Program-made: the position numbers and the translations under genes | Shown: positions 1-64,000 of the stretch, one piece after another | How positions within the stretch are numbered: the first letter of the stretch is position 1 | Layout: the number at the start of each line of letters is the position of its first letter | NCBI GenBank assembly: GCA_040954595.2 | Contig: CM082588.2 | Span: 7,858,844-7,922,843, forward strand | DNA from: Balanoglossus misakiensis | Taxonomy: Eukaryota; Animalia; Hemichordata | Length of the DNA stretch: 64,000 nt | Direction of reading: 5' to 3' | The notes under the pieces: model-generated | Seen by the model: the letters and a program-made list of their open reading frames with translations, nothing else | Databases searched by the model: none | What the model was told of the DNA's origin: nothing

Positions 1-217
1 CAACATACTGTTTCCAGATGGAAATATAATCAATTTACTAAAGACAAATAAGGTGAACAAATAAACAAAATTTGATTTGTTCCCTTTATAACAGTACTAG
101 AATCAATTATCTACCACAAAGTATTTTTCTTGACCAGAACTATGACAAATTCAAAAGGCTTATGAGTTCCACAGATTTACGGGTATTATTGAATATTTGC
201 AAGTATGTTTATTAAGC

Positions 218-578
218 TATGGCTGTGAGAAGAACAGCCACTTATAGGATGAATAATATTGTTCAACTTTCTTTGTATTTGTGTAGTCAGCATTCACTTT
301 GTATTTGTGTGATGTATTACTTTATTTGAGAACTGGATGTTCTCCTTGCATTTGGACCTGAGGTCTTCAAACGCAATAAATTACTATTATTATTACTGGC
401 TGTGAGAAGAGCAGCCACTTGCCACTCATAGAGTGTATAATATTGTTCAACTTTCTTTGTATTTGTGTAGTCAGTATTTCACTTTGTATTTGTGTGATGT
501 ATTACTTTATTTGAGAACTGGATGTTCTCCTTGCATTTGGACCTGAGGTCTTCAAACGCAATAAATTACTATTATTAT
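218..578 (+). repeat. 184-bp tandem repeat (~2 units) in the 3' flank of an NLR paralog lying upstream of the window
   Basis: Bases 1-~950 match the sequence following the stop codons of the other copies (e.g. 8027-8990, 47997-48970). The unit contains GAGAACTGGATGTTCTCCTTGCATTTGGACCTGAGG. Confidence 0.85.
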
Positions 579-1175
579 TACGAAGGACACAATTTGTATG
601 TAAGGAAATATGCAGAGAGTAGCAGAATATTTATTTAAACCAAGTGACACACTTTTGTAAGACACATTCCTGTATAGATTCCATTTAGTTCTGTTTCTTA
701 CCTCTGTGCAAAAATGCCAACATTTGCTGGAAATTGGACGAGACTTATCAAGTTTGGAGATGGCACAACAAGAGTTTATATATCTTAACTCATTGTTATG
801 CATTTGCTTATTTCTATTTATTGCTTTACTTTATTGTTTTTTTTATTGAAATTTTTTTTTCTTAATTTCTATAGAACCTGTAAATGAGACTTGTTTCAGT
901 TGGTCTTCCTTGAAATAAATAAAGTCTGAGAAGAAAGCAATTCTGAAAAATCTGTTTTCTTTATTTGGTCTAAACTAGTTTTTTTGGGGTTGACAAAGGA
1001 AGTTTTTTGGTGCACATTTAACGCAGAAACAGTTGACCTTGGAAATCTTCATTTGATTTCCAACAAATTTTCTCAAAAAACAACAGAAAATACTAGTTGT
1101 AGGTATTTGGATGTTTTCTCACACCATCTCTTAAAAATTCTCAAAAAAAGATACCATCGTATAAAACTGTGTTAA

Positions 1176-1344
1176 AGGTATACAGTCACCTCCAATTTAA
1201 ATACGCCCATATATGGCTGAAATGGCGTTTTGAGTGTTCTACAAGACATATGGAGGCGGTCTTTTTTCGCGTGTGGCACCCACTGAAAATCTGTGATTGG
1301 CTAGATCTCAATTTGCCCTGGTAACTGTAGCTAACTGTATACCT
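1176..1344. mobile_element. Kolobok-like MITE (TTAA TSD), family A
   Basis: TTAA|AGGTATACAG...CTGTATACCT|TTAA. Also present in paralogous flanks at 9207-9376, ~30744-30914 and ~49193-49364. Confidence 0.6.
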
Positions 1345-2420
1345 TTAATTCCTTGAGCTGCCACAAGATTGCCTCAGTGTTTTTGCTAAGGCCGGGAAAC
1401 ACTGGTAAATGAGTTGGGAACCCCGGTAACACTTCTGCTAGCTACTAATATGACTGCATTGACATACAAAGGGGAACTCTGGTAAAATGACTGGGGAACC
1501 CCGGTAACATTTATCTGGCTAATGCCCTTAACAAAAACACTGCACTTTCTCTGCTATTTCAGTCCAAAGAACAATTACACCAGGAAAAATATGTGTGTCA
1601 TTTAACGTCTTAAAAATAGAAAACATTGCAAGGGTTTCCTGAGCTAGTCCCTTCTCAGGTCCAAAATGAAGTAGTGTAAATTTTTTTCTCCCAAGAGGGG
1701 GAATGGTGGTGTTCCTTCAGTAAAACGAAAAATAATTCTCGCTTTTCCCATCATTTGTGTACTTGTACGCACAGTCCAATATATATTTCAGTCTGCCGTA
1801 CATCTGCAAGAGAAAAAGAAATGTATTCAAAGTCCATGAGCTGTACGTTTAGGATTTTTTGAAATTATTGAGATCTTTGTATAGTTTCTCCTAAACCAAT
1901 TTAAACGTCATGAAATACTCACTGTTTATCAACACAGTTCATGTCTTTGCATGCAGTCAGCATTGTTTGTTTGTGAACACTTGAATTCATTTCTCCAGAA
2001 ACACTTACCACCAGTATTACTTGTACACAGACTATGTTGACAAGCCGAAAACTTTTTAGCATAATGAAAAAATAGTCAAATTATAAAGTTACTGCCAAAT
2101 TAAAAAGTATTAAACCATGGCATACACTTGAGTATTTTTACGTACATGAATGTCTCAAATAAACACAGATAGTTGGTGATAGTGATAAGTATATCATTGG
2201 TGGTTGAGTTATGTTAGTATTGACTCCACAAATACTGCAACCTAACCAACATTACATTTCGAAAGCTTGTTGATGAGGTCATCAACATAGACATAAATAA
2301 ATATGGGAAAGTACACCTCCTTAACCTAACTACATGGATATATAGAAGAACACCCTAATTAGCATTTTGACCTATCTGAAGTCAAATGCCATGAATATAT
2401 TCAGGCGAAAACGAGGTTGA

Positions 2421-2431
2421 GGGGATTCCCC
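2421..2431. promoter_or_regulatory. NF-kB (kB) site GGGGATTCCCC upstream of NLR copy 1
   Basis: Perfect match to the kB consensus GGGRNWYYCC, about 465 bp upstream of the ATG and retained in all five copies. Confidence 0.55.
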
Positions 2432-2895
2432 GATGATATCACCATTACGGACAACCATATATTTCTTTTTTGTTTATATGTACTTGCCTCCTAGTATTTT
2501 GCGCCAATGTCAGTGGCCTTCACATTTGAAATCGTAACCCCCAAACATTGATTTGTAGGACTTTTCTAGTCATATGATATAAAGTTACGAGAAACTTCAT
2601 CTGATTGTATCATTCTAACCACTTAACTTTAGCACTCAAAATATTTCAAGTGAGTTTCACATATACATATACATGGAAAAGTAAGGCCTGACTGTGCCAA
2701 GCCTCTGCTAGTTCAGACTGCGTGTTTGTGATTTGCACACAGAGTTGGAATTTGCGCCTGGTTTTAGCAAATGTGAACAATTTAGTGTATCACCAACACT
2801 GTTCGAGGTAATCTTGGAATTGGAGGTCTTCATATATCTGCGCCCAAGTGCTTCCAGAACTGGAGTCAAGTTGTGTTTTGTGATATTGTACAAAG

Positions 2896-5800
2896 ATGGC
2901 GACCGGTGGTGCATTTTTAACTACAGCCGAGAAGGTGAATCACGCTAGACTTTGTCAACTACTTATCGACGGTGGAACTAAAGCGGTGAGATGTGTATTT
3001 GACAACAAGATTCCACCTAATCTGCTTGCGAAAACTCTTAACAAGCATAAGGCATCGTTAGTGAGACTACGAATGTCGTATAAAGGACCTAATCCGGGTC
3101 CAAAGGTTATCAGTGATGGTCAGTGGGATCTGTTATACCCAACCCAACCCAAGCCTGTTAAGTCTGAACATTTCGACATTACATTGCTCACAGTTTTATT
3201 GCGGAATATCTGTGGCCTTCGAGTGACACAATCCTCCCCTGGTGTTGAAGCTGATGTGGCCCGAATAAGAGAGTTCAGGAATAGACTTCAACACATGACT
3301 GGCACAGCTGTCCCTGAGAGCGAATTTCAATCTTTCTGGGATGACATTAGTAAAGTATTGGTACGTCTTGGCGCTAAGCAGGGAGATATCGATCAGTTGA
3401 AGACTGCGAGTATGGACCTTGCTGAGACAGACAAATACGAACAAACTTTAAAGCACTGGGAAGAATCTGACATGGTGCTGGAAAAGTTGGTAAAGCGTAT
3501 GAAAGAGAAAATTGGCAATCAAACTCGTCAGCTTGGTCAGATATCAGAGACACAGAGTGACCATAGCAGTACTTTGGCTGATATCGAACAGAACCAACGG
3601 GAGAACCAACAAGAAACGACTCACCATCTTGGTCAGATATCAGAGACACAGAGTGACCATAGCAGTACTTTGGCTGATATCGAACAGAACCAACGGGAGA
3701 ACCAACATGAAACGACTCAACATCTTGGTAAGATATCAGAGACACAGAGTGGCCATAGCAGTACTTTGTCTGATATAGAACAGAACCAACGGGAGAACCA
3801 ACATGAAACGACTCAACATCTTGGTCAGATATCAGAGACACAGAGTGGCCATAGCAGTACTTTGGCTGATATCGAACAGAACCAACAAGAAACGACTCAA
3901 CATCTTGGTCAGATATCAGAGACACAGACTGGCCATAGCAGTACTTTGGCTGATATGCAACAGAATCAACGGGAGAACCAACAAGAAACGACTCAACATC
4001 TTGGTCAAATATCAGAGACACTGGTTGACATCAAAGAAGGCCTCAAGACTTCACATACCAGTGAGTCAAGAACATGTGTTCCAGGTAATATTTAAGATGG
4101 AGAAGTGGAATTCATTTCTTTGGCTGAAATCTACAATCATGGTTGCTTAGTTTGAAAAAAAGATTCTGTTGTATGGTACACCACCGTTAAAAAATAACTT
4201 TTTCTATAAATTCTCTCGTTTATCTCAAGATGCTTCCTGTGCTTGGTGCAACTGTAAGAGTGATAATCTCAAGAAGTTTATACGCTGTTGTGCAGTGATG
4301 TATTGTGGGAAAGACTGTCAGAAACAACACTGGATGAAAGGTCACAGAGAAGAATGCAAAGGTACAATTGATCATTTTCTGAACTACACATGACCCCACG
4401 AGATGTCACGTAGCTAAGCAATTTATATGGGAGGACATTCCCCTGGCACAGGGCAAACAATTAACACATGTTCCACCATATTCAATGGCACAAACAATTT
4501 CCTTTTCTGTTAAACTCTGCACCTATTCTAATTTCTTAGCTACCAACCCGTTGCTATGGTAATTAACCAAGTCTCAGGAGATTTCTCATTGAGCTGGAAA
4601 TCATCATTGTTAAAGTCTGAACCTATATTCCAGTTACATACCAAGCTAGATAGTATGAAAATATTCACAAAAACCTTTTAGTACATGTAAGAACTTATAA
4701 ATAAGATACTGAAAATTTCCATGTTTCACGCATAATTTTTGTATTCTCATGTGCAGAGCTGTCTGTCAAAAAGCTGGGGGTAATCACGACATGACCCTGC
4801 CTATGTGGAACACAATATGTGGTTCATATACTACGGTAGTTGTGGGTCATAAATCCTCTAGTATACCATATGTAACCCCTGACTATATTATACTTAGTAC
4901 AATGATGTTTTACAGCTTGTGAAAATGGTAAACTAAATCTGCAATACAAAAGTCATACTATCAATATTATATAAATTGTTTTTCTACAGATAATTCTGCA
5001 GGGTTTGAGTGGCTGAAAGACCATCTCAAAAAATTGTACAGCCATGACTTTGACAAGTTCCAACCGTTGCCATGGAATGAAAACTTCTCACTCCATTTAT
5101 CTGATGTCTATACCCGACTGAAGATGTTAGAGGTTGATGAAAGGGGTAAGATCATTAAGGACAATGAAGAAAATGACACTGTAGTTCATGAAAGTGCAAT
5201 ATTTGAAGCAGATCGAAATGGAGTGAGAACACGTAGAATAAGAATTGAAGGACCTCCAGCTATTGGCAAGTCAATGTTTTCACGAAAGCTGGCCTACAAC
5301 TGGGCTTGTGGAAAATTAGAGCAATTTAAATTAGTCTTTCTGTTGGAAATGAGATATATGAGTAAAGAATCAATCATAGAAACCATATTTGATCAATTAC
5401 TTCCTGATGATGCAGAAATTTCCAGAGATGAGCTTGACAAGGTTCTGAAAAGGAATGCAGATTCTGTGCTGTTCCTCTGTGATGGTTTGGATGAAATGTG
5501 TAAGGATTTCAAGGAAAGTTCTGATATTAGTCGGATTATTGCAAAGAAATTATTGCCAAGATGTACAGTAGCTATCACAACCAGGCCCCATGAATGTGAC
5601 ACAGAGTTGAAAAACTGTGATTCACATTATCACATACAGGGCTTCACAAAGAGAGATTGTAGGGAATATATCATGAAGTACTTCAAGCATGAGTGTGAGA
5701 CTGGTGAGAATTTGATCAAAAATTTGGAACAAAACCTCCAGTTTAAATGGTTGGATGATTTCCTTAGTAATCCCTTACATGTTTCATTTCTTTGTGTACT

Positions 5801-7838
5801 GTGGGAGGATCATCAAGATGGTGACCATTTCCCAACTAGAGTGACAGAGTTGTATTTTGAAGTATTGAAGTGTATTTTGAAGAGGTATTGTTCCAAGACT
5901 GGAGTCTGTCTTGATGAACAAGGAGAAGTACCCGTTGATATCATGGCTGATGTAAATAAACTGGCTGCCATTGCTTATAATTATCTGAAACAGGGAAAAA
6001 TACTCATAAATGAGGTAGATGTGATGCCATCATGGCTCTTGTCACTAGGGTTACTTGTGCGTGATTGCGGTGTATCTCGCACAAAACCAAAGAAAGTTTG
6101 TTTCTTTTGTCACAAAAGTTGGCTGGAATATTTTGCTGCTTTACATATTGCTGAATGTGTGAAGGATACTGCTTCCTTTGATGAGTTTCAATTTCTATCT
6201 GACGACATTTACCACAATTTCCAAGTCTTGGTATTTCTGACTGGGACTCTGAAGGAGAAAGCTGGTCCAGTATTTAAGGAAATTGGGATGGAGACGTGCA
6301 AGTCTGCAGGTGATACTCACTTAACCGACAAAATGAACCGCTATATAGATTTCTTACATGAAAGTGTCAATTATGAAGCATTTTTGAAATTCATAGAACC
6401 CATCCTTTATCAATTGAAGTGTGTCGCTTGTAGTCGTTCATTTTATTATAGCGCAAACAGATCTGTGTTTGTCAATTCTATATGTATCTCTTTACCATTA
6501 CCATATTTTCTAAGTGACGATTTGAATTTTCGTACAATGTATTATGAAAATAGTTACTTGATGATAATCATTTATATACTGAAGTATATACACTCACGTG
6601 AAAGTAGACCCAAATTTAATAAAAATCTCCAGTTAGATATAAACAAAATGCAATCATCAGAGATTTTCTATTTGGCAGAGGCACTGGAGAAGAATCTTAT
6701 TTCTCTTGAATGCCTTGTGTTGTATGTGACTTCATCCAGTGGCAAGGATCTGCTTCAGTTGGCAAAAGCTTTCAGAGAAACCAAAGCGGTACAAAACATT
6801 TATATCGTTGTAGGGATTGATATGGAAATTGTTGTTGACAGCACTCCCAAATGTAAGCAAGACACCTCAAATAAAGAAACAGATTTGACATCACGCACTT
6901 TAGGAAACCTTATTGAAAATGCTGTGAAAAATAAGCATATTGATTGTTTGTCATTGCATACATTTGACCGGTCTGACCATCAACGGGAGAATATTGAAAA
7001 CATTGTTCCATATAAGTCATTGAAACAGACCAGGCACTTTCATAATATTGTGGAAACCGAAACAGGTGTAAATAGCGTATTACTGAAAGTTGCTGATATG
7101 CTTGAACACTGTCAATCTACCAAGGTTTGTCACGTGGTACTTGATGATAGTGTCAGATATTATGCCATTGAGGGCAGTACTGCAAGAGCTTTGTCAAAAG
7201 CTGTTCAAAATATCAGCAAAACAATTAATTCTCTTAGCTTGCTTGTCACATCAGAATTTTTAGATATACCGGAATATTTTGATGTTCAATCTGAATTTTT
7301 GCCTATATGTCATGTTGTGAATGAGATTTTACACATTTTGAAGTCTAACACCACATTAGAGGATCTTAAGTTATTTATAGAGAATGAAAATGTTGATGCT
7401 GTATTGAAGTTTATTCAATGTAATAAGTATGTCAAGTCACTGTCCTTTGCTCTGTATCAGTCCAGAATGAGCATAGACCATTTATGTTCAGCTCTCTGTG
7501 CTGCTTTGAGTTCCAATACAACTCTGGAAAGCTTTGCGCTGCATTTGTGTGATGAGTCAGATGCAATGTATAGTAACACTGAACATTCCACTGAGCATAA
7601 GTATATAAGTAAATTCATTTTACCAACACATAGATTATTGTGTGATGGAAAAACTGCATTGAAGACGATTTCATTTACTTTTCAATCATCAAGTCCAGAA
7701 CGCAGGGATGATATTGTCAATGTCATGACCGAGCATTTTAAAGGAAATGTTTCAGGGTCATACCAATACACTGTGAAGAAGCACATCTGGTATCACATTT
7801 ATATTCACATTCTTAAAGTATCGATCAGTGGACCCTAG
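2896..7838 (+). CDS. HEPN-coiled coil-MYND-NACHT-LRR-like NLR, copy 1; join(2896..4084,4230..4361,4990..7838), 1389 aa
   Basis: Splice sites CCAG|gtaata, caag|AT, AAAG|gtacaa and tacag|AT are all phase 1 and give one open frame. HEPN_DZIP3-like motifs FDITLLTVLLRNICGL and RIREFRNRLQH; MYND CAWC..YCGKDCQKQHW..H..EC; Walker A GPPAIGKS; Walker B LFLCDGLDE; ITTRP; NPL; FCHKSWLEYFAA; LRR-like SNTTLEDLKL and SNTTLESFAL. Confidence 0.85.
3532..3999 (+). repeat. Coding minisatellite, 96/84-bp units (32/28 aa), 5 units (L-L-L-S-L)
   Basis: Unit LGQISETQSDHSSTLADIEQN(QREN)QQETTQH read directly from the sequence. Confidence 0.95.
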
Positions 7839-8144
7839 AGAATGCTGAATGCCACATTTGCATAAGATGCATTCTGCTATATAGGGGAAACCCCATGAAA
7901 AATTGTAAACTTTAAATATTTTTTACATACACTTAATTTAAGGTACAGATATAAAATATACCAGGTAACAGACTATACTATAGACAACAATGCTTGCACA
8001 GTTAGACAAACTGACAAGAGATTTTCAACATACTGTATCCAGATTGAAATTTAATCAATTTACTAGGGACACAAAGTGAACAAATAAACAAAATTTGATT
8101 TGTTCACTTTATAACAGTACTAGAATCAAATATTTACCACTAAG

Positions 8145-8617
8145 TTTCACTTTGTATTTGTGTGATGTATTACTTTATTTGAGAACTGGATGTTCTCCTT
8201 GCATTTGGACCTGAGGTCTTGAAACGCAATAAATTACTTTTATTATTACTGGCTGTGAGAAGAGCAGCCACTTGCCACTCATAGAGTGTATAATATTGTT
8301 CAACTTTCTTTGTATTTGTGTAGTCAGCATTCAATTTGTATTTGTGTGATGTATTACTTTATTTGAGAACTGGATGTTCTCCTTGCATTTGGACCTGTGG
8401 TCTTCAAACGCAATAAATTACTATTATTATTACTGGCTGTGAGAAGAGCAGCCACTTGCCACTCATAGAGTGTATAATATTGTTCAACTTTCTTTGTATT
8501 TGTGTAGTCAGCATTCACTTTGTATTTGTGTGATGTATTACTTTATTTGAGAACTGGATGTTCTCCTTGCATTTGGACCTGAGGTCTTCAAACGCAATAA
8601 ATTACTATTATTATTAC
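8145..8617 (+). repeat. 184-bp tandem repeat (~2.6 units), putative 3' UTR of copy 1
   Basis: GAGAACTGG recurs at 8181, 8365 and 8549. Confidence 0.9.
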
Positions 8618-10449
8618 GAAGGACACAATTTGTATGTAAGGAAATATGCGGAGAGTAGCAGAATATTTATTTAAACCAAGTGACACACTTTTCCTGTATA
8701 GATTCAATTTAGATCTGTTTCTTGCCTCTGTGCAAAAATGCCAACAACTGTACGAGACTTATCAAGTCTGGAGATGGCACAAGAGTTTATATATCTTAAC
8801 TCATTGTTATACATTTGCTTATTTCTATTTATTGCTTTACTTTATTGTTTTTTTATTGAAATGTTTTTTTCTTAATTTCTATAGAACCTGTAAATGAGAC
8901 TTGTTTCAGTTGGTGTTCCTTGAAATAAATAAAGTCTGAGAAGAAAGCAATTCTGAAAAATCTGTTTTCTTTATTTGGTCTAAACTAGTTTTTGGGGGTT
9001 GACAAAGGAAATACACTATTGCAAAATGGTATTTTTTGGTGCACATTTAACGCAGAAACAGTTGACCTTGGAAATTTTCATTTGATTTCCAACAAATTTT
9101 CTCAAAAATCAACAGAAAATACTAGTTGTAGGTATTTGGATGTTTTCTCACGCCATCTCTTAAAAATTCTCAAAAAAAGAGATACCATCGAATAAAACTG
9201 TGTTAAAGGTATACAGTCACCTCCAATTTACATATGCCCATGTATGGCTGAAATGGCATATTTGAGTGTTCTAAAAGACATATGGAGACGCTCTTTTTTT
9301 GCGTGTGGCACCCACTGAAAATCTGTGATTGGCTAGATCTCAACTTGCCATGGTAACTGTAGCTAACTGTATACCTTTAATTACTTGAGCTGCCACAGGA
9401 TTGCCTCAGTGTTTTTGCTAAGGCCGGGAAACACTGGTAAATGAGTTGGTAACCCCAGTAACACTTCTGCTAGCTACCAATATGACTGCATTGACATACA
9501 AAGGGGAACTCTGGTAAAATGACTGGGGAACCCCGGTAACATTTATCTGGCTACTGCCCTTAACAAAAACACTGCACTTTCTCTGCTATTTCAGTCCAAA
9601 GAACAATTACACCAGAAAAAATATGTGTGTCAATTAACGTCTTATAAATAGAAAACATTGCAAGGGTTTCCTGAGCTAGTCCCTTCTCAGGTCCTAAATG
9701 AATTTTTTTCTCCCAAATGGGGACTGGTGGTGTTCATTCAGTAAAACGAAAAATAATTCTCGCTCCTCCCATCATTTGTGTACTTGTACGCACAGTCCAA
9801 TATACGGTATATTTCAGTCTGCCGTACATCTGCAAGAGAAAAAGAAATGCATTCAAAGTCCATGAGCTGTACGTTTATGATTTTTTGAAATTATTGTGAT
9901 CTTTGTATCAAGAACAGTTTCTCCTCGACTGATTTAAACATCATGAAATGCTCACTGTTTATCAACACAGTTCATGTCTGTGCATGCAGTCAGCATTGTT
10001 TGTTTGTGAACACTTGAATTCATTTTTCCAGAAACACTTACCACCAGTATTACTTGTACACAGACTATGTTGACAAGCAGAACACTTTTGAGCATAATGA
10101 AAATGTAGTCAAATAATAAAGCTAATGCCCAATTAAAAAGTATTTAGACCATGGCGTACACTTGAGTATTTTTACGTACATGAATGTCTCAAATAAACAC
10201 AGATAGTTGGTGAAAGTGATAAGTATATCATTGGTAGTTGAGTTATGTTAGTATTATCTCCACAAATACTGCAACCTAACCAACATTACATTTCGAAAGC
10301 TTGTTGATGAGGTCATCAACATAGACATAAATAAATATGGGAAAGTACACCTCCTTCACCTAACTACATGGATAGAGGAACACCGTATTAGCATTTTGAC
10401 CTATCTGAAGTCAAATGTCATGAATATATTCAGGCGAAAACGAGGTTGA

Positions 10450-10460
10450 GGGGATTCCCC
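10450..10460. promoter_or_regulatory. NF-kB site GGGGATTCCCC upstream of NLR copy 2
   Basis: Same motif and context as 2421-2431. Confidence 0.55.
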
Positions 10461-10934
10461 GATGATATCACTATTACGGACAACCATATATTTATTTTTG
10501 TTTATATGTACTTGCATACTAGTGTTTTGCGCCAATGTCAGTGGCCTTCACATTTGAAATCGTAGCCCCCAAACATCGATTTGTTGGACTTTTCTACCCA
10601 TATGATATAAAGTTACGAGAAACTTCATCTGATTGTATCATTCTAACCACTTAACTCTAGCACTCAAAATATTTCAAGTGAGTTTCACATATACATATAC
10701 ATGGAACGGTAAGGCCACTGTGCCAAGCCTCTGTTTGTCATAGTTTAGAGTTCAGACTGCGTGTTTGTGATTTGCACACAGAGTTGGAATTTGCGCCTGG
10801 TTTTAGCAAATGTGAACATTATAGTGTATCACCAACACTGTTCGAGTTAATCTTGGAAGTGGAGATCTTCATATATCTGCGCCCAAGTGCTTCCAGAACT
10901 GGAGTCAAGTTGTGTTTTGTGATATCGTACAAAG

Positions 10935-13900
10935 ATGGCGACCGGTGGTGCATTTTTAACTACAGCCGAGAAGGTGAATCATGCTAGACTTTGTCGACTA
11001 CTTATCGACGGTGGATCAAAAGCGGTGAGATGTGTATTTGACAGCAAGATTCCACCTAATGTGCTTGCAAACACCCTTAACAACCATAAGGCGTCGTTAG
11101 TAAGAATACGAATGTCGTATAAAGGACCTAATCCAGGTCAAAAGGTTATCAGTGATGGTCAGTGGGATCTGTTATACCCAACCCCACACAACCTTGTCAA
11201 GTCTGAACATTTCGACATTACATTGCTCATAGTTTTATTACGGAATATCTGTGGCCTTCGACATCCAAGAGATAGAGTATGGACACATCCCTCCCCTGGT
11301 GATCTCCGTGTTGAAGCTGATGTGGCCCGAATAAGAGAGTTCAGGAATAGACTTCAACACATGACGGGCACAGCTGTCCCTGACAGCGAATTTCAATCTT
11401 TCTGGGATGACATTAGTAAAGTATTGGTACGTCTTGGCGCTAAGCAGGGAGATATCGATCAGTTGAAGACTGCGAGTATGGACCTTGCTGAGACAGACAA
11501 ATACGAACAAACTTTAAAGCACTGGGAAGAATCCGACATGGTGCTGGAAAAGTTCCTACATCGTATGGAAGAGAAAATTGGCGATCAAACTCGTCAGCTT
11601 GGTCAGATATCAGAGACACAGAGTGATCATAGCAGTACTTTGGCTGATATCGAACATAACCAACAAGAAACGACTCAACATCTTGGTCAGATATCAGAGA
11701 CACAGAGTGGCCATAGCAGTACTTTGGCTGATATCGAACATAACCAACAAGAAACGACTCAACATCTTGGTCAGATATCAGAGACACAGAGTGACCATAG
11801 CAGTACTTTGGCTGATATCGAACAGAACCAACAAGAAACGACTCAACATCTTGGTCAGATATCAGAGACACAGAGCGGCCATAGCAGTACTTTGGCTGAT
11901 ATCGAACAGAACCAACGGGAGAACCAACAAGAAACGACTCAACATCTTGGTCAGATATCAGAGACACAGAGTGACCATAGCAGTACTTTGGCTGATATCG
12001 AACAGAACCAACGGGAGAACCAACAAGAAACGACTCAACATCTTGGTCAGATATCAGAGACACAGAGCGGCCATAGCAGTACTTTGGCTGATATCGAACA
12101 GAACCAACGGGAGAACCAACAAGAAACGACTCAACATCTTGGTCAGATATCAGAGACACAGAGCGGCCATAGCAGTACTTTGGCTGATATCGAACAGAAC
12201 CAACGGGAGAACCAACAAGAAACGACTCAACATCTTGGTCAGATATCAGAGACACAGAGCGGCCATAGCAGTACTTTGGCTGATATCGAACAGAACCAAC
12301 GGGAGAACCAACAAGAAACGACTCAACATCTTGGTCAGATATCAGAGACACAGAGCGGCCATAGCAGTACTTTGGCTGATATCGAACAGAACCAACAAGA
12401 AACGACTCAACATCTTGGTCAGATATCAGAGACACAGAGTGACCATAGCAGTACTTTGGCTGATATCGAACAGAACCAACAAGAAGCGACTCAACATCTT
12501 GGTCAGATATCAGAGACACTGGTTGACATTAAAGAAGGCCTCAAGACTTCACATACCAGTGAGTCAAGAACGTGTGTTCCAGGTAATAATTAAGATGGAG
12601 AAGTGATATTCATTTCTATGGCTGAAATCTACAATCATACATGCTTAGTTTGAAAAAAAGATTCTGTTGTACGTACACCACCATTAAAATAACTTTTTCT
12701 ATAAATTCTCTCCTTTATCTCAAGATGCTTCCTGTGCTTGGTGCAACTGTACGAGTGATAATCTCAAGAAGTTTATACGCTGTTGTGCAGTGATGTATTG
12801 TGGGAAAGACTGTCAGGAACAACACTGGATGAAAGGTCACAGAGAAGAATGCAAAGGTACAATTGATCATTTTCTGAACTTCACGTGACCCCACGAGATT
12901 TCACGTAGCTAAGCAATTTATATGGGAGGACATTCCCCTGGCACAGGGCAAACAATTAACACTTGTCCCACCATATTCAATGGCACAAACAATTTCCTTT
13001 TTTGTTAAACTCTGCACCTATTCTAATTTCTTAGCTACCAACCCGTTGCTATAGTAATTAACCAAGTCTCAGGAGATTTCTCAATGAGCTGGAAATCATC
13101 ATTGTTAAAGTCTGAACCTATATTCTAGTTACATACCAAGCTAGATAGTATGAAAATATTCACAAACACCTTTTAGTACATGTAAGAACTTATAAATAAG
13201 ATACTGAAAATTTCCATGTTTCACGCATAATGTTTGTATTCTCATGTGCAGAGCTGTCTGTCAAAAAGCTGGGGGTAATCACGACATGACCCTGCCTATG
13301 TGGAACACAATATGTGGTTCATATACTACGGTAGTTGTGGCTCATAATACTTCTAGTATAGCATATGTAACCCCTGACTATATTATACTTAGTACAATGA
13401 TGTTTTACAGCTTGTGAAAATAGTAAAACAAACAGCAATTATCTGCAATACAAAAGTCATACTATCAATATTATAATTGTTTTTCTACAGATACTTCTGC
13501 AGGGTTTGAGTGGCTTAAAGACTATCTCAAAAAATTGTACAGCCATGACTTTGACAAGTTCCAACCTCTGCCATGGAATGAAAACTTCTCCCTTCATTTA
13601 TCTGATGTGTATACCCGACTGAAGATGGTAGAGGTTGATGAAAGGGGTAAGATCAATAAGGACAATAAAGCAAAGAACACTGTAGTTCATGAGAGGGCAA
13701 TATTTGAAGCAGATAGAAGAGGAGTGAGACCACGTAGAATAAGAATTGAAGGACCTCCAGCTATTGGCAAGTCAATGTTTTCTAGAAAGCTGGCCTACAA
13801 CTGGGCTTGTGGCAAATTAGAACAATTTAAATTAGTCTTTCTCTTGGAAATGAGATATATGAGTAAAGAATCAATCATAGAAACCATATTTGATCAATTA

Positions 13901-16345
13901 CTTCCTGATGATGCGGAAATTTCCAGAGATGAGCTTGACAAGGTTCTGAAAAGGAATGCAGATTCTGTGCTGTTCCTCTGTGATGGTTTGGATGAAATGT
14001 GTAAGGATTTCAAGGAAAGTTCCGATATTAGTCGGATTATTGCAAAGAAATTATTGCCAAGATGTACAGTGGCTATCACAACCAGGCCCCATGAATGTGA
14101 CACACAGCTGAAAAACTGTGATTCACATTATCACATACAGGGCTTCACATGGAGTGATTGTTGGGAATATATCAGGAAGTACTTCAAGCATGAGTCTGAG
14201 ACTGGTGAGAATTTGATCGAAAATTTAGAACAAAACCTCCAGTTTGCATGGTTGGATGATTTCCTTAGTAATCCCTTACATGTTTCATTTCTTTGTGTAT
14301 TGTGGGAGGATCATCAAGATGGTGACCATTTCCCAACTAGAGTGACAGAGTTGTATTTTGAAGTATTGCAGTGTATTTTGAAGAGGTATTGTTGCAAGAC
14401 TGGAGTCAGTCTTGATGAACAAGGAGAAGTACCCGTTGATATCATGGCTGATGTAAATAAACTGGCTGCCATTGCTTATAATTATCTGAAACAGAGAAAA
14501 ATACTCATAAATGAGGTAGATGTGATGCCAACATGGCTCTTGTCACTAGGGTTACTTGTGCGTGATTGCGGTGTATCTCGCACAAAACCAAAGAAAGTTT
14601 GTTTCTTCTGTCACAAAACTTGGCTGGAATATTTTGCTGCTTTACATATTGCTGAATGTGTGAAGGATACTGCTTCCTTTGATGAGTTTCAATTTCTATC
14701 TGACGACATTGAACACAATTTCCCAGTCTTTGTATTTCTGACTGGGACTCTGAAGGAGAAAGCTGGTCCAGTATTTAAGGAAGTTGGGATGGAGACGTGC
14801 AAGTCTGCAGGTGATGTTGGCCTTGAGTTTAGAATGTACTACTATATAGATTTCTTACATGAAAGTGTCAATTATCATGCATTTTTGAAATTCATAGAAC
14901 CCATCCTTTATCAATTAACGCGTTTCAATTGTAATACTTTATTTTATCTTAGAGAAAGACATTCTATGGTTGTCAATTCTTTGTCTTCACCATCACCATC
15001 ACCATATATTCTAAGTGACGATGTGAATTTTCATACATTGTATTATGGAGATAGTTACTTGATGATAATCATTGATATGCTGAAGTATAAACACTCACAT
15101 GAAAGTAGACCCAAATTTAATAAAAATCTCCAGTTAGATATAAACGAAATGCAATCATCAGAGATTTCCTATTTAGTAGAGGCACTGGAGAAGAATCTCA
15201 TTTCTCTTGAATGGCTTGTGTTGATTGTGACTCTATCCAGTGGCAAGGATCTGCTTCAGTTGGCAAAAGCTATCAGAGAAACCAATGCGGTACAAAACAT
15301 TCATATCGTTGTATTAAGTGATGATAGGGATAATGTTATTGACAGCACTCCCAATGAGAAATGTAAGCAAGGCACCTCAACTAAAGACACAGATTTGACA
15401 TCACGCACTTTAAGAAACCTTATCGAAAATGCTGTGAAAAATGAGCATATTGATTGTTTGTCATTGCATACATTTGACTGGTCTGACCATCAACGGGAGA
15501 ATATTGATAACATTGTTCCATATAAGTCATTGAAACAGGCCAGGCACTTTCATAATTTTGTGGAAACCAGAACAGGTGTAAATAGCGTATTATTGAAAGT
15601 TGCTGATATGCTTGAACACTGTCAATCTACCAAGGTTTGTCATTTTGTACTTTCTGATAGTGTCAGATATTCTGCCATTGAGGGCTGTACTGCAAGAGCT
15701 TTGTTAAAAGCTGTTCAAAATATCAGCAAAACAATTAATTCTCTTAGCTTGCTTGTCACATCAAAACCTGTATCTAGTATACTTGATATAGTTCTATCTG
15801 GATCATTGCCAATATATCATGTTGTGAATGAGATTGTAAACATTTTGATATCTAACACCACATTAGAGGATCTTAAGTTATTTATAGAGAATGAAAATGT
15901 TGATGCTGTATCGAAGTTTATTCAATGTAATAAGTATGTCAAGTCACTGTCCTTTGCTCTGTATCAGCCCAGATTGAGCACAGACCATTTATGTTCAGCT
16001 CTCTGTGCTGCTTTGAGTTCCAATACAACTCTGGAAAGCTTTGCGCTGGAGTTTTGTTATGAGTTTCATAGAGTTCATAGTAACCCTGAACTTTCCACTG
16101 AGCATAAGTATATTAGTCAATTGATTTTACCAACACATAGTCGATTGTGTGGTGGAAAAACTGCATTGAAGACAATTTCATTTACTTTTCCATCATTTAG
16201 TCCGGAACGCAGGGATGATATTGTCAATGTCATGACCGAGTATTTTAAAGGAAATGTTTCAGGGTCATACCAATACACTGTGAAGAGGACGGTCGTGTAT
16301 GACGTGTATATTCACATTCTTAAAGTATCGATCAGTGGACCCTAG
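10935..16345 (+). CDS. HEPN-coiled coil-MYND-NACHT-LRR-like NLR, copy 2; join(10935..12582,12725..12856,13491..16345), 1544 aa
   Basis: Same splice sites, phases and motifs as copy 1; exon lengths sum to a multiple of 3. Confidence 0.85.
11598..12497 (+). repeat. Coding minisatellite, 10 units (S-S-S-L-L-L-L-L-S-S)
   Basis: 300 aa longer than repeat-free copy 3, which equals 5x32 + 5x28. Confidence 0.95.
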
Positions 16346-17893
16346 AGAATGCTGAATGCCACATTTGCATAAGATGCATTCTGCTATATAGGGGAAAAAA
16401 TAATTTTTTTTACATACACTTAATTTAAGGTACAGATCGATATAAAATATAACAGGTAACAGACTATACTATAGACATCAATGCTTGCACAGTTAGACAA
16501 ACTGTCAAGGGATTTTCAACATACTGTATCCAGATGGAAATATAACCAATTTACTAAGGACACAAAGTGAACAAATAAACAAAATTTGATTTGTTAACTT
16601 TATAACAGTACTAGAATGAAATATTTACCACAAATTGCTTTTCTTGATCCAAACTATGACAATTTCAAAAGGCTTATGAGTTCCACAGATTTACGGGTAT
16701 TATTGAATATTTGCAAGTATGTTTATAAAGCTATGGCTGTGAGAAGAACAGCCACTTATAGGATGAATAATATTGTTTAACTTTCTTTGTATTTGTGTAG
16801 TCAGCATTCACTTTGAATTTGTGTGATGTATTACTTTATTTGAGAACTGGATGTTCTCCTTGCATTTGGACCTGAGGTCTTCAAACGCAATAAGTTACTA
16901 TTATTATTACTAAGGACACAATTTGTATGTAAGGAAATATGCGGAGAGTAGCAGAATATTTATTTAAACCAAGTGACACACTTTTGTAAGACACATTCCT
17001 GTATAGATTCAATTTACCGGTAGTTCTGTTTCTTACCTCTGTGCAAAAATGCCAATGTTTTCTGGAAACTGTACGAAACTTATCAAGTTTAGAGATGGCA
17101 CAACAAGAGTTGATATTTCTTAATTCATTGTTATACATTTTTTTCTTTGCTTTATTTTTTTATTGAAATGTTTTGTCTTAATTTTTATAGAACCTGTAAA
17201 TAAGACTTGTTCCAGTTGGTCTTCCTTGAAATAAATAAAAAAAGTCTGAGAAGAAACCAATCCTGCAAAATCTGTTTTCTTTATTTTAATTAAAACAGGA
17301 TGAATGAAGAGATTGAAAGATTGTATTATGTAAAGCGAGGGGAACTTATTGTTAAACGAATCTAAAAGTGTGACTCTAGTGCAACTAATGCAAAATATAT
17401 TTAAGGGACAAAGTCTCTCTCTCGCTACCCCTTTTCTATTAATTATGTTTGCTACAGGACATCGTTTATGTTATTCTACTGGTACATGTGGATATATAGT
17501 GCATCAACGTTCGACCACACACAACTTTCATCCAACTTATAGACACGAGAGTGAAAAACTCACCAAAATAAATAACTGCTGGATGGAATTTTGGCGGCAA
17601 AATCCAAATTGTGATTAGACAGATTTAGTGTGCCAGATCTTTACTCCTTTGTGTCAATTTGGCAAAGATATTTATGATACTGATGTCACCTGGCAGTTGT
17701 ATACTTTACATATTTACAAACAAATTACACTGAGATTCATCATGATCTTTAAATAAACAGCATATTGTGGAACAGCTGCTAAGTCATCCGGAGTTGCATG
17801 TTTCTGGAATCAAAAGTGTAGTGTCCTGAAAATATGAATTAATGATGAGAATTACACAAGCATGCAACATATACATGTACGTGTATGTTCTTA

Positions 17894-18571
17894 GGGACCG
17901 TTCAGTTTTTACGGCTGGGGGGGGGGGGGCGGCAAGTTTGTGTCATCGGTTTTCAAAATCAGGCCGACCCCCCCTTCACCCAGCACCAAAAAATGATGAC
18001 CCCCCCCCCCCCCCATTTGACAGACCCAAAAATATGATGACCCCCCAAAGTTGCATTTTAATGAACTCACAAGCAAATTAACTCAATGTTAGGCAGGACA
18101 AATTTAAATTTTGCCACTCCACTCAAAGTGAGAAGATTTGGTGTCATCTTCGTCATGACATCATTTTTAAAACTTCTAGTATATATAAGATCCAGCGCGA
18201 AACTATCAGTTATGCAAAATGGTTTAAACAATTATTCTCCTTTATGTATTCACTTTATTAAATATTATCATCGGTGGGGGTTGGGGTGGCAAGTACTCTG
18301 CCCTGGTACACTAGACAAACCAGCAAAAAATGAAATGTGGCGGAGAATGAAGGGGGTGGGTGTGAAAATTTTGTAAAATAAAGGGCGCGAAACTGCAATT
18401 TTGTGGACTCAAAAGCAAAAGTTCGGTGGCAAAAGTATGTGACCCCCCCTAAACGTTTAAAAAAAACAGATGACCCCCCCCCCCCTTTTGGACTTCAAAA
18501 TTTAAGTGACACCCCCCCCCCCCCTCCCGGATTTTGCCGGGCCCCCCCGGCCGTAAAAACTGAACGGTCCC
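17894..18571. mobile_element. PIF/Harbinger-like MITE (TTA TSD)
   Basis: TTA|GGGACCGTTCAGTTTTTACGGC...GCCGTAAAAACTGAACGGTCCC|TTA, with poly-C/G subterminal tracts. Confidence 0.8.
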
Positions 18572-19043
18572 TTACATACATGCGTACATATACATACATA
18601 CATGTGTTGTCTTCATTGTTTCGGTAATTATTAGGCCTACAGTTATAAATATTTACATTTTTGATGCATTTCGAGTCATTTTATTTTATCCAAGGAATTA
18701 AAAAACTAAATACAGGACATTGTGGAAAGTCGGTGGAATGTTTCAAGAGGCTACCAATTCGTATATGGTGAACATTGCATGCAAATATACTCCTATACGC
18801 CAAAGTAAAGTTCACCTGTATTTTCCTATTTTCCCAACGGTTCCAGATCAGTATTGTTTTTAGAGTTGACAGACGTTCTTAAAACAAGGATAGGCACAGA
18901 CAGTCAGAATGTCTGTGGATTGGCAGAGTGGTATTATGCACAGAATTGTGATTTGATGAGAAAGGTTTGCATGGGTTCAAATCCCGTAAAATATGCTTTT
19001 TTCTACCTGACGACTTCATTTGTACATCATCATAAATTCTTAA

Positions 19044-19385
19044 AGGGACAAAGTTTCTCCCTGCCCCTTTTCCATTAATTATGTTTGATACAAGACAATG
19101 TTTATGTCACTCTATATGTGGATATATAGTGAATCAACGTTCGACTACACACAAATTCCATCCAACTTGTAGACACAAGAGTGAAAAAATCACCAAAATG
19201 AATAATCAGTGTTTACCATTTATCCATTTTGGCGGGATTTTTACTCTCATATCTTACAGACGGGATGGAAGTTGTGCGTCGTTGAATGTGTATTCTCTTA
19301 TATCCACATGTAAAATAATCTGCACGGTGTCTTGTATCAAACATAATTAATGGAAATAGGCCTGCGAGAGAGAGACTTTGTCCCT
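19044..19385. mobile_element. Kolobok-like MITE (TTAA TSD), family B
   Basis: TTAA|AGGGACAAAGT...ACTTTGTCCCT|TTAA. Related full or partial copies at ~17403, 26613, 31964, ~33132, 43808, 50433 and ~51601. Confidence 0.7.
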
Positions 19386-21537
19386 TTAATGATAATGCAA
19401 TATTTTAAAGAGAGAGCTATGCTCACCAACAAACATATCTCACCCACCGATTGGGGAAATGTGCTGTTCCTCCGGGAGTGGCACTGCAACAAATGTCGCC
19501 GTCAGAACTAACTGTAAGTGTAAAGAATGATGTGGTCGAGTTGCAATCCGTCTTGTACAAGCAAGACAAATGGCCTCTGAATGATTTTCAGAAAATTAAC
19601 AACTCTAAATCTGTGATTTGACATTTTAATCCCACCTTGCTTTAATAAGAGGGATGTCCTTAGAATGGAATTGATGTCACATGGCAAACTATCAAGCTTC
19701 CATTCTTATGACACTAAACGTCGTCTAATTGCGAGATGTTTTTTTTTGAGGATGGCAGTCGACCGAGCATCGATAGTTTTTGAAAAGTGTATGCAGACCA
19801 GTGTGAAATATGTGAGGGCTCAGGTGACATCTATGAAGTATACTCCTTTCACGTAGACCGAGGACTTGGGCTGAACCACACCCTCTATTCCATCGTTCGA
19901 CATTCCAGTGATGAGAAGAAAGTGGAAACAAGATAGTTTGGTGGGAGATCAATATTCTCCATCCCTGAAACATTCAGTCCATACCGGTACAAACCTCGAT
20001 GTTACTTACCGGTAATATACTACCAATTAAAGGGTGCTCGCTTCTCGGCGTTTTGCCATGGAGAATATGGACGAAAAAATAAAAAAATCCCCATAGACGA
20101 ATCTGTAGCCTCTTGAGAAATTACACTGGCTGTCCACCATGTCCCACCATTGCGTTTTTAATTCCATGCCAGTGATGGATAAAAAAAAAATGCATCGTAA
20201 ATGCAAAGATTTATAACAGTCGGCCTAATACTTACCAAAGCGATGAAGATATAAACACAAATCTTTTAACTTGGCCTGAAAAGAAAAAGGATGCCCGCGT
20301 TCACAATTTGGGATTCAAACAATAGTTTTGTGAAATACCGTTAAATTGTATTAACTCCCACCACCGTGGAACGAACTCAAGTGTCCAACTCCTTTACTGT
20401 ACAACGAACTAACTTTAGGAGCTGAAAGCCACTCCTTTATACAAATTAACATACTCATGCTTTGATGTACTGAAGTAACACCCGTGCAAACCAGAATACA
20501 ATTAAAAAGCATTTCACAAAACTATTATTTGAATCCCATGTTGTGAACGCAGGTAGACATGTCAAATACACGTTCGCCGATGGACAAGTCGGATATAAAT
20601 TAGTCTACGTCATGTGGGTAACTACATTTCCAAAGTGTGAACTCGCCCGCATGGTCTGCTAAAGTTCACACGCTCACAACATTTGGTGTGTGACATACCA
20701 GTACGTATATATATGTACCGGTATACTTGTGTAATTCTCATCATTAATTCATATTTTCAGGACACTACACTTTTGATTCCAGAAACATGCAACTCTTAGC
20801 AGCTGTTCCAAAATATGCTGTTTATATAAAGATCATGATGAATCTCAGCGTAATTTGTTTGTAAATATGTAAAGTATACAACTGCCAGGTGACATCAGTA
20901 TCATAAATATCTTTGCCAAATTGACCTAAAAACGAGTAAAGATCTGGCACAGTGAATGTTTCTAATCACAATATGTGATTTTGCGGCCAAACGATATACC
21001 TATTATAAATTGACATTATGTTACAGAGATTACTAGTAATCTTTCTGTTGGTTGTGTTAGAGAAACACTTTTACATTCGTTTAACAATAAGTTCCCCTCG
21101 CTATAGATAAAACAACCTTTCAATCTTTTCATTCATTCTGTTTTAATTAAAATAAAGAAAACAGATTTTTCAGAATTGGTGTCTGCTCAGACTTAGTTTA
21201 TTCAAGAAAGACCGACTGGAATAAGTCTCATTTACAGGTTCTATAGAAAAAGAAAATTAAAAAAAAAACATTTCAATATAAAACAATGAAGTTAAACAAT
21301 AATTATAAATAAGCAAATGCATAATAATGAGTTAATAAATATCAACTCTTGTTGTGCCATCTCCAAACTTGATAAGTCTCATACAATTTCCAGCAAATTT
21401 TGGCATTTTTGCACAGAGGTAAGAAACAGAACTAAATTGAATCTGTACAGGAATGTGTCTTACAAAAGTGTGTCACTTGGTTTAAATAATAATTCTGCTA
21501 CTCTCTGCATATTTCCTTACATACAAATTGTGTCCTT

Positions 21538-22455
21538 AGTAATAATAATAATAGTAATTTATTGCGTTTCAAGACCTCGGGTCCAAATGCAAGGAGAACA
21601 TCCAGTTCTCAAATAAAGTAATACATCACACATATACAAATTGAATGCTGACTTCACAAATACAAAGAAAGTTGAACAATATTATACACTCTATGAGTGG
21701 CAAGTGGCTGCTCTTCTCACAGCCAGTAATAATTATAGTAATTTATTGCGTTACAAGACCTCAGGTCCAAATGCAAAGAGAACATCCAGTTCTCAAATAA
21801 AGTAATACATCACACAAATACAAAGTGAATGCTGACTACACAAATACAAAGAAAGTTGAACAATATTATACACTCTATGAGTGGCAAGTGGCTGCTCTTC
21901 TCACAGCCAGTAATAATAATAGTAATTTATTGCGTTTGAAGACCTCAGGTCCAAATGCAAGGAGAACATCCAGTTCTCAAATAAAGTAATACATCACACA
22001 AATACAAAGTGAATGCTGACTACACAAATACAAAGAAAGTTGAACAATATTATACACTCTATGAGTGGCAAGTGGCTGCTCTTCTCACAGCCAGTAATAA
22101 TAATAGTAATTTATTGCATTTCAAGACCTCAGGTCCAAATGCAAGGAGAACATCCAGTTTTCAAATAAAGTAATACATTACACAAATACAAAGTGAATGC
22201 TGACTACACAAATACAAAGAAAGTTGAACAATATTATACACTCTATGAGTGGCAAGTGGCTGATCTTTTCACAGCCAGTAATAATAATAGTAATTTATTG
22301 CGTTACAAGACCTCAGGTCCAAATGCAAGGAGAACATCCAGTTCTCAAATAAAGTAATACATCACACAAATACAAAGTGAATGCTGACAACACAAATACA
22401 AAGAAAGTTGAACAATATTATTCATCCTATAAGTGGCTGTTCTTCTCACAGCCAT
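21538..22455 (-). repeat. 184-bp tandem repeat (~5 units), putative 3' UTR of copy 3
   Basis: Reverse complement of the unit at 8145-8617, repeated about five times. Confidence 0.9.
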
Positions 22456-22868
22456 AGCTTTATAAACATACTTGCAAATATTCAATAATACCCGTAAATC
22501 TGTGGAACTCGTAAGCCTTTTGAATTTGTCATAGTTTGGGGTCAAGAAAAACACTTCGAGGTAGATATTTGATTCTAGTACTGTTATAAAGTGAACAAAT
22601 CAATGTCTGTTTATTTGTTCACTTTATGTGCCCTTAGTAAATTGATTATATTTCCATCTGGATACAGTATATTGAAAATCCCTTGACAGTTTGTCTAACT
22701 GTGCAAGCATTGATGTTTGTAGTATAGTCTGTTACCTGGTATATTTTATATCTGTACCTTAATGTAAGTGTACCGGGGTGTAAAAAAATATTTAAAGTTT
22801 ACAATTTTTCATGGAGTTTCCCCTATATAGCAGAATGCATCTTATGCAAATGTGGCATTCAGCATTCT

Positions 22869-25800
22869 CTAGGGTTCACTGATCAATATTTTAAGAATGT
22901 GAATACACGTTTGACGACTGTAGCTAACTAGCCTGTTCACAGTGTATTGGTATGACCCTGAAACATTTCCTTTAAAATACTCGGTCATGACATTGACAAT
23001 ATCAACCCTGCCTTCTGGACTTGATGATGGAAATGTTAATGAAATACTCTTCAATGGGGTTATTCCACCACACAATAACCTATGTATTGGTAAAATCACT
23101 TGACTAATATACCTGTGCTCAGTGGAAAATTGAGGGTTTCTATAAGTTGTATTTGACGCACCACATAAATGCAGCGCAAAGCTTTCCAGAGTCGTATTGG
23201 AACTCAAAGCAGCACAGAGAGCTGAACATAAAAGGTATATTCTCATTCTGGTCTGATACAGAGCAAAGGAAAGTGACTTGACATACCTATTACATTGAAT
23301 AAACTTCGATACAGCATCAACATTGTCATTCTCTATAAATAACTTAAGATCATCTAATGTGGTGTTAGACATCAAAATAGGTAAAATCTCATTCACAACA
23401 TGAGATATTGGCAATGATCCAGGTGGAACTACATAAGGTAAATTTACATATTCTGATGTGACAATCAATCTAAGAGATTTTATTGTTTTGCTGATATTTT
23501 GAATGGCTTTTAACAAAGCTCTTGCAGTACTGCCCTCAATGGCAGAATATCTGACCCTATCAAAAAGTACCACATGACAAACCTTGGTAGATTGACAGTG
23601 TTCAAGCATATCAGCAACTTTCAATAATGCACTATTTAAACCTGTTTCGGTTTCCACAAAATTATGAAAGTGCCTGGCCTGTTTCAATGACTTATATGGA
23701 ACAATGTTATCAATATTCTCCCATTGATGGTCAGACACGTGTACTGTATGCAATGACAAACAATCAATATGCTTATTTTTCACAGCATTATCGATAAGGT
23801 TTCCTAAAGTGTGTGATGTCAAATCTGTGTCTTTAGTTGAGGTGCCTTGCTTACATTTCTCATTGGGAGTGCTGTCAATAACATTATCCCTATCATCTAC
23901 AATGATATGAATGTTTTGTACCGCTTTGGTTTCTCTGATAGCTTTTGCCAACTGAAGCAGATTCTTGCCACTGGACGGAGTCACATTCAATGCAAGGCAT
24001 TCAAGACAAATAAGATTCTTCTCCAGTGCCTCTACCAAATAGGAAATCGATGATGATTGCATGTTGATATCTATCTGAAGATATTTATCAAATTTGGGTC
24101 TACTTTCACCTGAGTGTATACCGGTATACTGGTACTTCAGCATATCAATGATTATCATAAAGCCAATGTCTGAACAGTGCAATAAATTGCATGTACGAAA
24201 GTTCATATCGTCCCCTACAATATATTGTGATGGTGAAGACAAAGAATTGATAACTATAGGGGATACTGCTTTATGGTAAGGCTGAAAGGTATGATAACAT
24301 TTGAAAAACCTTATTTGATCAAGAATGGGTTCAAAAAATGTGAAAAATGCTTGATAACTAATAATTTCACGTAAGAAATATATAGCTTTGTTTATTCTTG
24401 TGTCAATGTAATCATTATCTGCAAACTTGCACATCGCCATCCCAATCCCCTTAAATACTGGACCAGCTTTCTCCTTCAGAGTGCCAATCAGAAATACAAA
24501 GACTTGGTCATTGTTGCCATCATAATTGTTACTATATAGAAATTGAAACTCATCAAAGGAAGCAGTATCCTTCACACATTCAGCAATATGTAAAGCAGCA
24601 AAATATTCCAGCCAAGTTTTGTGACAGAAGAAACAAACTTTCTTTGGTTTTGTGCGAGATACACCGCAATTACGCACAAGTAACCCTAGTGACAAGAGCC
24701 ATGTAGGCATCACATCTACCTCATTTATGAGTATTTTTCCCAGTTTCAGATAATTATAAGCAATGGCAGCCAGTTTATTTACACCAGCCATGATATCAAC
24801 GGGTACTTCTCCCTGTTCATCAAGACTGACTCCAGTCTTGGAACAATACCTCTTCAAAATACACTGCAATACTTCAAAATACAACTCTGTCACTCTAGTT
24901 GGGAAATGGTCACCATCTTGATGATCCTCCCACAATACACAGAGAAATGAAACATGTAAGGGATTACTAAGGAAATCATCCAACCATGCAAACTGGAGGT
25001 TTTGTTCTAAATTTGTGATCAAATTCTCACCAGTCTCAGACTCATGCTTGAAGTACTTCCTGATATATTCCCTACTATCACTCTTTGTGAAGCCCTGTAT
25101 GTGATAATGTGAATCACAGTTTTTCAGCTGTGTGTCACATTCATGGGGCCTGGTTGTGATAGCTACTGTACATCTTGGCAATAATTTCTTTGCAATAATC
25201 CGACTAATATCGGAACTTTCCTTGAAATCCTTACACATTTCATCCAAACCATCACAGAGGAACAGCACAGAATCTGCATTCCTTTTCAGAACCTTGTCAA
25301 GCTCATCTCTGGAAATTTCTGCATCATCAGGAAGTAATTGATCAAATATGGTTTCTATGATTGATTCTTGACTCATATATCTCATTTCCAACAGAAAGAC
25401 TAATTTAAATTGCTCTAATTTTCCACAAGCCCAGTTGTAGGCCAGCTTTCTACTAAACATTGACTTGCCAATAGCTGGAGGTCCTTCAATTCTTATTCTA
25501 CGTGGTCTCACTCCTTTTCTATCTGCTTCAAATATTGCACTCTCATGAACAACAGTGTCATTTTCTTCATTGTCATCAATGATCTTACCCCTTTCATCAA
25601 CCTCTACCATCTTCAGTCGGGTATACACATCAGATAAATGGAGTGAGAAGTTTTCATTCCATGGCAACGGTTGGAACTTGTCAAAGTCATGGCTGTACAA
25701 TCCTTTGAGATGGTCTTTAAGCCACTCAAACCCTGCAGAAGTATCTGTAAGAAAAAAACAATGAAATATTGATAGTATGACTTTTGTATTGCAGATAGTT

Positions 25801-27837
25801 GCCGTTTATTTTACTATTTTCACAAGCTGTAAAACATCATTGTACTAAGTATAATATAGTCAGGGGTTACATATGCTATACTAGAAGCATTATGACCCAC
25901 AACTACCGTAGTATATGAACCACATATTGTGTTCCACATAGGCAGGCTCATGTCGTGATTACCCCCAGCTTTTTGACAACAGCTCTGCACATGAGAATAC
26001 AAACATTATGTGTGAAACATGGAAATTTTCAGTATCTTATTTATAAGTTCTAACATGAACTAAAAGGTGTTTGTGAATATTTTCATACTATCTAGCTTGC
26101 TATGTAACTAGAATATAGGTTCAGACTTTAACAATGATGATTTCCAGCTCATTGAGAAATCTCCTGAGATTTGGTTAATTACCATAGCAACAGGTTGGTA
26201 GCTAAGAAATTAGAATAAGTGAATGCAGAGTTTAACAAAAAAGGAAAACGTTTTTGCCATTCAAAATGGTGGGACATGTGTTAATTGTTTGCCCTGTGCC
26301 AGGGGAATGTCCTCCCATATAAATTGCTTAGCTACGTGAAATCTCGTGGGGTCATGTGGAGTTCAGAAAATGATCAATTGTACCTTTGCATTCTTCTCTG
26401 TGACCTTTCATCCAGTGTTGTTTCTGGCAATCTTTCCCACAATACATCACTGCACAACAGCGTGTACACTTCTTGAGATTATCACTCTTACAGTTGCACC
26501 AAGCACAGGAAGCATCTTGAAATAAAGGAGAGAGTTTATAGAAAAAGTTATTTATAATGGTGGTGTACAACAGAATCTTTTTCAAACTAAGCAACCATGA
26601 TGTCGCCATTAAAGGGACATTAAAGTCTCTTTCTCGATGTCCTTTTTCCATTAATTAAGTTTGACACAAGACACTGTTTTTGTTATTCTTCATGTGGATA
26701 TATAGTGAATCAACATTCGACCATATTCATTTTGGCGAGATTTGCTGCTCTCATATCATACAAGTGGGATGGAAGTTGTGTGCGGTTTCCTGATTATTCC
26801 CATTCTCATATATTGCAAAAATAAGTACAAAACTTGCTTATGATGGTCTATGCAATGTATGATTATGAGGTAAGACTTGAGATGTGAAATAAGCTAACCC
26901 AGATTGGCCCTGGGTCAGCCCAAGGCAGCTGACCAAGTTGGAATATGAGTTCTTATCTGCACATATAATTTATGAGACCATGAAGGAAAAATTAAGTTTG
27001 ACCAAAAATTATACAAATTATAAAAAAACCTACAAGATTGTAGATTTCAGCCATAGAAATAGATTCAACTTGTCAATCTTAATTATTACCTGGAACACAT
27101 GTTCTTGACTCACTGGTATGTGAAGTCTTGAGGCCTTCTTTGATGTCAACCAGTGTCTCTGATATCTGACCAAGCTGACGAGTTTGATCGCCAATTTTCT
27201 CTTCCATACGCTGTAGGAACTTTTCCAGCACCATGTCAGATTCTTCCCAGTGCTTTAAAGTTTGTTCGTATTTGTCTGTCTCAGCAAGGTCCATACTCGC
27301 AGTCTTCAACTGATTGATATCTCCCTGCTTAGCGCCAAGACGTACCAATACTTTACTAATGTCATCCCAGAAAGATTGAAATTCACTGTCAGGGACAGCT
27401 GTGCCCGTCATGTGTTGAAGTCTATTCCTGAACTCTCTTATTCGGGCCACATCAGCTTCAACACTGAGATCACCAGGGGAGGGATGTGTCCATACTCTAT
27501 CTCTTGGATGTCGAAGGCCACAGATATTCCGTAATAAAACTGTGAGCAATGTAATGTCGAAAAGTTCAGACTTGACAAGGTTGGGTGGGGTTGGGTATAA
27601 CAGATCCCACTGACCATCACTGATAACCTTTGGACCTGGATTAGGTCCTTTATACGACATTCGTAGTTTCTCTAACGACACCTTATGCTTGTTAAGAGTA
27701 TTTGCAAGCACATTAGGTGAAATCTTGCTGTCAAATACACATCTCACCGCTTTAGATCCACCGTCGATAAGTAGTCGACAAAGTCTAGCATGATTCACCT
27801 TCTCGGCTGTAGTTAAAAATGCACCACCGGTCGCCAT
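22869..27837 (-). CDS. HEPN-MYND-NACHT-LRR-like NLR, copy 3 (inverted, no coiled-coil repeat units); complement join(27837..27090,26515..26384,25744..22869), 1251 aa
   Basis: Same splice sites and phases on the minus strand. MYND has the full ligand set (KKCTRC). HEPN RNRLQH and Walker A/B are intact. Confidence 0.85.
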
Positions 27838-28337
27838 CTTTGTACGATATCACAAAACACAACTTGATTCCAGTTCTGGAAGCACTTGGGCGCAGATACT
27901 AGTATATGAAGATCTCCACTTCCAAGAATAACTCGAACAGTGTTGGTGATACACTAAAATGTTCACATTTTCTAAAACTAGGCGGAACTATGTGTGCACA
28001 AAGTCACAAACACGCAGTTTGAACTCTTAAACCACAACTAACAGAGGCTCGGCACTAATAAGCTTAACAGTGGCCTGACCGTTCCATGTATATGTATACG
28101 TTACCTCATTTGAAATATTTCAAGTGGTTAAGTAAAGTCAAGTGGTTAGAAAGATATAATCAGATTAAGTGGCTCGAATCTGTATTACTTCATTAAGTAA
28201 ATAAAAAAGTCCAAAACATCAATGTTTGGGGGGCTACGATTTCAAATGTGAAGGCCACTGATATTGGCACAAAATACGAGTAAGCAGGTATATATAAACA
28301 AAGAGAAATATATATTGTTCATAATCGTGATATCATC

Positions 28338-28348
28338 GGGGAATCCCC
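28338..28348. promoter_or_regulatory. NF-kB site upstream of NLR copy 3
   Basis: GGGGAATCCCC on the + strand is GGGGATTCCCC on the minus strand, about 500 bp upstream of the ATG at 27837. Confidence 0.55.
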
Positions 28349-28594
28349 TCAACCTCGTTTTCACCTGAATATATTCATGGCATTTGACAAAGTCAACCCG
28401 TGACTTCAAATTGATCACATTGAAAATAGACAGGAGTGTTCCTCTGTACTATAGTTAGGTTAATTTAGTATTGGTACAGGAATCAGTTGTGTAAAAGTGA
28501 TTGATCAATTCTTTGTCCTTCTGGTTTTCTGTTCCAGAATGTCGTCGTAAGACAAAGGTGTAGTTTCCCCATAGTTGTTTGTGTCTTTGTTGTT

Positions 28595-28595
<1 letters not shown>

Positions 28596-28627
<32 letters not shown>

Positions 28628-29357
28628 TGTCGAGATTGACTAATTTTAAACAGAGCAAGAAGTATACATGTCAATTAATGTAAATAAATATCTAACTTAA
28701 GGACGGTAGCATTCATTTTCCTGTCTAATTTTTAGTTCAACCATAAAAAGGTCAAAGATATTTATTTTACTGAGGTTTTCTGTTTCCTTGTACATAATCC
28801 ATGATTTGTAGATTGTAAATATAGCTATGATTAATAAGAGGTTGACATATTTGTCATGCTGTTCAAAGCCACACAATAGATTTCTCATACAGATTTCTAC
28901 ATGGCAATTTTGTGTGTTTAACAGAAAGTCATGAAATTCTTTCCAAAACAGAGTTACTCTATCGCACGTAATAAACATATGGAAGATATCATTTGTTACA
29001 TTACAAATGTTACAGTTTTTTGTTCTAGCTAATTTCCATTTATACAGATTTGCATCATTTGGAAGAATATCATACATAAATTTATACATAAAATTTGACA
29101 ATTTTCTTTCTGGAGTTAACTGTATAATATACGATAATACCATAGATGAGACAAGTGTCTTTGTTGGTGCTTTCGAAATGTAATAATGCTTGCTTAACGG
29201 TCACAATAAGACTAAGTTCAGCCCGAGCATGAAGGTTCTGCAAAATATCTTTTCTGAAAATGTGGAACTGGAAATTTGGTGGGGAAAACATTCCCAGGAG
29301 TGGGTAGAAATGTTTCACCAATCGCCATATTTGTTCGCTATCGTGCATTGGGAAATA
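28596..29357 (-). mobile_element. 5'-truncated L1/Tx1-like LINE fragment (ORF2 C-terminal zf-RVT region plus poly-A tail)
   Basis: ORF 28697..29143 reads KLSNFMYKFMYDILPNDANLYKWKL..CNIC..DIFHMFITC..V..FW, the CCHC zinc knuckle typical of L1/Tx1 ORF2. The ~30-nt poly-T at 28596-28625 next to TTTATT reads AATAAA plus poly-A on the minus strand. The 5' boundary is approximate. Confidence 0.8.
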
Positions 29358-29361
29358 TTAA

Positions 29362-29865
29362 AGGCACATGAGCTGCAACTGGATAAAAAAATTAAAGTTG
29401 TAAATAATCTTCTATATGCTTTTAAACATGTATATTAAATGATATGTCATGATTATATATCAAGCTCAACACTTATTTATGACAAAATGGCCAAAAATTA
29501 AAGAAAAGCGAAAATTCCTGCAATTTTTAAAAAAGTGCAATATGGCAATGAAAATGAAAATATAATGTCTCAGCGGTGTACATTTACTTCCATGAGGTCA
29601 AGTGGATGAGATCATGTTTTGTTTATGAAGTTTCATAACCGGAAATGCAATATTTTCATTGTTTCTTGCATTTTCCCACGGTGGCGGCCATATTCACTTG
29701 CGGCAAAGCTTTATTTTTTATCTGGTTAAAACTGGCATATGCACTCATATTTAGGGTTTATAATGCTTGTGTATAGTTCACTGCCTTCATCTGCATGGAC
29801 TAATGGTAGAACAGTTTGAAACAAAAATTATGATAATTATCCCAAAAGTTGCAGCTTATGTGCCT
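29362..29865. mobile_element. Kolobok-like non-autonomous element, family C
   Basis: TTAA|AGGCACATGAGCTGCAAC...GTTGCAGCTTATGTGCCT; the right TSD is degraded. Confidence 0.5.
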
Positions 29866-31963
29866 TGGGTGATTTTCCATTTTTTTTTTTTGCCCAATGT
29901 TTGACTTGATAGATAGGATTTCCTATCCCTGTGGGTAGTTCAAATTATGGCACTTTCTTAATTTTTACCAAAAACCTGTTTGACCCTATAAAGAGAGCTT
30001 TTTAGGGTATTATTTGAATTAAATTATATGTAATAAGGGCAAATGAACAACATTTTGGTAACTACCCAAATGGTATGTTTTATGATCTGTTTTTGTGTGT
30101 AAACTGTATTTTTTCATGTTTCAAAAATAGGCCAATTAAGTACACAATCTACAGCCACTGCATACCTAGTATAAGGAAGTGAAACTTTGTATACTAGTAA
30201 TTCATTCACATCAAGATAAGCCTAAAAATTTAAAATAAAAATTAAAATAAAAAACTTTATTGTCATAAGAATAATGTAACAATTGGAGTATTGATCACTG
30301 TATCATATGAGTAACTTAAGAGAAAATGTATTAATACATGTAGTACATTGTGTATTTTAAATAAAGATCTGAAAATAATCATTCAATGGTGCGGTTCATA
30401 TGTACGACACCCCAGATAGGACAGAGAGTTTTACACAAGACATGCACTAATATATTCCTTTTCATCAGAATATGATTTCGATAATACAAAATTTTTGTCT
30501 AAACTACAGTTTTTTAGGGTTGACAGTGGAAATACAATTGTATTGCAAAAAGGTATTGTTTTTGATGCACATTTAACGCAGAAAATTAACAGTTGACCTT
30601 GGAAATCTTCATTTGATTTCCAACAAATTCTCTCAAAAAACAACAGAAAATACTAGTTGTACGTATTTGGTTTTGTTTTCTCACACCATCTCTTAAAAAT
30701 TCTCAAAAAAAAGAAGAGATACCGTCGTATAAAACTGTGTTAAAGGTATACAGTCACCTCCAATTTAAATACGCCCATGTATGGCTGAAATGGCGTATTT
30801 GAGTGTTCTACAAGACATATGGAGGCGCTCTTATTTTCGCGTTTGCCACCCACTGAAAATCTGCGATTGGCTAGATCTCAATTTGCCATGGTAACTGTAG
30901 CTAACTGTTTACTTTTAATTACTTGAGCTGCCACAAGATTGCCTCAGTGTTTTTGCTAAGGCCGGGAAACACTGGTAAATGAGTTGGTAACCCTGGTAAC
31001 GCTTCTGCTATCTACCAATATGACTGCATTGACATACAAATGGGGAACTCTGGTAAAATGACTGGGGAACCCCGGTAACATTTATCTGGCTAATGCCCTT
31101 AACAAAAACACTGCACTTTCTCTGCTATTTCAGTCCAAACAACAATTACACCAGAAAAAATATGTGTGTCAATTAACGTCTTAAAAATAGAAAACATTGC
31201 AAGGGTTTCCTGAGCTAGTCCCTTCTCAGGTCCAAAATGAAGTAGTGTAAATATTTTTCTCCCAAATGGGGACTGGTGGTGTTCATTCAGTAAAACGAAA
31301 AATAATTCTCGCTCCTCCCATCATTTGTGTACTTGTACGCACAGTCCAATATATATTGCAGTCTGCCGTACATCTGCAAGAGAAAAAGAAATGTATTTAA
31401 AGTCCATGAGCTGTATGTTTATGATTTTTTGAAATTGTTGATATCTTTGTACAGTTTCTCCTCGACTGATTTAAACATCATGAAATGCTCACTGTTTATC
31501 AACACAGTTCATGTCTGTACATGCAGTCAGCATTGTTTGTTTGTGAACACTTGAATTCATTTCTCCAGAAACACTTACCACCAGTATTACTTGTACATAG
31601 ACTATGTTGACAAGCAGAACACTTTTGAGCATAATGAAAATGTAGTCAAATAATAAAAATGCCAAATTAAAAAGTATTATATTATACCAGTATATTGATG
31701 GTGTAAATCACGCTATTTTATTGGTCGAGACACGACAAGTGACAGTGATATATTCGTCACATACCACAGTCATATATCACGCAAAACTCACAGTCAAAGA
31801 AAATGCCTTTTTAAAATGTTTTATGCAAAGTTTCAATATACTGGTATAATATAATCGTGCGTATATGTCTTGAACTGGTCAAAATCTCGTGGTATACCAT
31901 GGCTGGGGGTGTTTTATTGCTTAAGTATATCATTGGTGGCTGTAAAAATAATGTATGCATTAA

Positions 31964-32187
31964 AGGGACAAAGTCTCTCTCTCACTGCCCTTTTCCCATA
32001 TGTTGGAGACAGATTATTCATGTTGGCAAGTTTTTCACTCTCGTGTCTACAACTTACAAGTAGGATGGAAGTTGTGTGTGGTTGAACGCGGATTCACTAT
32101 ATATCCACATGTAGAATAACATTAAACAGTGTCTTGTATCAAACATAATCAATAGAAAAAGGGCAACGAGAGAGAGACTTTGTCCCT
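31964..32187. mobile_element. Kolobok-like MITE, family B
   Basis: TTAA|AGGGACAAAGTCTCTCTCTC...GAGAGAGAGACTTTGTCCCT|TTAA; duplicate at 50433-50656. Confidence 0.7.
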
Positions 32188-33442
32188 TTAATGTGTGGTA
32201 GTTTCATAATATACGTACAGCATCAACCCATGTATCATCCTCCATGGTCAGTTCAATAATCTGGTCTCTCTTGATCTGTGGCCTTACAAGTCTCAACATC
32301 TCCACCTGACCGGAAATGTAAGAAACAACATGATTGGCTGATTGACAGTGGATGTATTTAGTCTCGGCAAATAGGAAAGCAATGATGGCTCACTGAAAAT
32401 GAGGGGAGACAACAAGACAAGTCATGAAGCTTGCTGAGAGGGCAACAACTAGGTGGCCCTCTGACTCAAACATTACTAGTCTGGTCCCCTGCCCCATTCC
32501 CAACACCTGGCCTGGATATTATCATGAAACAAAGACCACGTGATCATAAACAAGATGGATGCCTCCAATGTCCGTACGCCAATGAGAGCCATGTTTACAA
32601 ACACCCGTGCCTGACCCTTTCCTTTGGCGTAGCGCAGCCAGTGATGGGAATGGGGCAGGGGACTATATGAGTTTCAAAGTGTTATCTTCTTGTTCTTTAT
32701 ATTTGTATTTTGTTCATGAAAGAAGTTACTCGGCAGATATTGTCTTTCCACTGATACATGTGCAAACAATAACCCTTTAACCCCCAATTCCCTATATAGA
32801 GGTCCAACCTTCCCATAGAAAACAATAGGTTTGGACTGAACCATGGTGGTGAAAGGGTTAAAAGAATGAATTCACACCTTCCCCTGACACTCTCGGAAGA
32901 GATTCCACTTGAAATGATGCAGTGTGTGGTAGAGGCTGGATCTTCTGAAGCAAAATCTTCCAACAAAATATCTCTGATTGAGGAAACAAAATACAGTTTA
33001 AAGGGGCATACTTGTCTAGCAGATTTTGTTTAATGACAGGAAAAAATATCTTTGGCGACTAGGGTCCATATTATGGGATATAAGGAATCAAGAGAAACAG
33101 TTGTTATGGGATCATAACACATCACTGATTAAAGGGACAAAGTCTCTCTCTCGCTGCCCTTTCTACAATAATTATGTTTGATACAAGACACCGTTTATGT
33201 CATTCTACTTGTGGATATATAGTGAATCAACATTCAACCACACACAGCTTCCATTCCGCTTGTATGATATGAGAGTAAAAACTCGCCCAACATGAATAAA
33301 TGGTAGAGAATGATTATTCATTTTGACATCATACAGACATCATGCGAATTAAATCTTGTTTCTTCCATGAAATTCCACGAGTGGTACACCAGGATTTTGG
33401 TAAGCAACAGAGAAATTTCAAATGTAGCTTTATTGATGAATA

Positions 33443-34072
33443 CTGTAAAACAGGAAATTTTCACAAACAATAATTTTTTTGCAAACTACGTGAAAGCTTT
33501 AAGAAACGTGAAAATAAAAAGTCGCATAAAAGTGTTTTTCCGTGATAACGATGCAGTGAAATACGAGAACGCAAAAATTAATCATCACGTGACATTTGCT
33601 GATTTTGATATGGTCAACATTTCCTGTCGCAAAAAAATTCACGTTTTACAGCGATCATATCAGCTGTGTGTGCGACAAACTTGTGCCTTGTGAAATGGAT
33701 GCAGGTCGAAAAGACTCTTACCCGATTTCCCATGAAAGGACTTTCATCATCAGAATCTGAAGAATCATCGCTGCTGTCTAGAGTTTCAAGTGTGTTTGTG
33801 TTGTACGGTGGCCCACTGAGATACACTTTCACGGAGACAAAGCGTCCTCTTAATTTGCATGCCTGGTGAGAAGTATTCAAATGAGACAAAGTACCGTAAA
33901 ACAGGAAATTTTCGCGAAAGAACTTTTTGTGAACTACGCAAGAGCCACAAAAACGCAAAAAATAAAAGGTCAGATAAAAATGTAACGATGCAGTGAAATA
34001 TAAGTACGCGAAATTAATCATTGCTTTTGATATCACGAAAATCTCCTGTCGCGAAAATTTCCCATTTTACAG
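33443..34072. mobile_element. Two related Tc1/mariner-like MITEs (33443-33651 and 33894-34072) flanking an exon
   Basis: TA|C(T/C)GTAAAACAGGAAATTTTC...AAAATT..C.TTTTACAG|TA; duplicates at ~51911-52123 and ~52366-52548. Confidence 0.55.
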
Positions 34073-34748
34073 TATTATAACAATGACGTTAAGACTTTCA
34101 AGCAATGTGCAGTATGAGTAGACAAACTTGTACAGAAAAAAGGTGCAATTTCATTACACACACATCTGAAGTTACCTATAAGGATAATGAAACTGTAGTA
34201 AGGTTTAAGAAGATGAAGTAATTTGTTTTGTGAAATATTTTTTCATAACAATAGAATCAGGGTAAGCACCCCAGGTAAGCACACAGCACACCTTCATTGA
34301 TTAAATACAAGATTGCAACCTTTAACCTTTGACCTACCTCACACGTCATGCGACTCTTATAGACCTCTTCATCAGTGATTTTTGGGTACTTCTCAATACA
34401 TTTCTAAAGGTTATAGAATTGTGAGAAAAGTAAAGCTTCAATCATGGAAATTTTACTCACACTTTATATCAAAATTTAAAATCAGACAGAGGGATAGATG
34501 GATGCGTACATAAGTGTGTGGGAAACATACCTTGTAATTTTTAACCCATGCCTGACTTTTCACCAGAAAAGTTTTCCTGTCGTTCAGTTCATCATCTACT
34601 TTATGTAATGCTGGCAAAAAATAATCATCTGAATATAAAAACAAAACATGTTTCCATGTAAGGCCTGTACCAATGAACATCACAAGAACTGAGTAAAATG
34701 GGCTTTGATCAAAGTATGTTTTTGGTGGAGTGCACTTTCATATTTTAA

Positions 34749-35055
34749 CCCTAACGCTGCCAAGTCAGTTGAAACTGGTTTGATTTCCACGGTGCCTAGA
34801 ATCCTGGCTCCCAGGCCTGTTAGACTGCCAAGTGTGTGTTATTCAGTAGGGCCTATACAAGACCCTCAGACCAATACAGTGCAAACCAGTGCGATTTGGT
34901 ACATTTTACAGGGGGCTCAGACTGCCAAGTGTGTATAAGTACGTATGAGATCCATGTCAAGGACAGTTAAAATACGATTTAGAAGAAAAAGTGGCAAATA
35001 GGTATTTCAAGGGACTTGACACTCTAAACAGGTATGACACCCAGTAGCATTAGGG
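34749..35055. mobile_element. piggyBac-like MITE (TTAA TSD)
   Basis: TTAA|CCCTAACGCTGC...GTAGCATTAGGG|TTAA; duplicate at 53225-53530. Confidence 0.55.
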
Positions 35056-36527
35056 TTAAAACAAAATTACACTGTAGCTGTAACATTTAGCTTTTCAATT
35101 ATTTTTGTTGTGTGTACCAAAAGCAATTTCTTGTTCTACTCCAAACAGCATGCCAATATATCCATTACTCCGCTTGTCAACATAGCCTTTATGTGTGTAA
35201 CGGCCATTGGCATTGTTGACAAATGAATTCTAGCCTGGAACAATGCTGACTATATGTATATAGGTTGTGTGAATAAGCTGGATACTGGGCATTTCATCAT
35301 GCTTCAGGGATTTGAACAAGAAACAGCAGTAGATACACAAAACGAAAACACTGAAAAGTTACAGCTTATGGAGCTTTAAAGTACTCTGAGAGAGCAAATA
35401 TAATGGTCACCTTTCTCCTGATAGACACAGACAAGGAAATATGGATCGATAGCAGCACTGACAATGGCCTGAAGATAAATCTTAAACACCAGCTGTAGAC
35501 CACCAGCAAAGATTCCTGTTAACACTGAAAAAAAGCACAGAGAGTAAGTGTGTATGAAAATTGTTAAAGCCTCTAGAGCTGCCACTTTTTGCAATTATTT
35601 TCATTTTATTTTCCAGCTTATATTGTTACAACAAAATAAGCTTACTGGTAGGTATACATGAACATCTCACTGACACCCGATTGTGGCTGTACGTAGCAAG
35701 TTGAACACTCTATATATTAAACCGGTGCCGCACTGATTTAATCAGCCTCCATACAAACAATACACAGCTATCGTGGTATGCGTTGCCAAGAGATGACAAA
35801 CTGATGCAAATGCAAGTAATATGGCTTAATGGTGAGGATTTTAGAGGATAGGGAATAGATTTGAAGTATTTTATTGTGGAAAAAATATGTGAAATTTGGC
35901 AGCTCTGGAGGCTTCAAAGTCAGTGTTATAGCTGCATTTGCACTAATGGAGTGAGACAAGGTTGTGTGCATGTTCAGAATGACAGACAGTGTCCTAATAA
36001 AAGCAACGTGTCTACACGTCATAGTATAGTGCCAACTTCCTAACAAAGACAGATTACAACATACTTGGCAAGACTGTCTCACTGCCACTCGACTCGTCAA
36101 ACGGCAAATCCCAGAATATGACTCCGACTACATCTGTGTTGTCTACATCTGGCATGGCATCATCACCTTGCCCTTCATACCTGCACACGTTGATTGCCTG
36201 GTACTTGGCCTTTTCTTTGTTGCTATAGCGACGGACCTACAGACAGGAGGAACCTGGGGGTCACTTTTATATGAATCAATGAGACACAGTATCGGGAAAT
36301 GAAAATCAAGAAAAGCCTTCCTATCAACACATGAGTGTAATAACAGAAGGGCCATTTTTGGTTTAGCAGAATTTCTGATCTTAGAGTATCTTGTCCTTAG
36401 GGACCGTCTCAGATTGTCAAATAAGTTCAACAAATGAAATTCGTTCGTTTAGGGTAAAGGGGGTTGAGATAAATTTGTTTGGTTCACTTTTCAAAACTGA
36501 CCGGCATTAGTCATTTTAGCAACTTAA

Positions 36528-36691
36528 CAGTCAAGCCTCTGTTAGTGGCCACCTCTATATAGTGACCACTTTGTTACAGTCCTTGTGCAATTCACATGTG
36601 CATTAATTAACCTCTATAAAAAGGCCACCTGTCTATAAAAAGGCCAGTTTAGGAAAGTCCCTTGACTGGCCACTATAGACAGGTTCGACTG
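36528..36691. mobile_element. Tc1/mariner (pogo-type)-like MITE
   Basis: CAGTCAAGCCTCTGTTAGTGGCCA...TGGCCACTATAGACAGGTTCGACTG|TA. The duplicate at 56110-56273 has TA on both sides. Confidence 0.55.
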
Positions 36692-36849
36692 TACTTCTCA
36701 ATCTCATTTGCTATACATAAACAATTAGTAGTATAGGCTTTAGGAACAATGACACAGAAGAAACAAACAATAGCAGGTGACAATAAGCTACCACTACGCC
36801 ATTGTTATCTCATTGTTTGATAATAATAAAATAAACCTGATCTGTCATC

Positions 36850-37668
36850 CAGTGTACGAAATAAAGCCTGTCCGACAGTCCGAGACTGGTTGTTTTTCTG
36901 TCGGACTGGTAAAAATAAAAAGTTACCAGTCCGACAGACAGGTTGAATTTAGCGTGGGAGTTAACCAGTGGTATCATGACATCTTTAAGACTTTCCCCAG
37001 TTCATGTATTGCAAATAAAAGAAACAATGATGTAAAAGCTTGAAAATTATCCAATCAAAGTAATGTAAAGAGAAAGATGATTCCATCCCATCTTCAATTG
37101 TTCACAGATGAGGTAATAGCTTCTCAGTTGTATTTGATAACATTTAATTGTAAGGCATAATATCGGGACTGGTAAGTTTTTGGCAGGACTGGCAACTTCA
37201 AAAAGTTGCCAGTCCTAGTGACTGGTTGATATTTTCTACGAATTTGCCAGTGTACGAAATAAAGCCTGTCCGACAGTCCGAGACTGGTTGTTTTTCTGTC
37301 GGACTGGTAAAAATAAAAAGTTACCAGTCCGACAGACAGGTTGAATTTAGCGTGGGAGTTAACCAGTGGTATCATGACATCTTTAAGACTTTCCCCAGTT
37401 CATGTATTGCAAATAAAAGAAACAATGATGTAAAAGCTTGAAAATTATCCAATCAAAGTAATGTAAAGAGAAAGATGATTCCATCCCATCTTCAATTGTT
37501 CACAGATGAGGTAATAGCTTCTCAGTTGTATTTGATAACATTTAATTGTAAGGCATAATATCGGGACTGGTAAGTTTTTGGCAGGACTGGCAACTTCAAA
37601 AAGTTGCCAGTCCTAGTGACTGGTTGATATTTTCTACGAATTTCGAACACTGGAATTTCGAACACTGG
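36850..37668. mobile_element. hAT-like non-autonomous element present as a 398-bp tandem dimer, inserted in an exon
   Basis: Termini CAGTGTACGAAAT / ATTTCGAACACTG, many GACTGG subterminal motifs, two units 398 bp apart. The empty site is at ~56426-56430 in block B and GTCAT is duplicated. The superfamily is uncertain because no clean 8-bp TSD is visible. Confidence 0.65.
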
Positions 37669-39099
37669 TCATATATATGCAACAAAACCTCTGCACATCA
37701 CTGCTGACTTGTGGTTTCCTTGAATTCCTCACCTCAAGTGTTCCTCTAAAAATGTCTGGATACTCTTCAACATCATCATCATCATCATCATCTTCACCAT
37801 CATCTGAGTTGGCATGGCAATCGTCATCATTCTCCTGACTCACACATGTGTATTTCCTCATAGTTTTCCCTTCTATTGACCAGATGCACTTGATATCGTC
37901 CCCACAGGACAGCAGGTCTTTTTCCACCACAAATTTCAGCTATAAATGCGAAACAGATTAAAAAAACTAATCAAATGTCATTTTAATTAAAGCACCAATA
38001 GCTACCACTTACAGCATATTTTCCATTGATAAAATACTGCAATCTTTACCTCTTTAGCCGACAGATGACACCATTTTGAGTTTGTGCAGATTCTAATTAT
38101 ACGGGGATAATACCTATTTGTGCAATGTGGACCGCGGAAGCACCAGTTTTTTCTATGGCGCCTTGCAGAAGTTGCAGGGCTGTGGTGGAGGCCGTGTAAC
38201 ACACAGACCTGTACGCAGAGCTACACATAAGGCTGAGAGGGCTGATAATAATATTGTGGGGAATAGAAGGTTCCCGTTTTCCCAGATACAAATGATTTGT
38301 TTGGGATTATTTTTCTATCGCGTAGGATTCTTAGAGAAAGCTTCTTAGTGATACGCTTCAATTGAAAGAATCTTACAGGACACTTGCATCAGATTCAGGG
38401 TGGGGGGGGGGGGTATTACAGGTATATTCTTCGACGTACTTTCACTGTAATTACATCAGTCCATTCACATGTGGAGTTCGTGACAACATGCTTTTGATGT
38501 TGATATGGACCGAACCCAACCCATCAGTTTAGCCAAAGGTCTTCTATGAGTAGCGACTAAAGATTAAAAGAGATAAAAAATGCAAACTTTGAAAAACAAT
38601 ATGCCAGTTTTTAGGTACAGTGTTTTTTTATCATAAATTAAAACTCTGTACCTAAAATATAGCACCATTCGACCTACAGACTGAAACCTGACCACTTCTA
38701 CCCCATAATCCCCCGTTTTGAAGTAAACCATATTTCATATACTGAATAACTTTTATGATAACATTTTGTCTTAAATGTAGGTGTATTTACATCAATACAA
38801 ACTCAAAAATAAGGGTACTCCTACTACTTGTTTGAAGTCTAATGATACAAGAGAACTACTGTATAAGAATACCAATTAAATAATGTACTATCATTCTCGA
38901 AAACTTTTTTCACTCTCTCCGCATTCTTCATGATTTTTTTTTTAAATTGTCTGAGATTCTCTTTACTACGTTTACAGCTAAAGTACAATGTATGAAGTCA
39001 TGTATATATACCCAAAGGCTGTATGTTGTAATTTTTGATCTTATCAAATACAGCTAGCTGTCCTTCATTACAAATTAAAACAAAGGATTAGGTAGTCCG

Positions 39100-39230
39100 T
39101 ATGTAAATGAGGCCATCAACGCTCATCTATTTTCAGCCCCTGACGTCATCGGTGTTCCCCCCTGCATGCCCTGATGTGATTGGCTATTGATGACGTGTTC
39201 TCTGTGTTGCTAAATTTAGTGCTATAAACA
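39100..39230 (+). promoter_or_regulatory. Putative promoter of the AAC4-like gene (CRE TGACGTCA 39141-39148, inverted CCAAT ~39179, TATA-like ~39223)
   Basis: Motifs are in canonical order just before a CpG-richer first exon; duplicated at ~57843-57970. Confidence 0.35.
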
Positions 39231-39627
39231 AACACTCTGCAATCATGTGCAATATATTGAGGAATCGTAGTACGGACAGCTTATCACCGCTAAAAGCATG
39301 TAGATTGTATTTGGTGCATTTCCCAGTTGAGCCGATATATTGCCAAACAAATGTAGAAGAAATTTACGGCCCGGGTAACGATGACAACTGCCGCAAGACG
39401 AACGAGCCAACACCGGAAGACGCATCGGCGGAGTTTTAACGGGTTCCACCCGACCCGTCCGCCGAAGACACAGACGTGTCGTCGATGCCTTCTTCGCCGA
39501 TGAACGAAACGCGAGTCGCAAGAAGTTATCACACGCAAGACAACAGTCGCCCCCACCACTAAACCTCTACCTTGGCGACAACTTTGCCGTCAAGCTTCAC
39601 GACTTGTTCAAATTTGAGAAAGACGTC

Positions 39628-40834
39628 ATGAACAACAGTGAAGGTGGTTTGATACGCTGTGAGTTTGAAGCGAGGCGTGGATTTGATGAGATGAAGCTAT
39701 CGGAGCAAGCGAAGAGAATTTACACCAGTCCAAACGCCGGTGGAAATTCAGTTGAGTCCGAAGTACTGAGGTAATATTTTTACATGCCATGGAAAAGTGA
39801 AAGAAATCCACGAACAAAATAATTCTAAGCAGGATGTTGAGATTCCGCTGTGAATTGCCAGTCGAAATAAATAATTACAGCTATTTTCATTTTTTTGTCT
39901 GAAAATCTGCGTTTATTCGTTTTTTTACCTCCAAAACTTACGAATGGAGACCACAATGAACTGAGTTCAATTGGATCGTGCAGCAACTAAATGTAAAGAA
40001 AACGGCGTGTTTTTAATGTTTCTAAAAACGACCGTTTTGAGGGCTAAAAGTGGTCAAAATGGCAATTTTGTCTTAAGTTGGGTCAGTAAGACTTTTTTTT
40101 TCGAATCAACACCAGTTTCAACTTAGAACGGACCTAAGCTTCCCAAACCTTCTATACAAAATTCTGTTTAATCTATTTATATTTAATCTAACCTGATTTA
40201 TCTATTTCTAAGAAATGTATGCTTTCCAAAAGTAACAAACTTGTTAGTATCACTGTTTGTATCTATAATAGTAAAATTATATTCCCCGTTTTACCTCCGA
40301 CAGTTTTGAACTGCTGAAGCGCTGTTTTAGAGCAAGATTGCTGAAGACGGAGATGGAAGTCAATTATTTCCCATACGGCGGATCCATCACCGACTACACC
40401 TGCCATATGTTTGACACCAAATTGGGCGTGTCGGTCACCAGGGCGATGAAGTTCAAAGGTCAATACGAAACGGAGGACGCGGAGAAACTACTGAGAAAGA
40501 AATTACAGGGTGAGAAACAAGAATTATTCAGATAGTAAGAAATGGTACGGAGTTTATAAAAAAAAACAACCAAGCAATTATTTTACTTAATACTAATCTA
40601 ATTCTTCTCGTATCATTTTTAGGTATTACCATGGCAACGAGAAATTCCTTAGAAGGCTGGTCTAAGCAAATATTACATGTGTGGGCTACCTCCGCTCACA
40701 TTGCGAACACTGTCGCGGACGTTTACTACAGACTGTCGAGGGATATAACCTCAAACACGGTAGTTTTAATCACAACAGCCAGCAGACGATGTAGTATATT
40801 CAGCAACTCGACAAACACCCGGGGAAGAGCCTAA
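39628..40834 (+). CDS. AAC4-like protein (AAC-rich mRNA clone AAC4 family, putative restriction-endonuclease-like fold), copy A; join(39628..39770,40304..40509,40623..40834), 186 aa
   Basis: Spliced frame SPNAGGNSVESEVLS/FELLKRCFRARLLKTEMEVNYFPYGGSITDY...LGVSVTRAMKF...LLRKKLQG/I...WSKQILHVW matches the AAC4-like family motifs as I recall them. Splice sites are canonical with compatible phases. The start is uncertain: the frame is open without an ATG back to 39385. Confidence 0.75.
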
Positions 40835-41466
40835 TTCTTAAAACCCGGCGACGGTTGATTTCAGGGGCGATTTCAAACACTCAATATGGTTGCAAATAAC
40901 GAGAAAGACTTTTAATCAGACTCCTAATCGCACAGCGAAATTTGATAATGTTGTTATAAAATATAATAGTTATAGTATATCTGTACACGTACGTATAAAG
41001 GACGAAATTGTTTTCTGAAGACATGAATTTGAAAGACATGCACGCCTTTGTCTTATAATTGTATAAAACGTGGTATTATGAATCTATATTTCTAAGATCT
41101 TTTTCTACTTCTTTCATTCATTTAGGATTTTGTTACAAATAAAGTTTTTCGTTTCGCTTATTTACGGGATATTTAGTGCGACTGAGTCGTAAAAACAATG
41201 GGCTTCATTATGTGTAGGGAACGCGTCGGCCCGTCGACGCAACCCGAAACCACAAGCTCAGTCCCAAATTCGAAACTCACCTCACTACCAAAAACACGTT
41301 CAAGGCAAGCATGCACGCAAAAAGTATTGAAATTATTTATTAAGACAAAAAAACACCGAAAACACAACAAGTATTGAGATTTAAAAATCACAATAGTGGG
41401 CTAGTCTACATTTTGACCTATCTGACGTCAAATGCCATGAATATATTCAGGCGAAAACGAGGTTGA

Positions 41467-41477
41467 GGGGATTCCCC
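41467..41477. promoter_or_regulatory. NF-kB site GGGGATTCCCC upstream of NLR copy 4
   Basis: Same motif and context as the other copies. Confidence 0.55.
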
Positions 41478-42629
41478 GATGATATCACCATTGCGGACAA
41501 CCATATATTTATTTTTGTTTATATGTACTTGCATACTAGTATTTTGCGCCAATGTCAGTGGCCTTCACATTTGAAATCGTAGCCCCCAAACATCGATTTG
41601 TTGGACTTTTCTTCCCATATGAAATAAAGTTACGAGAAACTTCATCAGATTGTATCATTCTAACCCCTTAACTTTAGCACTCAAAAAATATCAAGTGAGT
41701 TTCACATATACATATACATGGAACTGTAAGGCCAGTCAAAATAGAAATGACGACTGTTTTCACAAGCTTCTGTTAGTTGCGGTTCAGACTGCGTATTTGC
41801 GATTTGCACACAGAGTTGGAACTTTCGCCTGGTTTTTAGCAAATGTGAACATTATAGTGTATCACCAACACTGTTCGAGTTAATCTTGGAAGTGGAGATC
41901 TTCATATATCTGCGCCCAAGTGCTTCCAGAACTGGAGTCAAGTTGTGTTTTGTGATATCGTACAAAGATGGCGACTGGTGGTGCATTTTAACTACAGCCG
42001 AGAAGGTGAATCACGCTAGACTTTGTCGACTACTTATCGACGGCGGATCTAAAGCGGTGAGATGTGTATTTGACAGCAAGATTCCACCTAATGTGCTTGC
42101 AAACACCCTTAACAAGCATAAGGCGTCGTTAGTGAGACTACGAATGTCGTATAAAGGACCTAAACCGGGTCCAAAGGTTATCAGTGATGGTCAGTGGGAT
42201 TTGTTATACCCAACCCAACCCAACCTTGTCAAGTCTGAACTTTTCGACATTACATTGCTCACAGTTTTATTACGGAATATCTGTGGCCTTCGACATCCAA
42301 GAGATAGAGTATGGACACATCCTTCCCCTGGTGATCTCCATGTTGAAGCTGATGTGGCCCGAATAAGAGAATTCAGGAATAGACTTCAACACATGACGGG
42401 CACAGCTGTCCCTGAGAGCGAATTTCAATCTTTCTGGGATGACATTAGTAAAGTATTAGTACGTCTTGGCGCTAAGCAGGGAGATATCGATCAGTTGAAG
42501 ACTGCGAGTATGGACCTTGCCGAGACAGACAAATACAAACAAACTTTAAAGCACTGGGAAGAATCTGACATGGTGCTGGAAAAGGTCCTACAGCGTATGG
42601 AAGAGAAAATTGGCGATCAAACTCGTGCG

Positions 42630-43361
42630 CTTGGTCAGATATCAGAGACACAGAGTGACCATAGCAGTACTTTGGCTGATATCGAACAGAACCAACGGGA
42701 GAACCAACAAGAAACGACTCAACATCTTGGTCAGATATCAGAGACACAGAGTGACCATAGCAGTACTTTGGCTGATATCGAACAGAACCAACGGAAGAAC
42801 CAACAAGAAACGACTCAACATCTTGGTCAGATATCAGAGACACAGAGTGACCATAGCAGTACTTTGGCTGATATCGAACAGAACCAACAAGAAACAACTC
42901 AACATCTTGGTCAGATATCAGAGACACAGAGTGACCATAGCAGTACTTTGGCTGATATCGAACAGAACCAACAAGAAACAACTCAACATCTTGGTCAGAT
43001 ATCAGAGATACAGAGTGGCCATAGCAGTACTTTGGCTGATATCGAACAGAACCAACGGGAGAACCAACAAGAAACGACTCAACATCTTGGTCAGATATCA
43101 GAGACACAGAGTGACCATAGCAGTACTTTGGCTGATATCGAACAGAACCAACGGAAGAACCAACAAGAAACGACTCAACATCTTGGTCAGATATCAGAGA
43201 CACAGAGTGACCATAGCAGTACTTTGGCTGATATCGAACAGAACCAACAAGAAACGACTCAACATCTTGGTCAGATATCAGAAACACAGAGTGACCATAG
43301 CAGTACTTTGGCTGATATCGAACAGAACCAACGGGAGAACCAACAAGAAACGATTCAACAT
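42630..43361 (+). repeat. Coding minisatellite, 8 units (L-L-S-S-L-L-S-L), terminal LGQISET heptad missing
   Basis: Read from the translation; length equals 5x32 + 3x28 aa. Confidence 0.95.
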
Positions 43362-43807
43362 CTGGTTGACATCAAAGAAGGCCTCAAGACTTCACATACC
43401 AGTGAGTCAAGAACATGTGTTCCAGGTAATAATTAAGATTGACAAGTGGAATTCAATTCTATGGCTGAAATCGACGACATTATAGCTTTTTTTATAATTT
43501 GTATAATTTTTGGTCAAACTTAATTTTTCCTTCATGGTCTCATAAATTATATGTGCAGATAAGAACTCATATTCCAATTTGGTCAGCTGCCTTGGGCTGA
43601 CCCAGGGCCAAACTGGGTTAGCTTTTTTCATCTCAAGTCTTACCTCATAATCATACATTGCATAGACCATCATACGCAAGTTTTATACTTATTTTTGCAA
43701 TATATGAGAATGGGAATAATCAGGAAATCAAGATAATTACAATCCCACTTTTCTGGGGAGTCCAAAATCATGTTAGGTGGTGACATGTTGGTTGCCAGTT
43801 ATCTTAA

Positions 43808-44091
43808 TGCGACAAAGACTCTCTCTCACTGCCCCTTTCCCATTAATTATGTTTGATACAAGACACTGTTTATGTTATTCTACATGTGGATTTATATAGT
43901 GAATCAACGTTCGACCGCACACATTAACTTCCATCCCACTTGTATGATATGAGAGCAACAAATCGACGCCAAAATGAATATGGTCGAATTATGATTCACT
44001 ATATATTCACATGTAGAATAACATAAACAGTGTCTTGTATCAAACATAATTAATAGAAAAAGGGCAGCGAGAAAGAGACTTTAATGTCCCT
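43808..44091. mobile_element. Kolobok-like MITE family B in intron 1 of copy 4 (shared with copy 3 at ~26613-26785)
   Basis: Long terminal inverted repeats ending ...GACTTTAATGTCCCT|TTAA. Copy 3 intron 1 has the same variant end at the same position. Confidence 0.65.
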
Positions 44092-47000
44092 TTAATGGTG
44101 ACATCATCGTTGCTTAGTTTGAAAAAAAGATTCTGTTGTACACCACCATTAAAAATAACTTTTCTATAAATTCTCTCCTTTATTTCAAGATGCTTCCTGT
44201 GCTTGGTGCAACTGTAAGAGTGATAATCTCAAGAAGTTTATACGCTGTTGTGCAGTGATGTATTGTGGGAAAGACTGTCAGAAACAACACTGGATGAAAG
44301 GTCACAGAGAAGAATGCAAAGGTACAATTGATCATTTTCTGAACTCCACATGACCCCACGAGATTTCACGTAGCTAAGCAATTTATATGGGAGGACATTC
44401 CCCTGGCACAGGGCAAACAATTAACACGTCCCACCATATTCAATGGCACAAACAATTTCCTCTTTTGTTAAATTCTGCACCTATTCTAATTTCTTAGCTA
44501 CCAACCCGTTGCTATAGTAATTAACAAAGTCTCAGGAGATTTCTCAATGAGCTGGAAATCATCATTGTTAAAGTCTGAACCTATATTCTAGTTACATACC
44601 AAGCTAGATAGTATGAAAATATTCACAAACACCTTTTAGTACATGTAAGAACTTATAAATAAGATACTGAAAATTTCCATGTTTCGCGCATAATTTTTGT
44701 ATTCTCATGTGCAGAGCTGTCTGTCAAAAAGCTGGGGGTAATCACGACATGACCCTGCCGCCTATGTGGAACACAATATGTGGTTCATATACCGGGTACT
44801 ACAGTAGTTGTGGGTCACAAGACTTCTAGTATACCATATGTAACCCCTGACTATATTATACCTAGTACAATGATGTTTTACTGCTTGTGAAAATAGTAAA
44901 CTAAATCTGCAATACAAAAGTCATACTATCAATATTATATAAATTGTTTTTCTACAGATAATTCTGCAGGGTTTGAGTGGCTGAAAGACCATCTCAAAAA
45001 ATTGTACAGCCATGACTTTGACAAGTTCCAACCTCTTCCATGGAATGAAAACTTCTCACTCCATTTATCTGATGTCTATACCCGACTGAAGATGGTAGAG
45101 GTTGATGAAAGGGGTAAGATCATTGAGGACAATGAAGAAAATGACACTGTAGTTCATGAAAGTGCAATATTTGAAGCAGATCGAAATGGAGTGAGACCAC
45201 GTAGAATAAGAATTGAAGGACCTCCAGCTATTGGCAAGTCAATGTTTTCTAGAAAGCTGGCCTACAACTGGGCTTGTGGCAAATTAGAGCAATTTAAATT
45301 AGTCTTTCTGTTGGAAATGAGATATATGAGTCAAGAATCAATTATAGAAACCATATTTGATCAATTACTTCCTGATGATGCAGAAATTTCCAGAGATGAG
45401 CTTGATAAGGTCCTGAAAAGGAATGCAGATTCTGTGCTGTTCCTCTGTGATGGTTTGGATGAAATGTGTAAGGATTTCAAGGAAAGTTCTGATATTAGTC
45501 GGATTATTGCAAAGAAATCATTGCCAAGATGTACAGTAGCTATCACAACCAGGCCCCATGAATGTGACACACAGTTGAAAAACTGTGATTCACATTATCA
45601 CATACAGGGCTTCACAAAGAGTGATTGTAGGGAATATATCAGGAAGTACTTCAAGCATGAGTCTGAGACTGGTGAGAATTTGATCAAAAATTTGGAACAA
45701 AACCTCCAGTTTAAATGGTTGGATGATTTCCTTAGTAATCCCTTACATGTTTCATTTCTTTGTGTACTGTGGGAGGATCATCAAGATGGTGACCATTTCC
45801 CAACTAGAGTGACAGAGTTGTATTTTGAAGTATTGAAGTGTATTTTGAAGAGGTATTGTTCCAAGACTGGAGTCTGTCTTGATGAACAAGGAGAAGTACC
45901 CGTTGATATCATGGCTGATGTAAATAAACTGACTGCCATTGCTTATAATTATCTGAAACAGGGCAAAATACTCATAAATGAGGTAGATGTGATGCCAACA
46001 TGGCTCTTGTCACTAGGGTTACTTGTGCGTGATTGCGGTGTATCTCGCACAAAACCAAAGAAAGTTTGTTTCTTTTGTCACAAAAGTTGGCTGGAATATT
46101 TTGCTGCTTTACATATTGCTGAATGTGTGAAGGATACTGCTTCCTTTGATGAGTTTCAATTTCTATCTGACGACATTTACCACAATTTCCAAGTCTTGGT
46201 ATTTCTGACTGGCACTCTGAAGGAGAAAGCTGGTCCAGTATTTAAGGAAGTTGGGATGGAGACGTGCAAGTCTGTAGGTGATGTTGGCCTTGAGTTTAGA
46301 ATGGACAGCTATATAGCTTTCTTACATGAAAGTGTCAATTATCGTGCATTTTTCAAATTCATAGAACCCATCCTTTATCAATTAACGCGTTTCATTTGTA
46401 ATACTTTATTTTATCTTAGAGAAAGACCTTCTATGGTTGTCAATTCTTTGTCTTCACCATCACCATCACCATATATTCTACATGTAAGTGACGATGTGAA
46501 TTTTCATACATTGTATTATGGAGATAGTTACTTGATGATAATCATTGATATGCTGAAGTATAAACACTCACATGAAAGTAGACCCAAATTTAATAAAAAT
46601 CTCCAGTTAGATATAAACGAAATGCAATCATCAGAGATTTTCTATTTGGCAGAGGCACTGGAGAAGAATCTCATTTCTCTTGAATGGCTTGTGTTGATTG
46701 TGACTCTATCCAGTGGCAAGGATCTGCTTCAGTTGGCAAAAGCTATCAGAGAAACCAATGCGGTACAAAACATTCATATCGTTGTAAGTGATGATAGGGA
46801 TAATGTTGTTGACAGCACTCCCAATGAAAAATGTAAGCAAGGCACCTCAAATAAAGAAACAGATTTGACATCAAGCACTTTAAGAAACCTTATCGAAAAT
46901 GCTGTGAAAAATAAGCATATTGATTGTTTGTCATTGAATACAGTACACCGATCTGACCATCAACGGGAGCATATTGATAACATTGTTCCCTATAATTCAT

Positions 47001-48213
47001 TGAAACAGGCCAGGCACTTTCATAATTTTGTGGAAATCGAAACAGGTTTAAATAGCGTATTATTGAAAGTTGCTGATATGCTTGAACACTGTCAATCTAC
47101 CAAGATTGGTCATTTTGTTCTTTTTGACGATTTCACATGTTCTGCCATTGAGACCGGGACTGCAAGAGCTTTGTTCAAAGCTGTTCAAAATATCAGCAAA
47201 ACAATAAATTCTCTTAGCTTGCTTGTCACATCAAAAGTTTTAGTTACATGTACACCGGAAGATTGTGTTGTTTCATCTGGATTTTTGCCTATATCTGATG
47301 TCGTGAATGAGATTTTGCACATTTTGATGTCTAACACCACATTAGAGGATCTTAAGTTATTTATAGAGAATGACAATGTTGATGCTGTATCGAAGTTTAT
47401 TCAATGTAATAAGTATGTCAAGTCACTGTCATGTGCTCTGTATCAGTCCAGAAGGAGCATAGACCATTTATGTTTAGCTCTCTGTGCTGCTTTGAGTTCC
47501 AATACAACTCTGGAAAGCTTTGCGCTGCAGTTATGTAAGTATAGTATGCATGAATATAGAAACCCTGAACTTTCCACTGAGCATAAGTATATTAGTCAAT
47601 TGATTTTACCAACACATAGGTTATTGTGTGATGGAAAAACTGCATTGAAGACAATTTCATTTACTTTTCCATCATCAAGTACAGAACGCAGTGATTATAT
47701 TGTCAATGTCATGACCGAGCATTTTAAAGGAAATGTTTCAGGGTCATACCAATACACTGTGAAGAGGACGATCAAGTTTAAGATTGATCGTTATATTCAC
47801 ATTCTGAAAGTATCCATCAGTGAACCCTAGAGAATGCTGAATGCCACATTTGCATAAGATGCAATCTGCTATATAGGGGAAACTCCATGAAAAATTGTAA
47901 ACTTTAATTTTTTACAGATATAAAATATACCAGGTAACAGACTTTACTATTAGATATCAATGCTTGCACAGTTAGACAAACTGTCAAGGGATTTTCAACA
48001 TACTGTATCCAGATGGAAATTTAATCAATTTACTAAGGACACACAAAGTGAACAAATAAACAGAATTTGATTTGTTCACTTTATAACATTACTAGAAGCA
48101 AATGTCTACCTCGAAGTGTTTTTCTTGACCCAAAATATGACAAATTCAAAAGGCTTATGAGTTCCACAGATTTACGGGTATTATTGAATATTTGCAAGTA
48201 TGTTTATAAAGCT

Positions 48214-48577
48214 ATGGCTGTGAGAAGAACAGTCACTTATTGGATGAATAATATTGTTCAACTTTCTTTGTATTTGTGTAGTCAGCATTCACTTTGTATT
48301 TGTGTGATGTATTACTTTATTTGAGAACTGGATGTTCTCCTTGCATTTGGACCTGAGGTCTTGAAACGCAATAAATTACTATTATTATTACTGGCTGTGA
48401 GAAGAGCAGCCACTTGCCACTCATAGAGTGTATAATATTGTTCAACTTTCTTTGTATTTGTGTAGTCAGCATTTCATTTTGTATTTGTACGATGTATTAC
48501 TTTATTTGAGAACTGGATGTTCTCCTTGCATTTGGACCTGAGGTCTTGAAACGCAATAAATTACTATTATTATTACT
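48214..48577 (+). repeat. 184-bp tandem repeat (~2 units), putative 3' UTR of copy 4
   Basis: Same unit as 8145-8617. Confidence 0.85.
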
Positions 48578-51500
48578 AAGGACACAATTTGTATGTAAGG
48601 AAATATGCGGAGAGTAGCAGAATATTTATTTAAACCAAGTGACACACTTTTGTAAGACACATTCCTGTACAGATTCAATTTAGTTCTGTTTCTTACCTCT
48701 GTGCAAAAATGCCAACATTTGCTGGAAATTGTACGAAACTTATCAAGTTTGGAGATGGCACAACAAGAGTTTATATATCTTAACTCATTGTTATTCATTT
48801 GCTTATTTCTATTTCTTGCTTTACTTTGTTATTTTTTTTATTGAAATGTTTTTTCTTAATTTCTATAGAACCTGTAAATGAGACTTGTTTCAGTTGGTCT
48901 TCCTTGAAATAAATATAGTCTGAGAAGAAAGCAATTCTGCAAAATCTGTTTTCTTTATTTGGTCTAAACTAGTTTTTGGGGGTTGACAAATGAAATACAC
49001 TTGTATTGCAAAATGGTATTTTTTGGTGCACATTTAACGCAGAAACAGTTGACCTTGGAAATCATATGATTTCCAACAATTTTTCTCAAAAAACAACAGA
49101 AAATACTAGTTGTAGGTATTTGGATGTTTTCTCACGCCATCTCTTAAAAATTCTCCAAAAAAAAAGAGATACCATCGTATAAAACTGATTTAAAGGTATA
49201 CAATCACCTCCAATTTACATACGCCCATGTATGGCTGAAATGGTGTATTTGAGTGTTCTAAAAAACATATGGTGGCGCCCTTTTTTTCGCGTGTGCCACC
49301 CATTGAAAATCTGTGATTGGCTAGATCTCAATTTGCCATGGTAACTGTAGCTAACTGTATACCTTTAATTACTTGAGCTGCCACAAGATTGCCTCAGTGT
49401 TTTTGCTAAGGCCGGGAAACACTGGTAAATGAGTTGGGAACCCTGGTAACACTTCTGCTAGGTATTAATACGAATGCATTGACATACAAAGGGGAACTCT
49501 GGTAAAATGACTTGGGAACCCTGGTAACATTTATCTGGCTAATGCCCTTAACAAAAACACTGCACTTTCTCTGCTATTTCAGTCCAAAGAACAATTACAC
49601 CAGGAAAAATATGTGTGTCAATTAACGTCTTAAAAATAGAAAACATTGCAAGGGTTTCTTGAGCTAGTCCCTTCTCAGGTCCAAAATGAAGTGGCATAAA
49701 TTTTTTTCTCCCAAATGGGGACTGGTGGTGTTCATTCAGTAAAACGAAAAATAATTCTCGCTCCTCCCATCATTTGTGTACTTGTACGCACAGTCCAATA
49801 TATATTTCAGTCTGCCGTACATCTGCAAGAGAAAAAGAAATATATTCAATTAAAGTCCATGAGCTGTAAGTTTATGACTTTTTGAAATTGTTGAGATCTT
49901 TGTATCAAATACAGTTTCTCCTCAACCGATTTAAACATCATGAAATGCTCACTGTTTATCAACACAGTTCATGTCTGTGCATGCAGTCAGCATTGTTTGT
50001 TTGTGAACACTTGAATTCATTTCTCCAGAAACACTTACCACCAGTATTACTTGTACACAGACTATGTTGACAAGCAGAACACTTTTGAACATAATGAAAA
50101 TGAAGTCAAATAATAAAGCTACCGGTACTGCCCAATTAAAAAGTATAATATTATACCAGTATATTGATGGTGTAAATCACGCTATTTTATTGGTCGAGAC
50201 ACGACACGTGACTGTGATATATTCGTCACATACCACAGTCATATATCACGCAAAACTCACAGTCAAAGAAAATGCCTTTTTAAAATGTTTTATGCAAAGT
50301 TTCAATATAATGGTATAATATAATCGTGCGTATATGTCGTGAACTGGTCAAAATCTCGTGGTGTACCATGGCTTGGGGTGTTTTATTGCTGAAGTATATC
50401 ATTGGTGGCTGTGAAAATAATGTATGCATTAAAGGGACAAAGTCTCTCTCTCACTGCCCTTTTCCCCATATGTTGGAGACAGATTATTCATGTTGGCAAG
50501 TTTTTCACTCTCGTGTCTACAACTTACAAGTAGGATGGAAGTTGTTTGTGGTTGAACGTTCATTCACTATGTATCCACATGTAGAATAACATAAACAGTG
50601 TCTTGTATCAAACATAATCAATAGAAAAAGGGCAACGAGAGAGAGACTTTATCCCTTTAATGTGTGGTAGTTTCATAATATACGTACAGCATCAACCCAT
50701 GTATCATCCTCCATGGTCAGTTCAATAATCTGGTCTCTCTTGATCTGTGGCCTTACAAGTCTCAACATCTCCACCTGACCGGAAATGTAAGAAACAACAT
50801 GATTGGCTGATTGACAGTGGAAGTATTCAGTCTTGGCAAATAGGAAAGCAGTGATGGCTTACTGAAAATGAGGGGAGACAACAAGACAAGTCATGAAGCT
50901 TGCTGAGAGGGCAACAACTAGGTGGCCCTCTGACTCAAACATTACTAGTCTGGTCCCCTGCCCCATTCCCACCACCTGGCCCGCATATTATCATGAAACA
51001 AAGACCACGTGATCATAAACAAGATGGATGCCTCCAATGTCCGTACGCCAATGAGAGCCATGTTTACAAACACCCGTGCCTGACCCTTTCCTTTGGCGTA
51101 GCGCAGCCAGTGATGGGAATGGGGCAGGGGACTATATGAGTTTCAAAGTGTTATCTTCTTGTTCTTTATATTTGTATTTTGTTCATGAAAGAAGTTACTC
51201 GGCAGATGTTGTCTTTCCACTGATACATGTGCAAACATTAACCCTTTCACCCCCAATTCCTTATATAGAGGTCCAACCTTCCCATAGAAAACAATAGGTT
51301 TGGACTGAACCATGGTGATGAAAGGGTTAAAAGAATGAATTCACACCTTCCCCTGACACTCTCGGAAGAGATTCCACTTGAAATGATGCAGTGTGTGGTA
51401 GAGGCTGGATCTTCTGAAGCAAAATCTTCCAACAAAATATCTCTGATTGAGGAAACAAAAAACAGTTTAAAGGGGAATACTAGTCTAGCAGGTTTGTTTA

Positions 51501-52193
51501 ATGACAGGAAAAATATCTTTGGCAACTAGGGTCCATATTATGGGATATAAGGAACCAAGAGAAAAGGGTTGTCATGGGATCATAACGCATCACTGATTAA
51601 AGGGACAAAGTCTCTCTCTCGCTGCCCTTTCTCCAATAATTATGTTTGATACAGGACACCGTTTATGTCATTCTACTTGTGGATATATAGTGAATTAACG
51701 TTCGACCGCACACAGCTTCCATCCCGTTTGTATGATATGAGAGTAAAAACTCGCCCAACATGAATAAATGGTAGAGAATGATTATTCATTTTGACATCAT
51801 ACAGACATGATGCGAATAAAATCTTGTTTCTTCCATGAAATTCCACGAGTGGTACACCAGGATTTTGGTAAGCAACAGGGAACTTTCAAATGTAGCTTTA
51901 TTGATGAATACTGTAAAACAGGAAATTTTCACAAACAATATATTTTTTGCAAACTACATATGTGAAAGCTTTAAGAAACGTGAAAATAAAAAGTCGCATA
52001 AAAATGTTTTTCTGTGATAACGATGCAGTGAAATACGAGAACGCAAAAATTAATCATCATTTGACATTTGCTGATTTTGATATGGTCAACATTTCCTGTC
52101 GCAAAAAAATTCCCGTTTTACAGCGATCATATCAGCTGTGTGTGCGACAAACTTGTGCCTTGTGAAATGGATGCAGGTCGAAAAGACTCTTAC

Positions 52194-55100
52194 CCGATTT
52201 CCCATGAAAGGACTTTCATCATCAGAATCTGAAGAATCATCGCTGCTGTCTAAAGTTTCAAGTGTGTTTGTGTTGTATGGTGGTCCACTGAGATACACTT
52301 TCACGGAGACAAAGCGTCCTCTTAATTTGCATGCCTGGTGAGAAGTATTCAAATGAGACAAAGTACCGTAAAACGGGAAATTTTCGCGAAAGAAATTTTT
52401 TTTGTGAACTACGCAAGAGTCACAAAAACGCAAAAAATAAAAGGTCAGATAAAAATGTAACGATGCAGTGAAATACAAGTACGCGAAAATTAATCGTTGC
52501 TTTTGATATCACAAAAATCTCCTGTCGCGAAAATTTCCCGTTTTACAGTATTATAACAATGACGTTAAGACTTTCAAGCAGTGTGCAGTATGAGTAGACA
52601 AACTTGTACAGAAAAAAGGTGCAATTTCATTACACACACATCTGAAGTTACCTATAAGGATGATGAAACTGTAGTAAGGTTTAAGAAGATGAAGTAATTT
52701 GTTTTGTAAAATATTTTTTCATAACAATAGAATCAGTGTAAGCACCCCAGGTAAGCACACAGCACACCTTCATTGATTAAATACAAGATTGCAACCTTTA
52801 ACCTTTGACCTACCTCACACGTCATGCGACTCTTATAGACCTCCTCATCAGTGATTTTTGGGTACTTCTCAATACATTTCTACAGGTTATAGAATTGTGA
52901 GAAAAGTAAAGCTTCAATCATGGAAATTTTACTCACACTTTATATCAAAATTTCAAATCAGACAGAGGGATAGATGGATGCGTACATAAGTGTGTGGGAA
53001 ACATACCTTGTAATTTTTAACCCATGCCTGACTTTTCACCAGGAAAGTTTTCCTGTCGTTCAGTTCATCATCTACTTTATGTAACGCTGGCAAGAAATAA
53101 TCATCTGAATATAAAAACAACATGTGTTTCCATGTAAGGCTTGTACCAATGAACATCACAAGAACTGAGTTAAATGGGCTTTGATCAAATTTTGTTTTTG
53201 GTGGAGTGCACTTTCATATTTTAACCCTAACGCTGCCAAGTCGGTTGAAACTGGTTTGATTTCCAGGGTGCCTAGCATCCTGGCTCTCAGGCCTGTTAGA
53301 CTGCCAAGTGTGTGTTAATCAGTAGGGCCTATACAAGACCCTCAGACCAATACAGTGCAAGCCAGTTAGATTTGGTACATTTTACAGGGGGTTCAGACTG
53401 CCAAGTGTGTCTAAGTACATATGAGAGCCATGACAAGACAGTTAAAATATGTTCCAGAAGAAAAAGTGGCAAATACATATTTTAAGGGACTTGACACTCT
53501 AAACAGGTATGACACCCAGTAGCAATAGGGTTAAAAGCAAAATTACACTGTAGCTGTAACATTTAGCTTTTCAATTATTTTTGTTCTGTGTACCAAATGC
53601 AATTTCTTGTTCTACTCCAAACAGCATGCCAATATAATTATTTTGTAACCTTCAATTGTTTGACCACTGATTAAATGCATGTGTTGATATTGTGTATTTT
53701 TCATGAAGATATCTGCAACTTAAACCTTCCAAGGTATTCAGAACTCACTGATTTTATTCTGTGTGACCTTAAACAGTTCAATTTTATCATAAATATCACC
53801 TAAACTACATGCTGATAGTGCATGTAGTTCATGCCATGCAAACGTGTCCCCTGAAAAATTATTCAAGCACTTTGAGTGGCCATTTTTTTGCTTTTATTTT
53901 TATTCTATTGGTTTGTCTTTTCACAAATCATATTTATTTTTTTCTGGTCGAACTGATAGAGTGATTACGGTACTCTGCTTGTCAACTTAGCTTGTATGGG
54001 TGTAACAGCCATTGTTATTGATGACAAATGAATTCTAGCCTGGAACAATGCTGACTATATGTATATAGGTTGTGTGAATAAGCTGGATACTGGGCATTTC
54101 ATCATGCTTCAGGGATTTGAACAAGAAACAGCAGTAGATACACAAAACGAAAACACTGAAAAGTTACAGCTTATGGAGCTTTAAAGTACTCTGAAAGTGA
54201 AATATAATGGTCACCTTTCTCCTGATAGACACAGACAAGGAAATACGGATCGATAGCAGCACTGACGATGGCCTGAAGATAAATCTTAAACACCAGCTGT
54301 AGACCACCAGCAAAGATTCCTGTTAACACTGAAAAAAATCCAGAGAGTAAGGCTGCATTCACAAACACCTCTGGAGGGGGGGGCGGGAGAATTCAATTTT
54401 TTTTACCGCTAATTTTCACATGCCCCCCCTTCCGAACTGCCAATATTTTCAAATCCCCCCCTTCCGAACTGCCAAAATTTTGAAATCCCCCCCCCCCCAT
54501 TTTCTTTCACAGAGCAAAACATATCACCTATCTATCTTGTAAAAAGAAAAACAGCGCTCCCATGAGAAGAATTTGAAACTGATGTTTCCCCTCATCAGTG
54601 GGTATTAAAACTGAACATTGTTTTTATTTTTTAAGTACATATATTTGTATTCTGTGTTGGGAGACATTGTAAACCGAGAATTGAAGGGGGTGGGTTTGGG
54701 AGGGGGTGTCCCCCTCCCACGTAAGAAAATTTTCTAAAATACAGAGCTCAAAGCTGCATTTTAATGAACCCGGCAAAAGCAAATTAACTCAACTACCGGT
54801 ATGTTGGGGAGGACAAATTTAACCGTCGCCGCTCAAAGTTATCATGGGGTGGGACAAGTCCCCTGACCTGGGACACTAGCTAAACCAGTCAATGATTGAA
54901 AGGTGTTGAAGAATGGAGGGGGTGGGTGTGGGAGGGGGTGTCCCCCTCCCACATTAGAAAATTTTGTAAAATAAAGGGCGCGAAACTGCATTTTTGTGGA
55001 CTCAAAATAAAAATTTAGTCGTTAAAGTTTTCAAGTCCCCCCCTTTCAGTCCCTAAATTATTTCAAATCCCCCCCCTTACATACCCTCAATTTTTTCAAA

Positions 55101-56957
55101 TCCCCCCCCTCAATTCTCCCGCCCCCCCCTCCAGAGGTGTTTGTGAATGCAGCCTAAGTGTGTATGAAAATTGTTAAAGCCTCTAGAGCTGCCACTTTTT
55201 GCATTTATTTTCATGATTTTATTTTCCAGCTTATATTGGTCCATTGAAATAAGCTTACTGATAGGTATACCGGTACATGAACATCTCATCACCACCCTAT
55301 TGTGGCTGTACGTAGCGAGTTGAACACTCTATATATTAAGTGGGTGCCGCAGTGATTTAATCAGCCTCCATACAAACAGTACGCAGCTATCATTGTATGC
55401 ATCACCAAGAGATGACAAACTGATGCAGATACAAGTAATATGGCTTAATGGTGAGGATTTCAAAGGATAGGGAATATAAATTTTGAAGCATTTTATTGTG
55501 GGGAAAAAATGTGAAATTTGGCAGCTCTGGAGGCTTCAAAGTCAGTGTTATGGCTGCATTTGCACTAATGGAGTAAGACAAGGTTGTGTGCATGTTCAGA
55601 ATGACAGACAGTGTCCTAATAAAAGCAACGTGTCTACACGTCATTGTATAGTGCCAACTTCCCAACAAAGACAGATTACAACATACTTGGCAAGACTGTC
55701 TCACTGCCACTCGACTCGTCAAACGGCAAATCCCAGAATATGACTCCGACTACATCTGTGTTGTCTACATCTGGCATGGCATCATCATCTTGCCCTTCAT
55801 ACTTGCACACGTTGATTGCCTGGTACTTGGCCTTTTCTTTGTTGCTATAGCGACGGACCTACGAACAGGAGGAATCAAGGAAATGAAAATCAAGACAAGC
55901 CTTCCTCTCAACACATGAGTGTAATAACAGAAGGGCCTTTTTTGGTTCAGCAGAATTTCTGATCTTAGAGTATCTTGTCCTTAGGGACCGTCTCAGATTG
56001 TCAAATAAGTTCAACAAATGAAATTCGTTTGTTTAGGGGAAAGGGGGTTGAGATAAATTCGTTTGGTTCACTTTTCAAAACTGACCGGCATTAGTCATTT
56101 TAGCAACTACAGTCAAGCCTCTGTTAGTGGCCACCCCTATATAGTGGCCACTTTGTTACAGTCCCTGTGCAATTCACATGTGCGTTAATTAACCTCTATA
56201 TAAAGGCCACCTGTCTATAAAAAGGCCAGTTTAGGAAAGTCCCTTGACTGGCCACTATAGACAGGTTCAACTGTACTTCTCAATCTCATTTGCCGTACAT
56301 AAACAATTACTAGTACAAGCTATAGGAACAACGACACAGAAGAAACAAACAATAGCAGGTGACAATAAGCTACCACTACGCCATTGTTATCTCAGTGTTT
56401 GATAATGATAAAATAAACCTGATCTGTCATATATATGCAACAAAACCTCTGCACATCACCGCTGACTTGTGGTTTCCTTGAATTCCTCACCTCAAGTGTT
56501 CCTCTAAAAATGTCTGGATACTCTTCATCATCGTCATCATCTTCATCTTCACCATCATCTGAGTTTGCATGGCAATCGTCATCATTCTCCTGACTCACAC
56601 ATGTGTATTTCCTCATAGTTTTCCCTTCTATTGACCAGATGCACTTGATATCATCCCCACAGGACAGCAGGTCTTTTTCCACCACAAATTTCAGCTATAA
56701 ATGCGAAACAGATTAAAAAAAACTAATCAAATGTCATTTTAATTAAAGCACCAATAGCTACCACATATTTTCCATTGATAAAATACTGCAATCTTTACCT
56801 CTTTAGCCGACAGATGACACCATTTTGAGTTTGTGCAGATTCTAATTATACGGGGATAATACCTATTTGTGCAATGTGGACCGCGGAAGCACCAGTTTTT
56901 TCTATGGCGCCTTGCAGAAGTTGCAGGGCTGTGGTGGAGGCCGTGTAACACACAGAC
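52194..56957 (-). CDS. Multi-exon gene of unknown function, copy B (exons include 56957-56799 and 56694-56419; the rest are colinear with copy A); ends not defined
   Basis: Exon 56694-56419 is 276 nt, open, and bounded by tatag| and |gtttat. The splice sites checked for downstream exons are conserved relative to block A. Confidence 0.55.
54351..55154. mobile_element. PIF/Harbinger-like MITE (TAA TSD), polymorphic between the duplicated blocks
   Basis: TAA|GGCTGCATTCACAAACACCTCTGGAGGGG...CCCCTCCAGAGGTGTTTGTGAATGCAGCC|TAA. The empty site CAGAGAGTAAGTGTG at ~35538-35552 has a single TAA. Confidence 0.9.
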
Positions 56958-58368
56958 CTGTACGCAGAGCTACACATTAAAGGCTGAGAGGGCTGATGAT
57001 AAAATTGTGGGGAATAGAAGGTTCCCGTTTTCCCAGCTACAAATGATTTGTTTGGGATTATTTTTCTATCGAGTAGGATTCTTAGAGAAAGCTTCTTAGT
57101 GATACGCTTCAATTGAAAGAATCTTACAGGACACTTGCATCAGATTCAGGGTGGGGGGGGGGGGTATTACAGATATATTCTTCGACGGACTTTCACTGTA
57201 ATTACATCAGTCTATTTACATGTGGAGTTCGTGACAACATACTTTTGATGTTGATATGGACCGAACCCAACTCATCGGTTTGGCCAAATTAATAAGGTTT
57301 CTATGAGTAGCGACTAAAGATAAAAAATGCAAACTTTGAAAAATAATATGGTACAGTGTTTTTTTAAATCACAAATTAAAGCTCTGTACCTAAAAATATA
57401 GCACCATTCGACCTACAGAAAGAAACCTGACCACTTCTACTCCATAATCCCCCGTTTTGAAAGTAAAACATATTTCATATACTGAATAACTTTTATGATA
57501 ACATTTTGTCTTAAATGTAGGTGTATTTACATCAATACACACTGAAAAATAAGGGTACTCCTACTACTAGTTTGAATTCTAATGACACAAGAGAACTACT
57601 GTATAAGAATACCAATTAAATAATGTACTATCATACTCGAAAACTTTTTTCACTCTCTCCGCATTCTTCATGATTTTTTTTTCTTAAATTGTCTAAGATT
57701 CTCTTTACTACGTTTACAGCTAAAGTACAATGTATGAAGCCATGTTGATATACCCAAAGGCTGTATGTTGTAATTTTTGATCTTATCAAATACAGCTAGT
57801 TGTCCTTCATTACAAATTAAAACAAAGGATCAGGTAGTCCGTATGTAAATGAGGCCATCAACGCTCATCTATTTTCAGCCCCTGACGTCATCGGTGTTCC
57901 CCCTGCATGCCCTGATGTGATTGGCTATTGATGACGTGTTCTCTGTGTTGCTAAATTTAGTGCTATAAACAAACACTCTGCAATCATGTGCAATATATTG
58001 AGGAATCGTAGTACAGGCAGCTTATCACCGCTAAAAGCATGTAGATTGTATTTGGTGCATTTCCCAGTTGAGCTGATGTATTGCTAAACATATGTAGAAG
58101 AAATTTACGGCCCGGGTAACGATGACAACTGCCGCTAGACGAACGAGCCAACACCGGAAGACGCATCGACGGAGTTTTAACGGGTTCCACCCGACCCGTC
58201 CGCCGAAGACACAGACGTGTCGTCGATGCCTTCTTCGCCGATGAACGAAACGCGAGTCGCCAGAAGTTATCACACGCAAGACAACATTCGCCTCCACCAC
58301 TAAACCTCTACCTTGGCGACAACTTTGCCGTCAAGCTTTACGACTTGTTCAAATTTGAGAAAGACGTC

Positions 58369-59583
58369 ATGAACAACATTGAAGGTGGTTTGATACGCTG
58401 TGAGTTTGAAGCGAGGCGTGGATTTGATGAGATGCAGTTATCGGAGCAAGCGGAGAGAATTTACACCAGTCCAAACGCCGGTGGAAATTCAGTTGAGTCC
58501 GAAGTACTGAGGTAATATTTTTACATGCCATGGAAAAGTGAAAGAAATCCACACACAAAAATTCTAAGCAGGATGTTGAGATTCCGCTGTGAATTGCCAG
58601 TCGAAATAAATAATTACAGCTATTTTCATTTTTTTGTCTGAAAAACTGCGTTTATTCTTTTTTTTACCCCCAAAACTTACGAATGGAGACCACAATGAAC
58701 TGAGTTCGTTTGGATCGTGCAGCAACTAAATGTAAAGAAAACGACTTGTTTATAATGTTTCTAAAAACGACCGTTTTGAGGGCTAAAAGTGGTCAAAATG
58801 GCAATTTTGTCTTAAGTTGGGTCAGTAAGACTTTTTTTCCGAATCAACACCAGTTTCAACTTAGAACGGACGTAAGCTTCCCAAACCTTTTATACAAAAT
58901 TATGTTTAATCTATTTATATTTAATCTAATTTGATTTATCTATTTCTAAGAAATGTATGTTTTCCAAAAGTAAATGATGACAACTTGAAATTGCAACAAA
59001 CTTGTTAATATCTATAATAGTAAAAATTATATTTCCCCCTGTTTTACCCCCGACAGTTTTGAACTGCTGAAGCGCTGTTTTAGAGCAAGATTGCTGAAGA
59101 CGGAGATGGAAGTCAATTATTTCCCATACGGCGGATCCATCACCGACTACACCTGCCATATGTTTGACACCAAATTGGGCGTGTCGGTCACCAGGGCGAT
59201 GAAGTTCAAAGGTCAATACGAAACGGAGGACGCGGAGAAACTACTGAGAAAGAAATTACAGGGTGAGAAACAAGAATTATTCAGATAGTAAGAAATGGTA
59301 TGGAGTTAAAAAAAAAAACCAAGCAATTATTTTACTTAATACTAATCTAATTCTTCTCGTATCATTTTTAGGTATTACCATGGCAACGAGAAATTCCTTA
59401 GAAGGCTGGTCCAAGCAAATATTACATGTGTGGGCTGCGTCCGCTCACATTGCGAACACTGTGGCGGACGTTTACTACAGACTGTCGAGGGATATAACCT
59501 CGAACACGGTAGTTTTAATCACAACAGCCAGCAGACGATCTAGTATATTCAGCAATTCGACAAACACACGGGGAAGAGCCTAA
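58369..59583 (+). CDS. AAC4-like protein, copy B; join(58369..58511,59057..59262,59372..59583), 186 aa
   Basis: Identical exon lengths (143/206/212) and motifs to copy A. Confidence 0.75.
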
Positions 59584-60167
59584 TTCTTAAAACCCGGCGA
59601 CGGTTGATTACAAAGGCGATTTCAAACGGTTGCAAATAACAAGAAAGACTTTTAATCAGACTTATAATCGCACAGTTGATAATGTTATTATAAAATATAA
59701 TAGTTATATTATATCTGTACACGTACGTAAGGACGAAATTGTTTTCTGAAGACATGAATTTCAAAGACATGCTTTTGTTTTATTATATTAAATAGTATAA
59801 AACGTGGTATTATGAATCTATATTTCTAAGATCTTTTTCTACTTCTTTCATTCATTTAGGATTTTGTTACAAATAAAGTTTTTCGTTTCGCTTATTTACG
59901 GGATATTTAGTGCGACTGAGACGTGAAAACATTGTGGGTTTGTGTTTACGTCCAATGATGTGCATCGCGAACACTGAGCAGAGAGAGAGAGAGATGGAGA
60001 GAGAGATAGCGAGAGAGAGAGAGAGAGATGAGATGAGTAATTACGGGATGAGTATTCTCAGAAAAGGCTGCAAAATAACGTTTTCCACATGGATATATAG
60101 AGGAACGCCCTAATAGCATTTTGACCTATCTGAAGTCAAATGCCATGAATAAATTCAGGCGAAAACG

Positions 60168-60234
60168 TTGCCTCTCAAGAGGGCGCCATCAATGACCTTT
60201 GGCCTTTCATTGATGGCGCCCTCTTGAGAGGCAA
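60168..60234. mobile_element. 67-bp hairpin insertion with 9-bp TSD (MULE-like mini-MITE)
   Basis: Perfect 28-bp inverted repeat with an 11-nt loop, flanked by GCGAAAACG / GCGATAACG. Copies 1, 2 and 4 have a single GCGAAAACG. Confidence 0.8.
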
Positions 60235-60250
60235 GCGATAACGAGGTTGA

Positions 60251-60261
60251 GGGGATTTCCC
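60251..60261. promoter_or_regulatory. NF-kB site variant GGGGATTTCCC upstream of NLR copy 5
   Basis: One substitution relative to the other copies, still matching GGGRNWYYCC. Confidence 0.55.
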
Positions 60262-60724
60262 GATGATATCACCCTTACAGACAACCATATATTTCTTTTT
60301 GTTTATATGTACAATTGCATACTAGTATTTTGCGCCAATGTCAGTGGCCTTCACATTTGAAATCGTAGCCCCCAAACATCGATTTGTTGGACTTTTCTAC
60401 TCATATGATATAAAGTTACGAGAAACTTCATCTAATTGTATCATTCTAACCACTTAACTCTAGCACTCAAAATATTTCAAGTGAGTTTCACATATACATA
60501 TACATGGAACGGTAAGGCCACTGTGCCAAGCCTCTGCTAGCTCAGACTGCGTGTTTGTGATTTGCACACAGAGTTGGCATTTGCGCCTGGTTTTAGCAAA
60601 TGTGAACATTTTAGTGTATCACCAACACTGTTCGAGTTAATCTTGGAAGTGGAGATCTTCATATATCTGCGCCCAAGTGCTTCCAGAACTGGAGTCAAGT
60701 TGTGTTTTGTGATATCGTACAAAG

Positions 60725-63700
60725 ATGGCGACTGGTGGTGCCTTTATAACCACACCCGAGAAGGTGAATCACGCTAGACTTTGTCGACTACTTATCGACG
60801 GCGGATCTAAAGCGGTGAGATGTATATTTGACAAGAGAATTCTAATCTTACACTTGCGGACACAGAATTCTAATCTTACACTTGCGGACACACTGAAGAA
60901 CCATAAAGTTTCGTTACAGAGACTTCGTCCAAATGTTATCAGTGATGGTCAGTGGGATCTGTTATACCCAACCCCACCCAACCTTGTCAAGTCTGAACAT
61001 TTCGACATTACATTGCTCATAGTTTTACTACGGAATATCTGTGGCCTTCGACATCCAAGAGATAGAGTATGGACACATCCCTCCCCTGGTGATCTCCGTG
61101 TTGAAGCTGATGTGACCCGAATAAGAGAGTTCAGGAATAGACTTCAACACATGACGGGCACAGCTGTCCCTGACAGTGAATTTCAATCTTTCTGGGATGA
61201 CATTAGTAAAGTACTGGTACGTCTTGGCGCTAAGCAGGGAGATATCGATCAGTTGAAGACAGCGAGTATGGACCCTGCAGAGACAGACAAATACGAACAT
61301 ACTTTAAAGGACTGGGAAGAATCCGACATGGTGCTGGAAAAGTTCCTACAGCGTATGGAAGAGAAAATTGGTGATCAAACTCGTCAGCTTGGTCAGATAT
61401 CAGAGACACAGAGTGGCCATAGCAGTACTTTGGCTGATATCGAACAGAACCAACGGGAGAACCAACAAGAAACGACTCAACATCTTGGTCAGATATCAGA
61501 GACACAGAGTGACCATAGCAGTACTTTGGCTGATATCGAACAGAACCAACGGGAGAACCAACAAGAAACGACTCAACATCTTGGTCAGATATCAGAGACA
61601 CAGAGTGACCATAGCAGTACTTTGGCTGATATCGAACAGAACCAACGGGAGAACCAACAAGAAACGACTCAACATCTTGGTCAGATATCAGAGACACAGA
61701 GTGACCATAGCAGTACTTTGGCTGATATCGAACAGAACCAACGAGAGAACCAACAAGAAACGACTCAACATCTTGGTCAGATATCAGAGACACAGAGTGA
61801 CCATAGCAGTACTTTGGCTGATATCGAACAGAACCAACGGGAGAACCAACAAGAAACGACTCAACATCTTGGTCAGATATCAGAGACACAGAGTGACCAT
61901 AGCAGTACTTTGGCTGATATCGAACAGAACCAACGGGAGAACCAACAAGAAACAACTCAACATCTTGGTCAGATATCAGAGACACAGAGTGACCATAGCA
62001 GTACTTTGGCTGATATCGAACAGAACCAACAAGAAACAACTCAACATCTTGGTCAGATATCAGAGACACAGAGTGACCATAGCAGTACTTTGGCTGATAT
62101 CGAACAGAACCAACGGGAGAACCAACAAGAAACGACTCAACATCTTGGTCAGATATCAGAGACACAGAGTGACCATAGCAGTACTTTGGCTGATATCGAA
62201 CAGAACCAACAAGAAGCGACTCAACATCTTGGTCAGATATCAGAGACACTGGTTGACATTAAAGAAGGCCTCAAGACTTCACATACCAGTGAGTCAAGAA
62301 CGTGTGTTCCAGGTAATAATTAAGATGAAGAAGTGATATTCATTTCTATGGCTGAAATCTACAATCATATTTGCTTAGTTTGAAAAAAAGATTCTGCTGT
62401 ATGTACACCACCATTAAAAATAACTTTTTCTATAAATTCTCTCCTTTATCTCAAGATGCTTCCTGTGCTTGGTGCAACTGTAAGAGTGATAATCTCAAGA
62501 AGTTTATACGCTGTTGTGCAGTGATGTATTGTGGGAAAGACTGCCAGGAACAACACTGGAGGAAAGGTCACAGAGAAGAATGCAAAGGTACAATTGATCC
62601 TTTTCTGAACTCCACATGACCCCACGAGATTTCACGTAGCTAAGCAATTTATATGGGAGGACATTCCCCTGGCACAGGGCAAACAAGTAACACATGTCCT
62701 ACCATATTCAATGGCACAAACAATTTCCTTTTTTGTTAAACTCTGCACCTATTCTAATTTCTGAGCTACCAACACGTTGCTATAGTAATCAACCAAGTGT
62801 CAGGAGATTTCTAAATGAGCAGGAAATCATCATTGTTAAAGTCTGAACCTATATTCTAGTTACATAGCAAGCTAGATAGTATGAAAATATTCACAAACAC
62901 CTTTTAGTACATGTAAGAACTTATAAATAAGATACTGAAAATTTCCATGTTTCACGCATAATGTTTGTATTCTCATGTGCTGAGCTGTCTGTCAAAAAGC
63001 TGGGGGTAATCACGACATGACCCTGCCTATATGGAACACAATATGTGGTTCATATACATGTAGTTGTTGGTCACAATACATCTAGTACACCATTTGAAAC
63101 CCCTGACTATATTATACTTAGGTACAATGATGTTTTACAGCTTGTGAAAATAGTAAACTAAACAGCAACTATCTGCAATACAAAAGTCATACTATCAATA
63201 TTATATTGTTTTTTTCTTACAGATACTTCTGCAGGGTTTGAGTGGCTTAAAGACTATCTCAAAGAATTGTACAGCCATGACTTTGACAAGTTCCAACCTC
63301 TGCCATGGAATGAAAACTTCTCACTCCATTTATCTGATGTCTATACCCGACTGAAGATGGGAGAGGTTAATGAAAGGGGTAAGATCATTAAGGACAATGA
63401 AGAAAATGACACTGTAGTTCATGAGAGTGCAATATTTGAAGCAGATCGAAATGGAGTGAGACCACGTAGAATAAGAATTGAAGGACCTCCAGCTATTGGC
63501 AAGTCAATGTTTAGTAGAAAGCTGGCCTACAACTGGGCTTGTGGAAAATTAGAGCAATTTAAATTAGTCTTTCTGTTGGAAATGAGATATATGAGTAAAG
63601 AATCAATCATAGAAACCATATTTGATCAATTACTTCCTGATGATGCAGAAATGTCCAGAGATGAGCTTGACAAGGTTCTGAAAAGGAATGCAGATTCTGT

Positions 63701-64000
63701 GCTGTTCCTCTGTGATGGTTTGGATGAAATGTGTAAGGATTTCAAGGAAAGTTCTGATATAAGTCGGATTATTGCAAAGAAATTATTGCCAAGATGTACA
63801 GTAGCTATCACAACCAGGCCCCATGAATGTGACACACAGCTGAAAAACTGTGATTCACATTATCACATAGAGGGCTTCACATGGAGTGATTGTTGGGAAT
63901 ATATCAGGAAGTACTTCAAGCATGAGTCTCAGACATGTGTGAATATGATCAAAAATTTAGAACGAAACCTCCAGTTTAAATGGTTGGATGATTTCCTTAG
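60725..64000 (+). CDS. HEPN-coiled coil-MYND-NACHT NLR, copy 5, partial; join(60725..62312,62456..62587,63223..>64000)
   Basis: Same splice sites. The NACHT exon with GPPAIGKS and LCDGLDE appears open to the window edge. Confidence 0.85.
61388..62227 (+). repeat. Coding minisatellite, 9 units (L-L-L-L-L-L-S-L-S)
   Basis: 280 aa equals 7x32 + 2x28. Confidence 0.95.

Follow-up and report, generated by a model that had tools for sequence, protein, structure and literature searches.

What kind of protein does an NLR locus encode when its products begin with a HEPN domain instead of a death-fold domain, and could such a protein execute a response with its own enzyme? The question is raised by a window of 64,000 nt of Balanoglossus misakiensis DNA (CM082588.2; positions are counted from its first letter), in which we found five NLR-type paralogs. 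The first-pass annotation had read them as a tandem array. Five units are indeed present, but they are not all direct repeats: copies 1, 2, 4 and 5 are on the forward strand and copy 3 is inverted (minus strand). Once the exons are joined, copies 1, 2 and 3 have open frames (1389, 1544 and 1251 aa, respectively), as does the in-window part of copy 5, whose exon 3 is truncated by the window end directly after the NACHT core. In copy 4 the T run right after the ATG (41968) is one T short, resulting in a frameshift and an early stop, so that this copy is either a pseudogene or an assembly error. Complete copies with no evident HEPN or frame lesion are copies 2 and 3 only. The picture of a clean five-copy tandem array was dropped. 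The units are embedded in large duplications that are 90-95% identical, non-coding DNA included. No further NLR-related coding piece was seen between the units within the window, and an Rfam search gave no match.

The three exons of each unit have lengths of 1, 0 and 2 modulo 3, with GT..AG introns in phases 1/1, in all five copies. Intron 1 varies in length from 142 to 764 bp across copies while the exon edges remain constant. Read-through into intron 1 meets a stop after two codons, and the first Met of exon 3 is at residue 45, by which point homology to relatives has begun. P0022, a protein model from Ptychodera, begins in the same way and is laid out as a HEPN-coil-NACHT fusion. From these features we infer that exons 1, 2 and 3 are joined into one HEPN-to-NACHT polypeptide. 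The annotated in-phase three-exon protein in five paralogs agrees with the exon lengths and with the GT..AG junctions (for copy 1, 4084/4230 and 4361/4990), but not in full for copy 4, which is frameshifted, or copy 5, which is cut off.

The HEPN assignment comes from the first exons (2896..4084, 10935..12582, 41968..43425 and 60725..62312 in copies 1, 2, 4 and 5; 27090..27837, minus strand, in copy 3). All five match HEPN_DZIP3 (PF18738) with 115-147 bits against a curated Pfam cut-off of 27, which bears out the first-pass annotation in the profile comparison it had proposed. The R-x4-H motif is identical in the five copies (3277-3294 in copy 1, 11343-11360 in copy 2, 27429-27412 in copy 3 and 61133-61150 in copy 5), as had been annotated, and is aligned with the conserved Arg and His columns of 75 HEPN rows. 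In these rows the Arg is kept in 75, the Asn in 73 and the His in 74 (R-N-x-H), with a spacing of R-x4-H in 19 and R-x5-H in 55. Because R-x4-H occurs 155 times across the six frames of the window, the motif by itself is weak, and the weight of the assignment is on the profile match. The AlbA_2 family does not match these exons. The HEPN domain is intact in copies 2 and 3; the HEPN frame of copy 4 is otherwise open, and copy 5, the most divergent, has a 28-bp tandem duplication (60836-60892) with the frame kept. Copy 1 has a nine-residue deletion immediately upstream of the motif; among the lost residues are a Pro, a Trp and a Pro that occur in 71, 73 and 72 of the 75 rows. Copy 1 is also the unit that had served as the example in the first-pass annotation. 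A sequence search of solved structures with the HEPN domain gave no match (best E 0.14), and among metagenome contigs none encoding a relative of exon 1 was found. HEPN homologues carry WD40 parts, which swamped one profile search, and its result was set aside. No Pfam match to DED, death, CARD or PYD was found in the 12 exon frames scanned, in agreement with the death-fold domain having been annotated as absent.

Downstream of HEPN, exon 1 encodes a short coil and, in most copies, a repeat stalk. The repeat number is 0, 5, 8, 9 and 10 in copies 3, 1, 4, 5 and 2, respectively (~3532-4020 in copy 1), the unit size is always 28 or 32 residues, and the hydrophobic period is 3.53-3.55. The length-variable stalk of the earlier description accordingly holds for copies 1, 2, 4 and 5, with 5-10 repeats, but not for copy 3, which is without any. 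Pfam matches to XhlA, ZMYND8_CC and NCD2 are weak and below cut-off, and the stalk was taken as a generic coiled coil; long antisense and alternative frames over it were dismissed as repeat by-products. We infer a weak coiled coil, in which Leu/Ile and Gln/His/Thr core layers would alternate.

The second exon (4230..4361, 12725..12856, 44190..44321 and 62456..62587 in copies 1, 2, 4 and 5; 26384..26515, minus strand, in copy 3) is 132 bp long, in phase 1-1, and encodes the MYND finger. The finger was recovered as annotated: the two second exons scanned of the five match zf-MYND (PF01753) with 37.6 and 38 bits (cut-off 22.7), the remaining three share 91-95% identity with the copy 3 exon, and in Atlas the first match of the copy 3 exon is MYND (0.91). 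Copy 3 keeps all eight zinc ligands; in copies 1, 2, 4 and 5 the third zinc-binding Cys is Phe, and spare Cys residues nearby might stand in for it. The dN/dS interval of MYND (0.05-1.51) is compatible with neutrality. None of 94 HEPN relatives lists zf-MYND, a MYND pattern is absent from all 115 fetched relatives, and a word-based protein search with the exon returned no candidate, which is weak evidence. With MYND degenerate in four of five copies and stalk repeats missing from one, neither element looks essential.

The third exons (4990..7838, 13491..16345 and 44958..47830 in copies 1, 2 and 4, the last with its frame open; 22869..25744, minus strand, in copy 3; 63223..64000 in copy 5) all match NACHT (PF05729) above the Pfam cut-off, with 96-102 bits, so that this profile comparison also came out as anticipated. 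The Walker A and Walker B motifs (5250-5273 and 5469-5495 in copy 1) are the same in all five copies. The ancestry of this NACHT differs from that of the head. In a NACHT search, 12 of 15 hemichordate relatives list DED, and none of the 21 hits overall lists HEPN. In NACHT trees built from the 23 of 115 fetched proteins that passed the filter, with only two HEPN-NACHT rows, both long-branched, the five-copy family is sister to the DED proteins P0001 and P0002 (support 91/98; 99 SH-aLRT in another tree) and lies inside a branch with DED proteins (97/98). The AU test rejects a tree that puts the copies' NACHT with that of the nearest HEPN relative, P0022 (p-AU 0.0099). The NACHT is thus found among hemichordate DED-NLRs and the HEPN head matches another clade. 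A published table gives 3 (5) HEPN-NACHT and 25 (27) DED-NACHT genes for Ptychodera; as we saw two of the former, an unsampled HEPN-headed member of the NACHT clade may exist. As judged from these sequence comparisons, the HEPN-coil first exon of one NLR clade likely replaced the DED head of another.

Beyond NACHT, helical and winged-helix domains lead into the C-terminus, which has no match to a Pfam LRR family; its 507 residues match no Pfam family at all and nothing among 1.84 billion representatives. The LRR call therefore rests on a predicted fold. The part modelled in copy 3 (22872-24662; pLDDT 74) comprises the winged-helix end, a helical domain and a beta-alpha solenoid, and the fold of copy 1, as far as its stop, is assigned by homology to it. 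The best Foldseek match of the model is NLRP14 (E 6e-9), with NLRC4, NLRP3 and NOD2 matched too, and the best VIA match is NLRP3 (Z 16.6, rmsd 6.9, 430 aligned), at 10-14% identity to the vertebrate NLRs. The C-terminus is modelled, then, as an NLRP-like LRR solenoid, which is in accord with the annotated LRRs as a fold but not as a Pfam family. Selection was estimated from pooled Nei-Gojobori dN/dS with codon bootstrap intervals. The NACHT value is 0.15 (0.03-0.39), that of HEPN 0.44 (0.28-0.74), and that of the HD1/winged-helix part 0.79 (0.34-2.27), where constraint is not clear. The C-terminal value of 1.32 (1.04-1.65) is barely above 1, comes from four non-independent and probably gene-converted copies, and may be inflated by alignment near indels. 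Identity between copies 2 and 4 is uneven along this region, with 96.5% over one half and 88.2% over the rest. Of the 83 positions that belong to the six residues following a strand, 46 are variable, compared with 44 of the 161 helical positions and 3 of the 138 positions of the NACHT core. This clustering behind the LRR strands (Fisher p 0.001), together with the contrast to NACHT, agrees with the C-terminal diversification noted earlier.

The reading that we favor, and share with the first-pass annotation, is a putative sensor-activated RNase. The fast-evolving LRR would sense an intruder, upon which the protein would oligomerize via NACHT. Oligomerization would crowd the heads, the stalk would zip up and the HEPN heads, off at rest, would pair. 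Paired HEPN would then cleave RNA, halting translation or killing the cell without a death-fold adaptor. The family would have originated when a HEPN-coil first exon was swapped for a DED head, with the phase 1-1 MYND exon coming between; MYND would be an optional protein-binding insert, decaying or repurposed in most copies. Taken with the head swap, the off-at-rest stalk and the optional MYND, this scheme for a HEPN-coil-MYND-NACHT-LRR family has, in our estimate, slightly better than even chances. Were the coiled coil stable, HEPN might be paired in advance, and the protein would need another off-switch. A bolder version is possible but doubtful: a deuterostome NLR clade turned from death-fold signaling to direct execution by exon shuffling, with the MYND cassette serving optionally as bait or adaptor, and with the 28- and 32-residue stalk steps setting the oligomerization needed for RNase pairing, so that the 0 to 10 repeats would form a series of activation thresholds in an animal RNase resistosome.

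If HEPN is not the executioner, it (and MYND) could be an RNA-binding or decoy module or a scaffold, the death signal passing via a second protein, for instance an NLR with a DED, and cleavage being minor or absent. The domain was termed RNA-binding in a coral genome paper (PMC10236652), and the many DED-NACHT genes tabulated for Ptychodera are possible helpers. Copy 1 has its NACHT and LRR still in frame although conserved HEPN residues are lost, and the constraint on HEPN is weaker than on NACHT (0.44 vs 0.15). However, every copy and nearly every aligned row retains the Arg and His, as an enzyme would predict, and it is the LRR that varies while HEPN and MYND do not, unlike in an integrated decoy; we consider this alternative unlikely.

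The remaining alternatives concern the product and the locus. The main product may not be five-part, either because the symmetric MYND exon is mostly skipped or because exon 1 yields a short protein of HEPN and coil only and the NACHT exon is spliced to a different exon upstream. The MYND exon is skippable in frame, its donor (GTACAA) is non-optimal, its finger is degenerate in most copies and lacking from the fetched relatives, and pearl oyster arrays are rich in HEPN genes without NACHT (PMC9646362). We give this little credence, given that exon 2 has retained its acceptor and its donor in all five copies and has no frameshift or stop, that the polyadenylation signal AATAAA is absent from intron 1 in all five, and that no alternative NLR-related coding piece was found between the units; moreover, a product without MYND would be a HEPN-NLR all the same. 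That the locus expanded recently by segmental duplication, for the most part neutrally, and is now decaying, its repeat number and C-terminal changes being drift, slippage or assembly error, would fit the copy 4 frameshift, the copy 1 deletion, the MYND Cys loss, the extent of the duplications into non-coding DNA and a C-terminal dN/dS near 1. It would not fit the constraint on the NACHT core, the clustering of variation after LRR strands or the invariable 28- or 32-residue stalk units. Furthermore, the introns have gaps of 1, 2, 4, 5 and 7 bases, but four exon-3 frames of ~950 codons are open across 27 gap runs. Neutral decay thus appears quite improbable.

How new is the sensor-activated RNase that we favor? 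HEPN_DZIP3-NACHT NLRs, with a HEPN of the DZIP3/hRUL138-like type, are known from pearl oyster, cnidarians, lancelets and hemichordates (PMC9646362; PMC8260672; PMC13012124 dataset; PMC3710099), and share the N-terminal R-x4-H HEPN, the central NACHT, the C-terminal repeat sensor, the copy-variable tandem clusters and a proposed RNase role in defense. In pearl oyster, the R-x4-6-H motif, the tandem arrays and the RNase role have all been described (PMC9646362); in nine cnidarians HEPN_DZIP3 is the most frequent NACHT fusion (PMC8260672); and RNA cleavage leading to death or an antiviral state, with the bacterial STAND comparison, was already put forward (PMC3710099). The idea of a categorically new system was dropped, and of the annotated five-part architecture the HEPN-NACHT core is published. 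A MYND finger with a variable stalk was not found described for HEPN-NLRs in the literature, although the pearl oyster domain tables may list MYND-bearing forms. Literature searches turned up no experiment on any DZIP3-type HEPN-NACHT protein. In the five copies, unlike in the published proteins, HEPN and NACHT are separated by the MYND exon and the stalk, and the NACHT-LRR apparently derives from the DED clade. The likely head swap, the MYND cassette exon and the stalk of 0-10 repeats look new.

Nearest to the head are P0022 and P0023 of Ptychodera flava, with the same start, a HEPN domain 53-54% identical and a similar short coil, but without MYND or a repeat stalk and with a NACHT of a distant clade. 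Nearest to the body are the hemichordate DED-NACHT NLRs (P0001, P0002; OTU-DED forms such as P0003), with NACHT 53-55% identical and a homologous winged-helix and LRR-like tail. These have DED heads in place of HEPN-coil-MYND and, bearing a death effector domain, would signal via adaptors. The vertebrate NLRP3, NLRC4 and NOD2 share NACHT and, on the model, the LRR solenoid fold, but their heads are PYD or CARD and they work with caspases or kinases. A further likeness is one of analogy, not membership. Human SAMD9 has a latent N-terminal tRNase that is activated by virus (PMC10246899), and some bacterial NACHTs have predicted HEPN RNase effectors (10.1101/2022.07.19.500537). SAMD9/SAMD9L, bacterial Avs9 and bacterial NACHT-RNase proteins would thus resemble the five copies in combining a large sensor with a latent N-terminal RNase activated by infection (PMC10246899; PMC12680541; 10.1101/2022.07.19.500537). 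However, the nuclease of SAMD9 and Avs9 is AlbA_2, while in the five copies HEPN is the candidate nuclease and LRR the sensor.

Corals and oysters have HEPN-headed NLRs among their most frequent NLR types, and the present locus offers a compact test set for the function of such proteins: the short copy 3 combines an intact HEPN and MYND with a lack of repeats, the stalk is longest in copy 2, and copy 1 has a natural HEPN lesion. If the proposed RNA cutting is true, the execution step of an animal NLR would be carried out by an enzyme of its own, as in the bacterial NACHT/Avs proteins. If the head swap is true, effectors would have been exchanged by exons across NLR clades, which suggests that the NLR chassis may accept new heads.

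A gene of three exons, encoding HEPN, coil and stalk (exon 1), MYND (exon 2) and NACHT with an LRR-like C-terminus (exon 3), is present in five copies within this AT-rich, eukaryotic DNA. The joined frame is open in copy 1 (2896-7838, plus strand, 1389 aa), copy 2 (10935-16345, plus, 1544 aa) and copy 3 (27837-22869, minus, 1251 aa). Copy 5 (plus, from 60725) runs off the window end, and as much of it as lies inside is likewise open. In copy 4 (41968-47830, plus), the T run after the ATG is one T short, giving an immediate stop; the remaining frame is open, and the frameshift may reflect a pseudogene or an assembly error. The first-pass annotation proved mostly real, with corrections to the frame of copy 4, the strand of copy 3, a MYND cysteine and the basis of the LRR assignment. 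Its tandem array has five members, but one is inverted, and its joining of three ORFs per unit into one protein, judged from sequence, agrees with introns that are GT..AG and phase 1 in all five copies, but not with the frame of copy 4. The units are embedded in larger duplications, mostly of 90-95% identity.

We infer a single protein running from HEPN to NACHT because the splice sites are conserved in all five copies, read-through of intron 1 meets a stop after two codons, no AATAAA was found in that intron, and exon 3 has its first Met not before residue 45, with homology to relatives beginning near its first residues. The variable length of intron 1 (142 to 764 bp) and the lack of any further NLR-related coding piece between units in the window argue likewise. 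A Ptychodera flava protein model, P0022, shares this start and is laid out as HEPN-coil-NACHT. Exon 2, 132 bp long in every copy, is symmetric and could be skipped; set against the evidence for joining, a main transcript other than the three-exon one is improbable.

The window holds several other elements. A small spliced gene, presumably resembling the AAC4-like family, occurs in two near-identical copies (39385-40830 and 58126-59580, both plus), the first some 1.1 kb upstream of NLR copy 4 and the second as far upstream of copy 5; four frames scanned gave no Pfam match. These spacer genes were carried along with NLR copies 4 and 5 in a segmental duplication (30493-41197 and 48958-59931, 93-95% identity), inside which a frame with a below-cut-off DUF4211 match (34456-34737, minus) suggests another spliced gene. 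A zf-RVT match (28700-29200, minus, 31.9 bits) near a 30-base T run (28596-28625) is probably a retroelement remnant upstream of copy 3. A 398-bp unit in two perfect copies (36849-37643) may have duplicated very recently or may be an artefact of assembly. A tandem repeat of 184-185 bp, in 2-5 copies, lies downstream of NLR stop codons (237-581, 8146-8617, 21543-22437), and its match at the window start suggests a further NLR copy directly to the left of the window.

Pfam scans of the five first, five third and two of the second exons gave matches above cut-off throughout, to HEPN_DZIP3, NACHT and zf-MYND respectively, as the first-pass annotation had predicted; also in keeping with it, no death-fold family matched in 12 exon frames, and all copies have the same R-x4-H, Walker A and Walker B motifs. 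In copies 1, 2, 4 and 5, Phe replaces the third Cys of MYND. Across 75 aligned HEPN rows (4 window copies and 71 of 94 relatives), the motif Arg is kept in 75, Asn in 73 and His in 74. Copy 1 may have an impaired HEPN, since it lacks nine residues directly before the motif, including Pro, Trp and Pro conserved in 71-73 of 75 rows. Copy 5 carries a 28-bp tandem duplication within HEPN (60836-60892) that leaves the frame open with a net gain of 9 residues; slightly beyond it 9 residues are absent. A short coil, common to the window copies and the Ptychodera relatives, precedes a stalk of 5, 10, 0, 8 and 9 repeats in copies 1-5, copy 3 thus having none. Each unit of 28 or 32 residues (hydrophobic period 3.53-3.55) corresponds to four heptads, the longer form having an insert of four residues, and would suit a coiled coil changing length in register; this coil would be weak, because Leu/Ile alternates with Gln/His/Thr at core positions.

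No LRR family matched in the 12 exon frames scanned with Pfam, but the LRR C-terminus claimed earlier is supported by predicted fold. The C-terminal 597 residues of copy 3, modelled from a 13-row alignment, form a beta-alpha solenoid (pLDDT 74, pTM 0.77) that Foldseek matched to NLRP14, NLRC4, NLRP3, NOD2 and ribonuclease inhibitor, and VIA best to NLRP3 (Z 16.6, rmsd 6.9, 430 residues). Pooled pairwise Nei-Gojobori dN/dS, with codon bootstrap, rises from 0.15 in the NACHT core through 0.44 in HEPN, 0.45 in MYND (0.05-1.51) and 0.79 in HD1/winged helix (four copies) to 1.32 in the C-terminus (1.04-1.65, an interval barely above 1, from four copies that show signs of gene conversion), bearing out the reported C-terminal diversification. 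Varying positions in the modelled region number 46/83 directly after strands, 45/123 in strands, 39/121 in other loops and 44/161 in helices, compared with 3/138 in the NACHT core. Diversifying pressure on a face that binds ligand would give such a pattern, seen here in four copies with gene-conversion signs. Neutral decay, to which the copy 4 stop and the copy 1 gap might be ascribed, is the least probable explanation beside the low NACHT value.

The head (N-terminal effector domain) and the chassis (NACHT-LRR part) have different nearest relatives, as judged from the NACHT trees and from the exon 1 and exon 3 matches. The 15 best exon 3 relatives are all hemichordate (Ptychodera, Glandiceps, Saccoglossus), which points to an acorn worm as the probable source of this DNA; 12 of them have DED listed, and HEPN is listed in 0/21 matches. 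For exon 1, the best relatives are two other Ptychodera proteins, followed by cnidarian-named and unnamed ones; NACHT is listed in 76/94 and zf-MYND in 0/94, and the MYND pattern occurs in 0/115 fetched proteins. In both NACHT trees (one of the five window copies and 23 of 115 proteins past a filter that excluded P0023, the second Ptychodera HEPN-coil-NACHT protein; the other of 15 rows), the window copies adjoin the hemichordate DED-NACHT proteins P0001 and P0002, whose head is DED instead of HEPN. P0022 falls outside on a long branch, and constraining the copies with it costs 26 log units (p-AU 0.0099). From exon structure in the window only, the simplest reading is that a DED-type NLR received a HEPN-coil exon by grafting, with a MYND exon in between; the swap would run from DED to HEPN, because most heads in the NACHT clade are DED. 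Two other hemichordate NLRs of this clade, P0003 and P0004, list, next to DED, PF02338, which we take to be the OTU protease and a further kind of enzyme head for this chassis.

HEPN RNases act as dimers and NACHT proteins oligomerise. The most likely mechanism, which we favour by a little, is that a pathogen cue would be bound by the LRR, NACHT would exchange nucleotide and oligomerise, the weak coil would zip up, and two HEPN domains would form a composite R-x4-H site cutting RNA, so that translation is stopped or the cell killed. A non-cutting sensor signalling via DED partners would suit the DED-NACHT genes of Ptychodera as possible helpers, and less so the conserved R-x4-H; we consider it unlikely.

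Both this type of protein and the idea that it acts as an RNase are already known. Pearl oyster has more than 50 NACHT proteins with an N-terminal DZIP3 HEPN, like the window copies, in tandem arrays, with R-x4-6-H in 194/202 HEPN proteins and a proposed RNase role (PMC9646362). In nine cnidarians, which share this likeness, HEPN is the commonest NACHT fusion, LRRs aside, with 17-83 copies in anthozoans; MYND is absent from eight supplements (PMC8260672). A coral genome paper calls the domain RNA-binding (PMC10236652). DZIP3 HEPN fusions to NACHT and LRR were noted earlier; for CXorf38, a related family, it was proposed that RNA is degraded in death or defence, and a likeness to bacterial HEPN-STAND proteins was drawn (PMC3710099). 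Ptychodera has 3 (5) HEPN-NACHT and 25 (27) DED-NACHT genes, and Saccoglossus 2 (2) and 0 (1) (PMC13012124; preprint 10.1101/2025.07.21.665930). Predicted HEPN RNases occur among bacterial NACHT effectors (10.1101/2022.07.19.500537), on which the available part of PMC13581612 holds nothing further, and in SAMD9, which has bacterial Avs analogues, viruses activate a latent tRNase (PMC10246899, PMC12680541). The first-pass annotation did not recognise the architecture as a described one; HEPN-NACHT is not new, but the MYND and stalk layout was not found in literature on MYND with NACHT or NLRs or on exon shuffling in invertebrate NLRs, nor an activity test in that on DZIP3-type HEPN (subscription journals throughout, and the pearl oyster supplement for MYND, being poorly covered). 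The novelty lies in the likely exchange of a DED head for HEPN, in the MYND cassette and in a stalk whose length varies in register. Tentatively, exon shuffling may have given these NLRs a HEPN RNase head for DED and a MYND cassette, with the length of the repeat stalk setting the threshold of RNase activation.
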